Assembly: GCA_963787835.1 (NCBI GenBank)
Contig: CAWBEI010000002.1
Location: forward strand, 864,001 to 928,000
DNA from: Ignavibacteriota bacterium
Lineage (GTDB): Bacteria; Bacteroidota; Ignavibacteria; Palsa-1295
Direction: 5' to 3'
DNA: 64,000 bases
Below the pieces are notes generated by a model that was not told the DNA's origin, ran no database searches, and was given only the letters and a program-made list of their open reading frames with translations. Both the position numbers and the translations under genes were made by a program. Within the stretch, counting starts at the first letter, position 1, and each line of letters starts with the position of its first letter. Below, piece by piece: positions 1-64,000 of this stretch.

Positions 1-2079
1 ATCGCTGCCATCGAAAGTTCCGGTTCCGCTGGTTCCACCAATGGAGTTCCATCCTTCCGAGATCTGAACATTAGAAACCGAGTAGGATTTAGTACCGGCA
101 ACGACTGAGTTAGAGCCAATGTACGACCCATAACGAACCATATATCCACGGCCGAACTCCAGCGTGCCCTGCTGTTCCCATCCGCTTGACGATTGGTATT
201 GGTATGGCGTTGTAAGAGCATTACTGAAAATAACCGTTGAGCTTGGATCCGGCGGAATGACCGGCAAGGAAACAAGCGACCAGCTATTCTGCTTCAGGAA
301 TGTGGCGATATTAGCGATCGTGCCCGGGGTGTACTCGATATAGAAAGTATTAATGGTATGATCGTTGATCGTAACGCACTCAAGACCGTTCACCTGAGTA
401 GCATTGCGCAAGTCGATACCCTGATCGCTGCCGTTCAGCGTGAACTTTAGCAATACTCGTGCGCCTGCCGGGAATTGAGTCGGATCGACGCAAACCTTTA
501 CAGGATAGCAATTCACATTGCCTGGATTGAAGTTAACCTGATAGATCAGTGTGGTGTCTGTTGCGCTGTCGCGAATATCACGTGTGTAGCCCGCATCGTT
601 ATTGAGTGTCAAGGCATTTAGCAGATTCGGGTCAAGCGGTACGAAGTACGCGAAAGCACTGTCATGTGCCAAAGCACCGCCAACATCACCATTTGTAACA
701 AGCTGCTCTCCAAAAAGCTCATCAATGCTGTCTGTAGCACCTGGGCCTGTACCGAAAGTTAGGTAATCAGTCACACCATTAACGCAGCTATTAGAGATCT
801 GAAGCTGGATGCCCGTTCCGCCGGGCGTTGGCTCGTCGGGTGCTTGTTCACGAACGAAGCGTACTTTAAGCTGGAATGGAGAGTTCGATGCTCCAGCACA
901 TTGGAATGTTACCGTTGCGTAATACACACCAGCAGGAAGTTGCTGTGGATTTGGAACGGTCAGCCAAAGCGATATGGCCGTTGGTCCTTCGGTGGATAAT
1001 CCGAGTACATAATTATCAATGGCATCCCACCCGAGTGTGAGCGAATTACTACCACCTGGTCCGCCGCAATTGATGGACAGCCACGGTTGATCGGATGTAA
1101 TTAGGATGTTGTCAAATTCCGAACCAGCACCGCTGGACTGGAACGCATCCATGAGGAACTCTTGAGTAACAGAGCCATTAAACACGGTTGGATCATAGAC
1201 CAGATCATTAACGAGTGAGTCAACCGGTCCACCGGCTCCATCAACGAGTGCAAAATTTGGAATTGGTGAAAGCTCAAATACAGGAGGTGTGATGTAGGTA
1301 ACGTCCACTTCACCACGGTTAAACGGACCCCCGACACCCTGACCACCACCGAAATTGCCGATGTTGATAGGAAGGCCGCCATTTTCAGCGGTGTAGCCCG
1401 TATCACCCCAATGATCGTTGAAGCGAGCAGAATCAATGCTCACCAAGCCAGGATATTCTCCTGTTACGTGAAAGCGCAGCCAGAATAAAATTCCGTTATG
1501 CTCGGAATAACCGGAATCGGCCGAGTTGTTCTTCGGAAGCGGCACAGAGCTTGCGGCGGCAACACGAATGTAACGTTGATCCTGATCCTCAGGATTGTTT
1601 GCGTTGATCTCCGCAACGTTGATCAAAAATGTAGCGGCAAGACCGGTATCGGGATGCGGCGTCACAGAGCAATTAACTCCCTGGCTCGCAGAGACAATGG
1701 AAGGACCGACCATAACGACCGGTGAACCATGAGCTGTATCGAGCTCCATACCCCCTACATTATAGGAAATCTGAAAATCGAAGCTGCGAATAGGCTCAAG
1801 GTGCTGCCCGGGGCTGCCGCTCTTGCCTTCTGATATCCAGCTATTGTTCGGGTTCTGCGTTGTATCAACCGCATTCCATACCCAAACCGGGAGGAGAAAG
1901 TATTGATCCACGCCGGATATAGGAATTCGCAAATTCCCATCCCCCGGATGGACGTGAAAATTCCTAAGCGATAGCGTCGGATAGGGAATAAAATTTTGGC
2001 CGCGGACCACTGTGGTCCCGCCAGCAAGCACTAAAACAGCGAGCACAATGGCCGCTATCGAGCCGTATAGCTTTCGCAT
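1..2079 (-). CDS. Large secreted protein, 3' end runs off the window (cohesin-like domain, BACON/Ig-like domain, FGxxxxATDxID domain); probable T9SS cargo
   Basis: Absent from the ORF track because there is no stop in the window. I translated it by hand from ATG 2079 (GAGGAG SD upstream): MRKLYGSIAAIVLAVLVLAGGTTVVRGQNF... open to position 1. Signal peptide present; shares a domain with the 5066..11236 protein. Confidence 0.85.
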   Translation of the reverse strand, partial: MRKLYGSIAAIVLAVLVLAGGTTVVRGQNFIPYPTLSLRNFHVHPGDGNLRIPISGVDQYFLLPVWVWNAVDTTQNPNNSWISEGKSGSPGQHLEPIRSFDFQISYNVGGMELDTAHGSPVVMVGPSIVSASQGVNCSVTPHPDTGLAATFLINVAEINANNPEDQDQRYIRVAAASSVPLPKNNSADSGYSEHNGILFWLRFHVTGEYPGLVSIDSARFNDHWGDTGYTAENGGLPINIGNFGGGQGVGGPFNRGEVDVTYITPPVFELSPIPNFALVDGAGGPVDSLVNDLVYDPTVFNGSVTQEFLMDAFQSSGAGSEFDNILITSDQPWLSINCGGPGGSNSLTLGWDAIDNYVLGLSTEGPTAISLWLTVPNPQQLPAGVYYATVTFQCAGASNSPFQLKVRFVREQAPDEPTPGGTGIQLQISNSCVNGVTDYLTFGTGPGATDSIDELFGEQLVTNGDVGGALAHDSAFAYFVPLDPNLLNALTLNNDAGYTRDIRDSATDTTLIYQVNFNPGNVNCYPVKVCVDPTQFPAGARVLLKFTLNGSDQGIDLRNATQVNGLECVTINDHTINTFYIEYTPGTIANIATFLKQNSWSLVSLPVIPPDPSSTVIFSNALTTPYQYQSSSGWEQQGTLEFGRGYMVRYGSYIGSNSVVAGTKSYSVSNVQISEGWNSIGGTSGTGTFDGSD

Positions 2080-2190
2080 GGCTTTCTTCTCCTCAGTTTT
2101 AATATTGTTAAGGTTCATCGTACCTGACAATTAATTCGTTTTCAAAAAATTTGTTACACCCCAAAGGGCGATTTCCCGACTTTTCTATGG

Positions 2191-2955
2191 CTACCGTGGC
2201 TCTACAAGCAATGTTCCGATACATTTCGAATCCAAGCTCGTCTCATTTAGTATCACTCCGTACGTACCAGGGGGAAATCCTTGAGGGATATTCCATGCAC
2301 CAGAATACAACCTCCCTGACCATGCGACGTCTCCTGCCATGTCAACGATCCTTACCATCGCATCGCTTGAATACTCCGGTGCGTAAATCGTAACATGGTT
2401 TCGGGCAGGGTTTGGATAGATCGCTACTGGTCGCCCAGAACTTTCTATCGTGCTCACACTGGCATTATTTGACTTCGGAGTCCGAATCCATCCATCCTGT
2501 TGATGGACGATGTCAACGCCTTCATCACCAGCACCGAACACGATCCAATTTGTATCCCAGCGGATCCATGCAGTGTCTGCATTAGAATCTACCGTCATTC
2601 TGATCTTAAAAAGAACAGAGTCCGTAAGATCGATCTCCTGGTTTCCGAGTGCGAGCAATCCAGTGTGGCTCCCAGTGGTATCTAACAGCGCCGCCGATGC
2701 AGTACCTGCCATGATGTAGGCCACAAGGTTGCTGTTTGAAGTATCAAACAAAAATCTTGCGTTGAAATCATGGATGTTGTGTGCGTGGGTCGAAGTAAAA
2801 GTATAAAGTACTCGCACATCGACCGTTGATCCCGGTATTGCTGTTACGGTGTCGATACGAAGGCTCATTATGTTTTGCGCAGTTGCTTGTTTTGCGTAGC
2901 ATGCAAGCATTGCAAGCAGCGCCGTTTTAATGCACAGCCCCTGTATCGTAGCCAT
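2191..2955 (-). CDS. Secreted cohesin-like domain protein with T9SS C-terminal sorting domain
   Basis: Signal peptide; LRIDTVTAIPGSTVDVRV...FNARFLFD...VLFKIRMTV is cohesin-like; IYPNPA...PGTYGV is a CTD pattern. Confidence 0.8.
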   Translation of the reverse strand: MATIQGLCIKTALLAMLACYAKQATAQNIMSLRIDTVTAIPGSTVDVRVLYTFTSTHAHNIHDFNARFLFDTSNSNLVAYIMAGTASAALLDTTGSHTGLLALGNQEIDLTDSVLFKIRMTVDSNADTAWIRWDTNWIVFGAGDEGVDIVHQQDGWIRTPKSNNASVSTIESSGRPVAIYPNPARNHVTIYAPEYSSDAMVRIVDMAGDVAWSGRLYSGAWNIPQGFPPGTYGVILNETSLDSKCIGTLLVEPR

Positions 2956-2963
2956 AGGTTTTC

Positions 2964-3003
2964 AAAGAACAAGACGCAGTACCTTTCCATGAAAGGTACT
3001 GCG
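2964..3003 (-). terminator. Intrinsic terminator-like hairpin after the 3014..4963 gene
   Basis: CGCAGTACCTTTC-ATG-GAAAGGTACTGCG (13-bp stem) followed by TCTTGTTCTTT on the minus strand. Confidence 0.6.
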
Positions 3004-3013
3004 CGAAAAACTA

Positions 3014-4963
3014 TTATCGAACCACCTGCATCTTCGCGCACTGAGTAAAATCAGGCGTGGTGAGCTGATAGTAATAAAGGCCGGAGGCAACAAGGCTTCC
3101 GTTTACGTCACGACCATCCCACTGAACGGTGTTATGTCCGGCGGTACGGCCTTCATCGGAGATCAATGTCTGGACTTCGTGTCCGAGCACATCGAAAATT
3201 CGAAGCGTAACATTCTCTGAAGCCGTCAGATCGAAACCGATCGTCGTTTGACCGGAAACCGATACCACAAAGGGATTCGGCACGTTCTGTTCAAGATCAC
3301 TCTGGCTACCAGAAGTATTATCAGCAAGTTTAAGCGCTACATGGGATGACGAAAGGTTCGCATCGTTAACTTGTACGTTCTCGACATCGAATTCTGCATT
3401 CGTGTTTGCAGGGGCTCGTAGCTCGATATATCCAACCGTGGCACCATCGGCAAAATCACCGGAGGTTGCAAGCGCTACGCGTCCGAGCTTGGCATCGGAA
3501 CACATAATTGCTCCGTCGAGAGCGCGGGTGCCGATCAACTGAACTCCGCTTTGCTCCAAACCTTTAAGATCCATTTGAATGGATAACGGTCCGTTGACAC
3601 TGCCGCGAATAGTGATCGGGAGCGAAATTGTATTACCAGTGATATTTACATTCGAAACATCCGCAACGACTCCTGAAACATCGGTCGCATGCACTTCCGA
3701 AGATTTATATCCAGGAACCGGAAGCGATGATGGCCAGGGCAATGTCGCAAGCTTGCCGGCAAGATACATCATGATGTAAGCAGCGTCATAAGGGGTCGTA
3801 TGATAAAAATACGCTCCATAATTAGGGTTGTAAACCTGACCGGTATGATTGGCATCTCCATGGAATGCATTGCTTCCCTCAATGGAGTCGAGCGGAATTC
3901 CGCTGGCCGCAGCTTGTAACACCACGTTAGCATCGTTGATAGTAACAAAAAGACTTTGGTTATTTCGAACCTGCGGATTTGTGCTAGTGACCTGTGAAAG
4001 GTCGGCATCTCCATCACCCCACGTTGCAAGGAAATCTCTTCCAACCGGAACAAGCTGAAGTGCAAGACCGGGGGTACATCCAACAACCGGCGGCCAGCAG
4101 GTCGTGCGAGCAGAAGTGTTGTTAGCAACATCATTAGGATCGCTTGCGGTAGCAAAAAGTGCATTGATGTGCGTAAATCCTACGGAATCATTGGCTCCAA
4201 CGGCCGCACCAGAGGTGACTACGTTGCTGGCCGAACCGCTTGGCGGTCCGACTGGGCCGTACTGGAATTCGAACGTCGCGCGATCATCAGGAGCAGACTT
4301 GTCGTTCGCGAGTGGATTCTCACGAATGATCAATTGAAAAGATCCAACTGAATTTGGATTCGTCTTGTCGTTGATGTTGAGGTCGCTCCATTCAACCGTG
4401 AAGGTATAAAGCTGATCGAATGGGTAGTGAATACTGTTTGTGTTCGGATCCGGACGAGTCGCTATCGCGTAAGAAATTTTTGACGGGAAATAACCCGGTT
4501 CCGTTGTGCGATAGTAGTGGTCACCAAAAAATGGAGCAATACAATTATTCGGCAACACCGAGCTGAACAAAACGTTGTTGTTGGCAGGGGTGACCGGAAT
4601 CGGGTTGAATGGCTGGTCCTGCATATTGATCGACACCCATCCATTGATGTTGATATTGACCGAGTTGCACTGGTTCCCATTGTAGTCAAACGAGAAACCG
4701 GTCGGAACACCAACGGCTGTACCGTCATCCATGTCAATAGCACCCGTGAAATTCACGAAATTGATCGGCACGGTGCCTCCATTGGGAATACCTGGCAGAA
4801 CAGTGCCGCCAGCCAACGGGCTGTATGGAGTCGTGAGATTACGATACTGAACAGCGTAATTCGCCCACACGGGCTGTACGCCGAACTGTTGTGCATTAAC
4901 CGTTCCCACCAGTCCGATGGTGAGCACGGCAAGCATGATAATAAATCGTTGATACTGTTTCAT
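3014..4963 (-). CDS. Secreted protein with dockerin-like duplicated motif, cohesin-like domain and FlgD-Ig/T9SS C-terminal domain
   Basis: Start moved to ATG 4963 (AAGGAG SD; MKQYQRF signal peptide). GDADL...VTINDANVVLQ and GDANHTGQV...TPYDAAYIMMYLAG motifs; LEQNVPNPF...WDGRD...SGLYYYQL CTD. Confidence 0.85.
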   Translation of the reverse strand: MKQYQRFIIMLAVLTIGLVGTVNAQQFGVQPVWANYAVQYRNLTTPYSPLAGGTVLPGIPNGGTVPINFVNFTGAIDMDDGTAVGVPTGFSFDYNGNQCNSVNININGWVSINMQDQPFNPIPVTPANNNVLFSSVLPNNCIAPFFGDHYYRTTEPGYFPSKISYAIATRPDPNTNSIHYPFDQLYTFTVEWSDLNINDKTNPNSVGSFQLIIRENPLANDKSAPDDRATFEFQYGPVGPPSGSASNVVTSGAAVGANDSVGFTHINALFATASDPNDVANNTSARTTCWPPVVGCTPGLALQLVPVGRDFLATWGDGDADLSQVTSTNPQVRNNQSLFVTINDANVVLQAAASGIPLDSIEGSNAFHGDANHTGQVYNPNYGAYFYHTTPYDAAYIMMYLAGKLATLPWPSSLPVPGYKSSEVHATDVSGVVADVSNVNITGNTISLPITIRGSVNGPLSIQMDLKGLEQSGVQLIGTRALDGAIMCSDAKLGRVALATSGDFADGATVGYIELRAPANTNAEFDVENVQVNDANLSSSHVALKLADNTSGSQSDLEQNVPNPFVVSVSGQTTIGFDLTASENVTLRIFDVLGHEVQTLISDEGRTAGHNTVQWDGRDVNGSLVASGLYYYQLTTPDFTQCAKMQVVR

Positions 4964-5029
4964 GGGTCTATTGCTCCTTGAAAGTTGCTTCACTATAAAA
5001 ACTCTGGTTTATTTTGATCGGTAGAGGTT

Positions 5030-5055
5030 GGCCGCAGGACTTCTGCCCTGCGGCC
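5030..5055. other. GC-rich intergenic hairpin without U-tract (possible mRNA stability or processing element)
   Basis: GGCCGCAGG-8nt-CCTGCGGCC. Confidence 0.4.
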
Positions 5056-5065
5056 GCTCTTAATA

Positions 5066-8000
5066 TTATTGGGCGCTTCGCTCCATTGACATCTTGACAG
5101 AGGAGCCAAAGCTTCCAGCACGCATGGTCGCGATGTAGGTGCCATCCGGTACAGGCGCACCCGATGCGTCAGTACCATCCCAGGTAACAGGATAGGAACC
5201 TGCATCCAGTGATTCGTTCACGATCGTACGGATGAGCGCACCCTTCACATCGTAAATATCGATGCGAACATTAGAACGAGTCTGAACCGAGAAGCTTAAT
5301 GTCGTCGCTCCGTTAAATGGATTCGGATAGTTCGGCTGGAGCGCAAACTGCGTCTGCGAACTGGTGCCCACTCCCGAGTTAGCTGGCTGGAATACGATGA
5401 TCGCATTCGTCAGTCCCTGGTTGCGGATCTGGAGGCACTCGGTGTCCGAGCCGACCGACTTGAGCGTATAGAGGCTATTGTCGATTGGACCCTGTCCGGT
5501 TGCCATGTCGATCGAAAACTCCTGCGATGACTGCGGGTCTCTCAAATAGAAGTGTCCGGTGTTGAACGGCGCAGGCAACGAAGCGGAATCGAGGCATGAA
5601 CGCGTCCAGCATATTTGAATTGGATACAAGCTGCCCGCACCGCCGCCGTCGTCACCAGGCTGGAATTCAACCTGCCATGTGATCGAGGCATTGGAATTAT
5701 TGCGGATGTCGATCGTCGTTCCGTCCACACTGCCGCCGATCGGAAGCACCCAACGTGCATCGAAGGAGCTGGAAGGCGGAATTGGAGCAAGTTCATACTC
5801 GCAATACTGCTGATCAATACCGTCGGTGGCCGACTGACCCGCGCCGAAGCAGAGCTGCTGTACATCAACTAAAGGATGAAGCGTCGTCTGTGTGTTCGAT
5901 ACAAGGATCGTACACTCGAATGCAGGATTCTCACCAAGATTGACAGGCAATCTCATCGTGTCGGACAAGCCGCTAATATCATGAACGATAACCTTAACAA
6001 ATTCCTGAGGCACCGGTACCTGTGAGAAGTAGTTCGAATTCTCATTGAACGATCCACAGATCTGGAACCGTACAGAATCGTTAGAGAGCTGACCCGTAAA
6101 GGTAACTGTTGAGCCACTACCGTTAATCTTGAATCCATTGGAATCGGTAACAGTAATCGTATCAACTGCGCAAGGCATACGGGTGAGGTCAGGATCATAG
6201 ACGGTGATGCTGTCACAGAACTGCGTATTGTTCAGAACGCACATCTCTCCTGGTCCACGAACGAATGCCGGCGGATGATTGACCGAATCAACATTGATCG
6301 GAATGGTCTCCCATGCTGCCACGCAGTAAGAAGTGCCGTTGCCGTCGGTTACAACAACCGTAAGCGTATCCGGGCCATTGCATGTACCTGGGAAGCTCGG
6401 AGCATCCGTATCGCCAGGAATACCGGAGAGCACACCGGAGTATGGATCGATGTGGATCCAGTTTGGCGTCGTGCCAACGATCGTATCCGGCTTGCCCATG
6501 TGGCTCTTGCTGACGACCCATGTGCCGTTCGCCAACATCGAATCCTCTGCTGGAACCTTGTTCGGGAAGTCTCGGAAGAGATACTCGGTGTTTCCACGAT
6601 AGAGCAAGCGATAGGTAAGGCTGTGCTCCGGATTCAGGTTCTGCACCTGAATTCTCTGAATGTCATTCGCATTCTGGAAATTCAAGCTGTAGTCAATACC
6701 TTCTTTAGCGTCCGGCAACGTGGTTGTTAAGAATGTCGGAGCAAAGAGGATTGTGATAGGCTCATTCACGATCGTTTGACCGGTGTGCCCATCGTTCGCC
6801 ATAACAGCCATGACGGTATCGAGATTAAGCTCGCCCGGATTTGGATTCACCTGCGGCACCGTCTGCAAGTAGTTGTTCACAGCATCGCTGGAATCAATTC
6901 TTACATTGATAATGCCCAATCTGAGGAAGTTCGGATCGGTGCTGTCAATGGGAACATAAATTCCGCCCTGCGGCTCAACCATCCATGACGGCTGAGTAAC
7001 GAAGTTATAGCTGGTACGGCCGTACTTGAAGTTACGGTAGAAGCTGGTGTCGGTCGGCCCAGTTGACCACGCTAAATGCCTTACCAAATCAGGATTTAAG
7101 CTGTTCGTAGTTGCCGGCGCTTCCGTTTCCACGGCAGCGGCGGAATCCTCACGCTCATCATCCGTATTGAGATCGAGCGAGTAGCGGAGCGAGTCTGTCA
7201 AGATGCCAACAGGTCCAGGATAACCGCAAGACGATGGTCCTATTGCATCGAATACCGGCACACTGTCCATAACCACGATCTTAAAGTGGTATGTGTTTGT
7301 GGACGCAGCTACGCAAAGTGTATCTGGGATAGCGGTAGTACTATCTGGGTTCCTGTCGCAATTCATATACGGCGGGAATACCCACATGCTAAGCGACTCG
7401 CTATCCGGTCCTAATGCTCCTGGGAAGCCGTTTAGCAAACCGTTCTCAGATACATAGTTCGGCGGGAAGTTTGTGAGCGTCGCTGTGAGCGATTCTCCAC
7501 CCGGCACGACGTCTGGATTGTGCGGTTGTCCGGAAAGCTGAACGTACCCATTTGATCCCGTGATGTTCTGGTTGTAAATAACGGTCTGATGTAACCAGTG
7601 GGTTAGACGTACATGATTCTCGACAGAATCCAGAGCAGCCGCAGGAATATAGGTTGCACCACCCGGAGCTGCTCCTGAGGGTACAACATCTCCCTTGAAG
7701 AGATCAATGCTCACGTTGATACCAAGCTGCGTGTAGTTTCCTGGATTGAACAGGAAGCGAGGATCGTAGAAGTTGTTCGGATCGTAACCCCCAATTCGGA
7801 ACAGCGTTGTGTTTGCGTTCGAATTGTTATAGTTAACATCCTCTTTTACAAAGCGCACGTTTGGATTGTACGGATCCGATTGAAGTTTTGGAATATCTCC
7901 GACAAACTGCGGCGGAAGCACATTGCCGATCGTGAACTGAAGGCCATTGGCAATCGCGTACGCGGCGCCATACTTCCAAAGCTGAGTGCGGCTGATGACA

Positions 8001-11000
8001 TAAATGTTGTCGCCAGGACGTACCGGCAACGTGTGATATTTCTCACCGGCATACCATGTGCCCGTCTTCGGTCCACCGGATTCACAATCCATTTGAACTA
8101 CATCTCCAGGTGCATTAAGATCGCTTGGGGAGAGTGTGTACTCACGGCCCGCGAGAGCAGCAGAGTCCTCAAGCAACGATGCGCGCTGCGCTTCGGCATA
8201 CGTCCATGCCGATGGGCGCAAAAGCGAAAGCGAGAACAGGGTGTTCGTGCGCAGATTTGGATGACGCTCGACGATCGATGAGTCCGGAACGAAGTCAAGT
8301 CTGCCCTGATAGGTCTGCTGAACATCGGAACCGCCCTCGGCCGCCTTGATCTCCTTCAGGTTCACGCGAACGAACTCGTTCGTGCTCTGATTGAGAACGA
8401 TGTACGTGGTATAGTTCTCGGCGTTGTCATCACGATTCGAATCGCTGAGTGCAACGTCAGCCTGCAGGAACAACGGGTATCCAATAGGATGCGGCCCAGT
8501 GAAATCGATCTGCATGAGGTCGATCTTGTTCACGTAAGTTGAATCTTGATCAAAAATGTTGCGCGTAAAGCGGTGTATCTTGACGATGTTTGCAGGCAAA
8601 CCAAGCGAGAACGCTTCGGATGGCGCAAGGCGGCGGTTGGAGTAATCTGCCGTCTTCATGTTCGTGCCTCTGTCATATAGGTCATATACGCGGCCTTCCA
8701 TTAAGAGCGTATCCGGAATGGTGCCGATCGAATTAGCCTGATACGAATACGTCGGATTGCTATTCGGCTCATAGATATTGGTGTAGCAGCCGTTGTAGTA
8801 ATCGATAAAGAAGCTACCCTGCTCAACACCTGTTGGTGGGTGTTCTTCGGTAACGATTCCCGGGCCTGTTTCACCCCAGAAGTTACCACGAAGCGTATCG
8901 ACGCCGCTCTTGCCGATCACAGGAGAGACCGGAAGGCGCACAACGTATCGTGCAGAGTTGCCATAGATAGCATCATTGCGCGAGTTGCTTGCATAAGAAG
9001 GAATAGGACCTTCGAAATCTGCCCAAATCGTTGCTCCTACGTTCGGATCTCCCGGATTTGCAACACCCGACGAATCGAGATCGACCGTTGCGGAAGAAGT
9101 AGAAGTACAAATGTTATTCGAGATGAGCGTCAGGTTCGTCATGATCTTCAGGTCGAACTGATCGCTCCAAATCGCAGAGCCAGAATACGCCTCGTTGCGC
9201 TCAAAGCGAGCCTGACTGATAATAGTCGAATCAATTGGAGCCAGCGAGCAAAGGTCGCTCGTGATGCGAATGTACATGGCGCCACCGCGTCCGTGCGCCG
9301 ATTCCGTGTTCGATGGATCATAGCTATACAGACCTGCAGAATCCGGTCCGAGATAAGCAGCATTACCGATAAAACGGGTTAGCTCGCGCTGATCGTATGG
9401 GAAAATGCTTGCAGTAGGATCTTGTGGAATCGTTGGGTTCTGAGCGTTATACTGATTCTCAGCGAAATAACGGTTGATAGCAGTCTGATTGGCGCAAGCG
9501 ATCTCATCTTCGATCATAACCGCACCACCATTACCGCCGACAACAAAGTTTCCATTGAATTCTGTCGAGAACGTGGAATCACGGAAGCCAACATACTCTG
9601 CGCCGCCGCCCTTTACGCTTTCAGCGTATTGAGCACCACGATTTACGCGAGCATCGAACGGATTAACACTGTTCTGCAAGTGCCATGATCGGCGTTCGCT
9701 TATATCCGGCGTTCCGCCTGCATTACCATCGAGGTAGATACTTCCCCCACCCTCACCGGCAACGTTATTGTAAAACTTCACACGCAATTCGATAGAATCA
9801 AAACCACCCGGCCACGCCAGCGAAAGAGGCGCAAGGTAGCCAGTGATATAAACCTGGTTCGGAGCATAGATAGCTCCGCCGTATGTGTAGGCAACGTTTC
9901 CGTCAAACTCGATCTTTCCGGAATCGCGAACACCGTTGACAAAGTTTTCAGCATTGACGATGAGACGTGGAACCGGCATTCCGAGTACGTTCGAAGGATT
10001 GCCAAGTTCAATTGCACCACCCATACCGGCAACGCAACCATTGAACATCGCCGTCTTCATGATCGCAAGGCCAGGCATCTGGTCGTTAGGTGTTCCGTTC
10101 GTCACGAGATTCTCGTGCGGGTTACCGGCATACGGGCTTACACAGATGGCTCCACCCCATGAGTTGAGATCATAACCTTCGATCGCAGAGTCGTTATTGA
10201 ATGTCGCCTGCGAAAGAACAAGTCCGCTGTTCGTACCTACATAGATAGCGCCGCCCTCGGCGAAATCGGTACCTACATTACTGGATAAAAGATTGAATGT
10301 ATTGTTCGCCGTGCAACGCTCGAAAAGCATTTGATCTTGCGTGGCAGTGAAAAAGATCGGATTTGCGGGCGTACCGGTTACAAATGGGCTGTGACCGAGG
10401 TAGCCGACCACGTTGTCAGCCGCAACATAACTCGTAGCATTCGAGGCCATATAAATGGCGCCACCGAGCGCGAGATTGCTCGTCGGAGCCGAAGTCTCAT
10501 TATTATAGACGCGTGTATCGCGAATAGTAAGAAGGCATACCTGGTGGTTTGCAAGCGCGAGACGACCATCGTCAGGCGCCGGCCAGCCTACCGGAGATTG
10601 AAGGAATGCGAAAGCGCCACCGGCAAACGATGCGCGGCAGCTATCCACGATAACATTGTAAAGGTAAGTCTTAGCAGAGAACGTTGCGATTACACCACCT
10701 ACGCCGTTGATCACATTGTCGATCGCGTTATTGAACGACGCATGCGTAGCATCGTAGATGGGACTGTAAAGATAAGTTTGATCGACCGTATTGCGCTTAC
10801 GGAAGTTCGTGAACCGAACGTTCGCGAAATACGCGGAGTCTGAATTTGGAAGAATGACAAAATGACCCCACTCGAAAGAGGTGTCACCTTCCGACGCACC
10901 ACGGAAAAGGATGATGCTATCTGACGGGATCAAGCCAGGGATGGTTGCATAACCATTGGCGATGATCTTGCCGCCGGTGGAGTCAACGATGCGGCTATTG

Positions 11001-11236
11001 TCCAAGAACCATACTTCGGCTCCATTTGCAATAAGCAATTTGCCGCCGATATGGAGGTCGCCGGAGATCTGGTAGATCGTATCGCGGGCCGAATTGTTCG
11101 GCACACGCGGATAGAAATATACCGTGACGCCCGGGTTAATATAACCCGACACACGTTTGATGTACTGTGCGTTCACCTGGCCGGTGGAGGCCATGAAGCC
11201 CAGCAGCACAAGTAGCGCTGCAAAGCAACGGCGCAT
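5066..11236 (-). CDS. Giant (about 2056 aa) T9SS-secreted adhesin-like protein: Pmp-like GGAI/FxxN beta-helix, putative Ig (He_PIG/cadherin-like) domains, FlgD-Ig/T9SS CTD
   Basis: Start moved to ATG 11236 (GGAG SD; MRRCFAALL signal peptide). Repeated GGAIY/GGAIC/GGAIE/GGAMY and FxxN motifs; PNWIHIDPYSGVLSGIP; LQPNYPNPFN...WDGTD...DGTYIA. Confidence 0.9.
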   Translation of the reverse strand: MRRCFAALLVLLGFMASTGQVNAQYIKRVSGYINPGVTVYFYPRVPNNSARDTIYQISGDLHIGGKLLIANGAEVWFLDNSRIVDSTGGKIIANGYATIPGLIPSDSIILFRGASEGDTSFEWGHFVILPNSDSAYFANVRFTNFRKRNTVDQTYLYSPIYDATHASFNNAIDNVINGVGGVIATFSAKTYLYNVIVDSCRASFAGGAFAFLQSPVGWPAPDDGRLALANHQVCLLTIRDTRVYNNETSAPTSNLALGGAIYMASNATSYVAADNVVGYLGHSPFVTGTPANPIFFTATQDQMLFERCTANNTFNLLSSNVGTDFAEGGAIYVGTNSGLVLSQATFNNDSAIEGYDLNSWGGAICVSPYAGNPHENLVTNGTPNDQMPGLAIMKTAMFNGCVAGMGGAIELGNPSNVLGMPVPRLIVNAENFVNGVRDSGKIEFDGNVAYTYGGAIYAPNQVYITGYLAPLSLAWPGGFDSIELRVKFYNNVAGEGGGSIYLDGNAGGTPDISERRSWHLQNSVNPFDARVNRGAQYAESVKGGGAEYVGFRDSTFSTEFNGNFVVGGNGGAVMIEDEIACANQTAINRYFAENQYNAQNPTIPQDPTASIFPYDQRELTRFIGNAAYLGPDSAGLYSYDPSNTESAHGRGGAMYIRITSDLCSLAPIDSTIISQARFERNEAYSGSAIWSDQFDLKIMTNLTLISNNICTSTSSATVDLDSSGVANPGDPNVGATIWADFEGPIPSYASNSRNDAIYGNSARYVVRLPVSPVIGKSGVDTLRGNFWGETGPGIVTEEHPPTGVEQGSFFIDYYNGCYTNIYEPNSNPTYSYQANSIGTIPDTLLMEGRVYDLYDRGTNMKTADYSNRRLAPSEAFSLGLPANIVKIHRFTRNIFDQDSTYVNKIDLMQIDFTGPHPIGYPLFLQADVALSDSNRDDNAENYTTYIVLNQSTNEFVRVNLKEIKAAEGGSDVQQTYQGRLDFVPDSSIVERHPNLRTNTLFSLSLLRPSAWTYAEAQRASLLEDSAALAGREYTLSPSDLNAPGDVVQMDCESGGPKTGTWYAGEKYHTLPVRPGDNIYVISRTQLWKYGAAYAIANGLQFTIGNVLPPQFVGDIPKLQSDPYNPNVRFVKEDVNYNNSNANTTLFRIGGYDPNNFYDPRFLFNPGNYTQLGINVSIDLFKGDVVPSGAAPGGATYIPAAALDSVENHVRLTHWLHQTVIYNQNITGSNGYVQLSGQPHNPDVVPGGESLTATLTNFPPNYVSENGLLNGFPGALGPDSESLSMWVFPPYMNCDRNPDSTTAIPDTLCVAASTNTYHFKIVVMDSVPVFDAIGPSSCGYPGPVGILTDSLRYSLDLNTDDEREDSAAAVETEAPATTNSLNPDLVRHLAWSTGPTDTSFYRNFKYGRTSYNFVTQPSWMVEPQGGIYVPIDSTDPNFLRLGIINVRIDSSDAVNNYLQTVPQVNPNPGELNLDTVMAVMANDGHTGQTIVNEPITILFAPTFLTTTLPDAKEGIDYSLNFQNANDIQRIQVQNLNPEHSLTYRLLYRGNTEYLFRDFPNKVPAEDSMLANGTWVVSKSHMGKPDTIVGTTPNWIHIDPYSGVLSGIPGDTDAPSFPGTCNGPDTLTVVVTDGNGTSYCVAAWETIPINVDSVNHPPAFVRGPGEMCVLNNTQFCDSITVYDPDLTRMPCAVDTITVTDSNGFKINGSGSTVTFTGQLSNDSVRFQICGSFNENSNYFSQVPVPQEFVKVIVHDISGLSDTMRLPVNLGENPAFECTILVSNTQTTLHPLVDVQQLCFGAGQSATDGIDQQYCEYELAPIPPSSSFDARWVLPIGGSVDGTTIDIRNNSNASITWQVEFQPGDDGGGAGSLYPIQICWTRSCLDSASLPAPFNTGHFYLRDPQSSQEFSIDMATGQGPIDNSLYTLKSVGSDTECLQIRNQGLTNAIIVFQPANSGVGTSSQTQFALQPNYPNPFNGATTLSFSVQTRSNVRIDIYDVKGALIRTIVNESLDAGSYPVTWDGTDASGAPVPDGTYIATMRAGSFGSSVKMSMERSAQ

Positions 11237-11475
11237 CGCAACTCCGTTAGTGAGGAACGAGAACCGTCCTGAGCTCACGCGAGCCGCACGGTCTGTAACT
11301 GAAAGGCAATTGTCCTGGTCGAGTCTCATATGTCCAGTTTTCTACTTAGAACCCAAATAGGTTTTGGAATCATTTTGTCGCCTGTGAGCACCTCGGAGGA
11401 GCTGTTTCGTCCTCTCAAAGCACCCTGGCGGTTGCTAAAACATTTTATGAACGCGGGAAAACCAATTTCCTGCGC

Positions 11476-12207
11476 TTAAAGCTCCACATTCATTTTCAAG
11501 AGCTCTCTCTTGGCGGCATCGTCGAACTGACCGCTCGGGAAGTCCGCCGCGAGCTTTCGATACAAACGGACTGCGTCGTCCTTTTTATTAGCCGCTTCGT
11601 AGTCACGGGCGGCGGAAAGCAGGTAATCAGCGGCAAGCGGATTTGTATCGTCCCGTTGCGCCGCTGATTCAAATAACTTCGCAGATTCGATTTTGTTACC
11701 GCTGTGCTCCAAAATAGCTGCGCGACCTGCTTCGATAGAAGCTTTTACGATCGGATAATCGGATGAAGCCTTTTCGAACTCCCGGCTGGCGCTATCGTAC
11801 TTGCCAAGGGCATAGTATGAATTCGCAAGCAAGAGTGTGGCTTGGTTGCCCGATGACGTCGATCCGTATTCTTCCGAGATGTAACGAAGCCCATAAATGG
11901 GTTCGCCATCTACCTTCTGCTGACGGTTGCCATCAATTGCATGACGGTAATCATCATTAAAGTAGTAATAAACTACCCGCGAAAGATACGTAGCCGCGTG
12001 ATCGCTATTCGTCTTCTGCTGTCCCACCCACCACCAGAGCCCTGCGATGAGTGCTACAAGCACTACTCCAGCAGCCCCTACGGTCCGCTGGTTATTAAGA
12101 ACCCAGTCCTGAGTAGCCTCATAGCGCAGAAGAAGCCTCTCTGTTTGAGAAAGCCGCTCTGCGCCTGGTTGCTCTATTTCCTTAAGTTCTCGCTGAGAAC
12201 GAATCAT
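11476..12207 (-). CDS. Membrane-anchored tetratricopeptide repeat protein (YfgM-like)
   Basis: Single N-terminal TM helix (VGAAGVVLVALIAGLWWW) followed by TPR-like helices. Confidence 0.8.
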   Translation of the reverse strand: MIRSQRELKEIEQPGAERLSQTERLLLRYEATQDWVLNNQRTVGAAGVVLVALIAGLWWWVGQQKTNSDHAATYLSRVVYYYFNDDYRHAIDGNRQQKVDGEPIYGLRYISEEYGSTSSGNQATLLLANSYYALGKYDSASREFEKASSDYPIVKASIEAGRAAILEHSGNKIESAKLFESAAQRDDTNPLAADYLLSAARDYEAANKKDDAVRLYRKLAADFPSGQFDDAAKRELLKMNVEL

Positions 12208-12321
12208 CCGTTAAAAAAACTTATTCCGTATCCACGGGGCATGAGCCCAGAATTCTTCGGGTCGCATTACATGGAGCACCACCTTTCGGCAAAGCACCAT
12301 TTGGCACGCTGCGTTCCGTTG

Positions 12322-12395
12322 CGCGCCCGGAAGGACTTGAACCCTCAGCCTTTGGAACCGGAATCCAACGTTCTATCCAGTTGAACTACGGGCGC
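12322..12395 (-). tRNA. tRNA-Arg(CCG), CCA not encoded
   Basis: GCGCCCG acceptor stem, D-arm TAGTTCAACTGGATAGAAC, anticodon arm TTGGA-TTCCGGT-TCCAA, T-loop GGTTCAAGTCC. Confidence 0.97.
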
Positions 12396-12659
12396 CAGCC
12401 TCACTGGCAAGCATCATCAACGTAAAAGGCGGGGGTTAAAAACCCTCGTCTTCGACGTTCCGGACGATCTTCCCGATACAAATATACGAAGTATTTTAAC
12501 AACCCGAAGAAAATCCCGATTTTTTTCAGGTCGTAGCCTACTTTTCCATTCGTATTAGGATGTCGGACAAGGAAGCTCCTAAACAACCTCGCATTTCGAG
12601 TTTTGTTACACCCCCCTGACAGCTTTTTTAAATATTTTTTCTAACAAGAGCTTTTCAAT

Positions 12660-12859
12660 GAGACACCCGCCCCAATTGGACGAGTGTCTCCAACCATGAT
12701 AGAGCTCCGCACCTTGCTGCCGAAATCCCGGAATTCATCCGGAATGGCGGAAACAAGGGGCGGAGCGAACGAAGAGATCACGACGCATCGTCGCCGATGC
12801 TCCATTGCCGACCCACAATTGAGTCTGCCCCTATAGCAACTGCGCTCCCTCTTCGTTCG
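12660..12859 (-). ncRNA. Candidate structured RNA or composite palindromic element (three stem-loop domains)
   Basis: Three adjacent stems that pair through G-U only on the minus strand; one GCGA tetraloop; no credible ORF. Confidence 0.4.
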
Positions 12860-12880
12860 ACATCCGCATGCCCACTTTTT

Positions 12881-12986
12881 TAATTAATAATTAAGAAGTA
12901 AAAATTAAGAATTGTGGCTCTTTGTACGATAATCCGTATCGTGGCATCCGGGGCCACCCCCACATTCTTAATTCTTAATTATCAAT
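12881..12986. repeat. Heptamer-periodic (TAAGAAT/TAATAAT) inverted repeat element abutting the rlpA stop
   Basis: TAATTAATAATTAAGAAGTAAAAATTAAGAATTGTGG ... CCACATTCTTAATTCTTAATTATCAATT. Confidence 0.6.
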
Positions 12987-13403
12987 TCATACTTTCCTAC
13001 TACCCCATTGTACTACTTCGAGCCGCACTTTTCCTAAGCCCGACCGGTCGATACCGATCGCTTTTGCGGCGGCATAACTAAGATCAATAACTCTCTCCTG
13101 CTTTACCGGGCCGCGATCGTTGATCCGGACTTCCACCTGGGCGTTCGTCGAGAGGTTCGTTACCTTTACGATGGTGCCAAAAGGGTACGTCCGGTGCGCG
13201 GCCGTGAATTTCGAATTGTCAAAGATTTCGCCATTCGAGGTTTTGCAGCCCTGAAATTCATTCGAATAATAGGATGCAATACCCTCCTGAGTGCCCATAG
13301 CGCTCATCATTGGCGCCATGGCACACCCGCTAAAGGCCAATGCTAAGAGCACCACGGCAGCGGAAATTCCCGCGCCTCGAATTTGCATTATTGAGGCTTT
13401 CAT
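12987..13403 (-). CDS. rlpA: Septal ring lytic transglycosylase RlpA family lipoprotein
   Basis: Lipobox FSGC; GIASYY, TAAHRTYPFGT, VRINDRGP, RVIDLSYAAA motifs. Confidence 0.93.
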   Translation of the reverse strand: MKASIMQIRGAGISAAVVLLALAFSGCAMAPMMSAMGTQEGIASYYSNEFQGCKTSNGEIFDNSKFTAAHRTYPFGTIVKVTNLSTNAQVEVRINDRGPVKQERVIDLSYAAAKAIGIDRSGLGKVRLEVVQWGSRKV

Positions 13404-13431
13404 CTGCAAGTGTTACATTCTTAGCAATACA

Positions 13432-13460
13432 AATATACAATGAAAAATATGAAAAGTCAA
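13432..13460 (-). promoter_or_regulatory. sigma70-type promoter for rlpA
   Basis: TTGACT-17 nt-TATATT(TG) about 30 nt upstream of the ATG. Confidence 0.6.
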
Positions 13461-13609
13461 GCAAAGACTTAAAGTATTTTCTATCAATCCTCATTTTACC
13501 CACAATTTGACACGATTTCGCAAGAAAATTCTTTGGGAAACGTATATTATTTTTTGGTTAAGGCGATTTATAGATTTCGAACGGGCCGAAATGGATAGAC
13601 ACCAGTATT

Positions 13610-16197
13610 CTATTCCTTCACAAACTTCGCCCTGTTCACGCCATCGCTGACAAAATACACGCCTGACGGAAGAGAAGAAATATCGATCGTATTTCCAGTT
13701 TGATGAACAGCATAGATCCTCCCAAGCGGATCGACTATCGTCAGCGGGCCGAACGGGGATGTAACGAAAATGTTATTTATGGCTGGGTCGGGGTAAATCG
13801 AAAATGTGCTTGCAACGTCGGGGGTGCTGGTAGTTATGCCCGATCCGACATAGTGATCGGTAGGATTGAATTGGATATAATCCGCCCATAGAATGGAATC
13901 CGTGGCGCGAGAATCGTGGCCGGTATAATGGAAGGCAAGGGTGTGTTCTCCAGCAGGAATAAATTTTATCCCAAGCGAAATGCTATCGTTCGTATAGAGA
14001 ACGGTATCGAATCCAGCGATGTGCGAGAGTGTGATACTATCTAGGATCACATCGAAATTCGCAAAGATCGTTCCTCTCCCATATTGGAAACCGATCGAAA
14101 AGGTATCGGCATAAGGGATAAAAAAGTGCTCGGTCGCTATGGTGGAAATAGAATCAGGGCGAAACCAAAGCACAGCATCATGGCTGAAATTATTGGGGAG
14201 ATGTTGCAAGAGCGGTAAAAACTCCGATGCACCGAAGACTGCCGTAGTAGAGTCGGTCCAAAAATCCTCGCACTCGTAACGGAGGGTGCGCGTGATCCGT
14301 ACCGGATCCGGCGAGGCAGTGCTTCCGCTTTTCACTCCAAGGAGTGAAACGAAATAAGTGCTATCGGCAAGCTCCGGCACTATTAACCACCCCGCGATCT
14401 GATTCTCTGGACTAACACTTGATCGGGAATAAGCACATTTCCCTCCGATGCTCGCCATTATGGAATCTCCCGGAGCGAATCCGGCGCCAACGAAGTGAAG
14501 CGTATCGCCGGTTTTGGCCGTAAGAGGTTTCGGTTCATCGAGCAGTTGGATGGTTGGAACACGGGTCACAAAAATAGTGTATGGAGAGGCAACTCCATTT
14601 ACGGAAAGTGTGTGAAAACCGACCGGAAGCGAAGGAACGGTTACTTGCAGATCGAACCCGCCATCGGAATTTGCTGTGGTTTGGCTTATGGGGATGGAAT
14701 CGAGGTCAATATCGATCTGCTCCCGGGAGGAATATCCGGCTCCGGCAATGTCCCATTGTTCGCCGCCAGGATCGTGTCATGATCCGTCCAGAATGGAATG
14801 TGGCGCTGATACCAGAAGGCAAGCGTGCGGTAGTATTCATGAGAGTCATTATTGTTTCCATGCTGGAAATCGAAATCGAACGCTTCCCGAAAATCCATCG
14901 CATCGAGATAGTGGAAACGGAAGTAATTTGCGAAATTATTGCTCGTTCCTCCGAAGGGCATAAAATAGTCTCCAGTGTAGAAATAGAGCGCGCCATTGAA
15001 ATACTCCTCGGTGCCTCCGTAATGGAATGAATTCCAAGTACTCGAATCGATCGTAAATACAGCGTCTCCCTCATACGTCTCAACGAGCTGCAGATCATGA
15101 ATACCCATCAGCAGGCCGATATATTTACCTTTTCCCTTGATATGCAGCACAGGATGGTACACGCCGTATCGCGTTGGATCTGTTTGGCTATATCTGGCAT
15201 GAAGATACCCGAATGTATCGCGATCGACCGCTTGTGGAATGAGCGAAACCTTCCCTTGAATGGTGACTGGCTTGCTCGAAATATTCCTGAATGCGATCCG
15301 CATGGAGCTCGCAAATGGCATAGGCAGCCGCATTTCAAATCCCGAATCCTGGGTGAATTCGATGGGCAGCGAATGCAGATCGCGAAAATCGTAGCTCTGT
15401 CCGAAGAGCGAGAGCAACGAAGTCGAGAACGAGGGTGACGCCTCGCCATCCCAATAAATATCAAGCCAGACGGAGTCCAGCGTCGAATCGTAATAACTTG
15501 GAAGCAGCCTAAAGGATCGAACGATGTTGGAACCCTTAATAGTGAGAAGTGTCGAATCAGCACCCGATGTTAGCAGTGCTTTATAGCTGGAATCGACGCC
15601 GGTTGTGCCACGCCATAGTAAAGAAGGGTTTCGATAGACACTATCTGCTTGCAACTCATCCTGAAGAAAAACCAACGTATTTAAGCCATCGCTGAACGGT
15701 AAGTCCACGCTTGCCGGAAGCGGCCGCCATGCAAAATCATACCATAACGCTGAAGAAGTACCCGGACATTTGGTCAGAAGCTGAAATCCCTTCTGGTATG
15801 AGATCTGAACATCGCAAAGCCTCGCTTCGCCAATAATAGTATCAAACGGATTTCGCATATTTCCATCTGGATGATCGAAAAAGTTCTGGAAGGTCGCACT
15901 CCGTAATTCCTGTCCATCGACGATGAGTTTTAATCCTGTTTCCGAATCCGGCAGGAGTGAAGTAAGCCATAGGTGGGTGATAATGCCGACTCCGGTATCC
16001 TGGGCAGTGACATAGTAATTCGAGTCCCATGCATAGCCCCAACCATACGCCTGACGTAGCGGGGCAAAATCGGGTTCGTTAAGCCGAGAAATTGCAAGCG
16101 GATCAACCAAACGTGAGTACGGATTAATGGTCTGGGCAAATAATGGTGCAGCGGCGGTAAAAGCAAGAACGCACAGAAAGGAGTGAGAGTACCGCAT
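13610..16197 (-). pseudogene. DUF2961 (GH172-like) secreted protein with Ig-like domains and T9SS CTD, split by a single-base frameshift near 14770
   Basis: ORF 14686..16197 has DUF2961 motifs (GIITHLWLT, IYWDGE, YEGD, GTEEYFNG, YFRFHYLD). The alternative frame from about 14770 (GGEQWDIAGAGY...) is open into ORF 13610..14569, which ends IYPDPA...SGVYFV...KFVKE. Confidence 0.75.
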
Positions 16198-16344
16198 GCT
16201 TAAAATTTGCTGGGAATTGGTTTCACTCTTAATAGGACCGAAGCCCTGGAAAAAATTTCGGGATTTAACCGCTTGAAAAATACAAACACAAAATTACTCA
16301 ATCCGGCTTCCTCGGCGAAAGGCAAAAATAATTACCCTATCGGG

Positions 16345-16399
16345 TCACCGCTTCGCCCAGCCCTTTAATCGCCTTCGTTCGGCCTGGGACATTTCTATC
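16345..16399 (-). repeat. Direct-repeat copy of the DEAD-box helicase 3' end (att-like duplication)
   Basis: 50/55 identical to 17002..17056; encodes the same [17 protein letters not shown]. Confidence 0.9.
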
Positions 16400-16403
16400 A
16401 CAA

Positions 16404-16713
16404 TCAATGGATGCGATGTTTCCAATAGTCCGGTTCCTTGCTTTCATGTGCTACGGCTAGAATCGTTGCAACCTCCCGCTCGATCATAAAAACAATTTGA
16501 TAGGGAAAAATTCTTGTCCGAAAGGACCGGATGTTCGGGTTAAGTTCGCGTCCCTGCATGGGATGTTCAGTGATCCTCTCTATACAATGTTCCACCTTCA
16601 TCGATCAAGCTTGCCGCAAGCGGTGGGCTGATCGTGGCATAATAATCTACGGCGCGCTCATATTCCTCGACGGCTTCGAGGTGATATCGTACGTTCAGTG
16701 GATGATCGCTCAT
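16404..16713 (-). pseudogene. RelE/ParE family toxin, frameshifted (one extra base near 16596)
   Basis: MSDHPLNVRYHLEAVEEYERAVDYY...LIDE joins VEHCIERITEHP...FPYQIVF...ILAVAHESKEPDYW in another frame; ATGA overlap with the antitoxin stop. Confidence 0.8.
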
Positions 16714-16946
16714 CCAACTCGTGTGCGAACCCGAGTACTTACTTCCTCCGCACTCATGGTCTTGGCGTTGCCGGAAAGAACCTCCTGCCGCCGCCGTTCC
16801 ACAACTTGAAGCCACTCCTGGGACAGTTCCGGCTCGCTTTTATCGATGCTTTCGACGATACGTGCCGCTAATGCCGCCCGTTCTTCGAGCGGCAATGAAA
16901 GCGCGGCTTGGGCTAATGTATCGAAAGAAAAGTTCACAGTGTTCAT
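16710..16946 (-). CDS. Addiction module antitoxin (TIGR02574-like)
   Basis: ALSLPLEERAALAARIVES...EWLQVVERR pattern; directly upstream of ParE. Confidence 0.85.
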   Translation of the reverse strand: MNTVNFSFDTLAQAALSLPLEERAALAARIVESIDKSEPELSQEWLQVVERRRQEVLSGNAKTMSAEEVSTRVRTRVG

Positions 16947-17001
16947 ATTTCTTATCCTGAACGGCGTCCCGTCATAGTAGAGTTTCTTCGAACAAAGAAA
17001 T

Positions 17002-18294
17002 TTACCGCTTCGCCCAGCCCTTCAATCGTCTGCGTTCGGCCTGGGACATTTCGATCGGCGGCGGGGGGGCATAGCCTTCTACGACGGTTCGCTCGATCTC
17101 GATGCCGACGCGCTTTTCGATGTCGCGCATGAGCGGCTCTTCTTCGGGGCTTACGAGCGTGATCGCTACACCGGTTTTTTCGGCGCGCGCGGTGCGGCCT
17201 ACGCGGTGGACGTAGTCATCCGGCGACATGGGCGGCTCGTAGTTGATGACGTGGCTAATGTCATCGATGTCGAGCCCACGGGAAGCCACGTCGGTCGCGA
17301 CGAGGGTATCGAACTTTCCATGCTTAAAATCCGCAAGCGCTCTGGTGCGCTCGGATTGGGTGAGATTGGAGTGGATCTTGGTGACATTCACTCTGGCATG
17401 TGCCAGCACATGCGCCACGCGGTCGGCATCGTGCTTGGTGCGCGTGAAGACGAGCGTTCGGGTGGGGATCGCAGATTGAGTCCCATCGGCATTTTCACTG
17501 GAAAGTTCCGTGAGGATTTTTAGCAGAAGTTCCGGCTTCTTCAGCTTCATCACGGAATAGATTTTTTGCGTGATGCCTTCGGCGGGTTTTCGGCGTCCGC
17601 CCACTTCGATTAGGGTGGGATCGTGCGTAAGCCGTCGCGCCAGTTCTTCGATGTCATGCGAAAGTGTGGCAGAGAACATGAGCGTCTGCCGGTCACGCGG
17701 GACATGCGCCGTGATGCGCTTGATCTGCGGCAGGAAGCCCATATCGAGCATGCGGTCGGCTTCATCGAGTACGAGGAACTCCACGCTGGCGAGCGAAATG
17801 ACGCGCTGCTGGAGGAGGTCGTTCAAGCGGCCGGGGGTCGCGATAAGAATGTCGCAGCCCTTCGAAAGATCGCGCTCCTGGGTGCGCTGGCTCACGCCTC
17901 CATAGACGACGACGGCACGAAGTCCGGTCCCCTGCGCAAAGCTGAAGCATGCTTCGAGGACTTGCATGGCAAGTTCTCGTGTGGGTTCCAGCACCAGGAC
18001 GCGGGGTTGATCCTTATGTTTCGGTTTTGGCGAGCAGAGGAGGGAGTCGATGAGGGGCAGCGTAAAGGCTGCGGTCTTGCCGGTACCGGTTTGTGCGATG
18101 CCGATCACATCGTGGCCTTCGAGAATCAGTGGAATGCCCTCGCGCTGGATGGGCGTCGGCGCGGCATAGCCGATCTTCTGTACGCGCTCGCAAATTTCAG
18201 GGATCAGGCCAAGTTCGAAGAATGGTAATTGCTCGATGCCGTTGGTGCCGTTTGGAGCTTCGTGCTCGAGGGGATGTTCTTGTTTTACCGCCAT
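17002..18294 (-). CDS. DEAD-box ATP-dependent RNA helicase (RhlE-like)
   Basis: Q-motif [39 protein letters not shown]. Confidence 0.95.
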
Positions 18295-18363
18295 GTCGTC
18301 ATTCGCTTTTTGTCAGCTTCGTCTAAAGTTTTCATATTTTCGTGGATGATATATTTTCATCAG

Positions 18364-19821
18364 ATGAGATTCCCGAAGCTGTTGGTGTCGCTTTCGCTTT
18401 TCTTAGTAACACTCACGAGCCAAGTTTCCGCACAGGCTCCGCGAACAATTTCGTATCAGGGTGTGCTTACCGGCAAAAATGGCGCGGCCGTCGCCGATGG
18501 GCAGCATATCCTGATTCTTGCGTTATATAGTACGAGAACAGGAGCGGTAGTCCTTTATAGCAAACAAGATACCGTTTCAACCGCCAACGGTGTATTTAGC
18601 ACCTTTCTGGACTCTATCCCTGCAACGGTCACATTTGCCGGGCCGATGTGGCTTGGCATTTCTATCGATGGCGGTTCAGAGCTATCACCGCGTTCGCCGC
18701 TTACATCGGCACCGTATGCACTCAATATACCCGAAGCCACTGCCGCTGTGACTGAGATAACCTCTGCGGATAAGACCGTTACGATCACAAACCCCAAAGG
18801 CCCGACGGTAGATCTTTCCGTGAAAGCGGCGGGCGTGGCATGGTCGAGCATTTCGGGCATTCCGAATGGGTTCCCACCCGATGGCGCGGCCGGTGGCGAT
18901 CTCATCGGTACTTACCCTACACCGACACTCGTAACAACCAGTGTAACACCCGGCAGCTACACCAATGCCAATATCACCGTCGATGCCAAAGGGCGGGTTA
19001 CTGCCGCAACGAATGGTTCAGGCGGCGGAAGCCTTTCGTTGCCATTCAATGGTACTTCATCCTCGAATGTGAGCTTCGAAGTAGGGAACACCGCCTCTAA
19101 TACAGGCATCGCAATCGAAGGTACCAGCAATTCCCCGAGTACATTAACATTTCCTGGAGGCGGGCTGTATGGAACTAATACAGATACGGCATCGAACGCG
19201 TCGGTATTCGGCGTAGTCGGTTTTGTTCATTCTGCTTTTTCAAGTTCAGGTGGAGTGTATGGCCTAAATAGCTCCCAGACCGGCGGCGAAGGAGTGCAGG
19301 GATTTGGATATTACGGTGTCGTTGGCACTTCGAACGCGACTGGATTTGCTGGAATTTATGGCTCCAACGGAAGCAACTCAAATGCGTATTCCGGATATTT
19401 CAATGGAGGCAAAGGCGTCTATATCGCTGGCGATTACACGGCAACTGGAACGAAATCTGCGCTTGTCCCGATCGGCAATGAATGGCGCAAGCTGTATTGC
19501 GAAGAATCATCCGAAGTGTATTTTACCGATTACGGTTCGGGAACCCTCACGAATGGCCGCGCCCATATCGATCTCGATCCCGCATTCCTGCAAACGGTTA
19601 CGATCGACGCTGCAAATCCGATGCGCGTTTTTATCGAAATGAATTCGGAGACGAACGGTGTTTACGTCGCGAAACACGCAACGGGGTTCGATGTCATCGA
19701 AAACGGCGGCGGAACTTCGAACGGCGCGTTCGATTACCGTATTGTCGCAAAGCGCAAAGGGTATGAAGGTGTGCGTATGGAGTCAGCACAACCACCCCAA
19801 GCTCTAAATTTATCAAAATAA
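18364..19821 (+). CDS. Secreted Gly-rich fibre/adhesin-like protein with C-terminal intramolecular-chaperone-like (peptidase G2-like) domain
   Basis: Start moved to ATG 18364 (MRFPKLL signal peptide); [11 protein letters not shown]...[10 protein letters not shown]-domain; GVYG/GVVG repeats; [18 protein letters not shown]-domain. Confidence 0.7.
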
Positions 19822-19846
19822 AAAATTCTGAGCAAGACCCTTATAC

Positions 19847-19974
19847 CGTCATTGCGAGAAGGAATTGCGCAACAAAGTGGAGCAATTCCGACGAAGCAAT
19901 CTCTCCGCTTCGGGACTGAGGTTGCTTCGTCGAACATTCATCGCTCCGCTCTGAATGTTCTCCTCGCAATGACG
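19847..19974. repeat. Cruciform palindromic element, family A, copy 1
   Basis: GTCATTGCGAG..hairpin..CGACGAAGCAATC..GTTGCTTCGTCG..hairpin..CTCGCAATGAC; same scaffold at 45301 and 48753. Confidence 0.88.
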
Positions 19975-20020
19975 TGTTAACAATCCACTATCAACTATTC
20001 ACTAATCCATTCTTGTCATC

Positions 20021-20524
20021 ATGTATTCATTCATCGTTTCTTTACACATTATCAGTGCCGGTGTAATCGTCGGCCTTATCACGAACGCGATCATGGGAAC
20101 CATGATGCGAAAGAAGATCAAGGGAACTCCTGCCGAACTAGCTTCGATCCGCACGGGTGCGATCATGGCACCGATCATGGCGAATATAGGCAGCATGGGG
20201 CTTCTCATCACCGGCGTGATCCTCACGCTGATGCAATATTCGTTCTTCCCATTTTCCACGCTGCCCTGGCTTGCGATCATGCAAACGGATTATCTCGTCA
20301 TCATGGCAATCTCCGGCGCAGTCATGATGCCAACTGGAAAGAAAATTCTCGCCATGGCAAATTCGGAACTCGCCAGCCCCGGCGCCGCCAAGGGCGCCAG
20401 CGATGCACTCCGCGCCCTCGTCGCCAAACAATATACCTGGACGATGATCCTTGCAGTCCTTTTCCTGATCGCCATCCTCGTCGGCGAATCGAAAGATATG
20501 ATGTGGGTCAAGGCTGTGCAGTAA
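20021..20524 (+). CDS. Four-TM membrane protein (DUF2269-like)
   Basis: Four hydrophobic segments; LHIISA motif in TM1. Confidence 0.7.
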   Translation: MYSFIVSLHIISAGVIVGLITNAIMGTMMRKKIKGTPAELASIRTGAIMAPIMANIGSMGLLITGVILTLMQYSFFPFSTLPWLAIMQTDYLVIMAISGAVMMPTGKKILAMANSELASPGAAKGASDALRALVAKQYTWTMILAVLFLIAILVGESKDMMWVKAVQ

Positions 20525-20547
20525 GCGCGGTTTCGTTGTAGTGACTT

Positions 20548-20620
20548 GTAGCCGTGACTTTTAAGTCACGGCTACTGTTCCGTGTTGTCAATTTCACCGT
20601 GACTTAAAAGTCACGGCTAC
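20548..20620. repeat. GTAG-type REP doublet (REPIN), family B, copy 1
   Basis: GTAGCCGTGACTTTTAAGTCACGG ... CCGTGACTTAAAAGTCACGGCTAC; second copy at 37039. Confidence 0.88.
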
Positions 20621-20626
20621 GAATTC

Positions 20627-22495
20627 ATGGCTGACATTTTCATCTCCTACTCCCGCAAAGATTCCGGTCAGGCGTTAGCGCTGGCGGAACGGTTGCGCGC
20701 TGCAGGAATGAATGTCTGGATCGATCAGCATGGCATTGAAGCAGCGACTTCATGGAGTAAGGAGATCGTCGAAGCAATCGAGTCTTCACGCGTATTCATT
20801 ATTCTTCTTTCTCGCGCTTCGCTTGTGAGCGCGAATGTCGTGAAGGAGCTTTCAATAGCAAGCGAAGCACATCGCACCATCCTTCCGATCGATCTTGAGA
20901 CGGTTTCAATTCCGAGTGAATTCAAATACCAGCTTGCAGGATTGCAGAGGGCGCAGTTCTCGGATTTCGACGCGATCGTGCGCGCGCCGGAGAAGATCGG
21001 AGTCGTTCCAGGAACCGATACTTCCGTTGCTAACGCTAATACTTCTCGCGGGTATGGAAGTCCACCGGCTCGGCCTCGGCGGAACAAGGTTCTGATTGTC
21101 ACGCTCACCATACTTATTTTGGCGATTGGCGTCAGTGCATATTTCATCTTCTTTGCAAAGAAGATGATTAATTCCCAATCGGATGTAAAAACGCTTGCCG
21201 TCCTGCCATTCGAAAGTCTTAGTTCCGACAAAGATAATGAGTACTTTGCCGATGGGATGACCTCGACACTCATCGATATGCTGCTGCCGATCCCTGAACT
21301 GAAAGTTGTTGATAGAATGTCTGTAATGGGATATAAAAGCGGCAAACGGGATATGAAAAGCATTGCCTCTGAACTTGGTGTCCGATATTTGGTTGATGGT
21401 ACGATCGAAAAGCAAGGGAACAGGATCAAGATAAGTATGCACCTGACTGATGCTCGGACGGATTCCATTCTTTTGAGCAAGAATTTTGAGGGTAATACGA
21501 ATGATCTCATGAGTATGCAAGAGCAAGTTGCTCGATCTATTGTTTATGAATTACAGCTTGCATTCAATCCCTCTGGTGTGGTGATGCCGCCAGAGGCCGT
21601 ATCAGCGGTTCCCGAAGCGTCTAGTCTTGGCGAAATGGGAAGCGCGGTCCCTATGAATTCGGCGGCAAGTATCCGAGTTGCAATTTCCTATTATTTAAAA
21701 GCGGTACAGCTTGATACAGGATATGCTTTTGCATATCTTAATATTGCCAGAAGCTACGGCAATATCTATCCCTACGATCACTCCGACAGCATCCTTTCTC
21801 GCGCTGACTCCTTTTTTGCTATTGGCAAGCGCTTCGACACACCAGGAGTATTTTACCACTTTGTAGCAAGCTGGCTTGCTACGCAGCATCGGGACTTTGA
21901 AACTGCGATCCGAGAAGCAAAAATCTATCTTCAAAAACGTCCGCAAGATGCACGTGGCTACCGGGTCCTGGGATTGGCATACCATGCGGAAGGGAAACTA
22001 GATCTTGCTGTGCTAAATTTTGAGGAAGACCTAAAACGGAATCCTCTCAACATGGGCGAGATGGGTACGATCTACGATGATCTCTATCGAAGTGGCGATA
22101 CAGCTTCTCTCAAAAGATTCGCTACGCAGGTGTTACCGCTTTTCGAATCCGCAGTGATGAGGAACCCTGAAAATCGCGAGCTGGAATCCCGTTATATATG
22201 GATGCTGTTCGCGTCAGGCCGTGGCGATGAAGCTGGCAGAAGAATGGACAACTTCATTAAACCCCCGTTTGACAATCCAAATGGTATGGAAGACGCGGTG
22301 GAATTATTTGCTATGAATAAGAACACCGCACACGCGATGGAATTATTGAGAGATGTCGTCAAAAGAATCAATATTGCTGACACGAATAGTTGGAACCTAA
22401 ACGAAAAAGAGCTTGTCAACCTCCGCCCCTTGCCGGAGTTTCAGGAGTTGCTTAAACATCAAAAGGAAGCAGTTGCGAAAAAGAATGGCCTCTGA
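20627..22495 (+). CDS. TIR domain - TM helix - TolB_N-like domain - TPR protein
   Basis: DIFISYSRKD...VWID...NVVKELSIA TIR; VLIVTLTILILAIGVSAYFIFF TM; LAVLPFE...YFADGM TolB_N-like; TPRs. Confidence 0.88.
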   Translation: MADIFISYSRKDSGQALALAERLRAAGMNVWIDQHGIEAATSWSKEIVEAIESSRVFIILLSRASLVSANVVKELSIASEAHRTILPIDLETVSIPSEFKYQLAGLQRAQFSDFDAIVRAPEKIGVVPGTDTSVANANTSRGYGSPPARPRRNKVLIVTLTILILAIGVSAYFIFFAKKMINSQSDVKTLAVLPFESLSSDKDNEYFADGMTSTLIDMLLPIPELKVVDRMSVMGYKSGKRDMKSIASELGVRYLVDGTIEKQGNRIKISMHLTDARTDSILLSKNFEGNTNDLMSMQEQVARSIVYELQLAFNPSGVVMPPEAVSAVPEASSLGEMGSAVPMNSAASIRVAISYYLKAVQLDTGYAFAYLNIARSYGNIYPYDHSDSILSRADSFFAIGKRFDTPGVFYHFVASWLATQHRDFETAIREAKIYLQKRPQDARGYRVLGLAYHAEGKLDLAVLNFEEDLKRNPLNMGEMGTIYDDLYRSGDTASLKRFATQVLPLFESAVMRNPENRELESRYIWMLFASGRGDEAGRRMDNFIKPPFDNPNGMEDAVELFAMNKNTAHAMELLRDVVKRINIADTNSWNLNEKELVNLRPLPEFQELLKHQKEAVAKKNGL

Positions 22496-24227
22496 TATTT
22501 TCATCTCCTATTCCTCGAAAGACCGCGAACAGGCGGAGCAGCTTACCGAATTGCTCGCTTCGGCTGGTCTATCCGTGTGGATAGATCAATCTGGCATCGA
22601 AGCGGCGTCCAGTTGGTCCGAAGAGATCGTCAATGCGCTCGATGGATGCAAAGCATTCATCGTGATGCTCTCGCCGAATTCCATCGAATCGAAAAATGTC
22701 GTGCGCGAAGTGTCGCTGGCATTCGAGAAGAACAAAAAGATCCTTCCATTGGACTTGGAACCCGTTTCGCTTCCGGCAAGCATGCAATATCACCTTGCCG
22801 GATTGCAGCGAACATCGATGACGAATATCGATGCCGTTATCCGCGCCCTTGGGAAGCTGGGGCTGGAAGCCACCGGCGCGCCGCAAGCTCCGAAGATCGT
22901 AAAGGAGACCGATGGACGGAAATCGCTGATGATCCTTCCGTTCGAAGACCTTTCGCCAACGGGAGATAATGCGTGGTTTGCTGATGGTATCGTTTCGGAA
23001 CTTATTACAGCGTTGACCAATGTGAAGTCGCTACGCATGATGGACGCGGCGGCGACGAAAGAATACAAAACCTATAAAGGTCATTTGACGACTTATGCAA
23101 AGGAGATGTCCATTCGCTACTTCGTGCAGGGTGATGTCCGCAAGTTCGGAGATAACATTAAGATCACTGCACGGTTGCTTGATATTGATTCCGGAGATTA
23201 TTTGTGGCAGGACTCGATGAAAGGCGTGATGAACGACATCTTCGAAATTCAGGAATCTGTAGCACTCAAAGTGGTGGAAGGGCTGAAAGTGCATCTTGCT
23301 TCAGACGAGAAGCAAAAGCTCGCCGAACGGGGAACCGAAAATGCAGAAGCGTATGAGCTGTTTCTCAAAGCTGGGGAATATTTCTCTCGCCACACGAAGG
23401 AAGGCTTTCGGCTTTCCGCTCAGCTCTTATCAGAAGCGATCACGCTTGATTCCGGTTATGCGCAGGCGTATGTGTTAATGGCAAACTCGCTCGTTGCGCT
23501 TTACGGCGGATATGACCGAACATCTGCGCTCCTGGATGAAGCAGAAACGTGCTGCAAAGAAGCGTTCCGTATCCGGTCCGATCTTTTCGAAGTCTATTAT
23601 CCTCTCTCGATGATCTACATGCACCGGGGCGAGATGGCTAAAGCCGAGGAAGTTGCAAAAGAGTACATCCGGAAAGACCCGCAGAAGTTCAACAGTCATT
23701 TCGCACTCGGATTTTTCTATGACAGTACCGGCCAAAATGCCAAAGCAATCGCTCCGTTTGAGCAAGCGGTTCAACTGAAGCCGGATCATCTCACCAGCTT
23801 ATGGAATCTCGTTGTGAACTGCGAGGCGGCCGGAGATCGGGAGAAATGCGCTCACTGGGCCGAGGTTGCGCTTCCGCTTGTCGAACGTCACCTCAAGCTG
23901 CGTCCCGATGATGAAGGCAAGAGTGTGGAGCATGCGGCGCTGCTCCTCTTGAGTGGCAAAACCGAGGAAGCTCATCTGGCTGCGATAAAGCTCACGAGTC
24001 TGAAGGATGGCAATTCCCTCTACAACGCCGCCTGCCTTTTCAGCAAGCTTGGGGACAAGGCGGAAGCGCTCATAACTTTCCGCAAAGCACTCGAGGTGGG
24101 TTTCAATGATAGCCGGCTCCTGAAGGATTTTCTGCTCGATGACCTCACGGCACTTGCCGGTACACCGGAATATGAGGAAGTGAAGGGAATGGTGGAGAAA
24201 ATAGAGGTGGAAGGAACAATCGGATAA
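22485..24227 (+). CDS. Soluble TIR domain - TolB_N-like domain - TPR protein
   Basis: Start moved to ATG 22485 (MASDIFISYSSKD), overlapping the upstream gene by 11 nt; NVVREVSLA; LMILPFEDLS...WFADGI; TPRs ending YNAACLFS. Confidence 0.88.
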   Translation: MASDIFISYSSKDREQAEQLTELLASAGLSVWIDQSGIEAASSWSEEIVNALDGCKAFIVMLSPNSIESKNVVREVSLAFEKNKKILPLDLEPVSLPASMQYHLAGLQRTSMTNIDAVIRALGKLGLEATGAPQAPKIVKETDGRKSLMILPFEDLSPTGDNAWFADGIVSELITALTNVKSLRMMDAAATKEYKTYKGHLTTYAKEMSIRYFVQGDVRKFGDNIKITARLLDIDSGDYLWQDSMKGVMNDIFEIQESVALKVVEGLKVHLASDEKQKLAERGTENAEAYELFLKAGEYFSRHTKEGFRLSAQLLSEAITLDSGYAQAYVLMANSLVALYGGYDRTSALLDEAETCCKEAFRIRSDLFEVYYPLSMIYMHRGEMAKAEEVAKEYIRKDPQKFNSHFALGFFYDSTGQNAKAIAPFEQAVQLKPDHLTSLWNLVVNCEAAGDREKCAHWAEVALPLVERHLKLRPDDEGKSVEHAALLLLSGKTEEAHLAAIKLTSLKDGNSLYNAACLFSKLGDKAEALITFRKALEVGFNDSRLLKDFLLDDLTALAGTPEYEEVKGMVEKIEVEGTIG

Positions 24228-24301
24228 GTGGAACTTTTAAGATGGCATGCATAGTTCTTGTCCATTCTTAAACCTTCCCTTCACATTCAGTATTTTTCAT
24301 T

Positions 24302-24838
24302 ATGCCATCCTCTGCGAATAGTTACCTCATTCTGATCCTTTGCATTGTTGCTTTCTGGGGTTGTTCCTCTTCGAAGGGCGATCTCCCGGTCGTGAAAACG
24401 GTTGACCTTCAAAAGTATATTGGTTCCTGGTACGAACTTGTGCGTTTGCCAAACAGCTTTGAGTCGGGCCTTACATGCGTAATGGCGAATTACTCGCTTA
24501 AACCAAATGGCGATATCAAAGTTGTGAATTCCGGACATAAGATCAAGGATACTTCCAAGGTAAGCACGGCTACCGGCACCGCCTGGGTTCCCGATGCGAA
24601 CGAGCCGACGAAACTGAAGGTCAGCTTCTTCTGGCCGTTTGCCGGGAAATATTGGATCCTTGCTCTGGACTCCAATTACAAATACGCAATGGTTGGCGAT
24701 CCCTCCCGCGACTATCTCTGGATCCTGAGTCGAACCAAAACACTGCCAGAATCGACGATTGATACACTGCTGGCGCACGCGCAGTCCCTGGGTTTTGATA
24801 CTTCAAAAGTGGAGCGAACTGCGCAGGATTGTATGTAA
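24302..24838 (+). CDS. blc: Outer-membrane lipoprotein lipocalin (Blc)
   Basis: Lipobox FWGC; VDLQKYIGSWYEL, KLKVSFFWPF, YLWILSR. Confidence 0.9.
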   Translation: MPSSANSYLILILCIVAFWGCSSSKGDLPVVKTVDLQKYIGSWYELVRLPNSFESGLTCVMANYSLKPNGDIKVVNSGHKIKDTSKVSTATGTAWVPDANEPTKLKVSFFWPFAGKYWILALDSNYKYAMVGDPSRDYLWILSRTKTLPESTIDTLLAHAQSLGFDTSKVERTAQDCM

Positions 24839-24931
24839 AGATCCGACCCTCGAAAGCTTCTCTGAGAAGAAGCTTGCTAATAGATCTAATGAATATCCCG
24901 AAAGCTTAATTTGATCAATAGATTTGCGCCA

Positions 24932-25405
24932 ATGAAAGAATTCACCTTCCACAAATCACTCTGGCTGCCGTACCCACGCGAACAGGTCTTCGCATTCTTT
25001 GCGAACGCGCGCAATCTTGAGCGAATAACTCCTCCGTTTGTCAGCTTCAAAGTTCTCACCGAGGGAGATATCAAGATGCAGCCCGGCACGCTGATAGATT
25101 ATCGCATCTTGATACGGGGCATCCCTGTGAAGTGGCGCACGGAGATTCGCGAGTGGGAACCACCGCACCATTTCGTTGATGTGCAGCTCAAAGGGCCATA
25201 CAAACTCTGGCAACATACCCACACCTTCGAAGAACATAATGGCGGCACGACATGCCTCGATGATGTCCTCTATTGGCCGCTCGGGGGCGCGCTGACCAAT
25301 TCACTATTCGTCAGGCGAGACGTGGAGAAGATCTTTGCCTATCGTACCGAAAAGCTTTCGGAGATATTCAAAGGGCTTGTGACCGACGGATCAGGCGAGA
25401 GTTGA
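24932..25405 (+). CDS. SRPBCC (START-like) family protein
   Basis: VFAFFANARNLERITPP, FVDVQLKGPYKLWQHTHTF, IFAYR; ATG 24932 preferred. Confidence 0.85.
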   Translation: MKEFTFHKSLWLPYPREQVFAFFANARNLERITPPFVSFKVLTEGDIKMQPGTLIDYRILIRGIPVKWRTEIREWEPPHHFVDVQLKGPYKLWQHTHTFEEHNGGTTCLDDVLYWPLGGALTNSLFVRRDVEKIFAYRTEKLSEIFKGLVTDGSGES

Positions 25406-25449
25406 GGTTGAAGGCTTCATTCTCCTTGAATAAATCGTTATTCCTGATC

Positions 25450-26622
25450 TTACACAACGATCCTACCTTGATTGGCAAGATCCGCTAACGCAAATTTCAG
25501 AGCATCGAAATCCGAGCGATCGTTATACACTTGCGAGGATGCCCGCACATAAAGCTTTCCGTTCGAATTCATTGCTGGAACTTCGATGCGGTATGCATCG
25601 AAGAGCGCGTCGTGCAATCTCTGGACGCGCTCGTCCGTCGCATCTGGGTCACCCGGCAGAAGAAAAGTAGATAGGTTGGCAAGCATCTCGTCCGGAGCGG
25701 CGAGCGGTACGCCAAGCGCTGTGCTGATCTCTCGCCGTGCATCTAAAAGCATCATCCGAGTGTACTCGCGGCTTCCATCAGCCGCGAGCTTTCGGTGGAA
25801 CTCTATTCCGGCAGGGACGCTCAGGAAAGCAGTTGGGTCCAGCGTACCCGTCCATGCGAATTCCGTCTGATACCCACCACCCAAATAATGCGAGATCACC
25901 GTGGGATGAATTTTTGATTGATGCTTCTTATCCACCCATAGGAGTGCTGCACCCTTTGGTGCAAAGAGCCATTTATGACAGTTCCCGACATAATAATCCG
26001 CGCCGAGCGTACTCAGATCGAGATCGATCTGCCCGGGCGCGTGTGCGCCGTCAATTAGCACCGGTATGCCTCGCTCCTTAAAGAGAGCAACAATCTGCTT
26101 AATGGGGAAGATCACACCCGTCGGGCTGGTGATGTGGTCGATCGCGGCAAAGGCAGTTCTCGGCGTGATGGCGCGCGCGATCGCATCCGTCACTTCATAC
26201 GCATCTGCGATCGGGAAAGGAACTTGAGCATCGACTACCGTAGCGCCGCTGAGTTCCGCAACATACACCATTGTTTGCCGGACAGCGCGGTAGGCGTGGC
26301 TGGCCGTCAGCAGTTCGTCGCCGGGTTTGAATGTTGGAAGGAGTGAGCGAAGCACGGCATTCGCGCCGTCGGTCGCGTTGTGAACGAAAACCAGATCTTC
26401 CGCGCGGGAGCCCACGAAGGCTGCAAGTTCAGCTCTTGCCGCTTCGAGATGAATCGGCAATTCGCGCGTCATGAAGCGAACGGGTTCGGATTCCATACGC
26501 TCCTGCCACTCGCGCTGTACGGCCAGCACCGAGCGCGGACATGCCCCGAAGGAGCCGTGATTGAGAAAAATTACGTCTTCATCTAATAACCACTCTTTGC
26601 GGATCGCTTTGCCAAATGTCAT
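25450..26622 (-). CDS. Class V PLP-dependent enzyme (isopenicillin-N epimerase / L-cysteine desulfhydrase / EgtE-like)
   Basis: FLNHGSFGACP, DHITSPTG, IDGAHAPG, GNCHKW (PLP lysine). Confidence 0.9.
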   Translation of the reverse strand: MTFGKAIRKEWLLDEDVIFLNHGSFGACPRSVLAVQREWQERMESEPVRFMTRELPIHLEAARAELAAFVGSRAEDLVFVHNATDGANAVLRSLLPTFKPGDELLTASHAYRAVRQTMVYVAELSGATVVDAQVPFPIADAYEVTDAIARAITPRTAFAAIDHITSPTGVIFPIKQIVALFKERGIPVLIDGAHAPGQIDLDLSTLGADYYVGNCHKWLFAPKGAALLWVDKKHQSKIHPTVISHYLGGGYQTEFAWTGTLDPTAFLSVPAGIEFHRKLAADGSREYTRMMLLDARREISTALGVPLAAPDEMLANLSTFLLPGDPDATDERVQRLHDALFDAYRIEVPAMNSNGKLYVRASSQVYNDRSDFDALKFALADLANQGRIVV

Positions 26623-26679
26623 AGTGCGCGCATTAACGCAAAGGGACTTGGGGATGAATCCCCGAGACCTGTTTGATCG

Positions 26680-26842
26680 TCTGAACCTGGATGACGCGGA
26701 GGGGGGGCGGATGACGCGGATACGAATGGTGTCAGTCCAGTGAACGTCTGACTACCATTGAGGTCGAGGGATGGCATTTCTCAGGATGGTTACAGCTATT
26801 ATCCGCGTCATCCGCCCCCCCTCCGCGTCATCCGGGTTCAGA
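26680..26842. repeat. MITE-like element with 43-bp terminal inverted repeats, family G, copy 1
   Basis: TCTGAACCTGGATGACGCGGAGGGGGGGCGGATGACGCGGATA and its reverse complement (1 mismatch). Confidence 0.85.
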
Positions 26843-26906
26843 TAGCTGTGAGCTTTTTCGCTTCCGCGTGTTTATTCAGCGTTCGACAATCTATTCCTTT
26901 GATACC

Positions 26907-29636
26907 ATGAAGCATTTCAGTACACTTTCGCGGGTTTTCGCCGCTTTCCTCGTGACCATTTGCCTCGGCACGACGGCAGTTCATGCCCAATCCTTCACGT
27001 ATTCCCCCGATACGTTGACCTTCACCCCCACGAGTCAGGATTCCGTTATCGGCTATGTTCGCATCGCTTATAACAGCGATACCACTGGCCCAGGGACACA
27101 TATCCATGCCTGGATCTCCGATGGCTCCTCTTTTTTCGGCTGCCCTACGGACACGGTGTTCACGAAATCCTATTTTTATCTGAGGGTTGCGTATAAACCA
27201 CAGAGCGATACTGTACGAGGTCAGGTCACTATTTCGGACGATACGATCACGCGAACCGTATTGCTAATCGGTTATTCGCTCCCACCGGCGCCTGCAATAT
27301 CGGGCGATGGGCCTTATTTCCCGAACATTCCAGAAGGCCACGATACGTGCGTCCTGTATCCGAACGGTGGCTTGCACATGGTGAATACGACCGGTAATCC
27401 CGACACGATTCGCAGCGTTTCATTTAGTCACAATCCCGAGGGGATTTTTACGTGGGATTCTGTTTCGCTTCCCTATATCCTCGGTGCGCACGATACCGTC
27501 AACTGGACGTTCTGTTTTCATGCCCCGGATAACACGGAAGAACATATCGACACCCTGCTGATCTCTTATGGTTACCAGGGAACCGTCTTCAGCCGCATCG
27601 TCGAAGGCACTGCAACCACATCCGATGGCGGTCTTTCTGCTGGAAACTTCTATTTCTCGAACCACATGGCCGAAGGTTCCGATACCTGTGTGTCCATAAT
27701 GGTTATCAATACCGGCGCTATCACCGATACCCTTGAAGATGCAAGCTGGTCTCATAATCCAAACGGAATTTTTGTATGGGATTCAGGCAGCGGGGCGTAT
27801 CCCCTCATCTTGGGACCGCATGATACCATTGGCTTTGGGGTCTGCTTTCATGCTCCTGACAATACCGAGACCTACACCGATACGATCTCTATCCGCTATA
27901 ACAATGCGAATGGTTCCGGGTGGTACGTTGCGCGAACTGTTTCTGCTGCTGCCGTCACAAACGACGACCAACTCCGCGCAGAAGGTCCTTATTTCCCGGA
28001 ACAAAAGCCGGAAGGATTTGACACCTGCGTTACCATGAGACTTACCAACAACAGTGGCCAGACGGATACGGTCGAGCACATTAGCTGGTCGCACAATCCT
28101 AATGGAGTTTTTACATGGGACTCTACCACGGTTCCGTTCACCATCGGCGCGCACGATACAGTTTGGCAAACGTTCTGCTATCACGCGCCGGACAACACCA
28201 ATTCCAACTTCGATACCCTCATCGTTACCTATAACGATGCGAATGGCGCGGGATGGTTCGATACCAGGGTCATCTCTGAAACGGCAGTCGATACTGCGCC
28301 GCCGGATGGTCCACTGAATCTGTATGATGGCCCCTATTTCCCGGACGTGGTCGATGAGGGTCACGATACGTGCGCCACAATGCGCGTGATCAATTCCGGT
28401 GCCGATCTCGATACGATCGTAAGCGTTGCATGGTCGCATAACCCGAATGGGATCTTTACGTGGGACTCGGTTTCGCTCCCGACGACCATCGGTTCGAACG
28501 ACACCGATCTCTGGACGTTCTGTTTCCATGCGCCAGACGATACGAATCTGTACATCGACACTTTTACCGTTTATTATCGCGATGCCTATGGCGACGGCCG
28601 GTATAGCACCCGAATTATCGAGGGAAAAGCCACCGACCCTTCCATTACAACCTGCTACACACTCTACGCGGCGACCTTCGCAACCACTAATATTGGCGAC
28701 ACGAGCGAAGTCACGCTTTATATTCGGAACGATCTGAAACATACTTCTTCTCTTACGAGCATCCATATCTCTGGAACCGATGATGGAACGTTCCGCGTAG
28801 ATTCTTCGAACTTCCCGCTTTCGATCGATTCCAGTGCGTATGGTGAAGTGCTTTTGAAATTCATTCCGAACCGCCATGATGGCAGCGATGAATACAATGC
28901 CACGCTCACCGCGTCCTTTTCAACAGATGACACCACTCATTGCCGCGAAGCATCCGTTGCGCTCGTAGGCTATATGCCGCAAGCCTGCTCCGATACGGCA
29001 ACCGTCGATATCGATACGACTGGTGTTCACGATGTGGATATCACTGGCGACTCCGTGACCTATTATGCACACCGTATTGACATCGTCAATAACACGAACA
29101 ATACGATCGTCGTAAGCCAGATACGCTTCATTGATTCCTCTTCAAACTTTTACATTTATCAAACGATTCCGGGAACTCCGGATACGCTCGCGCCAGGTAA
29201 AGGGATGGCGGTCATCATCCATTTCTATGGCGATACCGGCCAGACCTATTATGACACGCTGGCTGTAACGATCCAGAATGGCATCACGATCTATGGCGGG
29301 AAAGCCACGCCGCTTTCAGGCCCCAGTACGCTCCTCATTGGCTTAAAGGGGGAGCTACTTGCAGCGCCCGCAAGCGTCGCAAACAACACGCCGAGCGGAC
29401 CCATCCTCGCGCTCTATCCAAACCCAAGTTCGGGTTTAGTTACCATGCAGATCGATGGCGCAACGAATGTAACGTTCCAGATCATGGATATTCTCGGCAA
29501 CATGGTGGCAAGCCACGTCGGATCGGGAACCTGGCAATGGGATGCTACCGCTGCCGGGCTCGCCAACGGAACCTACTTTGTCCGCGCCACAAGCGGAACT
29601 TCGGTCACGACAAAACGCCTCGTACTCCAGAGATAA
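26907..29636 (+). CDS. T9SS-secreted protein with four tandem roughly 110-aa Cys-containing Ig-like repeats
   Basis: ATG 26907 (MKHFST signal peptide); 4x EGxDTC...SHNPxGxFxWDS...C(F/Y)HAPD; LYPNPS...NGTYFV CTD. Confidence 0.88.
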   Translation: MKHFSTLSRVFAAFLVTICLGTTAVHAQSFTYSPDTLTFTPTSQDSVIGYVRIAYNSDTTGPGTHIHAWISDGSSFFGCPTDTVFTKSYFYLRVAYKPQSDTVRGQVTISDDTITRTVLLIGYSLPPAPAISGDGPYFPNIPEGHDTCVLYPNGGLHMVNTTGNPDTIRSVSFSHNPEGIFTWDSVSLPYILGAHDTVNWTFCFHAPDNTEEHIDTLLISYGYQGTVFSRIVEGTATTSDGGLSAGNFYFSNHMAEGSDTCVSIMVINTGAITDTLEDASWSHNPNGIFVWDSGSGAYPLILGPHDTIGFGVCFHAPDNTETYTDTISIRYNNANGSGWYVARTVSAAAVTNDDQLRAEGPYFPEQKPEGFDTCVTMRLTNNSGQTDTVEHISWSHNPNGVFTWDSTTVPFTIGAHDTVWQTFCYHAPDNTNSNFDTLIVTYNDANGAGWFDTRVISETAVDTAPPDGPLNLYDGPYFPDVVDEGHDTCATMRVINSGADLDTIVSVAWSHNPNGIFTWDSVSLPTTIGSNDTDLWTFCFHAPDDTNLYIDTFTVYYRDAYGDGRYSTRIIEGKATDPSITTCYTLYAATFATTNIGDTSEVTLYIRNDLKHTSSLTSIHISGTDDGTFRVDSSNFPLSIDSSAYGEVLLKFIPNRHDGSDEYNATLTASFSTDDTTHCREASVALVGYMPQACSDTATVDIDTTGVHDVDITGDSVTYYAHRIDIVNNTNNTIVVSQIRFIDSSSNFYIYQTIPGTPDTLAPGKGMAVIIHFYGDTGQTYYDTLAVTIQNGITIYGGKATPLSGPSTLLIGLKGELLAAPASVANNTPSGPILALYPNPSSGLVTMQIDGATNVTFQIMDILGNMVASHVGSGTWQWDATAAGLANGTYFVRATSGTSVTTKRLVLQR

Positions 29637-29656
29637 GACATAAAATATGTGGGATG

Positions 29657-29692
29657 TTAAAAGGGACGCTCTGAAAAGAGCGTCCCTTTTAA
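29657..29692. terminator. Bidirectional intrinsic terminator
   Basis: TTAAAAGGGACGCTCT-GAAA-AGAGCGTCCCTTTTAA between convergent genes. Confidence 0.85.
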
Positions 29693-29714
29693 ATTGACTG
29701 AAAATTTCGGCTTC

Positions 29715-30125
29715 CTAACTCAACTCATATTCGATCTCAAACGCGACTTCGCTTGTAGCTGAATGATAGTTCGCATTCCCGGTGATTCCCGTTAGGGCAT
29801 CCGTGCCGGAACCCGGAAGGATAGTCAGGTTTCCGTTCAACATGCCGTTATCGAACGTGCCACGGTCTTCCATCACGAACGTGCCGGATTTCCCATTTAG
29901 CGTACCATCGAATCGCATCAGGCCAACAAATGTGGCCGATGCATTGTGCTGATCCGCATCATCGGAGTGCCTGTAAAACATCAGCCACACGACCGATGCC
30001 GTGCCCACGATCTCTCCAGTGAACGCAAGCTCGACAGTAGCATTCGTGAGCTTTTTATCTACGGCGATCTGGTCATACGTTTTCTCATCCCATTTCGTCG
30101 GTTTGAAGGTGCCGGTTGCTTTCAT
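29715..30125 (-). CDS. DUF3224 domain protein
   Basis: ATGTFKPTKWDE, FDGTLNGKSGTFV, ILPGSGTDALTGITG. Confidence 0.8.
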   Translation of the reverse strand: MKATGTFKPTKWDEKTYDQIAVDKKLTNATVELAFTGEIVGTASVVWLMFYRHSDDADQHNASATFVGLMRFDGTLNGKSGTFVMEDRGTFDNGMLNGNLTILPGSGTDALTGITGNANYHSATSEVAFEIEYELS

Positions 30126-30184
30126 GGGAGGTATAACATGATGGGGTTAGTGGAAAATTCGAGTAAATTAGTCGAGGGCGCTTC

Positions 30185-31255
30185 TCAGTGCTGAACGATA
30201 AACTTTGCGGGAGTGCTAACTCGCTCGCTAGTATATGTGACAAAATAGGTTCCGTTCGGCCAGGAGTGTGTGTCGATAGCCTCGTTCTCATTCGAGGTTA
30301 CCTCTTCGTTGTATAGCATATTGCCTATAATATTGTAAATCTTCAGATAGCCATCAGTATGGAGTAGTGAGATGTTAACAAAGCCATTCACAATATTAGG
30401 GGAGATTGTAAGCGCATCCTGCAATGCGTTAGCCGTGGTGACTCCGAGCGGAAGAGGAAGATATTTTTCAGAGTCGGATCCACAACGTATTTGCTCTTCA
30501 AAGCTTGGGAAGAGGCTGAATGGGAGGAAATTGTAGTTCTTATCGAAGCTAATGACAGTCTGGAATCCTGGAGAGATAATAAGGGGTTCGGTTCCAACAG
30601 GTTTAACAATACTATCATAAATTGTCTGCGTAGCATATCCATCTCCAAGTTGGATTTGTGGATTGTAATTGGGATCTATGGACGTGCTGACGCTAAAACC
30701 TTGAGTAAATGTACTATCGGGGCTACACCATGGAAGTGCACCACTCCCACCAAATGACTGAGAGTAGGGGTCTGCTGTGTTCGGCATATAGGAGTAGGAA
30801 AAAGAAAAGGTTGAGGATCGGCAAATTGCCGAAGAAAAATACTGTTTGAATGATGACGGAGCCATATCTACCCGCAAGCGTAAATGCCAATTATATTGAT
30901 AGTATTCTGAATAATTGGTATGGACGGTTAGGTAGTCATAAATAGAGAACCAGTAACTGCTCAATTCACGAACGTTTGAACTATCGCCGAATTGGCCAAG
31001 AATCATGACGTGCCCGCAAGTGGCGTTCCCTGTATCTCGAATAGCACATGTAACGAGCGAGTCGCTCCAGTGTAGAACGGTTAAAGGCAACCCCTCAATA
31101 AACACACTGCCAGGTGTGGAATTAAACACCCCATAAATGCACAATGTTTGATTTATCTCATCACAAAAGAGGTAGTCAATACGATTTTGTCCGGCACAAG
31201 TAGAACTTGTCCGAAGGATTATGAAAATGAAGAGTGATAGAATTCGAATCTTCAT
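30185..31255 (-). CDS. T9SS-secreted hypothetical protein with N-terminal IPT/TIG-like domain
   Basis: Signal peptide; LCIYGVF..PGSVFI...WSDSLVTCAI; ISPN...NGTYFV...KFIVQH. Confidence 0.75.
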   Translation of the reverse strand: MKIRILSLFIFIILRTSSTCAGQNRIDYLFCDEINQTLCIYGVFNSTPGSVFIEGLPLTVLHWSDSLVTCAIRDTGNATCGHVMILGQFGDSSNVRELSSYWFSIYDYLTVHTNYSEYYQYNWHLRLRVDMAPSSFKQYFSSAICRSSTFSFSYSYMPNTADPYSQSFGGSGALPWCSPDSTFTQGFSVSTSIDPNYNPQIQLGDGYATQTIYDSIVKPVGTEPLIISPGFQTVISFDKNYNFLPFSLFPSFEEQIRCGSDSEKYLPLPLGVTTANALQDALTISPNIVNGFVNISLLHTDGYLKIYNIIGNMLYNEEVTSNENEAIDTHSWPNGTYFVTYTSERVSTPAKFIVQH

Positions 31256-32283
31256 TGCAATTTAATAAACTTCAATGACCGCACTTCATTGCCAGACTGA
31301 ACCCTGAGAATATATTCGCCGGGTGTGCCGATCTGGTCATTCAGTGATATAAGGTTCTCTCCAGTATTGAGCGATTGATTCATCGTGGCGCACTTGTGGC
31401 CAAGAATATCGAAGACATCTATTCGAGCAGAAGAATAGGAAGAGGATAATTCCAAAAGTAGTTTTCCTCCTTGCGTAACCAAGGAAGCAGTGGGGTTATT
31501 ATCTTCCAAACCACCTTTGACAGCTTCGTTCACAGGAGGAGGAAATTCTGTTGGTGACGATTGCATCCATCCACAAACCTTAGTGCCTTGTGCCCCAGAG
31601 GCACAAGCGCCGCCATTATGGAATGGGAACCCAAAAGTCGAATCCCAAGAAACAGGATCGCAAGGGTATGGACAATCATCTATGACATCAGGAACCACAT
31701 AGCAATGATGCGTGATTGTTCGGTTCACAGGGTCAATGATTGAAGTGTCGATTGGTCTTCCCGTTTCATTCAATGGATTCTCTGGCTCATTCGGAACAGA
31801 GGAATATAGCGTGTGTGTGTATAATGATGCAAGGGAAGGTTTTACCTTGAGAGTCGTCCTGCTATTTATATGACTCTGCAAGTCGCAGCGCAAAAGAAGT
31901 GAGTCCGTATAGTTATTATTAATCCCGCCGCCATTATTACCCTGTGACATAATATCAATATCAACAATGTCAAAAACTGCGACGTGAAAGTACGTTATCA
32001 ATTTGCTTCCGCTCAACAGTCCGTTAATTTCTACCGACACTGGTCCTGCCGCGCCATGCCCACTCATCGGTATCGCCGCTCGTATCAGCGTATCGGTTTG
32101 CGAAAGAACGGCGAGCGTGCTATCCGCGATATGAACCGTTGCTCCCGAGCTTGTGATAAAACTTCCGTAGCAAAGTAGAATGCTGCTATCCTCATCGATG
32201 GCAACACTATCGAGAATCGGCATCTGTGCTCGTGCATTTTGCGCAAGGCAGAGCATGATCGAGATGAGAATGAAGAATCTCAT
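31252..32283 (-). CDS. T9SS-secreted hypothetical protein with IPT/TIG-like domain (paralogue of the downstream gene)
   Basis: ATG 32283 (MRFFIL signal peptide); LLCYGSF...TDTLIRAAIP..G.AAGPV; FDILGH...GEYILRV...KFIKLQ; ATGA overlap with the next gene. Confidence 0.75.
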   Translation of the reverse strand: MRFFILISIMLCLAQNARAQMPILDSVAIDEDSSILLCYGSFITSSGATVHIADSTLAVLSQTDTLIRAAIPMSGHGAAGPVSVEINGLLSGSKLITYFHVAVFDIVDIDIMSQGNNGGGINNNYTDSLLLRCDLQSHINSRTTLKVKPSLASLYTHTLYSSVPNEPENPLNETGRPIDTSIIDPVNRTITHHCYVVPDVIDDCPYPCDPVSWDSTFGFPFHNGGACASGAQGTKVCGWMQSSPTEFPPPVNEAVKGGLEDNNPTASLVTQGGKLLLELSSSYSSARIDVFDILGHKCATMNQSLNTGENLISLNDQIGTPGEYILRVQSGNEVRSLKFIKLQ

Positions 32284-32375
32284 TCTTGTTTGATAAACTG
32301 TACGCGCATAGGCTCCCTTCCATTCCAAGAAAGCAGTATGGGAGCGTTTTCGTTCTTTAGGTACTGCGAATTGAC

Positions 32376-33659
32376 CTACGCCGCTTTCGGCGCCGCCAGT
32401 CCGCCGTGGGTAACAAGTGCTACGCGAGCTGCGCTGCCCATTCTTCCGAGCGCGGCATTCAGCGCGTCCTGCGGGGAATCGCTTTGGTGGAACCCAAATT
32501 TCAGCGGGTCATTCATCCCGGCGCCATGTGTAACGAACGTAACGCGTGATGCCGTGTCCAGCACTTCCTTCATTGCTATGAACATCGAACCGAGCAAAGG
32601 ATGCCGGGAAAGTTCACCTTTATTGCTCATTTGAACCAGCATCTCGCGCGATTCCGTTAAATGCCTCGCGAGCGTTGCCGAGAGTGTCGATACTGCTTCG
32701 AGCAATGGCGAAACAATGACGATCTCGCCGCCCTGTTTCAACATTCCAAGCGCAGCAAACAGCGCGTGCGAGGCCTGGAAGATATTGGTATCGAACGGAT
32801 GGGAATCGATCATTACAATATCCGCCCGTTCGGGAACCGTGAAACTGTACATCTGCGATGCAACGTCCGCGCTCACACGATACACGCTCGAAGGAGCGCC
32901 CGCCACACAGGCTGTGGTGGTAAGCGTTCGATCGATCACGACATCGATGCAGAACTTAAAGGCCGGCACAAAGTTCAATAGCTCGCGGATCATCGTGCGC
33001 GCAGCATTTTCGGAATGGCCAAGCACCGTGGATGCCGACTCGTTCGCGGTCGTGAGATAAACCTCAGCCATTACATCCTCATGCGCAAGTCCGGGGAAAA
33101 TAAGCGAACCACCGCCGGTAAAACCCTTGTAGCGATTCGGATACGTACCACCAATGCCGATCACAAGCGAAGCATCACGTAAACGGGCATCCGCCTTGAT
33201 CGTAACGGGGCCGCTTGCTGTGTGCGCGGTGCCGAAGGTGTGAAAATCCCGCTCATGCTCATTCAGCGCGGATTGAAATACACCATATTTCCGGCGCATT
33301 TCCGTACCAATCTTGCGATCGACCTCGGCATTCGAACTGGCGCGATGTCCGCTGTTGGCGAGCAGCACCGTAACGTTCGAATCCTTCACTCCAGCCTCGT
33401 GCAGGGCTTGTGCAATGTGGTAGAAGGGATAGACGGTCGGGGTAGGCTCTAAGGCGTCATCGAGCACGATGAGGACGCGGTCGTCCGGAGTAGCCAATTC
33501 CGAAAGTTTTGGGCTATTGACCGGATGCTCGAAGGCATCGTGCAAAATCTTTTCCCGATCGGCATGAGCAGTTTCAAGTGGACTATACGTGCCAATTAAA
33601 TTGGCGTCGGGGATCTCAACTTCTCGAACTTTGGGGTAATAGGTGTAGTAGTATTGCAT
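32376..33659 (-). CDS. LarA (lactate racemase)-superfamily protein with degenerate active site
   Basis: HPVNSPKLSEL, VLIVLDD, NSGHR, GFTGG..IFPGLA, KQGGEIV are LarA scaffold motifs. Confidence 0.75.
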   Translation of the reverse strand: MQYYYTYYPKVREVEIPDANLIGTYSPLETAHADREKILHDAFEHPVNSPKLSELATPDDRVLIVLDDALEPTPTVYPFYHIAQALHEAGVKDSNVTVLLANSGHRASSNAEVDRKIGTEMRRKYGVFQSALNEHERDFHTFGTAHTASGPVTIKADARLRDASLVIGIGGTYPNRYKGFTGGGSLIFPGLAHEDVMAEVYLTTANESASTVLGHSENAARTMIRELLNFVPAFKFCIDVVIDRTLTTTACVAGAPSSVYRVSADVASQMYSFTVPERADIVMIDSHPFDTNIFQASHALFAALGMLKQGGEIVIVSPLLEAVSTLSATLARHLTESREMLVQMSNKGELSRHPLLGSMFIAMKEVLDTASRVTFVTHGAGMNDPLKFGFHQSDSPQDALNAALGRMGSAARVALVTHGGLAAPKAA

Positions 33660-33667
33660 GAGGAGGT

Positions 33668-33869
33668 GAACCTGGATTACGCGGATTTGAGCGGATTACG
33701 CGGACGATTTTAGGATTAAATAAGAGAATTATGTCCCATAACACAAAAGCTTATTATGAGGATTCATTTTTCTTTTTGAGGGTCATTGCGGCAATTAGAA
33801 ATAGCAAATATTTCTGGAATACAATCATCCGAAAAATCGTCCGCGTAATCCGCTCAAATCCGCGTAATC
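33668..33869. repeat. MITE-like element with perfect 37-bp inverted repeats, family G, copy 2
   Basis: 33675..33711 GATTACGCGGATTTGAGCGGATTACGCGGACGATTTT is the exact reverse complement of 33833..33869; begins GAACCTGGAT like copy 1. Confidence 0.88.
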
Positions 33870-33906
33870 AGCATGACCGATCATGCGTGGTTCTGTCCTT
33901 CCCGGC

Positions 33907-34980
33907 TCACCCGGCCTTCATAAGCCGCTCCGCTCGATCCGCAACGCGCAGTGCTTCGATCACGCCATCGAGTTCTCCTTCCATTACTTCGGCGAGATTA
34001 TACATCGTGAGGTCGATGCGGTGATCCGTGAGTCGGTTCTGCGGGAAATTGTAAGTGCGAATTTTTTCCGAGCGGTCGCCGGAGCCGATCATCGAGCGGC
34101 GCTCGGCGGAGTATTTTTCTTCGGATTCGCGCTTGGCTTTTTCATACACACGCGCGCGCATGACCTTCATCGCCTTATTGCGATTCTTTAACTGCGAGCG
34201 TTCCTCCTGACAGCTTACCACGATTCCAGTCGGAATATGCGTAAGCCGAACGGCGGTTTCGACTTTGTTGACATTCTGCCCGCCTTTGCCGCCGGAACGA
34301 AATATATCCACGCGAATATCGTTGGGATTGATATCGATCTCGATCTCTTCGACTTCCGGCAGCACCGCAACGGATGCCGCGCTGGTATGCACGCGCCCCT
34401 GCGTCTCCGTTTTCGGCACTCGCTGCACGCGGTGCACGCCGGATTCGAATTTCATCTTCGCATACACATCCGTTCCCGATAGTGAGAACGAGACTTCCTT
34501 ATAGCCATCGATCGTCCCTTCGTTCACTTCGATCACTTCGAGCTTCCAACCTTGCCGTTCCGCAAATCGCGAATACATCCGGAAGAGATCGCCCGCAAAG
34601 ATAGCAGCTTCATCGCCGCCGGTTCCCGCGCGAATTTCGACGATAGAATCTCGGGAATCATTCGGGTCGGGAGGAATGAGCAGAAATTTGATCTCCTCTT
34701 CCACTTTGGTGTGTTCCGCCTCCAGCGAACGAAGTTCTTCCTCCGCCATCGCGCGCATTTCGGGATCGCGGGTATCTCGCAGCACTTCGCGCGCGCCTTC
34801 GATATTCCGCGTCAGCCGGTCATACTGATGATACGCCGCTTCGACCGGCTCCAGCACACGCCGTTCCTTCGAAAGCGAGCGCAGTTTGTCCAGATCGGAG
34901 GCAATAGCGGGGTCTTCCAGATCCCTCGCGATGCCTTCGAATTTCAGGTGTACCTGCCGCAGCTTTTCTAATAGATCCAT
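33907..34980 (-). CDS. prfA: Peptide chain release factor 1
   Basis: [14 protein letters not shown] (PxT) motif, [15 protein letters not shown]. Confidence 0.97.
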
Positions 34981-35025
34981 AAGTGGGCGGTAAACGCGAT
35001 TGGGAGGGAGATAATCCCAAGAAGC

Positions 35026-35325
35026 CTAAAACCGGCGCCTCAAATTCTTCTTGCTTCGCCGGTTATGATAGATTGCAATAATTCCGATTTCTTCCGTGCT
35101 ATCGACGATATATAAAATTCTGTAGGGAAATCGGCGGTCGAGCGGCCATGCTCGCAAATTATCATTCTCGGCTGGATAGCGAAATGGATCTTCCGCGATC
35201 AGATCATAGACACGATCAACCTCTTCTTTAAATCGCCTCGCAGATCGAGGTGATTCTTCATCAATGTAATACTCAATCGCTTGGGCAAAATCCCGCTCGG
35301 CTTCCGAGCGTGTACGAATGGTCAT
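35026..35325 (-). CDS. RelE/ParE family toxin
   Basis: AERDFAQAIEYY, RFPYRILY, IIAIYHNRR; ATGA overlap with the upstream gene. Confidence 0.85.
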   Translation of the reverse strand: MTIRTRSEAERDFAQAIEYYIDEESPRSARRFKEEVDRVYDLIAEDPFRYPAENDNLRAWPLDRRFPYRILYIVDSTEEIGIIAIYHNRRSKKNLRRRF

Positions 35326-35567
35326 GCCCTTTTTCGTTCGGCGGCTACGATCATTTTTTCTGCCATATTCATCATGTGTTCTTTTGTCACATACGTACCT
35401 TCACCCCGGCGATGGGCATCCAAACGCCGAGACAATTCCCGTTGACTAACGCTATACTCATCATCGATCTCTGCGAGATGATGCTTAATTTCCTCGGCAA
35501 GCTTGCGCTGGCTTTCCGTGTCCAATTCAAGAACTTCTGTTCGGACTTGTTCGAAGGATTTATCCAT
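35322..35567 (-). CDS. Putative addiction-module antitoxin
   Basis: 81 aa; VLELDTESQRKLAEEI...ELSRRL pattern; upstream of ParE. Confidence 0.75.
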   Translation of the reverse strand: MDKSFEQVRTEVLELDTESQRKLAEEIKHHLAEIDDEYSVSQRELSRRLDAHRRGEGTYVTKEHMMNMAEKMIVAAERKRA

Positions 35568-35609
35568 ATTTATTTTAACTCAAAAACGGGAGGCATCGTG
35601 CCAAGGGTA

Positions 35610-36995
35610 TTACGCCACCACTTCCTCCCCACTCACCACCAACTCCGGCACCACCCCTTTCATCTTCGAGAAGCCGCCGTGAACATTCACGATATTCTCG
35701 AAATCGTGCCGGCGCATCAGGCTTGCGGCGATCATCGAGCGGTAACCACCGCCGCAATGGATGAGATATTCCGCTGTCGGGTCAAGTTCCGAGAGCCTTG
35801 ATTCTAATTCCCCAAGTGGAATAAATTTCGCGCCTTCGATATGTCCATTTGCCCATTCTCCGGGATTTCGCACATCGAGCACTTTGGCGGAAGCACTCGC
35901 ATCTGCAAATTCTTCCGGTTCGATCGAGCGAAGTGTTTCCACCTTGCGGCCAGCTTTGAACCATGTCTCAAAACCACCTTGGAGATAACCACGCACATTC
36001 TCATATCCAATGCGCGCAAGCCGGCGAACGGCTTCTTCTTCGCGTCCTTGAGGAGCAACAATAACGAGTGGAGTTGAAATAGCAATAAGCGTCCCAACCC
36101 ACCAGGCATATTTATCATCCAAACCAATGTTGATCGCATTGGGAATGAATCCCTCTTCGAACACAAGCGGACTTCGCGCATCGAGAACAACTGCGCCATC
36201 GGCAATGGCTGCATCGAACGCCGTGAGCGTGAGAGCTTGCACATTTTTTGTCAGCACTTCCGCAAGCGGTGCGTAGCCGCGCTTGTTGATCTTTGCATCC
36301 TCGAAATAATATTGCGGCGGGGCTGCAAGTCCGTGCGTGAGCGTATCGACGAATGCTTCGCGCGTCATGGTTTGCAGCGCGTAGTTCGTCTTCTTTTGCA
36401 CACCGAGTGTGGACCATGTTTCCTTCCCGATGTTCTTCCCGCATGCCGAACCCGGCCCGTGCGCGGGATAAACCGTGAGATTATCCGGTAATGCCTTTAA
36501 TCTCTGCATCGAATCATAGGACATGGAAGCAAGCTGCTCTTTCGTCATAGTTCCACCGAGCAGATCGGGCCTTCCGATATCTCCCACAAACAGTGTGTCG
36601 CCCGTGAAGATCGCTTTCTGGGTTCCCGTTTCATCGCGCAGCAGATAGCATGTCGATTCCGGTGTGTGCCCCGGCGTGTGCATCGCTTCGATGGTTATGT
36701 TGCCGATGCGGAAAATTTCTCCATCGTGTGCTTCGTGAACAGCGTAATTCGTATCGGCGCCTGGACCGAAGACGATCGTTGCGCCCGTCGCTGCGGCAAG
36801 ATCGAGGTGGCCGGAAACGAAATCGGCGTGAACGTGTGTCTCAAAAACATACTTTATCTTCGTTCCACGCGAGGCCGCCATTTGGACATACGCATCCGTT
36901 TCGCGAATGGGATCCACAATAGCCGCTTCACCCTCGGATTCAATATAATACGCCGCTTCGGCCAGACAATTGGTGTAGAGTTGTTCGATGTACAT
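35610..36995 (-). CDS. MBL-fold hydrolase / persulfide dioxygenase fused to two rhodanese domains
   Basis: ATG 36995 preferred; THVHADF, HTPGHT, FTGDTLF, PAHGPGSACG; HCGGGYRS rhodanese loop. Confidence 0.92.
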   Translation of the reverse strand: MYIEQLYTNCLAEAAYYIESEGEAAIVDPIRETDAYVQMAASRGTKIKYVFETHVHADFVSGHLDLAAATGATIVFGPGADTNYAVHEAHDGEIFRIGNITIEAMHTPGHTPESTCYLLRDETGTQKAIFTGDTLFVGDIGRPDLLGGTMTKEQLASMSYDSMQRLKALPDNLTVYPAHGPGSACGKNIGKETWSTLGVQKKTNYALQTMTREAFVDTLTHGLAAPPQYYFEDAKINKRGYAPLAEVLTKNVQALTLTAFDAAIADGAVVLDARSPLVFEEGFIPNAINIGLDDKYAWWVGTLIAISTPLVIVAPQGREEEAVRRLARIGYENVRGYLQGGFETWFKAGRKVETLRSIEPEEFADASASAKVLDVRNPGEWANGHIEGAKFIPLGELESRLSELDPTAEYLIHCGGGYRSMIAASLMRRHDFENIVNVHGGFSKMKGVVPELVVSGEEVVA

Positions 36996-37038
36996 CAATT
37001 TGAAAATGCTTACATCTCCCACATAATTCCTTCGCATC

Positions 37039-37105
37039 GTAGCTGTGACCTTTAGGTCACGGTCGCGGAGCGTGATAAACGCCGTGACTTAAAAGTCACG
37101 GCTAC
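37039..37105. repeat. GTAG-type REP doublet, family B, copy 2
   Basis: GTAGCTGTGACCTTTAGGTCACGG ... CCGTGACTTAAAAGTCACGGCTAC. Confidence 0.88.
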
Positions 37106-37140
37106 GAGGCATTACCATTAAAAGCCGTATTTTTGTGCAG

Positions 37141-37912
37141 ATGTCAAATGAATTCAGCTTCCAAAGCCGCGAGGAAAAGAAGAGCTACGTCGAACGCATG
37201 TTCGGCCAGATCGCCCGGCGATACGATTTTTTCAACCATTTTCTATCTTTAGGATTCGATTATGCTTGGCGGCGTAAGGCCATTGAAGTGTTGCGTGAAC
37301 GTTTAAACTCCCCCTCCTATGAAGCAAAGCGGAATAGGAGGGGGCTGGGGGGTGGTCTCCCGGCGATTCTCGATATTGCCTGCGGGACGGGCGATCTATC
37401 CTTCGAAGCGTTATCACAAATACCCAACGCCCAGCAAACTGGTGTTGACCTTGCCGAGCCGATGCTCGAACTCTTTCGAAAAAAGGCAAATGAAAAGCAT
37501 CTTCAGATTCGAATTGAGCGGGGAGATGTCGAAGCCCTGCAATTTGCCGATAATTCGTTCGATGGAGTAACCATCGGCTTTGGAACCCGTAACTTTACCG
37601 ACTTGCTGACCGCATTCCGAGAAATTCATCGGGTTCTGAGGCCGGGAGGCGTGTTCGTAAATCTTGAACTCGCGCGGCCACGAATGTTTCCGATGAAGCA
37701 GCTCTATCATTTTTATTTCGATATGCTCTTGCCGGCCTTTGCTACGATGTTTTCGGGACACCGTTCGGCGTACCGGTATCTGCCGGATTCGCTTCGCCGG
37801 TTCCCGGACCTGGAAGCGCTGGCAGCCATCATGACGGAAGCTGGGTTCCAGAAAGTGAAATGGGAAACCCGTACGGGCAGGAATTGTTGCTATTCATTCA
37901 GGTGCAAAGTGA
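37141..37912 (+). CDS. ubiE: UbiE/MenG demethylmenaquinone methyltransferase; carries an in-frame palindrome insertion and a one-base frameshift near the 3' end
   Basis: MFGQIARRYDFFNHFLSLG, LDIACGTGD, VTIGFGTRN, AYRYLPDS. The conserved tail GIVAIHSGAK* (TGA 37910-37912) is in a shifted frame. Confidence 0.88.
37308..37356 (+). repeat. Coding palindromic element (CCCCCTCCT family) inside ubiE
   Basis: CTCCCCCTCCTATGAAGCAAAGCGGAATAGGAGGGGGCTGGGGGGTGGT; 44/49 identical to nusB 52146..52194. Confidence 0.92.
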
Positions 37913-37932
37913 TTTTGAGGCTACATAGACTC

Positions 37933-38001
37933 AGTGGACTGTGTGGACTCGATGGACAGCACATCTGTCCATTGAGTCCAAGCTGTCCACTGCCGTCCAC
38001 T
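37933..38001. repeat. Roughly 9-nt periodic TGGAC/GTCCA inverted repeat
   Basis: GTGGACTGTGTGGACTCGATGGAC...GTCCATTGAGTCCAAGCTGTCCACTGCCGTCCAC. Confidence 0.65.
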
Positions 38002-38018
38002 AGAAACAAGCAACCACA

Positions 38019-39611
38019 TTGAAAGAACAAATAAAAGCCCTGTCGAAAGAAACGCTGATCTATGGCGCGAGCACCGTCATCGGGCGGTTCCTGAATTTTC
38101 TGCTTGTTCCGTTCTATGTGAATGTGCTCGACCCCTCGATGTACGGTGTCTCGGCCTCGATGTACACCTACATGAGCTTCTTCAATATTATTTACACGAT
38201 GGGACTGGAATCGGCGTTCTTTCGCTATGCCTCACGTGGCGATAATGAAAAGCGAAGCACTGATGAAGAAAAGAAATTATTCAGTGGCCCATTCCTTTTT
38301 GTGTTATTGTTCGGCGGGTTCCTGAGCTTCATTATTATAATTTTGGCGCCCATTCTTGTCAGCCCAGTCTTTCACGATCCAAAGATCGACATCACGCCGT
38401 GGATCCCGGAATTTATAAGAATACTCCGCATCAGCGCGATCATTATATTGCTTGATAGTCTGAACTTTTTACCATTTGCAGCCTTGCGGATCGACCGGCG
38501 TGCCAAGTGGTTCGGCGTGATACGCCTGACGGGAATTGTTCTTACGCTTTCGCTCAATCTTATCTTTATTGTTGGACTTCACAAAGGCGTGGATGGAATA
38601 TTTGTCGCCAACCTCATCGCGTCCGCAACAATGCTTGCCATGCTTACGCCGACGATCGCGCGACGATTCGAATTCAAGATCTCCCGACCTGTGATGAAGA
38701 AGCTTTTTCCATTCGGGTTAACGAATGTGCCTGCTTCGCTCAGCGCAATGATGGTGCAGGTGATCGACCGGCCTATCGTGCAGGCATTCCTTGGGCTTGC
38801 CATGCTTGGCGTGTATCAGGCGAATTATCGCATGGGAATTATCATGATGGTCTTCGTAAGCTTGTTCGAGTATGCGTGGCGGCCTTTTTTTCTGCGAGAA
38901 TCCCGAACCGATGATAAACGTGCTCGCCAGATCTTCTCGCGGGTGTTCACCTATTTCATGGTTATAGCGTGCATGGGGTTCCTGGTGCTTGCGCTGTTTT
39001 TACCGGACGTGCTTTCCATACATCTGCCTCTCATTCATCACGCTATTTTTCGAAAGAAAGAATATCTTGTAGGGTTGAATATCATTCCCGTTGTTCTGGC
39101 TGCGTATATTTTTCAGGGAATGTACACGAACTTCATTGCGGGAATATATATAAAAGAGTATAATAAGGTACTGCCATTCGTGACGGGCCTTGGCGCGGCA
39201 GTGAATATCGTTACCAATATCATTCTCATTCCAATTATGGGAATTATGGGCGCAGCATTGGCAACACTCTTTGCATACATGGCGATGGCTGGTGCGTTAT
39301 ATACGCAATCCCAGAAGGTCTATTATATCAAATATGACTGGCGCCGCGTGGGGCTTGTCGCGGCGCTCGTGCTGATCGGCTTCTTTGTGGATTATTGCTT
39401 TGTCAGTCCTTCGCTCAATATTGCAGAACGAGTTCTCATTAAACTTGCGTTGCTTGCTGCTATTACGATCATACTCTTCCTAAGTGGATTTTTCTCGAAA
39501 GGGGAGATCGAGACGATACGCGCCATCATCCGGGTTCGACGAACACCGCGATTTAATCCGGAAGCAATGCCGGAACCATTAGAAACAAGCCAGGAGCGGC
39601 AGGAAGGCTAA
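38019..39611 (+). CDS. Wzx/MOP-family oligosaccharide flippase (polysaccharide biosynthesis protein)
   Basis: LIYGASTVIGRFLNFLLVPFY, GLESAFFRY, IDR, AWRPFF, GIMGAALATL; many TM helices. Confidence 0.88.
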   Translation: MKEQIKALSKETLIYGASTVIGRFLNFLLVPFYVNVLDPSMYGVSASMYTYMSFFNIIYTMGLESAFFRYASRGDNEKRSTDEEKKLFSGPFLFVLLFGGFLSFIIIILAPILVSPVFHDPKIDITPWIPEFIRILRISAIIILLDSLNFLPFAALRIDRRAKWFGVIRLTGIVLTLSLNLIFIVGLHKGVDGIFVANLIASATMLAMLTPTIARRFEFKISRPVMKKLFPFGLTNVPASLSAMMVQVIDRPIVQAFLGLAMLGVYQANYRMGIIMMVFVSLFEYAWRPFFLRESRTDDKRARQIFSRVFTYFMVIACMGFLVLALFLPDVLSIHLPLIHHAIFRKKEYLVGLNIIPVVLAAYIFQGMYTNFIAGIYIKEYNKVLPFVTGLGAAVNIVTNIILIPIMGIMGAALATLFAYMAMAGALYTQSQKVYYIKYDWRRVGLVAALVLIGFFVDYCFVSPSLNIAERVLIKLALLAAITIILFLSGFFSKGEIETIRAIIRVRRTPRFNPEAMPEPLETSQERQEG

Positions 39612-39638
39612 GCAGCCCTTAAAATTGACTCTTCAGAC

Positions 39639-40391
39639 TTATTGAAGAATAATATCATGGCTATCGTTGGTATAGGTTACCATGATATAGTTATCCCCAT
39701 TGGTGGCCCGTCCAATTTTATACACGCCCCGTGAAACAGAAATAGTGGCGTGTCCTTTCGGAATTAGCGAGAGACTGGAAGACGGAATAACATACGTACC
39801 CGCTGAACCTGAAATTTCATCCGAATAGCCTTGACCACCTCCGTATGGAATAACTATTAATAATGTCGTTTCAGCACTATTACCGGCATTCCACGTAATA
39901 GTGAGGTTAGAATCCTCGCTTACGTACGAAACATTTGCTGGAGAGGATATAGATAGTGAATCGAATGGCCCTTGAAGCGAATCGCTGATTGCCGGGACGG
40001 AGCCCGAGCCCTGAACATTCCAATATTGACAGGACCCGTTGAGATAAACCGGTGGCCCAGGAAGTAAATAATTCCCGGAATCGATCGACATAGTCACATC
40101 GTTGAATTTTACTGTGCCTGCATTGTACCAGTAGGAGGCGGCGCTATCTCCAAATAATGCCGAAGCATAAGAGACGGTTGGCCAATTGAGGGTATCGGTG
40201 TGCCCACTGATGATCGTATCGAAACCTTCTGCTTTTGCAACCGATGCGATCATGGAGTAATTCACCGGTGTGTCGAGCGTGATGATACCGTAGGTGAACT
40301 TTCCTGTTGCTTTTGTTAATGGACCCTGAGGAGTGGAGCAAGACATGAGCACAAACGGGATACCCATGAGAAGAATAAAAGTCTTAATCAT
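39639..40391 (-). CDS. Hypothetical lipoprotein
   Basis: Lipobox LMSC after a hydrophobic stretch; beta-rich sequence. Confidence 0.7.
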   Translation of the reverse strand: MIKTFILLMGIPFVLMSCSTPQGPLTKATGKFTYGIITLDTPVNYSMIASVAKAEGFDTIISGHTDTLNWPTVSYASALFGDSAASYWYNAGTVKFNDVTMSIDSGNYLLPGPPVYLNGSCQYWNVQGSGSVPAISDSLQGPFDSLSISSPANVSYVSEDSNLTITWNAGNSAETTLLIVIPYGGGQGYSDEISGSAGTYVIPSSSLSLIPKGHATISVSRGVYKIGRATNGDNYIMVTYTNDSHDIILQ

Positions 40392-40658
40392 GATTTTTCG
40401 AAATTAAGAGTTAAAAATGCAAGCATTTTATCTAGAGCCCCGAATAGAACGAGACTAAGTCAATTTTCCACCCACATAAGTCAGTTACAAAACAGGGAAA
40501 AATGTAAATACAATTACTATTAGAATTCCACTAGTGTTCCAGTAAAATAAATTCATACTCGGAACTTGCCCTCATATGGAGTAATCTCCGTTTTTTTGCA
40601 CCAAATGATAATATTTACACTTTCACAATATTTTTGAGTTTGTTGATGAACGGAATAA

Positions 40659-41522
40659 TTATCCTCGAGCAATTCTAGAAATGAGTTTATCAACGTAACT
40701 TTGATGCTCCGGGGAAACCGCTTGTTCGACTTTTTTAAGCTGGGCACCGGTCAGCCCAAAGCGGCGCTCGCGAGTTTGGTATTCGCGAATGGCATCATAC
40801 AGATGTTCACGGCGGAAATCCGGCCAGAGGGTTTTCGTTACATGGATCTCGCTGTAAGCGAGTTCCCACAGCAGGAAATTCGAAAGCCGCATTTCGCCGG
40901 ATGTGCGCACAAGCAGATCGGGATCGGGTATTTCGGCAGTCGTTAGTGCAGCGCGGATGGTTTCTTCGGAAATATCTTCCGGCGAGATCTTTCCACTACG
41001 AACATCGAGCGCAATGGCCTGCATGGCATGGATCAAGTCCCAGCGTCCGGAATAACTTAGTGCAAGCGTGAGGGTTAATCCCTTATTTTTCGATGTGCGC
41101 TCGATGGCGTCCGTTAGTTCTTGCTGCACTTGCTTCGGTAGCAGGCTCGTTTGTCCGATCGTTTTGAGCCGCACCCCATTCTCCAACATTTCCGCCATCT
41201 CATCGCGCAGCATTTTGATGAGAAGTCGAAAGAGCATAGACACTTCGCGCTTCGGCCGTTTCCAATTCTCGGTCGAGAAGGCATAGACCGTTAGGTAGCC
41301 GATACCAAGTTCCCTGGAGGAACGCGTCACATCACGAAGGCTCGCAATGCCGGCTTGGTGCCCGGCGGCGCGCGGCAAACCGCGTTCCTCCGCCCAGCGA
41401 CCGTTGCCATCCATAATGACGGCAATATGTCGCGGCAACTTACCCTGTGCGCGTAGTTCAAGCTGGACGCGCTTGTCGTCTTCCGTTTGCTGGTATTTAT
41501 CCGGGCCGAGGAATTTACGCAT
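40659..41522 (-). CDS. uppS: Undecaprenyl diphosphate synthase (isoprenyl transferase)
   Basis: HIAVIMDGNGRWA, YAFSTENWKRP, RTSGEMRLSNFLLW, ERRFG. Confidence 0.96.
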   Translation of the reverse strand: MRKFLGPDKYQQTEDDKRVQLELRAQGKLPRHIAVIMDGNGRWAEERGLPRAAGHQAGIASLRDVTRSSRELGIGYLTVYAFSTENWKRPKREVSMLFRLLIKMLRDEMAEMLENGVRLKTIGQTSLLPKQVQQELTDAIERTSKNKGLTLTLALSYSGRWDLIHAMQAIALDVRSGKISPEDISEETIRAALTTAEIPDPDLLVRTSGEMRLSNFLLWELAYSEIHVTKTLWPDFRREHLYDAIREYQTRERRFGLTGAQLKKVEQAVSPEHQSYVDKLISRIARG

Positions 41523-42889
41523 TATCCAATCAAAGCCGATGCTTCCGAAATAAGTTCTTCCGCTTCCTCCTTTGTCGGTGCCTCCGCAATGATCCGAATG
41601 ATCGGTTCCGTGTTACTCGCGCGCGCGTGCAGCCATGATTTTTCGAAATCGATGCGAATTCCATCCTCACGATTGATAGATTTCGCTTTGCTTGATAACT
41701 TTTTCTCTATGGCTGAAAGTATTTCTCTAACTTGCTCCTGACTCTTCAACTCGATTTTCGATTTTACGATCTCATACTGTGGTAGCTCTTTTCGTTTCGC
41801 GGAAATGGGGCCGCCGAATTCGGCAAGAGCAGAAAGGCACAGCGCAACACCGACCAACGAATCACGTCCTGTATGCACCATCGGCAGGATCACCCCGCCG
41901 GAGCCTTCGCCGCCAATGATCGCATTCGATTCGAGCATCTTCTTTGCCACGTTGATCTCGCCGACCGCAGTGCGAAGAACTTTCGCGCCATGCTTTTCTG
42001 CAATGTCTTCTATGGCTCGCGTTGTAGAGAGATTAACAACAACGCACTGTCCACGCTGGGAATGCTTCAGCACGTGCTCTGCTGCAAGCACGATCGTATT
42101 TTCTTCAATGAACGGCTCGCCATTTTCCATGATGAGCACAAGCCTGTCTGCATCGGGGTCAACAACAATTCCCAGATCGGCTTTCTCTCGCAATATTGCT
42201 TCTTTCAGAGAGGTGAGATTTTCCGGAACCGGCTCTGGGCGGTGAGGAAATATTCCGGAACCATCGCAATGCAGTTCTATCACATCTGCCAATCCAAGGC
42301 TATGAAGCAATCTTGGATGGATGAACGAGCCGGATGCATTCACGCAATCCAGAACTACTCGAAAATTGCGTTCTGCAATTTTCGCACGATCGACAAATGG
42401 AATATCGAGCACCGCCTGAATATGCTGCTCGACGAAATCCCGGCCATCGATCACCTCACCATACTCTTCCGGTGGCACCGACTGCGTGTCGCCTGAATCA
42501 ACAATATCCCAAAGAACTTTATTTTGCTCCGCATCGAGAAAAAGCCCCGTTTCTGCGATGAACTTCATACCGTTCCACTCGCCGGGGTTATGGCTTGCCG
42601 TGATGATAATGCCACCAACAACTTCCGGTTTCACTTCCGCCGCCATCATGACGGTCGGCGTTGGAACCATACCAAGCGCTAGAACATCGCATCCGCTCGT
42701 TACAAGTGCATCGATCGCGATCTCATAGAAGCGATCGCCACCTAAGCGGCCATCGTACCCGATTGCGAATGTTCCCTTGAAATCGTTATATCGCGCAAAG
42801 CTTGAGGCATAGCGCGCTATGATCTCGGCAGAAAGTCCGTCGGGTGCGCCTACAATACCGCGAAGTCCGGAAATAGAGCGTATTAACAA
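41522..42889 (-). CDS. glmM: Phosphoglucosamine mutase
   Basis: SISGLRG, TASHNP, DPDADR, GGEGSGG, RASNTEP; TTG start preceded by an in-frame stop. Confidence 0.88.
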   Translation of the reverse strand: MLIRSISGLRGIVGAPDGLSAEIIARYASSFARYNDFKGTFAIGYDGRLGGDRFYEIAIDALVTSGCDVLALGMVPTPTVMMAAEVKPEVVGGIIITASHNPGEWNGMKFIAETGLFLDAEQNKVLWDIVDSGDTQSVPPEEYGEVIDGRDFVEQHIQAVLDIPFVDRAKIAERNFRVVLDCVNASGSFIHPRLLHSLGLADVIELHCDGSGIFPHRPEPVPENLTSLKEAILREKADLGIVVDPDADRLVLIMENGEPFIEENTIVLAAEHVLKHSQRGQCVVVNLSTTRAIEDIAEKHGAKVLRTAVGEINVAKKMLESNAIIGGEGSGGVILPMVHTGRDSLVGVALCLSALAEFGGPISAKRKELPQYEIVKSKIELKSQEQVREILSAIEKKLSSKAKSINREDGIRIDFEKSWLHARASNTEPIIRIIAEAPTKEEAEELISEASALIG

Positions 42890-42965
42890 TTATGAATGAT
42901 GAATTATGAATGATGAAAGGTGAAAACCAATTTCCTTCATAATTCATCATTCATAATTCATAATT
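42888..42965. repeat. Heptamer-periodic (TATGAAT/GATGAAT) inverted repeat filling the floA-glmM gap
   Basis: AATTATGAATGATGAATTATGAATGATGAA...TTCATAATTCATCATTCATAATTCATAATT. Confidence 0.8.
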
Positions 42966-42970
42966 TTTTC

Positions 42971-43987
42971 TCACGAACTCGTTTGTGTCGCCCCGGCCGC
43001 TGGCGTGGAACCCGAATCCGGAGCGCCGCCTTCGGCGATGGATTTACGCATGTTCGTATCGGACTGCAAATTTTGCAGATTGTAGTAATCCAGCACGCCG
43101 AGATGTCCGGAACGGAATGCTTCGGCGATCGCCATCGGAATTTGGGATTCCGCTTCGACAAGCTTGGCTCGCATTTCCTGCACACGAGCTTTCATTTCCT
43201 GCTCCGTTGCGACGGCGGCGGCACGGCGTTCTTCGGCTTTCGCTCGTGCGATCTTCAATTCTGCTTCAGCCTGATCGCTTTGAAGTTTGGCGCCGATATT
43301 ATCGCCGATGAAGACGTCGGCAATATCGATGGAAAGAATTTCGAAAGCCGTTCCTGCATCCAATCCTTTGTCAAGAACTACTTTCGAAATGCGGTCGGGA
43401 CGCTCCAGCACTTCCTTGTGCGATTCGGATGTACCGATCGTCGTAACGATACCCTCACCAACGCGCGCTAAGATCGTCGCTTCACCGGCACCGCCGACAA
43501 GCCGCTCGATATTGGCACGGATCGTAACGCGCGCTACGACACGCACTTGAATTCCATTTTTCGCCACTGCGGGAACCTGTGGCGTTTCGATCACTTTCGG
43601 TGTGACCGATAGCTTGACTGCTTCGAGCACATCGCGGCCAGCAAGATCGATCGCGGCAGCGCGGTTGAAATCCAGCTCGATATTTGCTTTTGCCGCGCTG
43701 ATGAGCGCGTTGACCACGCGTGGAACGTTACCGCCTGCCAGGTAATGTGCTTCCAGCTTCGGCAGATCGACCGGAATTCCGGCTTTCAGCGCCGTGATCT
43801 TCGATCGCACGATCACATCCGGTGGAACTTTGCGAAGGCGCATCCCGACCAAGTCCGAAAAGATCCGAACGTGAACGCCCGACGATAATGCCGTGATCCA
43901 AAGACCAAGCGGAATAAAATAGAGGAAGAGTATGAGGAAAAATAATATTCCTACGACTACGACTATCGGGATTGCTGCTGCGCCCAT
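42971..43987 (-). CDS. floA: Flotillin-like protein FloA (YqfA/UPF0365)
   Basis: [47 protein letters not shown]. Confidence 0.93.
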
Positions 43988-44258
43988 AATGTTTTGCTAT
44001 AAGAGTGCTGATTTGCTTTATTAACCTGCCACAAAAATACGCCACTGATTAGACCCATCCTCGAATTCTTCTCTTTTAACTTTTCAATCTTCTATTTTAC
44101 ACCTTTCCTTGTGACAAAGCGCCACATTCATGCACCCCAATCTCACCAAATATTTCTGAGTATTCATGAATTCGGTAAATTTTCACTACAGAGCGAGACC
44201 TTTCTCTTTCTATCGCCTTGTTTTCCCCATAAAGATTTAATATTGATTTCTTAAAATT

Positions 44259-44415
44259 GTGGAAACGGATCGCGAAAAAATACGCTTATCCATTAGGGAT
44301 CTTCCGGTTATAGTGGATGAACGAACGTCCTTACCGGGTAGATTCTTAATAGGGCAAATAAAAACAAGAGCTCCGCAGCGCTGCCTTCTTTTCTCGGCAC
44401 GCTGCGGTTTTTTTT
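44259..44415 (+). ncRNA. Candidate small RNA (rod hairpin flanked by A-rich strands, then terminator; 6S-like architecture)
   Basis: ATTAGGGATCT/AGATTCTTAAT, TCCGGT/ACCGGG and GGATG/CGTCC stems with G-U pairs on the plus strand; no ORF. Confidence 0.4.
44373..44415 (+). terminator. Intrinsic terminator with no upstream plus-strand CDS
   Basis: CCGCAGCG-CTGCC...GGCA-CGCTGCGG followed by T8. Confidence 0.7.
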
Positions 44416-44428
44416 GTGTATTCTAAAG

Positions 44429-44494
44429 CGTAGGTCGGAGCTTCCAGCCCGACCTTCCCAGCAGTAAGTGTCGGGCTGGAAGCTCCGACCTACG
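44429..44494. repeat. GTAG-type REP doublet, family C
   Basis: CGTAGGTCGGAGCTTCCAGCCCGAC and its exact 25-bp reverse complement. Confidence 0.88.
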
Positions 44495-44504
44495 GAAGCA
44501 CACT

Positions 44505-45461
44505 CTACTGCTTTGGTTTTACAAAGAACGAGACCGTGTCTATCGCGGCGCTGCCGAAGATGCCAATACCGCCATTGATGTGATTGAGCGAGGGTTGAAA
44601 ATCCGTGCCGCCGGAGAGCTGCCGCTGATAATCTGCGAAATTCGTATCGATCGCGTAGAATGTCACAAGGTTTGGGCCATACCAGACGAAAAATCGTGAG
44701 GTGATCGCGATAGCGGGTCCGGTCGAGATCTGCGAGTAGCGGGTCGTCTCGACGGCACTATCGCCGCCAACATGGATTCTCCCTACATTGGTATCGAGCG
44801 CGGTAACGCTGAGGAGATATTCACGCGAGGGATTATCAACAGGTCCGGCCGTTGCGAGAAAAGCAAATGCGGCGAGATTGTTGGTATCGAGCGTCAACGT
44901 CTGGCCTCGAATGGAATCGGCAAACGATGCAAGATGGATCGGCATGGGAACGGTTGTCGTCGCCGTTGCGAAATGTGTTCCACCCGTCTGTTCATCCGGC
45001 GCGATAACAGTGAGGTTGTAGGTCTGCCCACCCTGCACGATAAGCTTGCTCGCGGGAAGGTAATAGCGTCCTTTTAAACTTGCGGGCAACAGCGTATCGG
45101 CCACACCATTATTAGTAACGATAACGGTTGCGCCAGTGATGGCATACTCAAGATCGTTGAAGGTATCGCCGAACGGCGTAGTGCGGTGCAGTACGATGGA
45201 ATCGATCGGGTGATTTGCGAACAGGAATGTATTGATGACCAATTGCTCGGAATATTGGCTTTCGATAGGTTGATCGCAGCCGGCCCAGATCGCACCTAAT
45301 ATTGTCATTGCGAGGAGAAACTTCAATGGCGATAGCCATTGAAGTTTCGACGAAGCAATCTCTTGCGTTCGACCAAGGGATTGCTTCGTCGAACATTCCG
45401 AGGCGTTCGCCTCGGAATGTTCTCCTCGCAATGACAATCTTAAGTTAGTCCTTTTCTTCAT
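44505..45461 (-). CDS. DUF4249-like lipoprotein partner of the TonB-dependent receptor; signal peptide interrupted in frame by a family A repeat
   Basis: Lipobox WAGC; C-terminal NHINGGIGIFGS; ATG lies 1 nt after the receptor stop. Confidence 0.8.
   Translation of the reverse strand: MKKRTNLRLSLRGEHSEANASECSTKQSLGRTQEIASSKLQWLSPLKFLLAMTILGAIWAGCDQPIESQYSEQLVINTFLFANHPIDSIVLHRTTPFGDTFNDLEYAITGATVIVTNNGVADTLLPASLKGRYYLPASKLIVQGGQTYNLTVIAPDEQTGGTHFATATTTVPMPIHLASFADSIRGQTLTLDTNNLAAFAFLATAGPVDNPSREYLLSVTALDTNVGRIHVGGDSAVETTRYSQISTGPAIAITSRFFVWYGPNLVTFYAIDTNFADYQRQLSGGTDFQPSLNHINGGIGIFGSAAIDTVSFFVKPKQ
45301..45438. repeat. Cruciform palindromic element, family A, copy 2 (coding)
   Basis: ATTGTCATTGCGAGGAGA...TCTCCTCGCAATGACAAT; 138 bp, a multiple of 3. 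Confidence 0.9.
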
Positions 45462-45462
45462 T

Positions 45463-47796
45463 TCAAAAACTCACCGATATTCCAAACGTTGGCAGGATCG
45501 GCAGCAATTTCACATACGTAATCGTCGCCGGATTCGTGTCCTGATCCACTTCGGAGATCCACACATTGCGGTGATCGTATGCATTAAAAATATCGAAATC
45601 GAATTCGGCATTGCGTTTGTCAGAAAAGAATCCGAACGAATACGTTGCCGAAAGATCGAGCCTGTTATACGGCGGCAGCCGAAGCGCGTTCATGTTGCCA
45701 TCGATCGGAATGCCGCGGGTTTCATCTTCGGCATTCGGAGCGAGCGCCGTGATCTGTGTGTACGCCTGTCCCGTGCCATAGGTAAACGTAGCTCCGATCG
45801 TCCAGCGGTCATTCAGGTGATAGGTCGCCACAAGATCGAAATCGTTTCGGCGGTCGTAGGTTGGCGGAAACGGCTGTCCGTTGTCGATCTGCGGGAATGT
45901 GCGCCACGTCCAGGCAAGCGTGTAGCCGATCCATCCGGTGATGCGCCCGACCTGTTTTTGGAGAAAGAACTCTACGCCATACGCGGTACCATTCCCCACA
46001 AAGAAAATATCATTGAGCGTCGAGCCGGTTCTGACATTTGGCTGCAACTCGACAAGGTTTTTCATGTCCTTATAATATCCTTCCACATCGAAGGTATAAT
46101 TCTCGAACGGCACGGTGGAAACACCGGCCACATATTGATAGCATTTCTCCGGCGGCTGAGTGTTATCGTCCGGCAGCCAAATATCGAAGATGGGAATGAT
46201 GTCGTTCGTGGCTAATTTCAGATACTGATGATAAATTCCCGCACTGGCCTTTAGCGTGATCGCCGGCGTAAGGATATACCGCGCAGAAAGGCGCGGATCG
46301 ATCCCGATCTCCGGATTCGAACTGATGCCATCGACGCGCAGACCGCCTGTGATCGCCAGCGGGTCTTCCACATAGCCTTTCATGGCTGGCTTCCATTCAT
46401 CCTGAATATAGGCTGCCCCATAGAACGGCGTAGTATCGACGTTCGCATTGGGCGGATTCGTTCCAGCCTGAATGAGGAGCGTGGTATGATATAAGGTCCC
46501 CTGAAGCCCTGCCTTGATCGTGTTTTCTGGATCGGGGAAGTAATCGACACTGGCGCGAGCCGTGTAGTCATCGATGGCATTCGTCCAGGTGAAAGGCTGC
46601 GCCGAGGACCCAATGGTAAACGCGGAATTAAAATTACTGGCGGAGAGATCGAAATTGGTGAACAGCTCACTGCCAAAGACGTGCGTCCACTCTGCACCGG
46701 CAGCTCGATTGCCGTATTGTAACCCTATGTTATTGACTGCGCTGTTCGCCGAATAATTCAAATTATCCGAACCATAATACCCCGAGAGCACGATCTTATC
46801 GTTCGGAGAAGGATTTTGTGTGAGCTTCCCGTTCAGATCGTAGAAATAATAATCCGGAAGTCCGAGCGATTTGGTGAGGCCGGTGGCGTTGAGCAAAGCA
46901 TCGATATACGTTCTGCGTCCGGCAAGCACAAGCGCACCAGAGCCAACGGGGGTTTGGATCGTCGCACTGCTTGAAATAAGGCCAAGATCAACTTTGCCCT
47001 GTGTTTGATTGCGATCCCCTTCAATATCCGTCACATTCAGGACTGCTGAAAGCCTCCCGCCATACTCTGCCGGAAATCCGCCCTTGATAAGCTCCACATC
47101 TTTAATAGCATCGGGATTGAACGTCGAGAAAAAGCCGAAGAAATGGGAAGGATTATAAAGCACGCTGCCATCGAGCATGATGAGATTTTGGTCTGGCGAA
47201 CCACCGCGAATATACAACCCACTCGATATTTCGCTCGAGGTTTGCACCCCTGGAAGGAATTGCAGAATGCGAAACAGATCGCCCTGCCCAATCTTTGGCA
47301 GATCCTCAACTTGTTTCGGAGTGAGAGATACTCGCGAAACTTGTGGCTCCTGGCGCTCGCGTTCCTCCGAACTTTGAATCGTGATCTCTTCGCCGGTCAT
47401 GCTTTGCACGACGAGCAAAATGGTCATCTTCCGCTCTTCGCCGGATTGAAGCGAGATCGGGATCTTCAATGTGCGATACCCGAGTGAGGAAACCTCAACA
47501 GTATCGCGCTGGCCGCTCGGAAGATGAAGGGAAAAGAATCCACTTTTATTGGTGACCGCGCCAAGTTTTAGCGCGCGTACACGGACGGTTGCACCGGGAA
47601 GTGTCTCGCCAGAGGCTGAATCCTTGACAAACCCGGAGATAATGCCGGAAGTTGAGTCAGGTGCTATCAACTTAGGATGACCGCGCAATACGGATGCACG
47701 CCCATGCTGCGAATGCACGAGCAATAGCAAAACTACGAACGGCAAGATAGACCTGCGTATCAACGGATGGTTTTTGTGAGAGGTAATTGGCTTCAA
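45463..47796 (-). CDS. TonB-dependent receptor with N-terminal carboxypeptidase-regulatory-like domain
   Basis: ISGFVKDSASGETLPGATV, LPGV...YIRGGSPDQNL, GGFPAEYGGRLS, terminal F. Confidence 0.93.
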   Translation of the reverse strand: MKPITSHKNHPLIRRSILPFVVLLLLVHSQHGRASVLRGHPKLIAPDSTSGIISGFVKDSASGETLPGATVRVRALKLGAVTNKSGFFSLHLPSGQRDTVEVSSLGYRTLKIPISLQSGEERKMTILLVVQSMTGEEITIQSSEERERQEPQVSRVSLTPKQVEDLPKIGQGDLFRILQFLPGVQTSSEISSGLYIRGGSPDQNLIMLDGSVLYNPSHFFGFFSTFNPDAIKDVELIKGGFPAEYGGRLSAVLNVTDIEGDRNQTQGKVDLGLISSSATIQTPVGSGALVLAGRRTYIDALLNATGLTKSLGLPDYYFYDLNGKLTQNPSPNDKIVLSGYYGSDNLNYSANSAVNNIGLQYGNRAAGAEWTHVFGSELFTNFDLSASNFNSAFTIGSSAQPFTWTNAIDDYTARASVDYFPDPENTIKAGLQGTLYHTTLLIQAGTNPPNANVDTTPFYGAAYIQDEWKPAMKGYVEDPLAITGGLRVDGISSNPEIGIDPRLSARYILTPAITLKASAGIYHQYLKLATNDIIPIFDIWLPDDNTQPPEKCYQYVAGVSTVPFENYTFDVEGYYKDMKNLVELQPNVRTGSTLNDIFFVGNGTAYGVEFFLQKQVGRITGWIGYTLAWTWRTFPQIDNGQPFPPTYDRRNDFDLVATYHLNDRWTIGATFTYGTGQAYTQITALAPNAEDETRGIPIDGNMNALRLPPYNRLDLSATYSFGFFSDKRNAEFDFDIFNAYDHRNVWISEVDQDTNPATITYVKLLPILPTFGISVSF

Positions 47797-47848
47797 ACGC
47801 TCGCCGAAGACGAGACAACCATTAGTTTATTGTAATCGGATCGTCCTG

Positions 47849-47885
47849 TTCCTCTCCCCACCATGGGGAGAGGTTAGGTGAGGGG
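47849..47885. repeat. CCTCTCCCC-type palindromic element, family F, overlapping the suhB stop
   Basis: CCTCTCCCCACCATGGGGAGAGGTTAGGTGAGGGG; matches 49641..49674. Confidence 0.85.
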
Positions 47886-48737
47886 GTGATCTTTCCTTAC
47901 TTCCTGAATGATCCCCTCGATCATCGCATGATGCAAGCCGTTCGTGGCAATGATGGATTTGCGGTAGATATTATAGTCGCTGCCATCGTAATGTGTCACC
48001 CGGCCGCCGGCTTCGCGGACCATGAGCTGACCTGCCGACGTATCCCACGGTGAAAGTCCGATCTCCCAGAATCCCTCGAAGCGTCCAGCAGCAACATACG
48101 CCAAGTCGAGCGCGGCGCTGCCTAACCGGCGAATGAGCATTCCCTTATGAAGAAAATTCGTGAATTGCTCGATGACGGACTCCGGATTTTCATCGACATT
48201 ATATGGGAACCCAGTTACGAACAGTCCCTGCTTGTATTTGGCTTGCTTCGAAACCTGCATTCGTGTGCCATTGAGATACGCTCCCTGGCCGCGACGTACT
48301 GAAAACATTTCGTTCAAATTCGGATTGTAGATCACTCCGCATTCCACGATGCCATCTACTTCAACCCCGACGGATACGCACCATATTGGCACGCCGTGCG
48401 CAAAATTGACGGTGCCATCGATGGGATCGATGATCCACCTTACCGTAGGAACCACCCCCCGCATCGTCGGCGATGCTCCCCCCCCTTCTTTAGGAGGGGG
48501 AGTAGTATCACTAGCGCCTAATTCTTCGCCGAGAAACACATGATCGGGATAGTGGGCAAGCACTGTATCGCGTATCGTATGCTCGTTGCGAGAATCGATC
48601 TGCGTGACGATATCCATTTCATTGGTCTTCGTTGAGATCTGTAGGTCGCTGACTATGGCTCGGTGCGCATAGTCGCCAGCTTCGCGGGCAACTTGTTTGG
48701 CAAGGTCGAAGTAGGATTGAATTGAGTCGTTAGCCAT
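47874..48737 (-). CDS. suhB: Inositol monophosphatase family protein SuhB with in-frame palindrome insertion
   Basis: GEE, WIIDPIDGTVNF, RRLGSAALDL, LSPWDTSAG. Confidence 0.9.
   Translation of the reverse strand: MANDSIQSYFDLAKQVAREAGDYAHRAIVSDLQISTKTNEMDIVTQIDSRNEHTIRDTVLAHYPDHVFLGEELGASDTTPPPKEGGGASPTMRGVVPTVRWIIDPIDGTVNFAHGVPIWCVSVGVEVDGIVECGVIYNPNLNEMFSVRRGQGAYLNGTRMQVSKQAKYKQGLFVTGFPYNVDENPESVIEQFTNFLHKGMLIRRLGSAALDLAYVAAGRFEGFWEIGLSPWDTSAGQLMVREAGGRVTHYDGSDYNIYRKSIIATNGLHHAMIEGIIQEVRKDHPLT
48451..48502 (-). repeat. Coding palindromic element (CCCCCTCCT family) inside suhB
   Basis: Minus strand CTCCCCCTCCTAAAGAAGGGGGGG..AGCATCGCCGACGATGCGGGGGGTGGT, read TPPPKEGGGASPTMRGVV. Confidence 0.88.
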
Positions 48738-48752
48738 TAAATATGTTAGTAA

Positions 48753-48883
48753 ATGTCATTGCGAGGAGAGACTGAGAGGCGATAGCCTCTCAGTCTCGAC
48801 GAAGCAATCTCTTGGTGTACTGCTTGAGATTGCTTCGTCGAACGAATCTCCCTCCGGTCGATTCGTTCTCCTCGCAATGACAT
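48753..48883. repeat. Cruciform palindromic element, family A, copy 3
   Basis: ATGTCATTGCGAGGAGA...CGACGAAGCAATCTC...GAGATTGCTTCGTCG...TCTCCTCGCAATGACAT. Confidence 0.9.
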
Positions 48884-48951
48884 GAACACTAACAACACAT
48901 TCCAAAAAATAACCCCTGATTCCGGAGCGAAGACATTCAACATTCCGTTTT

Positions 48952-49587
48952 ATGAAGATCATGCTTTCCCTCCATTCACTGCTCCTCGGCGGAATCACCG
49001 GCTACCTTATCGGCTCGATACCGTCGGCTTATCTCATCACAAAATGGAAAGCTGGGATCGATCTTCGCGAGAAGGGTTCGAAAAATATTGGTGCAAGAAA
49101 TGCCTTCGAGGTAACAGGGGATAGATCCATCGGTACGATCGTGCTGGTGATGGATCTGCTAAAGGGACTGCTTCCGGTTCTGGCCTTTGAAATGGCGGGA
49201 TCATCTGACGCGCTTGCTATCCTCATCCCCGCACTCATACTCGGACATTGCTATCCCGTTTGGCTGCGCTTTCACGGTGGAAGAGGATTGGCGACGATTG
49301 CCGGAGCATTGTTGCTTATCGACCCGGTAGCGATCGTCTTCTGGCTTTTGGTCTATTGGATTACTAACCGGATCAGCCATCATGTTCATTTTGCGACCAT
49401 CATGGCGTGTGGTGCTGCATTATTGCTTCTTATAGTATTACCTGTTCCAATATTGGAGAAAACAATATGGACGATCAATGGGCTGAAGTTCGCGGGGAGG
49501 CAATTCCAGGTGTCCGTTGGTGTTGCGGTGCTTATCATCCATTCAAGACATATCGAGCCATTTCTTGAATTGGTGAAAGGCAAATGA
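48952..49587 (+). CDS. plsY: Glycerol-3-phosphate acyltransferase PlsY
   Basis: GYLIGSIP, GSKNIGARN, DLLKG, GHCYPVWLRFHGGRG. Confidence 0.9.
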   Translation: MKIMLSLHSLLLGGITGYLIGSIPSAYLITKWKAGIDLREKGSKNIGARNAFEVTGDRSIGTIVLVMDLLKGLLPVLAFEMAGSSDALAILIPALILGHCYPVWLRFHGGRGLATIAGALLLIDPVAIVFWLLVYWITNRISHHVHFATIMACGAALLLLIVLPVPILEKTIWTINGLKFAGRQFQVSVGVAVLIIHSRHIEPFLELVKGK

Positions 49588-49676
49588 CCCCTCACCCGGC
49601 CTCTCCCCCAAGGGGGAGAGGAGAATAGAATGAAAATATTCCTCTCCCCCTTGGGGGAGAGGTTAGGTGAGGGGTC
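49586..49676. repeat. CCTCTCCCC-type REPIN doublet, family F
   Basis: GACCCCTCACCCGGCCTCTCCCCCAAGGGGGAGAGG ... CCTCTCCCCCTTGGGGGAGAGGTTAGGTGAGGGGTC. Confidence 0.9.
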
Positions 49677-49730
49677 GTTTTAAATTCGAAACACATCCTT
49701 ACAAATTTCGTTATTTTTCATCCTGACTGT

Positions 49731-50957
49731 ATGTTGGATAAAAGAAAAATGCACCTATTACTACTCCATGTTCTAAGCCTGCTCTCGCTCGCTGCCCCTA
49801 TTTCTGGATGCAAACGGGATGTCGAAAATCCTGCCCAACATCCCTCCGGAGCGATCTATACGGTAAGCCAGCACCAGCCCGACCGCGATTCCGTGAACGC
49901 AACCATTTCCGGCGCACGCCGCAATGCGATCACCGTTGCGGTGGCAAAGGCAAGCCCAGCCGTTGTGGGAATTAATGTAACTGCCATCGAAGAGCGACAA
50001 GTTTGGAATCCATTTGCTGACGATCCTTTCTTTCGTAGATTCTTTGGCGGAGGAGGCACTCAAAAATATCAAGTCAAAGCGCTCGGCTCGGGATTTATCA
50101 TTTCTCCAGATGGGTATATCTTGACGAACGATCACGTCGCAGGAAACGCCACAAAAATTATCGTCACAACAACGGATGGATCTCAATATGACGCCCGGCT
50201 CATCGGCACCGATAATAATACGGATGTTTCCCTCCTCAAGATCAGTGGAAAGAATTTGCCGTATCTCAAACTCGGAAATTCAGACGATCTCGCCGTTGGT
50301 GAATGGGCGATCGCCATGGGAAATCCGTTCGGACTTTTTTCCATCAATGATAAGCCGACTGTGACCGTTGGAGTTATCAGCAATACGGGTGTGAATCTGG
50401 GCCTCGAACCGGACGAAAGCCATACGCATAATTATAATTACCGTAACATGATTCAGACTGATGCAGCGATTTCGAGCGGCAATTCCGGTGGGCCGCTGCT
50501 CAATGCAAATGGGGAAGTTGTTGGAATGAATGCCGTGATTCGTTCCACAGCGCAGAGTTATGAAGGCGCTGGTTCCATCGGACTTGGCTTTGCCATTCCC
50601 ATCAATCATGTGAAGGAAGTGGTTGATCGGTTGCGCTCCGGCGAGAAGCTCGATCACAATATCGGGAATATGGGTATGGCATTCCAGGATGTCGATGACA
50701 ATGCGAAAGAGATATTTAATCTGACAAGCGATGTCGGAGTTGTAGTCGCAACAATCAATTATGGTGGCGCAGCAGCCACCGCAGGTTTTGAACCTGGCGA
50801 CCTCATCACCGGATTGGATGACGAAAAGATCCGAAGTGCCTCCGGCCTGCAAAGCGCTCTTGCCGACCATATCGTCGGCGATAAGGTCACGTTCCATATC
50901 GTCCGCAAAGGCAGGAACGAAAGCATTTCGATTCGGCTGCCGGCGACCAAGAAATAG
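49731..50957 (+). CDS. HtrA/DegP-family serine protease (trypsin-like plus one PDZ), lipoprotein
   Basis: GSGFIIS, TNDHV, TDVSLLK, GNSGGPL; lipobox ISGC. Confidence 0.93.
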   Translation: MLDKRKMHLLLLHVLSLLSLAAPISGCKRDVENPAQHPSGAIYTVSQHQPDRDSVNATISGARRNAITVAVAKASPAVVGINVTAIEERQVWNPFADDPFFRRFFGGGGTQKYQVKALGSGFIISPDGYILTNDHVAGNATKIIVTTTDGSQYDARLIGTDNNTDVSLLKISGKNLPYLKLGNSDDLAVGEWAIAMGNPFGLFSINDKPTVTVGVISNTGVNLGLEPDESHTHNYNYRNMIQTDAAISSGNSGGPLLNANGEVVGMNAVIRSTAQSYEGAGSIGLGFAIPINHVKEVVDRLRSGEKLDHNIGNMGMAFQDVDDNAKEIFNLTSDVGVVVATINYGGAAATAGFEPGDLITGLDDEKIRSASGLQSALADHIVGDKVTFHIVRKGRNESISIRLPATKK

Positions 50958-50994
50958 CTGAACCGCGCTCGCAACGAAAATAACGGTCGCGTGG

Positions 50995-51723
50995 TTGAGG
51001 AGGGTGCGTATTTATATTGCGAGCAGCGAAATATATTTAGTGAAAGCCCCGCAGTCGTTCTTTGTCATACTTATCGCCATGGTCTGCGCCCACGCGGCGC
51101 TGCCAAATGCCGCATACTCACAAACTGCCGATAGCTCAAAAACAAAAAAGGCCAAGATCAAGGAGGTCCCCCTCAAAGAGGCTCTTGCACGCCACAAACC
51201 GGGCGATACCGTTGCCGTTGTTAACGGAGTGCTTGTTACGTATGAGGATTTCAACTCCGTGATGGCCGGGTATCTGAAATCGATCGTCGCCGAAACGAAG
51301 AATAATGTTGTCAATGATACGCTTTATACCGAGATCGTCGATTCGGCATGGAATCGCGTGATCAGCGACGTCATCATCGAGCACGAGATCGAGAAGCGTA
51401 AGCTGGAAATGTCCGTCGCCGCGATCAAGGATTCACTTATTGCATCGCCGCCCGATTTTCTGCATCAGCAATTCTCCGATTCGCTTGGCGCGTTTCATCC
51501 GGAGGTCATGCGGCAGGCGTTGGACGATCCCCGTAACGACACCATCGTGACCATGATCGTCGAGGGCGAGCGCGTCCGGTTGGAAACAGACCGGCTCATG
51601 GCAAGCCTCGCAAAAAAGGGCGCTTCGGAGGATGAACGAGAAGAAGCCTTTGCGGCGTGGCTGAAAAAAGCAAAGCGAGCAGCGACGATCGACGACCGCC
51701 GCACACGTTTCGGATTTTATTGA
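50995..51723 (+). CDS. SurA N-terminal-like domain periplasmic protein (start may be GTG near 51040)
   Basis: Signal peptide; VAVVNGVLVTYEDF; IIEHEIEKRKL; no PPIase domain seen. Confidence 0.65.
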   Translation: MRRVRIYIASSEIYLVKAPQSFFVILIAMVCAHAALPNAAYSQTADSSKTKKAKIKEVPLKEALARHKPGDTVAVVNGVLVTYEDFNSVMAGYLKSIVAETKNNVVNDTLYTEIVDSAWNRVISDVIIEHEIEKRKLEMSVAAIKDSLIASPPDFLHQQFSDSLGAFHPEVMRQALDDPRNDTIVTMIVEGERVRLETDRLMASLAKKGASEDEREEAFAAWLKKAKRAATIDDRRTRFGFY

Positions 51724-51751
51724 TTACTTCCCACCGTTCTGGGAACACTCC

Positions 51752-52585
51752 ATGACCAAATCGAACCACGTCCCCATCGATCCAAACGCCCCATCCGAAC
51801 CACGCGACATCCTCGAACCGCACGAGCACGTCGATGCGCTGGAACCGCCCGTCATTGAACCGGATGAGATCTTCGAGAACGATCCCGTCCGCGACCGTAC
51901 CCTTCCCAAGCGCCGCCTCGCGCGTGAGCGCGTCATGCAGATACTCTATGCCTTCGACCTCGGCGGCGGCGAGATCGATACCCTCTTTTGGGAACTCGCC
52001 GAACGCGAACTCCGCGAAGCCGACGAACGCGCCGGCATTATTCCCCCTCCTATAGAAGGAGGGGGTCAGGGGGTGGTTCCCAATTCTTTTAATTCTCCCC
52101 CTCCTACGCAGCGAAGCGGAGTAGGAGGCATTACTTCCCAAGGTGCTCCCCCTCCTGCGCAGCGAAGCGGAGTAGGAGGGGGCTGGGGGGTGGTTTCCCC
52201 AGACGATGAACCCAACGATGGCGCGCTCGAATTCGCCCGCGCACTCACACGCGCGCTCACGCAACACCGCGAGGAGATCAACCAGATCATTACCGAAAAG
52301 CTGCAGCGGTGGGAGTTCAGCCGCGTTGCGCTCATCGACCGCATTCTCATTCAGATGGGCATTGCGGAACTGCTCTACTTCCCGGACATCCCGCCGAAAG
52401 CTTCCATTAACGAGCTGATCGAGATCGCTAAGGATTATTCCACCGAGGAGAGCGGGAAGTTTATCAATGGCATCCTGCACGCGATCATGACGCACCTCAC
52501 CGATACCGGCAAAATAAAAAAATCCGGACGCGGGCTGATGGAAGAAAGCCAGAACGGCTACCGCCCCGCAAAACGCAAGCACTAA
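51752..52585 (+). CDS. nusB: Transcription antitermination factor NusB with a roughly 50-aa repeat-derived insertion
   Basis: RRLARERVMQILY, IDRILIQMG, INELIEIAKDYS, KFINGIL. Confidence 0.92.
   Translation: MTKSNHVPIDPNAPSEPRDILEPHEHVDALEPPVIEPDEIFENDPVRDRTLPKRRLARERVMQILYAFDLGGGEIDTLFWELAERELREADERAGIIPPPIEGGGQGVVPNSFNSPPPTQRSGVGGITSQGAPPPAQRSGVGGGWGVVSPDDEPNDGALEFARALTRALTQHREEINQIITEKLQRWEFSRVALIDRILIQMGIAELLYFPDIPPKASINELIEIAKDYSTEESGKFINGILHAIMTHLTDTGKIKKSGRGLMEESQNGYRPAKRKH
52042..52194 (+). repeat. Three tandem coding palindromic elements (CCCCCTCCT family) inside nusB
   Basis: Copies at 52042..52077, 52095..52128 (truncated) and 52146..52194. Confidence 0.93.
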
Positions 52586-52592
52586 TGCGCTG

Positions 52593-53903
52593 CTATTGCT
52601 TTACGAATTTCGCGCGGGAACTGCCATCCGTTACATAATAAATGCCCGGTTCCAGATGGGTGACATCGAGCGTGGTGCCCGAACCCTCCAGCGTAGCACT
52701 CATGCGCTCCCGGCCCATGATGTCGAAAAGATGAATTGTTCCGGATTCGGGGTCCATGATTTGTAACAGATCGTTGGCGGGATTCGGGAAAAGGCGGATG
52801 CTATTACTTAAAGGAGCATTTTGCAGAACACCAGATGGGGATTCAGGCAAAAAGGTTAGCTGACGAACTATCCGCCCGTCGAGTGTGATCTCCCAAAGCG
52901 GCGAAGATTCATCACCATCTTTATGCATGGAAACAGCAAGAGTCGAATCGGTAATAAACTCAGCATAAATACCCCAAAACGAATACATACAAAATGATTT
53001 TTGAAAATTGATAATGATTGGGGATGCAGCCATCGAATCAATCCTGTAAACCCATACTTGTGGAAATATGGTATCAGCGGGAGGACCTTGCCCATTGGGA
53101 CTTACACTAAGCGCCAAAAGCTTCTCATTTGTTGAAAAACTGGCCCATTGTAATAATTCAATGGAAGAGTCAAGCAGGGGCAGAGAAACTGAATTCATGT
53201 AATATGGGCTAAGGCCATATTGTCCATAATATCCCAGAAGATGATAGAGGCCTGATCGGGAATAAGCCTCGGTTCTCAAATCGCCACTCCAAGGCGATGG
53301 GATAATGGACTGCGTTTGCGGACAATATAACATCGTTGAATCGCTATGTAACCGCCAAGAGGATATTTCGAGAGTGTCATTTCCTGAATGCGAATTATAT
53401 TGCCACGAATTCAAGGAAAGCAATTCAACTGTATCGCCGACTGGACCGAAAATATTTGGTGTAATTCGATTACATTCGCCTGTCGATACGCGATATGTAT
53501 AAATATTTCCATAATGATTTAAGCCAGGGTATAACGAATCTGTTAGTAATACACTAATAGCTAAAAGATCGGAATCGTAAGGGCACCACGAAAAATTTCC
53601 ATATGCTAAAACTAATTTGGGAAGTAAAGGTTGAACGATTACTGTTTTCTGCCCCAACGTAGCAAGATCAATGATATAGATAGAATCCGTTTCATCTAAG
53701 GAACAGGCCAATTTCTTTCCATCTGGCGAAAGCGATTGGTACATATCCACAAAGGGTGGAATCCTTCGCCCATTAACTGTAGGTCCTGTATCACCGACTG
53801 GAATAGGGCAACAACATGAGTCCCGCTGGGCAAAAGCGGGATTGACTAACGAAGTCATAGCAGTGAGCATGGCAATGCTCACTGCTAACAAGCTCATTTT
53901 CAT
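52593..53903 (-). CDS. T9SS-secreted protein with TolB/PD40-like beta-propeller features
   Basis: Signal peptide; LSPDGKKLA, FSWCP, ASFSTNEKLLA; LFPNPA...PGIYYV...KFVKQ. Confidence 0.75.
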   Translation of the reverse strand: MKMSLLAVSIAMLTAMTSLVNPAFAQRDSCCCPIPVGDTGPTVNGRRIPPFVDMYQSLSPDGKKLACSLDETDSIYIIDLATLGQKTVIVQPLLPKLVLAYGNFSWCPYDSDLLAISVLLTDSLYPGLNHYGNIYTYRVSTGECNRITPNIFGPVGDTVELLSLNSWQYNSHSGNDTLEISSWRLHSDSTMLYCPQTQSIIPSPWSGDLRTEAYSRSGLYHLLGYYGQYGLSPYYMNSVSLPLLDSSIELLQWASFSTNEKLLALSVSPNGQGPPADTIFPQVWVYRIDSMAASPIIINFQKSFCMYSFWGIYAEFITDSTLAVSMHKDGDESSPLWEITLDGRIVRQLTFLPESPSGVLQNAPLSNSIRLFPNPANDLLQIMDPESGTIHLFDIMGRERMSATLEGSGTTLDVTHLEPGIYYVTDGSSRAKFVKQ

Positions 53904-53904
53904 T

Positions 53905-56388
53905 TTAATGGCGGACTAAAAATTTCGCAGTTTGTGAATCAGTTGGCGTTATCAGACGGCACGAATAGAAACCGTCGGAAAAGTTCGCGGTCTCGATTTG
54001 GAAATCGCTGTGTCCAGCAGTCAAGTTTTGCTCAAGAACTTTGCGGCCCAAAGCGTCGAAAACTTCAAACGTTCCGCGTTCGGATGATGATGAATGGATA
54101 AAGGTTAACGTGGAAGCAATCGAAGGATAGATGGAAAGACTACCATCTTCATTGCGAACTTGTTCGACGGCAGCAGGTGCGGTAGAACTCCCGAAGACCG
54201 TGATATTAATACCCAAGTTAGCAGTGAGCGGAAATTCATTCCAATGCGAGCCACCATCGGAACTTATTTCATACTGGAAGGTATGCGCTTGAACAACTTC
54301 AGAGAAGTTGTGACGTATTCCAGCACGTTTGATATTCGGATAAGCCCCATCTCCACCTTCAGCATCGGTTACTTCCGCCCATGGCTCTTGCATGATCGTA
54401 TTTCCTGGCATCCAGCCATATTGCGTTGCAGATGCAGACCCACCGCCTGTTCCCCATACATATACTTGCTTCGTCCTATCAATGGTTGAAGCATAAGTGA
54501 CCGAACCGATGATTTCACGCTGTTTCCACCAGTAAGTTCCTTTCGTAAGACTTCCGGAATAACCGACGTCCCAAAGCGTTATCGGGTCGGTAGTATGTGC
54601 GGTAATGGAGCTCCAATCACTTTCACTAAGAGCCGAGCCATTGGCGTTCGTAAGATCAGAACCACTGATAGTGTAATGGAACAAGCGATAGGTCTCAATG
54701 GTAGGGTCGAGCATGGTAAACATTTTATCGGCATGCAGGAAGCCCCATCCGGACGATGCCTTCTGGAAATTTTGGGACAATGACCCAGCATTTGCCGACG
54801 ATTCGAGCATTCCTTCCCAATCTTCTGTGAAAGGTTTTAGCGAGCTGGGAATCGAAGGATAGTAACTCATCATCAAGCCGAGCACACCGCTTACATGCGG
54901 AGCAGCAAAGGAAGTACCATACCACGATATAAGATTCTCCGGCATTCCAGACTGCAACATTACGATTGGGTTTGGTGCATCCCCACCTGGTGCAAGGAAG
55001 TCAACATAATCGTTCGTATTAGAGTATGTCTCCCATGACGAATTTGTTATGTCCGACGCACCAACAGCGATGATATCCATTTGGGGGTCATAATCAGAAG
55101 GATAATTTGTGGTGCTGCTACCTTGATTTCCTTTGATCGTTACAAATACCGCACCCTGCCGCGCCGCTTCGGCAATATTCTGACGAAGCGTGTAATCATC
55201 GTCAAATTGCTGAACGCTTGCATTCAAAATCTGGGCTCCATATCCATACTGAGGATGGTTAAGGGTTGGTGGATTTGGTGACTTTCCGACGGCATCCAAA
55301 ACCGCATCCTCAACATCACCTTCCACAACTCCTATATTAATAGCAGGGGTGATTCCACCTGTACCACAACGATAACCAAGGAGGCTAACACCTGTTCCGC
55401 TCTTCCCGCCTCCGGAGCAAGTATTCGTTCCCCATCCTCCAGCAACACCTGCCATTCCCCAATTGGTTGCTCCACCGCAACCAACATTATTTGTAAGCGC
55501 AGCAAGTACGGACGCAACATCTGTACCATGATCTGTAAGAACATACGCTGGAGACATTGTGTGACCATCTATTCCAGTGGGTCCATTTGACGGAACTTCT
55601 TCGTCCCATCCGCCAATAATATGATAACCTGACCCAATCCCGGCACCCATTTCACATTGATTATAATCGATCCCTTGATCTAATACTGCAACCTCAATGC
55701 TCGAGGAACCGACACTGTATGTCCATGCAGTTGGCATCCCAATATTATTTAGGCAATCCTGATTACCGTCTGTATATTGAGGATCGCATGGTGTGATTCC
55801 ACCCGCATGTCCTAACATGTTAGGTCCAGCCATATCCAAAGAAGCTGAATTTGTCAAAAAGAGATCAACGAGTGTAGGAACTACATTTGTATCATTATTG
55901 AAGTGCAGAATCATCCAGTCATAATGATCCATTGGTATTGTATCTCCCCTACGCGTTATACTTAAAGTGTCATAGCAAGGGCTTGCCGTTGTCATTCTGG
56001 TGAGATAACTCCCACCATACGAAAGTAAGATGCTCTTGAGAACTGGGTCTTCAATGATATTAAGTGTGAATTCCTGAGATCTTACTGCTTCTAAACATGT
56101 CCAACAGTATTCTTCGGAATCGTCCAGAACATGGTCGCCTTTTTGCATGGCCCCCATTCCAACAAGCGAACTACAATCGAAACAAAGGGAGTCCTGATTC
56201 AATGTTCCCTTATGAAATTTTAAAATAATCTGATCGTGAAGATAAGTGCTATCAGGCGGGGGAAATGTGTGAACTACAGTATCACCATTTACGGTAATTT
56301 CTTTGTATGTCCACGTTTGTGCTTTGCTCTCTTTTGAACCAATCGAGCAAACAATAATCACGAGGAGAAGGACTCGAAAAGTTTTCAT
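53905..56388 (-). CDS. S8 (subtilisin-like) serine peptidase with T9SS CTD
   Basis: ATG 56388 (MKTFRV signal peptide); VAVLDQG, HGTDVAS, GTSFAAPHVSG catalytic triad; CTD. Confidence 0.9.
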   Translation of the reverse strand: MKTFRVLLLVIIVCSIGSKESKAQTWTYKEITVNGDTVVHTFPPPDSTYLHDQIILKFHKGTLNQDSLCFDCSSLVGMGAMQKGDHVLDDSEEYCWTCLEAVRSQEFTLNIIEDPVLKSILLSYGGSYLTRMTTASPCYDTLSITRRGDTIPMDHYDWMILHFNNDTNVVPTLVDLFLTNSASLDMAGPNMLGHAGGITPCDPQYTDGNQDCLNNIGMPTAWTYSVGSSSIEVAVLDQGIDYNQCEMGAGIGSGYHIIGGWDEEVPSNGPTGIDGHTMSPAYVLTDHGTDVASVLAALTNNVGCGGATNWGMAGVAGGWGTNTCSGGGKSGTGVSLLGYRCGTGGITPAINIGVVEGDVEDAVLDAVGKSPNPPTLNHPQYGYGAQILNASVQQFDDDYTLRQNIAEAARQGAVFVTIKGNQGSSTTNYPSDYDPQMDIIAVGASDITNSSWETYSNTNDYVDFLAPGGDAPNPIVMLQSGMPENLISWYGTSFAAPHVSGVLGLMMSYYPSIPSSLKPFTEDWEGMLESSANAGSLSQNFQKASSGWGFLHADKMFTMLDPTIETYRLFHYTISGSDLTNANGSALSESDWSSITAHTTDPITLWDVGYSGSLTKGTYWWKQREIIGSVTYASTIDRTKQVYVWGTGGGSASATQYGWMPGNTIMQEPWAEVTDAEGGDGAYPNIKRAGIRHNFSEVVQAHTFQYEISSDGGSHWNEFPLTANLGINITVFGSSTAPAAVEQVRNEDGSLSIYPSIASTLTFIHSSSSERGTFEVFDALGRKVLEQNLTAGHSDFQIETANFSDGFYSCRLITPTDSQTAKFLVRH

Positions 56389-56580
56389 GGTTTTTTGAAA
56401 AAAATAGTTTGTGAAATGACGATGAGCGTACGAACTTGGACGCCCTTTTTGCAATTCTAAACAGTTTTTCAATATAATCAAATATTTTTAAAAGTCAAGT
56501 TTCTTAGAGAAAGACTGCCGATTAATATAGAATTAATTTATCCGAACCGAACCAATCCACAACCAGCGCGTTAGGTGTTT

Positions 56581-56613
56581 TGCTTTTATAGGCACCCTGT
56601 ATCAATTAAGAAG
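56581..56613 (+). repeat. Direct repeat, left copy, flanking the TA/REP cassette
   Basis: TGCTTTTATAGGCACCCTGTATCAATTAAGAAG; near-identical to 57688..57719. Confidence 0.8.
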
Positions 56614-56650
56614 CGCGTAGGTCGAGCGTCCTCGCTCGACGTGGCAGTCC
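56612..56650 (+). repeat. GTAG-type REP, family D, copy 1
   Basis: AGCGCGTAGGTCGAGCGTCCTCGCTCGACGTGGCAGTC; 2 mismatches to 57393..57430. Confidence 0.85.
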
Positions 56651-56740
56651 CCCTTGCCACGCCAAATGGCTTTTTGTGGTGCGATTGTCGGTCAGTCCGG
56701 GTCGAAGGTAGATCATATAGTTCTCTTCATAGCGCGGGGC

Positions 56741-56763
56741 GGATGTGCGCAGCACGTCCCTAC
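56741..56763 (-). repeat. GTAG-type REP, family E, single arm
   Basis: GGATGTGCGCAGCACGTCCCTAC; 22/23 to 59318..59340. Confidence 0.8.
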
Positions 56764-56898
56764 GGTTCCATGTTGCTGAAGCATACCACCAAGCCGTGAA
56801 CGTGGATTCCCTCAGGATAAATGTGTTACCTGTGAAAAAAAGTGTCTGACCAAATATGGACACGAAGTATCCTGTAAAACTGCCCACACCACGGATCG

Positions 56899-57111
56899 TT
56901 ACCCTGCAGCACCAACAAAGGGGGGTGCGATCTCCAGTTTTCTTAAGTCGATGATCTTGCTCGCGTATTGAAAGATATCAATGCCGACGATATTGCCATC
57001 TTTATCGAAATCGAGCACAACATTTGGCGCAACCTCTTTTGCATCGGCAGACTCCCTATCCGAGAGCGCGATGTACATCGAATCGGTATCTTTGTAATAG
57101 CTGAATTTCAT
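56899..57111 (-). CDS. DUF2283 domain protein (putative antitoxin)
   Basis: MKFSYYKDTDSMYI...VVLDFDKDGNIVGIDI is the typical pattern. Confidence 0.88.
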   Translation of the reverse strand: MKFSYYKDTDSMYIALSDRESADAKEVAPNVVLDFDKDGNIVGIDIFQYASKIIDLRKLEIAPPFVGAAG

Positions 57112-57371
57112 GTTCTCTTTTCGAGCTTGAAATTGCGGTCCGGAAAGGCATTCAAAACGGTCTCTCCGTCATCCAAGGTGATAACACGAATGTACTTATC
57201 TAATTCCGGTATAAATTTCCAATAACGCCTTCGGCCATCGGGTTGCGCATCGGTGGCATCGGGCCGAGCGATGGCGAGTTCGATCCACTCCTCGCGCAGG
57301 AACGGCCTTCTTTTCCGGACATCGTTCTCAAAATAAGGAGTGGTTTTCACTGGTGGAGGGAACAAGACCAT
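57108..57371 (-). CDS. Putative RelE/BrnT-fold toxin (DUF4258-like) paired with DUF2283; start may be GTG 57350
   Basis: EEWIELAIARP...DGRRRYW...YIRVITLDDGETVLNAFPDR; ATGA overlap with DUF2283. Confidence 0.75.
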   Translation of the reverse strand: MVLFPPPVKTTPYFENDVRKRRPFLREEWIELAIARPDATDAQPDGRRRYWKFIPELDKYIRVITLDDGETVLNAFPDRNFKLEKRT

Positions 57372-57392
57372 CTTTCTTGCCGTGCCCCGAAT

Positions 57393-57430
57393 AGCGCGTA
57401 GGTCGAGCGTCCTCGCTCGAGATGGCAGTC
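57393..57430 (+). repeat. GTAG-type REP, family D, copy 2
   Basis: AGCGCGTAGGTCGAGCGTCCTCGCTCGAGATGGCAGTC. Confidence 0.85.
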
Positions 57431-57541
57431 TGTATAAAAGGAAGTATCTGCCACGATCACAAATTCATCGAAAGAGAATTCCACGAGGAAATATGCAGCT
57501 TCCTAAGATCTTCTGGTAAGGGTAGTTCCTGCCTGGTGTCC

Positions 57542-57625
57542 GGTGTACAACGGATTTTAACCCGTTGCTCGCTACTCGCTCAGAATCCTGCACCGGGTTG
57601 AAACCCGGTGTACACACGAAGGTGG
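57542..57625. repeat. REP-like doublet, family J
   Basis: GTGTACAACGGATTTTAACCCGTTG ... CACCGGGTTGAAACCCGGTGTACAC. Confidence 0.7.
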
Positions 57626-57653
57626 TCGGTGTACACCTATTTTTTAGAAATAC

Positions 57654-57682
57654 TTGACATTGTTACTATAAGTCCGTATATT
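57654..57682 (+). promoter_or_regulatory. Near-consensus sigma70 promoter
   Basis: TTGACA-17 nt-TATATT. Confidence 0.65.
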
Positions 57683-57687
57683 GCAAT

Positions 57688-57719
57688 TGCTTTGATGGGC
57701 ACCTGTATCAATTAAGAAG
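57688..57719 (+). repeat. Direct repeat, right copy; runs into a heptamer arm (TAAGAAG TAAGAAT TAATAAT)
   Basis: TGCTTTGATGGGCACCTGTATCAATTAAGAAG. Confidence 0.8.
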
Positions 57720-57866
57720 TAAGAATTAATAATTAAGAGTGGGTGCTCGGTGGCTCATTGACAACTACGGCGGTGGCTTTCGTTATGAACGAGTTCTGTG
57801 TGATGGCAGAATTATGAATACTTGTTGGAACAAATGGCGAAATTGGCTCACATTCGAGGGTCCGCC

Positions 57867-57995
57867 ATGAGAGATCGGGAACTCACAAGAAAGAAAAACG
57901 GCACCTATTTCTGGAAGAATATCTTTATTGTTCTTCTCTTCAGCTTTGGAGTCACGTTGCTGAATTTCGAACGCGCCTGTTTGCAGGTTCGTTGA
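57867..57995 (+). CDS. Possible 42-aa single-TM peptide
   Basis: GAGG SD; MRDRELTRKKNGTYFWKNIFIVLLFSFGVTLLNFERACLQVR*; below the ORF-track cutoff. Confidence 0.3.
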   Translation: MRDRELTRKKNGTYFWKNIFIVLLFSFGVTLLNFERACLQVR

Positions 57996-58017
57996 GCAAG
58001 CCAAGTATTCTGAAAAA

Positions 58018-59292
58018 GTGAGCATGTCTAATTCATCGTCGCCGATGGTTTTATTTCCGAAAAAAGTCATTGCCGCGTGGGGCAGTTTCGATTTTGCGAT
58101 GAGCGCGTTTACGGGCATCATGGTCACGTTCGTGTTCCCGATCTACTTTCGGAGCGTGATCGTCACCAATGGCCACGGGGATTCCATTTGGGGCTTCACG
58201 CTTTCGGCCTCGATGCTGCTGGTGGCTATTTCGTCGCCGCTCTTAGGCGCGATGGCGGATGTGCTGCGCAATAAGAAGGCGTTCTTGGGAATTTTTACAT
58301 CGGTCACGATCGCCTGCACCGTGCTGCTGTATTTTATGGGGCCGGGGATGGTAATGATCGCCGCTGCCCTGTTCATCATTGCGAACGTCGGCTACGAAGG
58401 CGGCACCGTTTTTTACGATGCATTCCTTCCCGAGATCACGACGCCGCAAACGTTCGGGCGTATCTCGGGCATTGGCTATGCCTGCGGCTATGCCGGCTCG
58501 CTGACGATCCTGATCGTCAACCTGCCCTTTTTCGATACGGCGCCGAAATTTACGTTCCTCGTCGCGGCGGCGTTCTATGCTATCTTTGCGCTGCCCCTGT
58601 TCTTTATCGTTCCCGAGCAGCGCCGGAACGGGCATCTGTCGTTTCCGGTGATCGTTCGGCGGGGGTTCGGCCAGCTTACAACAACGGTGCGGCATATTCG
58701 GCAGTATAAGGATGTCACCCGGTTCCTGATGGCGTTCTTTATTTACAACGACGCGCTGCTTACCGTGATCCTGTTTGCGGGAATCTTTGCGAACCAAACG
58801 CTGCATTTTAAGATGATGCAGCTTGCGCTGTGGTTCGGCATGATCCAGATCATCGCGCTCGCCGGCTCGGTTCTCTTTGGGCGATTTGCGGATAAGCACG
58901 GGCCGAAGCTGACGATCACGATCACGCTCATTATCTGGATCGCGGTGGTGACCGGAGCGTATTTCACGACCACGGCAGCGGAGTTCTATGTGGTCGGCGC
59001 GGTAGCAGGAATTTGTTTGGGTTCGAGCCAGGCAAGTTCCCGAGCATTCATGGCACTGCTCACGCCGCCGGAACACGCTGCCGAATTCTTCGGATTTTAC
59101 GATGGGTTTTGCGGCAAGGCAAGTGCGGTTATTGGGCCGATCGTATTCGGGGTGCTATCGGATCTATTTGGCAGTCAACGCCCGGCGATATGGGCGCTGG
59201 CATTGTTCTTTATTATCGGGTTACTCTTGCTTCGCAGAGTGAATGAGAAGCGGGCTGTCCAGGATGAGGTGCTATTGGAGACCACTTCGTAG
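58018..59292 (+). CDS. MFS transporter (UMF1/ATG22-like family)
   Basis: AWGSFDFAMS, SPLLGAMAD, VFYDAFLPEI, GRISGIGY, QASSRA, AEFFGFY; about 12 TM. Confidence 0.9.
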   Translation: MSMSNSSSPMVLFPKKVIAAWGSFDFAMSAFTGIMVTFVFPIYFRSVIVTNGHGDSIWGFTLSASMLLVAISSPLLGAMADVLRNKKAFLGIFTSVTIACTVLLYFMGPGMVMIAAALFIIANVGYEGGTVFYDAFLPEITTPQTFGRISGIGYACGYAGSLTILIVNLPFFDTAPKFTFLVAAAFYAIFALPLFFIVPEQRRNGHLSFPVIVRRGFGQLTTTVRHIRQYKDVTRFLMAFFIYNDALLTVILFAGIFANQTLHFKMMQLALWFGMIQIIALAGSVLFGRFADKHGPKLTITITLIIWIAVVTGAYFTTTAAEFYVVGAVAGICLGSSQASSRAFMALLTPPEHAAEFFGFYDGFCGKASAVIGPIVFGVLSDLFGSQRPAIWALALFFIIGLLLLRRVNEKRAVQDEVLLETTS

Positions 59293-59340
59293 GGACGTGC
59301 GCATATCGATTTGGGAAGGACGTGCGCAGCACGTCCCTAC
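59289..59340. repeat. GTAG-type REP doublet, family E, whose ends are the stop codons of both flanking genes
   Basis: GTAGGGACGTGC...GCACGTCCCTAC. Confidence 0.9.
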
Positions 59341-60587
59341 ATGTTGAGACGATGTCTCAGTATTTCTAATGCCGCAGCCGCAGCACGTTCGCGGTTTAGC
59401 TTTCGGCCGAAATCGCCCTGAAGTTTTTTGGCGGTCGGCTTTGAGCCTTTTTCCGCAAAAGCAATCCAGATAGTTCCTACGGGTTTTTCTTCTGTTCCGC
59501 CATCGGGCCCAGCAGTACCGGTGACGCCCAGGGCATAATCCGTTCCCAATCGTTCGCAAGCGCCTTCGGCCATTTCGCGGGCGGTTTCTTCGCTGACGGC
59601 GCCGAACTCGTCCAGCGTTTTCTGTTTCACTCCCAACTGGCTCACTTTCACATCATTATCATACGCCACGATGGAACCGCGAAAGACCATGCTAGCGCCG
59701 GGCACGTCTGTTATCATGGTGGCGATCAGACCGCCGGTACAGCTCTCGGCGGTTGAGATGGTTTTGTGCTGCTGTGTCAGCAATTTCACGATACTCGACT
59801 CGAGCGCTTCTTCATCCGCACCATAGATATACTTCCCAGCTCGTTCGCGAAGAATGTTCTCGACACGGGCGACCTCACGCTCTACTTTTTTTCGGTCTTT
59901 TCCATGGCTCGATATGCGCAAGCGAACTCCTCGCGGCCTCGGTAAAAATGCGAGCGTTGTATGCTCGCCGAGAAATGCTTGAGGATCTCCGATCTTTTCC
60001 GCAAGCATGGATTCGCCGATGCCGGTCGTCAGCAACGTTCGGTGCAGGATTACTTCGAGATGCTTTTTATAGGTTTGCCGCAAAAATGGAAGCAGGTGGC
60101 TTTCAACAATTCCCTCCATTTCCTGCGGTACGCCGGGAAGGATGACGAAGGTTTTGTTATTTTCGAATTGGAGCAAACCTGGTGCAGTGCCACGGTTGTT
60201 CGGGAATGCTTTAAAACCTACTGGAACCATTGCCTGCCCCAAATTCGCTTCCGGCATATTGGCATATCCAAGCCGCGCGAAGCGATCGCGAACGGCTTTC
60301 AGCGTTGGTTTATGCAGCGCCATCTTTGCGCGAAAGAATTTTGCAACGGCCGCTTTGGAAATGTCATCATGCGTGGGTCCAAGTCCACCGGTTACGATCA
60401 CAACATCGGATTCCTTCCATGCCCGCCGAAATGCGGCAAGGATAGATTTCAGGTCATCGCCGACCGTGGTTTCGCGCACAGCGGGAATGCCAAGCTCGGA
60501 AAGTTCACGTCCAAGGTAAGCGGCATTCGTATTGGTGACCTGCCCAATAAGTAATTCGTCGCCAATGGTAATGATCTCTGCGCGCAT
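59337..60587 (-). CDS. cinA: Competence/damage-inducible protein CinA (MoCF-like plus PncC NMN deamidase)
   Basis: IGDELLIG, TGGLGPTHDD, LPGVPQEM, TAESCTGG, GVTGTAGP. Confidence 0.95.
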   Translation of the reverse strand: MRAEIITIGDELLIGQVTNTNAAYLGRELSELGIPAVRETTVGDDLKSILAAFRRAWKESDVVIVTGGLGPTHDDISKAAVAKFFRAKMALHKPTLKAVRDRFARLGYANMPEANLGQAMVPVGFKAFPNNRGTAPGLLQFENNKTFVILPGVPQEMEGIVESHLLPFLRQTYKKHLEVILHRTLLTTGIGESMLAEKIGDPQAFLGEHTTLAFLPRPRGVRLRISSHGKDRKKVEREVARVENILRERAGKYIYGADEEALESSIVKLLTQQHKTISTAESCTGGLIATMITDVPGASMVFRGSIVAYDNDVKVSQLGVKQKTLDEFGAVSEETAREMAEGACERLGTDYALGVTGTAGPDGGTEEKPVGTIWIAFAEKGSKPTAKKLQGDFGRKLNRERAAAAALEILRHRLNM

Positions 60588-61147
60588 TAATGCAAGAACG
60601 AGAATAGGTACATCACAAGATGCGCTGAAAAATTTGCATACAGACCGGCAACGACGTCATCCAGCATGATGCCCGTTCCGCCGTGCATCTTTTCGAAATA
60701 TCGGGCTGGAGGGGTCTTTATAATATCAAAAAAACGGAAAAAGAGAAAGGCGAGAATTACAAAAGTAAGATTCCCGGCATACATAAGCGTACTGAGAGCT
60801 ACCCATTGCCCGAGCACTTCATCGATAACAACGATGCCGGGATCTTGCAATTTCAGGGCACGCTCGACCACACCGCCTGACCAAATTCCCGCGACCAACA
60901 CCACAAGGCAGGCGATCGAAAGTACATCGATGTTCTGAAGTGCAGGGATAAAATAATATAGTAGCGCGGCAGCAAAGCTACCAACAGTTCCAGAGCTAAC
61001 AGGTGAAAGACCGGTGTAAAAGAACGTGCCAACAAGAAGCGCGAGTGGAGGAACTGTGTTTAATTCTTGCGGATGCTTCGCCCAAAGCCGCGAGCGCGCT
61101 TTTGTGTACCAATGGAATCGGGACTCTTCCGGCGTGAACTCGCTCAT
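60587..61147 (-). CDS. pgpA: Phosphatidylglycerophosphatase A
   Basis: SGTVGS, DPGIVVIDEVLGQ, FRFFDIIK, GIMLDDVVAG. Confidence 0.93.
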   Translation of the reverse strand: MSEFTPEESRFHWYTKARSRLWAKHPQELNTVPPLALLVGTFFYTGLSPVSSGTVGSFAAALLYYFIPALQNIDVLSIACLVVLVAGIWSGGVVERALKLQDPGIVVIDEVLGQWVALSTLMYAGNLTFVILAFLFFRFFDIIKTPPARYFEKMHGGTGIMLDDVVAGLYANFSAHLVMYLFSFLH

Positions 61148-61154
61148 ATTTTAA

Positions 61155-61775
61155 TCACACGGTTTCCTGACCCGCTCGACCAAATAAATATCGCGCGCGC
61201 ATCCTGCGAAGCACTGGCCAATTATCGTAACCATACGAGACCGCTGAAGCGAACGTAAGCAGGGTGATAATACCCATCAGCCAGAACGAAACATCGGATA
61301 CGAAATACGCATGGGCCATCTTGGCGAGGCCAATTCCAAAATGACCACCCTGCGCAAACAGCTCGACAAGCAAAAGAATGATAAAGCCCATTTGTGCAAA
61401 GGTCTTTACCTTCCCGAAATAACTCGTCTTTACATGAAGGCCGATGTTGTCCGCAAATCTTCGCAGCAATGTTAAAAAAATATCCCGGAACACCACGATG
61501 ATAACCATCCACCAGGGAATGATGGACATCCATGCGAAGGCCACGAATGCCGAACCAGTCAGTAACTTATCGGCAAGCGGATCGAGGAAGGCGCCAAGAT
61601 CGGAGACAAGCCCCATCTTCCTCGCCATGTGGCCATCCCACCAATCGCTAATGGCCGCAACAGCAAAAACGAACCCTGCCCAGCCAATTTCGGGCGGATG
61701 CACAATGGCGATCAGCACGAAAAAGACCGGCACAAGCACGATCCGAAGCACCGTAAGCTGTGTGGGCAGTTTCAT
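61155..61775 (-). CDS. pgsA: CDP-diacylglycerol--glycerol-3-phosphate 3-phosphatidyltransferase
   Basis: LPTQLTVLRI, DWWDGHMAR...GAFLDPLADK, GKVKT; ATG 61775 preferred. Confidence 0.92.
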   Translation of the reverse strand: MKLPTQLTVLRIVLVPVFFVLIAIVHPPEIGWAGFVFAVAAISDWWDGHMARKMGLVSDLGAFLDPLADKLLTGSAFVAFAWMSIIPWWMVIIVVFRDIFLTLLRRFADNIGLHVKTSYFGKVKTFAQMGFIILLLVELFAQGGHFGIGLAKMAHAYFVSDVSFWLMGIITLLTFASAVSYGYDNWPVLRRMRARYLFGRAGQETV

Positions 61776-61814
61776 TTTAGACCCAAACAAGGGTTTAGGA
61801 GAGAGGGTTTTGCT

Positions 61815-63116
61815 CTAAATTCTGGCTGTTTTTCTCAATCGTGCAACGAAGAATCCATCACATCCCTGCAGATCCGGCCGTGTTCGAAGGGTTTCTTCGA
61901 GTGTAAACTCGGGACGGACACGTGTGAACCACTTTAGTTGGTCTTCACCTTCTTCTTTCAGCAGGGAGCACGTCGCATAAAGCAGTGTACCGCCAGGTTT
62001 AACGAACCGGGCGTTCTCTTCCAGAATGACCTGCTGTTTTGCCAGCAATTCGCTCAGCATCTGCTCCGTTAACACCCACTTAATTCCCGGATTTCTGCGA
62101 AGTGTACCCGTGCCAGTGCACGGTACATCGAGCAGAACGAGATCGAACCATTCGGTCTTATCTTCGCCGAGCATTTTCTCTCTCTGCGTTGGGAGTACAA
62201 TTCTGATATTCTGTGCGCCACTTCGACGCGAGCGAATTTTTAGTTCTTCGAGCTTGCGAGCTTCCGCATCGGTTGCGTAGATCTCGCCATGATTTTTCAT
62301 CAGTGCGGCAAGATGAAGCGTTTTGCCACCGGCTCCGGCACAGGCGTCGAGTGCCTTTATTGCGGTCTTTCGAATCTGCGCGAATGGCACCACAAGCTGA
62401 CTGGCTTCGTCCTGCACTTCGAACAATCCGTGCCGGAACGATTCAAGACTGAGCGCACTGATGCGCCTGCCGATCGTAAGTGCATCTGGTGCAAGCGTGG
62501 AAAATGTTCCTTCGAATCCTTCATTTCGAAGTTCTTCCTGCAAAACTTCGCGCGTCGTAAGAAGAGTATTAGCACGGAGCGAGATCGGAGCTTCCTCGTT
62601 GAGAGAGGCAAGAATCGGTTCCAATGAATCCATACCGTATTCGGCACCGATGCGCAACGCGCACCAACTTGGGAATGAATACAGAACGGCCAGCCGCTCG
62701 ACGAACGAGAGTTTTTCGAGGCGGGCACGCTCCAACTCCGCGTCAGCAAGTCGCTCGATGGCGGGTAGTTCAAACGAAATATCGATGTCTGCAAACGTAG
62801 CTTGCACTTCGACTAAGCCAGTGCCACGCATAAGCATAAGCGCAGCGACCATTTGAGCCTCCGGTATTGGGCTGTCAGAGGCCTGATCGTCTGGAATTTC
62901 TTCACCCAGAAATGCGTCCGCAACGCGCGCTTCTAAGCGGCGATAATTTTTTATCGCGGCATAATAATATTCCGCGATGCTTCGGCGGTCCTTTGCACCG
63001 AGATATTTTCGCTCCACAAAAAACCGGCGTAGGATGGCATCCGCAGGAATGGCAGGATTCACACGAAAGATCGATAACACTTCCGTTACATGACCGGCAA
63101 TACTGGAAAGGCGCAT
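61815..63116 (-). CDS. RsmB/NOP family RNA m5C methyltransferase
   Basis: VQDEASQL, DACAGAGGK, DVPCTGTG, YATCS, DGFF. Confidence 0.9.
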   Translation of the reverse strand: MRLSSIAGHVTEVLSIFRVNPAIPADAILRRFFVERKYLGAKDRRSIAEYYYAAIKNYRRLEARVADAFLGEEIPDDQASDSPIPEAQMVAALMLMRGTGLVEVQATFADIDISFELPAIERLADAELERARLEKLSFVERLAVLYSFPSWCALRIGAEYGMDSLEPILASLNEEAPISLRANTLLTTREVLQEELRNEGFEGTFSTLAPDALTIGRRISALSLESFRHGLFEVQDEASQLVVPFAQIRKTAIKALDACAGAGGKTLHLAALMKNHGEIYATDAEARKLEELKIRSRRSGAQNIRIVLPTQREKMLGEDKTEWFDLVLLDVPCTGTGTLRRNPGIKWVLTEQMLSELLAKQQVILEENARFVKPGGTLLYATCSLLKEEGEDQLKWFTRVRPEFTLEETLRTRPDLQGCDGFFVARLRKTARI

Positions 63117-64000
63117 TAATGTATCTCCGGTCGATGAACGAGTGGTAAACGTGGATGAGCGGCCAGCGAAAGATCGTTAACGTTCCCACGCGTGAGTTTG
63201 AGGGCCCCAAGCATAGCGATCATAGCTGCGTTATCCGTTGAAAAAAGTGGACGCGGCACGAAAAAGCGCATTCCGCGATGGATACACTCCGTTTTAAATC
63301 GCTCGCGTAGTTCCGAATTGGCGCTAACACCGCCAACGCAGACAATGTCCGTGATACCGTTCGCTTCGGCAGCTCGGAGGGTTTTTGTTACGAGAATATC
63401 GACCATTGCTCGCTGAAAGGAAGCGGCAATGTCACGCACATCATAACCACCCCCTACCCCCTCCTTCTTAAGGTGGGGGTTGTTGTTCTCCCCCTCCTTA
63501 AGAAGGAGGGGGTTGGGGGGTGGTTGTTTTTTTAACCAATATAGCACTGACGTTTTAATACCACTAAAGCTAAAATCGTAATTATCTTCATTCATCAATG
63601 CGCGTGGGAATTTAACGAAGGTTGGATTGCCCTCGCGTGCAAGCTTATCTATTTCTGGGCCGGCAGGATAATCTAGGCCCAGCATTTTGCCGACTTTATC
63701 GAAGGCCTCGCCGGCTGCATCGTCTAACGTCTCTCCGAGAAATTGATAACTGCCGACATCGTTCACAAGTATGAGAAGCGTGTGGCCACCCGATACGACC
63801 AATGTGACAAATGGTACTTCCGGTTTATCCTTTTCTAATAATGCACTGAAAATATGTGCTTCAATATGATGAATACCGATGAGTGGAATATTAAGTCCCA
63901 TCGACAACCCCTTTGCAAAATTCAGTCCGACGAGTAAGGAACCCATCAATCCTGGCGCATGGGTGACAGCCACTGCGTCCAATCCCTCCAGTGTGATGTT
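63116..64000 (-). CDS. tsaD: tRNA N6-threonylcarbamoyltransferase TsaD (5' part outside the window) with in-frame palindrome insertion
   Basis: HHIEAH, VSGGHT, DDAAGEAFDK, FSFSGIKT, GGVSAN, TDNAAMI; frame open to 64000. Confidence 0.95.
   Translation of the reverse strand, partial: NITLEGLDAVAVTHAPGLMGSLLVGLNFAKGLSMGLNIPLIGIHHIEAHIFSALLEKDKPEVPFVTLVVSGGHTLLILVNDVGSYQFLGETLDDAAGEAFDKVGKMLGLDYPAGPEIDKLAREGNPTFVKFPRALMNEDNYDFSFSGIKTSVLYWLKKQPPPNPLLLKEGENNNPHLKKEGVGGGYDVRDIAASFQRAMVDILVTKTLRAAEANGITDIVCVGGVSANSELRERFKTECIHRGMRFFVPRPLFSTDNAAMIAMLGALKLTRGNVNDLSLAAHPRLPLVHRPEIH
63446..63524. repeat. Inverted doublet of the coding palindromic element (CCCCCTCCT family) inside tsaD
   Basis: ACCACCCCCTACCCCCTCCTTCTTAAGGTGGGGG-8nt-CTCCCCCTCCTTAAGAAGGAGGGGGTTGGGGGGTGGT. 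Confidence 0.93.

Follow-up and report, generated by a model that had tools for sequence, protein, structure and literature searches.

The seven in-frame inserts carried by four core genes in the 64,000-nt stretch of DNA analysed here (the window) are copies of one BoxC-like repeat, which is probably spread by a DUF559 nuclease and probably persists as translated, tolerated protein loops. We refer to this repeat as family A, to the source genome as G000 and to comparison genomes from the same genus as G002 to G014 and so on. All seven copies were found where a sequence-only reading had claimed them, and the identity of the host genes was given by NCBIfam matches to UbiE/MenG, inositol monophosphatase (SuhB), NusB and TsaD. 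The ubiE/menG gene (37135..37912, + strand; as assembled, its reading frame extends to 38022) carries a long-loop copy in the sense orientation at 37308..37357 (+ strand), read as the peptide SPSYEAKRNRRGLGGG. The suhB gene (inositol monophosphatase family; 47874..48737, - strand) holds a short-loop copy, also sense relative to the gene, at 48451..48502 (- strand). To the earlier description of this copy we add a 16-bp mini-palindrome (48461..48476, no strand assigned) nested in its second loop and belonging to a separate repeat family (family 15). Three copies lie on the + strand in nusB (51752..52585, + strand), at 52041..52078 (short loop), 52095..52128 (long loop, truncated) and 52146..52195 (long loop); at the insert site the gene is 141 nt longer than its G002 orthologue. 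An inverted pair occupies tsaD (63116..64000, - strand, extending beyond the window to G000:C2:928216), the first member antisense to the gene (63488..63525, + strand) and the second sense (63445..63480, - strand); the antisense reading previously reported here is thus true of one of the pair. The uniform consensus proposed for the copies does not extend to the middle nusB copy, which lacks the tail. Within the window, tRNA was the sole Rfam match at gathering thresholds.

Genome-wide, the core hairpin occurs 51 times, versus 0-3 times in each of five shuffled genomes. The earlier claim that the element always sits in genes is correct for the window, but 13/51 strong copies in the genome are intergenic and 38/51 are coding; for the other 32 repeat families just 95/1,433 copies are coding. 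Family A copies measure 36-70 bp and are carried by about 30-31 genes, in keeping with the suggestion that many genes would be affected. A recount confirmed 44/49 identical positions between the ubiE copy and the third nusB copy, which are read in different frames. Among 36 frame-scored copies all six reading frames are used, 17 in the sense and 19 in the antisense orientation, and conservation is therefore of the DNA hairpin and not of the peptide, as had been proposed. When coding sites were paired with G002, 20 of 22 length differences were multiples of three, as a translation filter would leave them, whereas both truly intergenic pairs (2/2) differed by non-multiples of three. The target-site duplications that the earlier reading had suggested looking for did not exceed the control: for 41 copies the longest flank repeat was no longer than in random pairings, single cases excepted, and many events replace host codons instead of only adding to them. 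Family A differs in this from classical MITEs.

Protein loops shared by different repeats

In sister species the same protein loops hold other repeat families or other orientations. The ubiE site is filled in 11/13 species, with at least 7 state changes, and the rarA site is likewise filled in 11/13, in a site matrix whose genes were picked for carrying the G000 element, whose states were called by eye and whose related genomes are not independent. Between G000 and G002, different families occupy ubiE, gatA, hutI, a phage portal gene and others. Across 559 orthologue pairs of these two genomes, with 782 variable sites, 8 sites had different repeats in each species and 16 and 14 had a repeat in one species only (odds ratio 26, p 6e-8, a value compatible with both targeting and unequal site tolerance); repeats were called by blastn-short, which flagged 5/800 control windows. 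A multi-copy repeat was involved in 34 of the 113 indels of at least 5 residues separating the two genomes. Since the same few predicted loops hold unrelated repeats in sister species, these loops are likely to be recurrent landing pads for selfish DNA. Both this site sharing and the BoxC/triplex architecture described below had been overlooked in the sequence-only reading.

Such a pattern could arise through active targeting, with resident hairpins attracting new repeats or being replaced by them through insertion or conversion. The different families at shared sites fit this explanation, as do the mini-palindromes nested in family A copies of suhB, rarA and tsaD of G002. Yet a loop that has once expanded and offers a larger neutral target predicts the same pattern, and in some proteins (pcrA, xerC) two or three different loops have taken inserts; we regard targeting as possible, though rather unlikely. 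Under the spread and tolerance that we favour, a lengthened loop would simply be a larger neutral target on which other families land while old ones are deleted, resulting in turnover.

Repeat architecture and the DUF559 gene

Family A is G/C-rich and consists, in order, of a pyrimidine arm, a loop, a purine arm and a 3' tail that is the mirror of the purine arm, with arm and tail covarying across variants. A perfect 9-nt mirror tail was found in 83/109 distinct hairpins, as opposed to a mean of 15.7 and a maximum of 27 in a swap control, and a perfect direct repeat in 12/109; in the genome, 44/48 copies match the mirror at 8/9 nt or more. Single copies fold in ViennaRNA as a hairpin only (-10.9 to -15.6 kcal/mol). 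These features are shared with the BoxC/PIT/TM repeats as described in excerpts of PMC4666352, namely a 9-nt C-rich stem, a loop, a G-rich stem, a short loop and another G-rich stem, a layout assigned there to class II purine-motif triplexes. Family A indeed has the class II succession of Y-tract, loop, R-tract, short loop and mirror third strand. The TM_ECO consensus, applied as a pattern from the same excerpts, matched G000 once, at a position other than a family A copy. Because the architecture is present and the consensus is not, family A is, judged by sequence, BoxC-like in its workings but not a TM_ECO member.

The sequence-only reading had suggested looking for a DUF559-like gene flanked by the element, and such a gene is present at G000:C2:1483372-1483737, bracketed by five family A copies, three upstream and two downstream. 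Its product matches PF04480 (E 3e-29), with DUF559 as the sole Pfam match, a PDB match to 3hrl and only DUF559 clusters in an Atlas search; PF04480 is the Vsr/DUF559 group of PD-(D/E)XK nucleases (PMC3424549, excerpts). The association extends well beyond this locus. A C-tract hairpin lies within 350 bp of the gene in 64/71 GTDB DUF559 relatives, and hairpin hits number 124 in 48 kb near DUF559 genes versus 7 in 100 kb far from them, an enrichment of ~37-fold. On a tree of 26 DUF559 proteins from the genus the repeat label changes 12 times, close to the minimum of 10, while shuffled labels changed 18.6 times on average and as few as 12 times in 0/200 shuffles; each DUF559 clade in the genus has its own repeat variant. 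In G005 an exact TM_ECO match adjoins a DUF559 gene (L296). The cassette changes position between species, and in G002, G006 and G014 it does not come after the orthologue of its upstream neighbour; the comparisons yielded no clean empty site because the neighbourhood is rearranged. From this association we infer that family A is likely mobilised by the DUF559 nuclease, although the gene could instead use the repeats without moving them. At title-listing level, literature searches turned up nothing that connects DUF559 with BoxC or with flanking palindromes, and no work on repeats of this kind in Kapabacteria.

By analogy with HUH RAYTs and GIY-YIG Ssn nucleases, which act on their own repeats, the DUF559 protein would recognise a folded single strand, a hairpin that is probably a class II triplex, cutting at or near it. 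Repair of the cut would copy repeats, singly or in pairs, to other positions, and selection would then purge frame-breaking copies and those landing in structured regions, so that few loops per protein remain. It is unlikely, if less so than the readings still to be weighed, that the repeat spreads without an enzyme of its own, or through RAYTs, host recombination or slippage at G/C-run structures, with DUF559 as a passenger or user. There are ten Y1_Tnp (PF01797) matches in the genome, and close to recA an intergenic copy and a RAYT gene are ~250 bp apart. In addition, PF04480 had no match in 3 of the 14 other copy-carrying genomes of the genus (G003, G004, G013) nor in a BoxC-carrying E. coli control genome, a tandem array at rarA in G013, amplified six-fold, resembles slippage, and instability around TM loci is described without a mobile gene (PMC4666352, excerpts). 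Against this stand the tracking of DUF559 clades by repeat variants and the enrichment near DUF559 genes, and the RAYT flanks among those listed carry other repeats. On these grounds a RAYT was rejected as the cognate partner.

Host proteins and the fate of the inserts

The inserts lie between conserved blocks, as previously noted, and in predicted coil, and empty sites, which the earlier reading had proposed seeking, were found in orthologues. In the NusB model the core has pLDDT >90, the insert is a low-confidence coil and the NusB fold is kept (TMt 0.83). The TsaD model has low confidence over residues 164-266, around the insert, so the loop placement there rests on a PDB alignment; UbiE had no PDB match at E 1e-25. 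The inserts are likely translated as flexible, tolerated loops.

A function for the inserts, be it as novel peptide loops under selection or through mRNA hairpins that tune core-gene expression, appears improbable to us. The ubiE and rarA sites are filled in most species, one copy lies in the N-terminal part of what is probably a lipoprotein signal peptide, and family A is coding far more often than other families. Nonetheless, this coding excess may reflect the scarcity of stop codons (211/306 frames are open) and Pro/Gly-rich products, and distant UbiE relatives have a near-constant 21-residue segment. Peptide, frame, orientation, length and repeat family all change at one site, and many orthologues are empty, leading us to reject selection at the peptide level. 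The protein-loop innovation envisaged earlier found no support: at one site, unrelated peptide sequences succeed one another. This turnover fits tolerated inserts, whose peptides are probably near-neutral.

That the inserts are assembly artefacts, are removed at the RNA level or lie within dead genes is highly improbable: the assembly does have indel errors and four host genes are broken as assembled, but tsaD inserts occur at the same sites in the independent assemblies G002 and G006, flanks are 85-90% identical to orthologues, and RNA-level removal was rejected since it would not need lengths in multiples of three. The suhB insert is spanned, with one difference, by one contig from a public DNA run, a run possibly linked to the source sample; such bridging sequence, called for by the earlier reading, is thus in hand for suhB. 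The public runs listed for this sequence included no RNA data. The possibility of pseudogenes with intact copies elsewhere was also checked, and ubiE, suhB and tsaD gave a single match each at the thresholds used, nusB one full-length match. The break in ubiE is one extra base in the G run at 37875-37877, ~520 nt downstream of the insert, which alters the last ~11 residues relative to orthologues and is likely an assembly error; no contig from public sequencing runs covered these positions. The four broken insert-bearing genes (ubiE, coaBC, mazG and an M1 peptidase) exceed the background of frameshift-like breaks in control genes (6/399), and their breaks are likely errors in G/C runs.

Family A among known repeat systems

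A broader reading, which we put forward tentatively, is that DUF559 may be a third class of repeat-associated enzyme after the HUH RAYTs and GIY-YIG Ssn, reading an intrastrand triplex in a clade-specific variant and copying it genome-wide. BoxC would thereby gain a mobiliser, and in this genus repeats of several such systems would in turn overwrite a few loops of essential proteins; ~30% of the larger indels that separate sister species would be due to them. A PD-(D/E)XK enzyme this small, if specific for sequence or structure, could serve as a tool. The sharing of loops by different repeat families, which goes beyond the first reading, makes one genus a natural map of loops that repeatedly accept 10-70 foreign residues; a practical consequence is that the inserts upset alignment and annotation.

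In-frame palindromes are already known from Rickettsia RPEs and intragenic REPs. Like RPEs, family A inserts in frame into unrelated, intact housekeeping genes and has a high coding share. RPEs, compared here by description, are about 150 bp, encode a conserved peptide and are in some cases CGTC-tagged (PMC10969869, PMC3733652, excerpts), whereas family A is shorter, is read in six frames and shows a triplex layout; passages from the RPE literature gave no account of one site being occupied by several families in turn. With REP/REPIN-RAYT systems, including the intragenic GTAG/CGTC REPs of O. terrae (PMC3733652, excerpts), family A shares a short palindrome whose tail is on one side, pairing into inverted doublets, a small partner gene with repeats on its flanks, the lack of target duplication and some intragenic copies. 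Its flanks, which by tally show (A/T)ACT on the 5' side of the C run and GGTGGT as the tail, differ from the GTAG/CGTC terminal tag of REPs, and 0/64 copies bracket the ten PF01797 matches, with one copy ~250 bp away; its partner is a PF04480 protein and not a HUH tyrosine transposase.

In the Ssn/NTS system (PMC11893778, excerpts), too, the gene of a small single-domain nuclease has its own hairpin repeat on its flanks, with many co-evolving repeat-enzyme pairs and a possible domesticated element. Ssn is a GIY-YIG enzyme for which cleavage was shown, and NTS is rarely in genes (2%); for the DUF559 partner cleavage is putative, by analogy. As for BoxC/TM itself, the excerpted account (PMC4666352) gives the repeats no assigned function or mobiliser, reports no support for a stable triplex in vivo and no associated mobile gene, and places TM_ECO exclusively between genes in E. 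coli MG1655, with no mobile elements found alongside. Family A, in contrast, is coding in 38/51 copies and brackets a nuclease gene, and with at least six natural pairings of a ~120-residue nuclease and its own repeat variant, the question of a BoxC/TM mobiliser becomes testable.

Family A copies in conserved genes

The seven copies of family A, a G/C-rich palindromic repeat of 36-70 bp, that the sequence-only reading had placed inside conserved genes of the window were all found there: one in ubiE, one in suhB with a 16-bp palindrome nested within it, three in nusB, the middle one truncated, and two in tsaD, arranged as an inverted pair. The reported 44/49 identity between the ubiE copy and the third nusB copy was reproduced. 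The host probably belongs to the Kapabacteria, as the source of a UbiE homologue with 74% identity gives the organism as Candidatus Kapaibacterium.

Across the 3.57-Mb genome (G000), the core hairpin occurs 51 times, versus 0-3 times in five shuffles. A search with two profiles gave 64 matches at ≥14 bits, and copies with ≥20 bits and the core motif (n = 51) were considered strong. Coding copies made up 38 of these, in about 31 genes (34 in genes of our own gene calling and four placed by hand), and 13 were intergenic, including six that lie at, or no more than 1 kb from, a single DUF559 gene. Additional hosts include XerC, Ppx, PcrA/UvrD, EgtB, transketolase, CoaBC, RarA, AccC and GatA. Under one common criterion, 35 of 64 family A copies were coding versus 95 of 1,433 copies of other families. 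All six frames are used by the 36 scored copies (17 sense, 19 antisense), their openness being partly circular because copies were found in ORFs. One copy (G000:C2:394682-394717) is located towards the N terminus of what is likely a lipoprotein signal peptide. An exact pattern was present in all 14 other genomes of the genus (1-71 copies each), in five of the ten further genomes from the family (1-3 copies each) and in one of the 16 from the class.

The claim that the frame is never broken held for most sites compared with the sister genome G002, where lengths differed by a multiple of three in 20 of 22 coding pairs (about 1.6 of its 3.7 Mb was covered); the exceptions were a paralogue and a site with several other repeats in G002. 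Against that, four genes (ubiE, coaBC, mazG and an M1 peptidase gene) are broken as assembled, with single-base differences or a stop located within or close to runs of G/C; the background is 6/399 broken genes. These breaks are likely sequencing errors, although the reads gave no coverage of the ubiE position. In the predicted NusB structure the fold is kept and the insert is a low-confidence coil between two helices, the alignment of TsaD with solved structures stops at residue 231 and resumes at 257-261, and in SuhB the insert extends a segment whose length varies in any case.

G000 also contains at least 32 further families of small repeats, about 1,400 copies in all. The most abundant supplies a 150-bp palindrome at window 45294-45445, within the 5' end of a long ORF (44505-45461) whose true start is probably downstream. 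Further intergenic families, including heptamer arrays and GTAG-type palindromes, lie at window 12882-12994, 20548-20622, 26680-26842, 33675-33869, 37082-37107, 42882-42968 and 44429-44494. Mini-palindromes of 15-18 bp occur within family A loops and also alone in G000 and G002 genes as 5-7 residues (for example G000:C2:519960, 625088, 927116, 1055133 and 1716459). Three secreted-type proteins (G000:C2:326434, C4:140297 and C4:143226) have one insert in common in their C-terminal domains, which probably spread through copying of that domain.

Shared landing sites across the genus

Nine genes, picked because G000 carries the element there, were aligned over 12-15 genus genomes. Length variation of ≥5 residues fell in one block in seven genes (wide in nusB and gatA) and in three blocks in pcrA and xerC. 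Occupants of the ubiE site range from family A, in either orientation or as a pair, through a BoxC-like copy and two REP-type repeats to a heptamer array, and the site can also be empty; in more distant UbiE relatives a 21-residue segment is mostly retained, with a few repeat-like exceptions. Site states were assigned by eye, excluding unclear or uncovered rows and leaving xerC unscored, and changes were counted on a concatenated tree in which 6 of the 12 inner branches had good support. Filled sites among those scored, and minimum changes, were 11/13 and 7 for ubiE, 7/14 and 6 for suhB, 8/14 and 6 for tsaD, 11/13 and 5 for rarA, 6/11 and 5 for gatA, 3/10 and 3 for pcrA, 4/11 and 2 for accC, and 2/13 and 2 for nusB. 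Filled sites often lack the original host codons (for example pcrA and accC), and no target-site duplication was seen at family A copies. The xerC gene (G000:C2:371627-372700) carries a heptamer array and family A, its first site in G002 being occupied by family A reversed, and in rarA of G013, another genus member (locus L290), a family A variant present as six partial copies in tandem gives rise to a 69-residue segment.

In an unselected comparison of 559 conserved G000-G002 gene pairs, 16 of 782 variable sites held a repeat in G000 only, 14 in G002 only, 9 the same repeat in both and 8 different repeats, one or two of these 8 being doubtful; 5 of 800 control windows were flagged. Occupation by different repeats in the two species had an odds ratio of 26 (p = 6e-8), and repeats were involved in 34 of 113 indels of ≥5 residues.

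Triplex-like layout and the DUF559 partner gene

Family A consists of a pyrimidine arm, loop, purine arm, short loop and a tail that mirrors the purine arm with T replacing A. The BoxC/PIT/TM motif has the same class II triplex layout (PMC4666352), but family A does not match the E. coli consensus sequence; that study found no in vivo support for stable triplex formation. Of 109 distinct hairpins next to DUF559 genes, 83 end in a perfect mirror tail and 12 in a perfect direct repeat; swapping tails gave at most 27 perfect mirrors in 500 trials, an excess that is not a probability because the hairpin sequences are related. The pattern suggests that three-strand geometry, beyond the hairpin alone, is maintained. 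A closer BoxC-like variant, distinct from family A, forms an intergenic inverted pair at window 49582-49680 and a single copy near 47870-47900.

A nuclease gene flanked by the element, as the sequence-only reading had envisaged, is present at G000:C2:1483372-1483737. It encodes a DUF559 (PF04480) protein of 121 residues matching 3hrl in a structure search, and is bracketed by five family A copies; a related but distinct palindrome lies on both sides of a second DUF559 gene, on C5. DUF559 is classed with Vsr within the PD-(D/E)XK nucleases (PMC3424549). A C-tract hairpin lies within 350 bp of 64 of 71 GTDB DUF559 relatives, on both sides in 35, and 32 matched the family A profile. PF04480 was present in 12 of 15 genus genomes, with no match in three that carry family A copies. 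On the nuclease tree, which left out 1 of 27 matches (weak, in a long protein without repeats), repeat variants clustered by clade (12 changes versus 18.6 in shuffles), partly owing to near-copies.

Cassettes of the gene and its flanking repeats occupy different positions in different species. At seven loci (L295, L297, L305, L306, L309, L314 and L315) the cassette lies between what we take from motifs to be cas1 and cas2, shares an open frame with a presumably RNase H-like or membrane-protein gene downstream, or sits at the end of a long, presumably helicase-like ORF. In G001 (L303), the cassette is flanked by directly duplicated sequence of about 80 bp that includes the start of what we take from its N-terminal motif to be dnaK; the upstream copy ends in a stop.

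A possible route of spread and known systems

We lean towards a model in which the DUF559 protein would recognise its folded repeat and cut there, and repair of the cut would copy single or paired repeats to other places. Selection would retain only frame-preserving copies in tolerant loops, and these loops, once filled, would become larger neutral targets open to any repeat family. Resident repeats may alternatively be actively targeted by other repeats, which is compatible with this model; such targeting could not be told apart from tolerance of expanded loops. In the cut-and-repair model, the enzyme step draws on the association described here and on analogy with RAYT/REP and Ssn/NTS (PMC3733652, PMC11893778).

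Among the papers listed in literature searches, none tied DUF559 to BoxC-type repeats. In-frame palindromes are known in Rickettsia and O. terrae (PMC10969869, PMC3733652); this locus adds the lineage, the high coding share, the clade-specific repeat-nuclease pairs, the mirror covariation, and the replacement of unrelated repeats by one another at the same loops.
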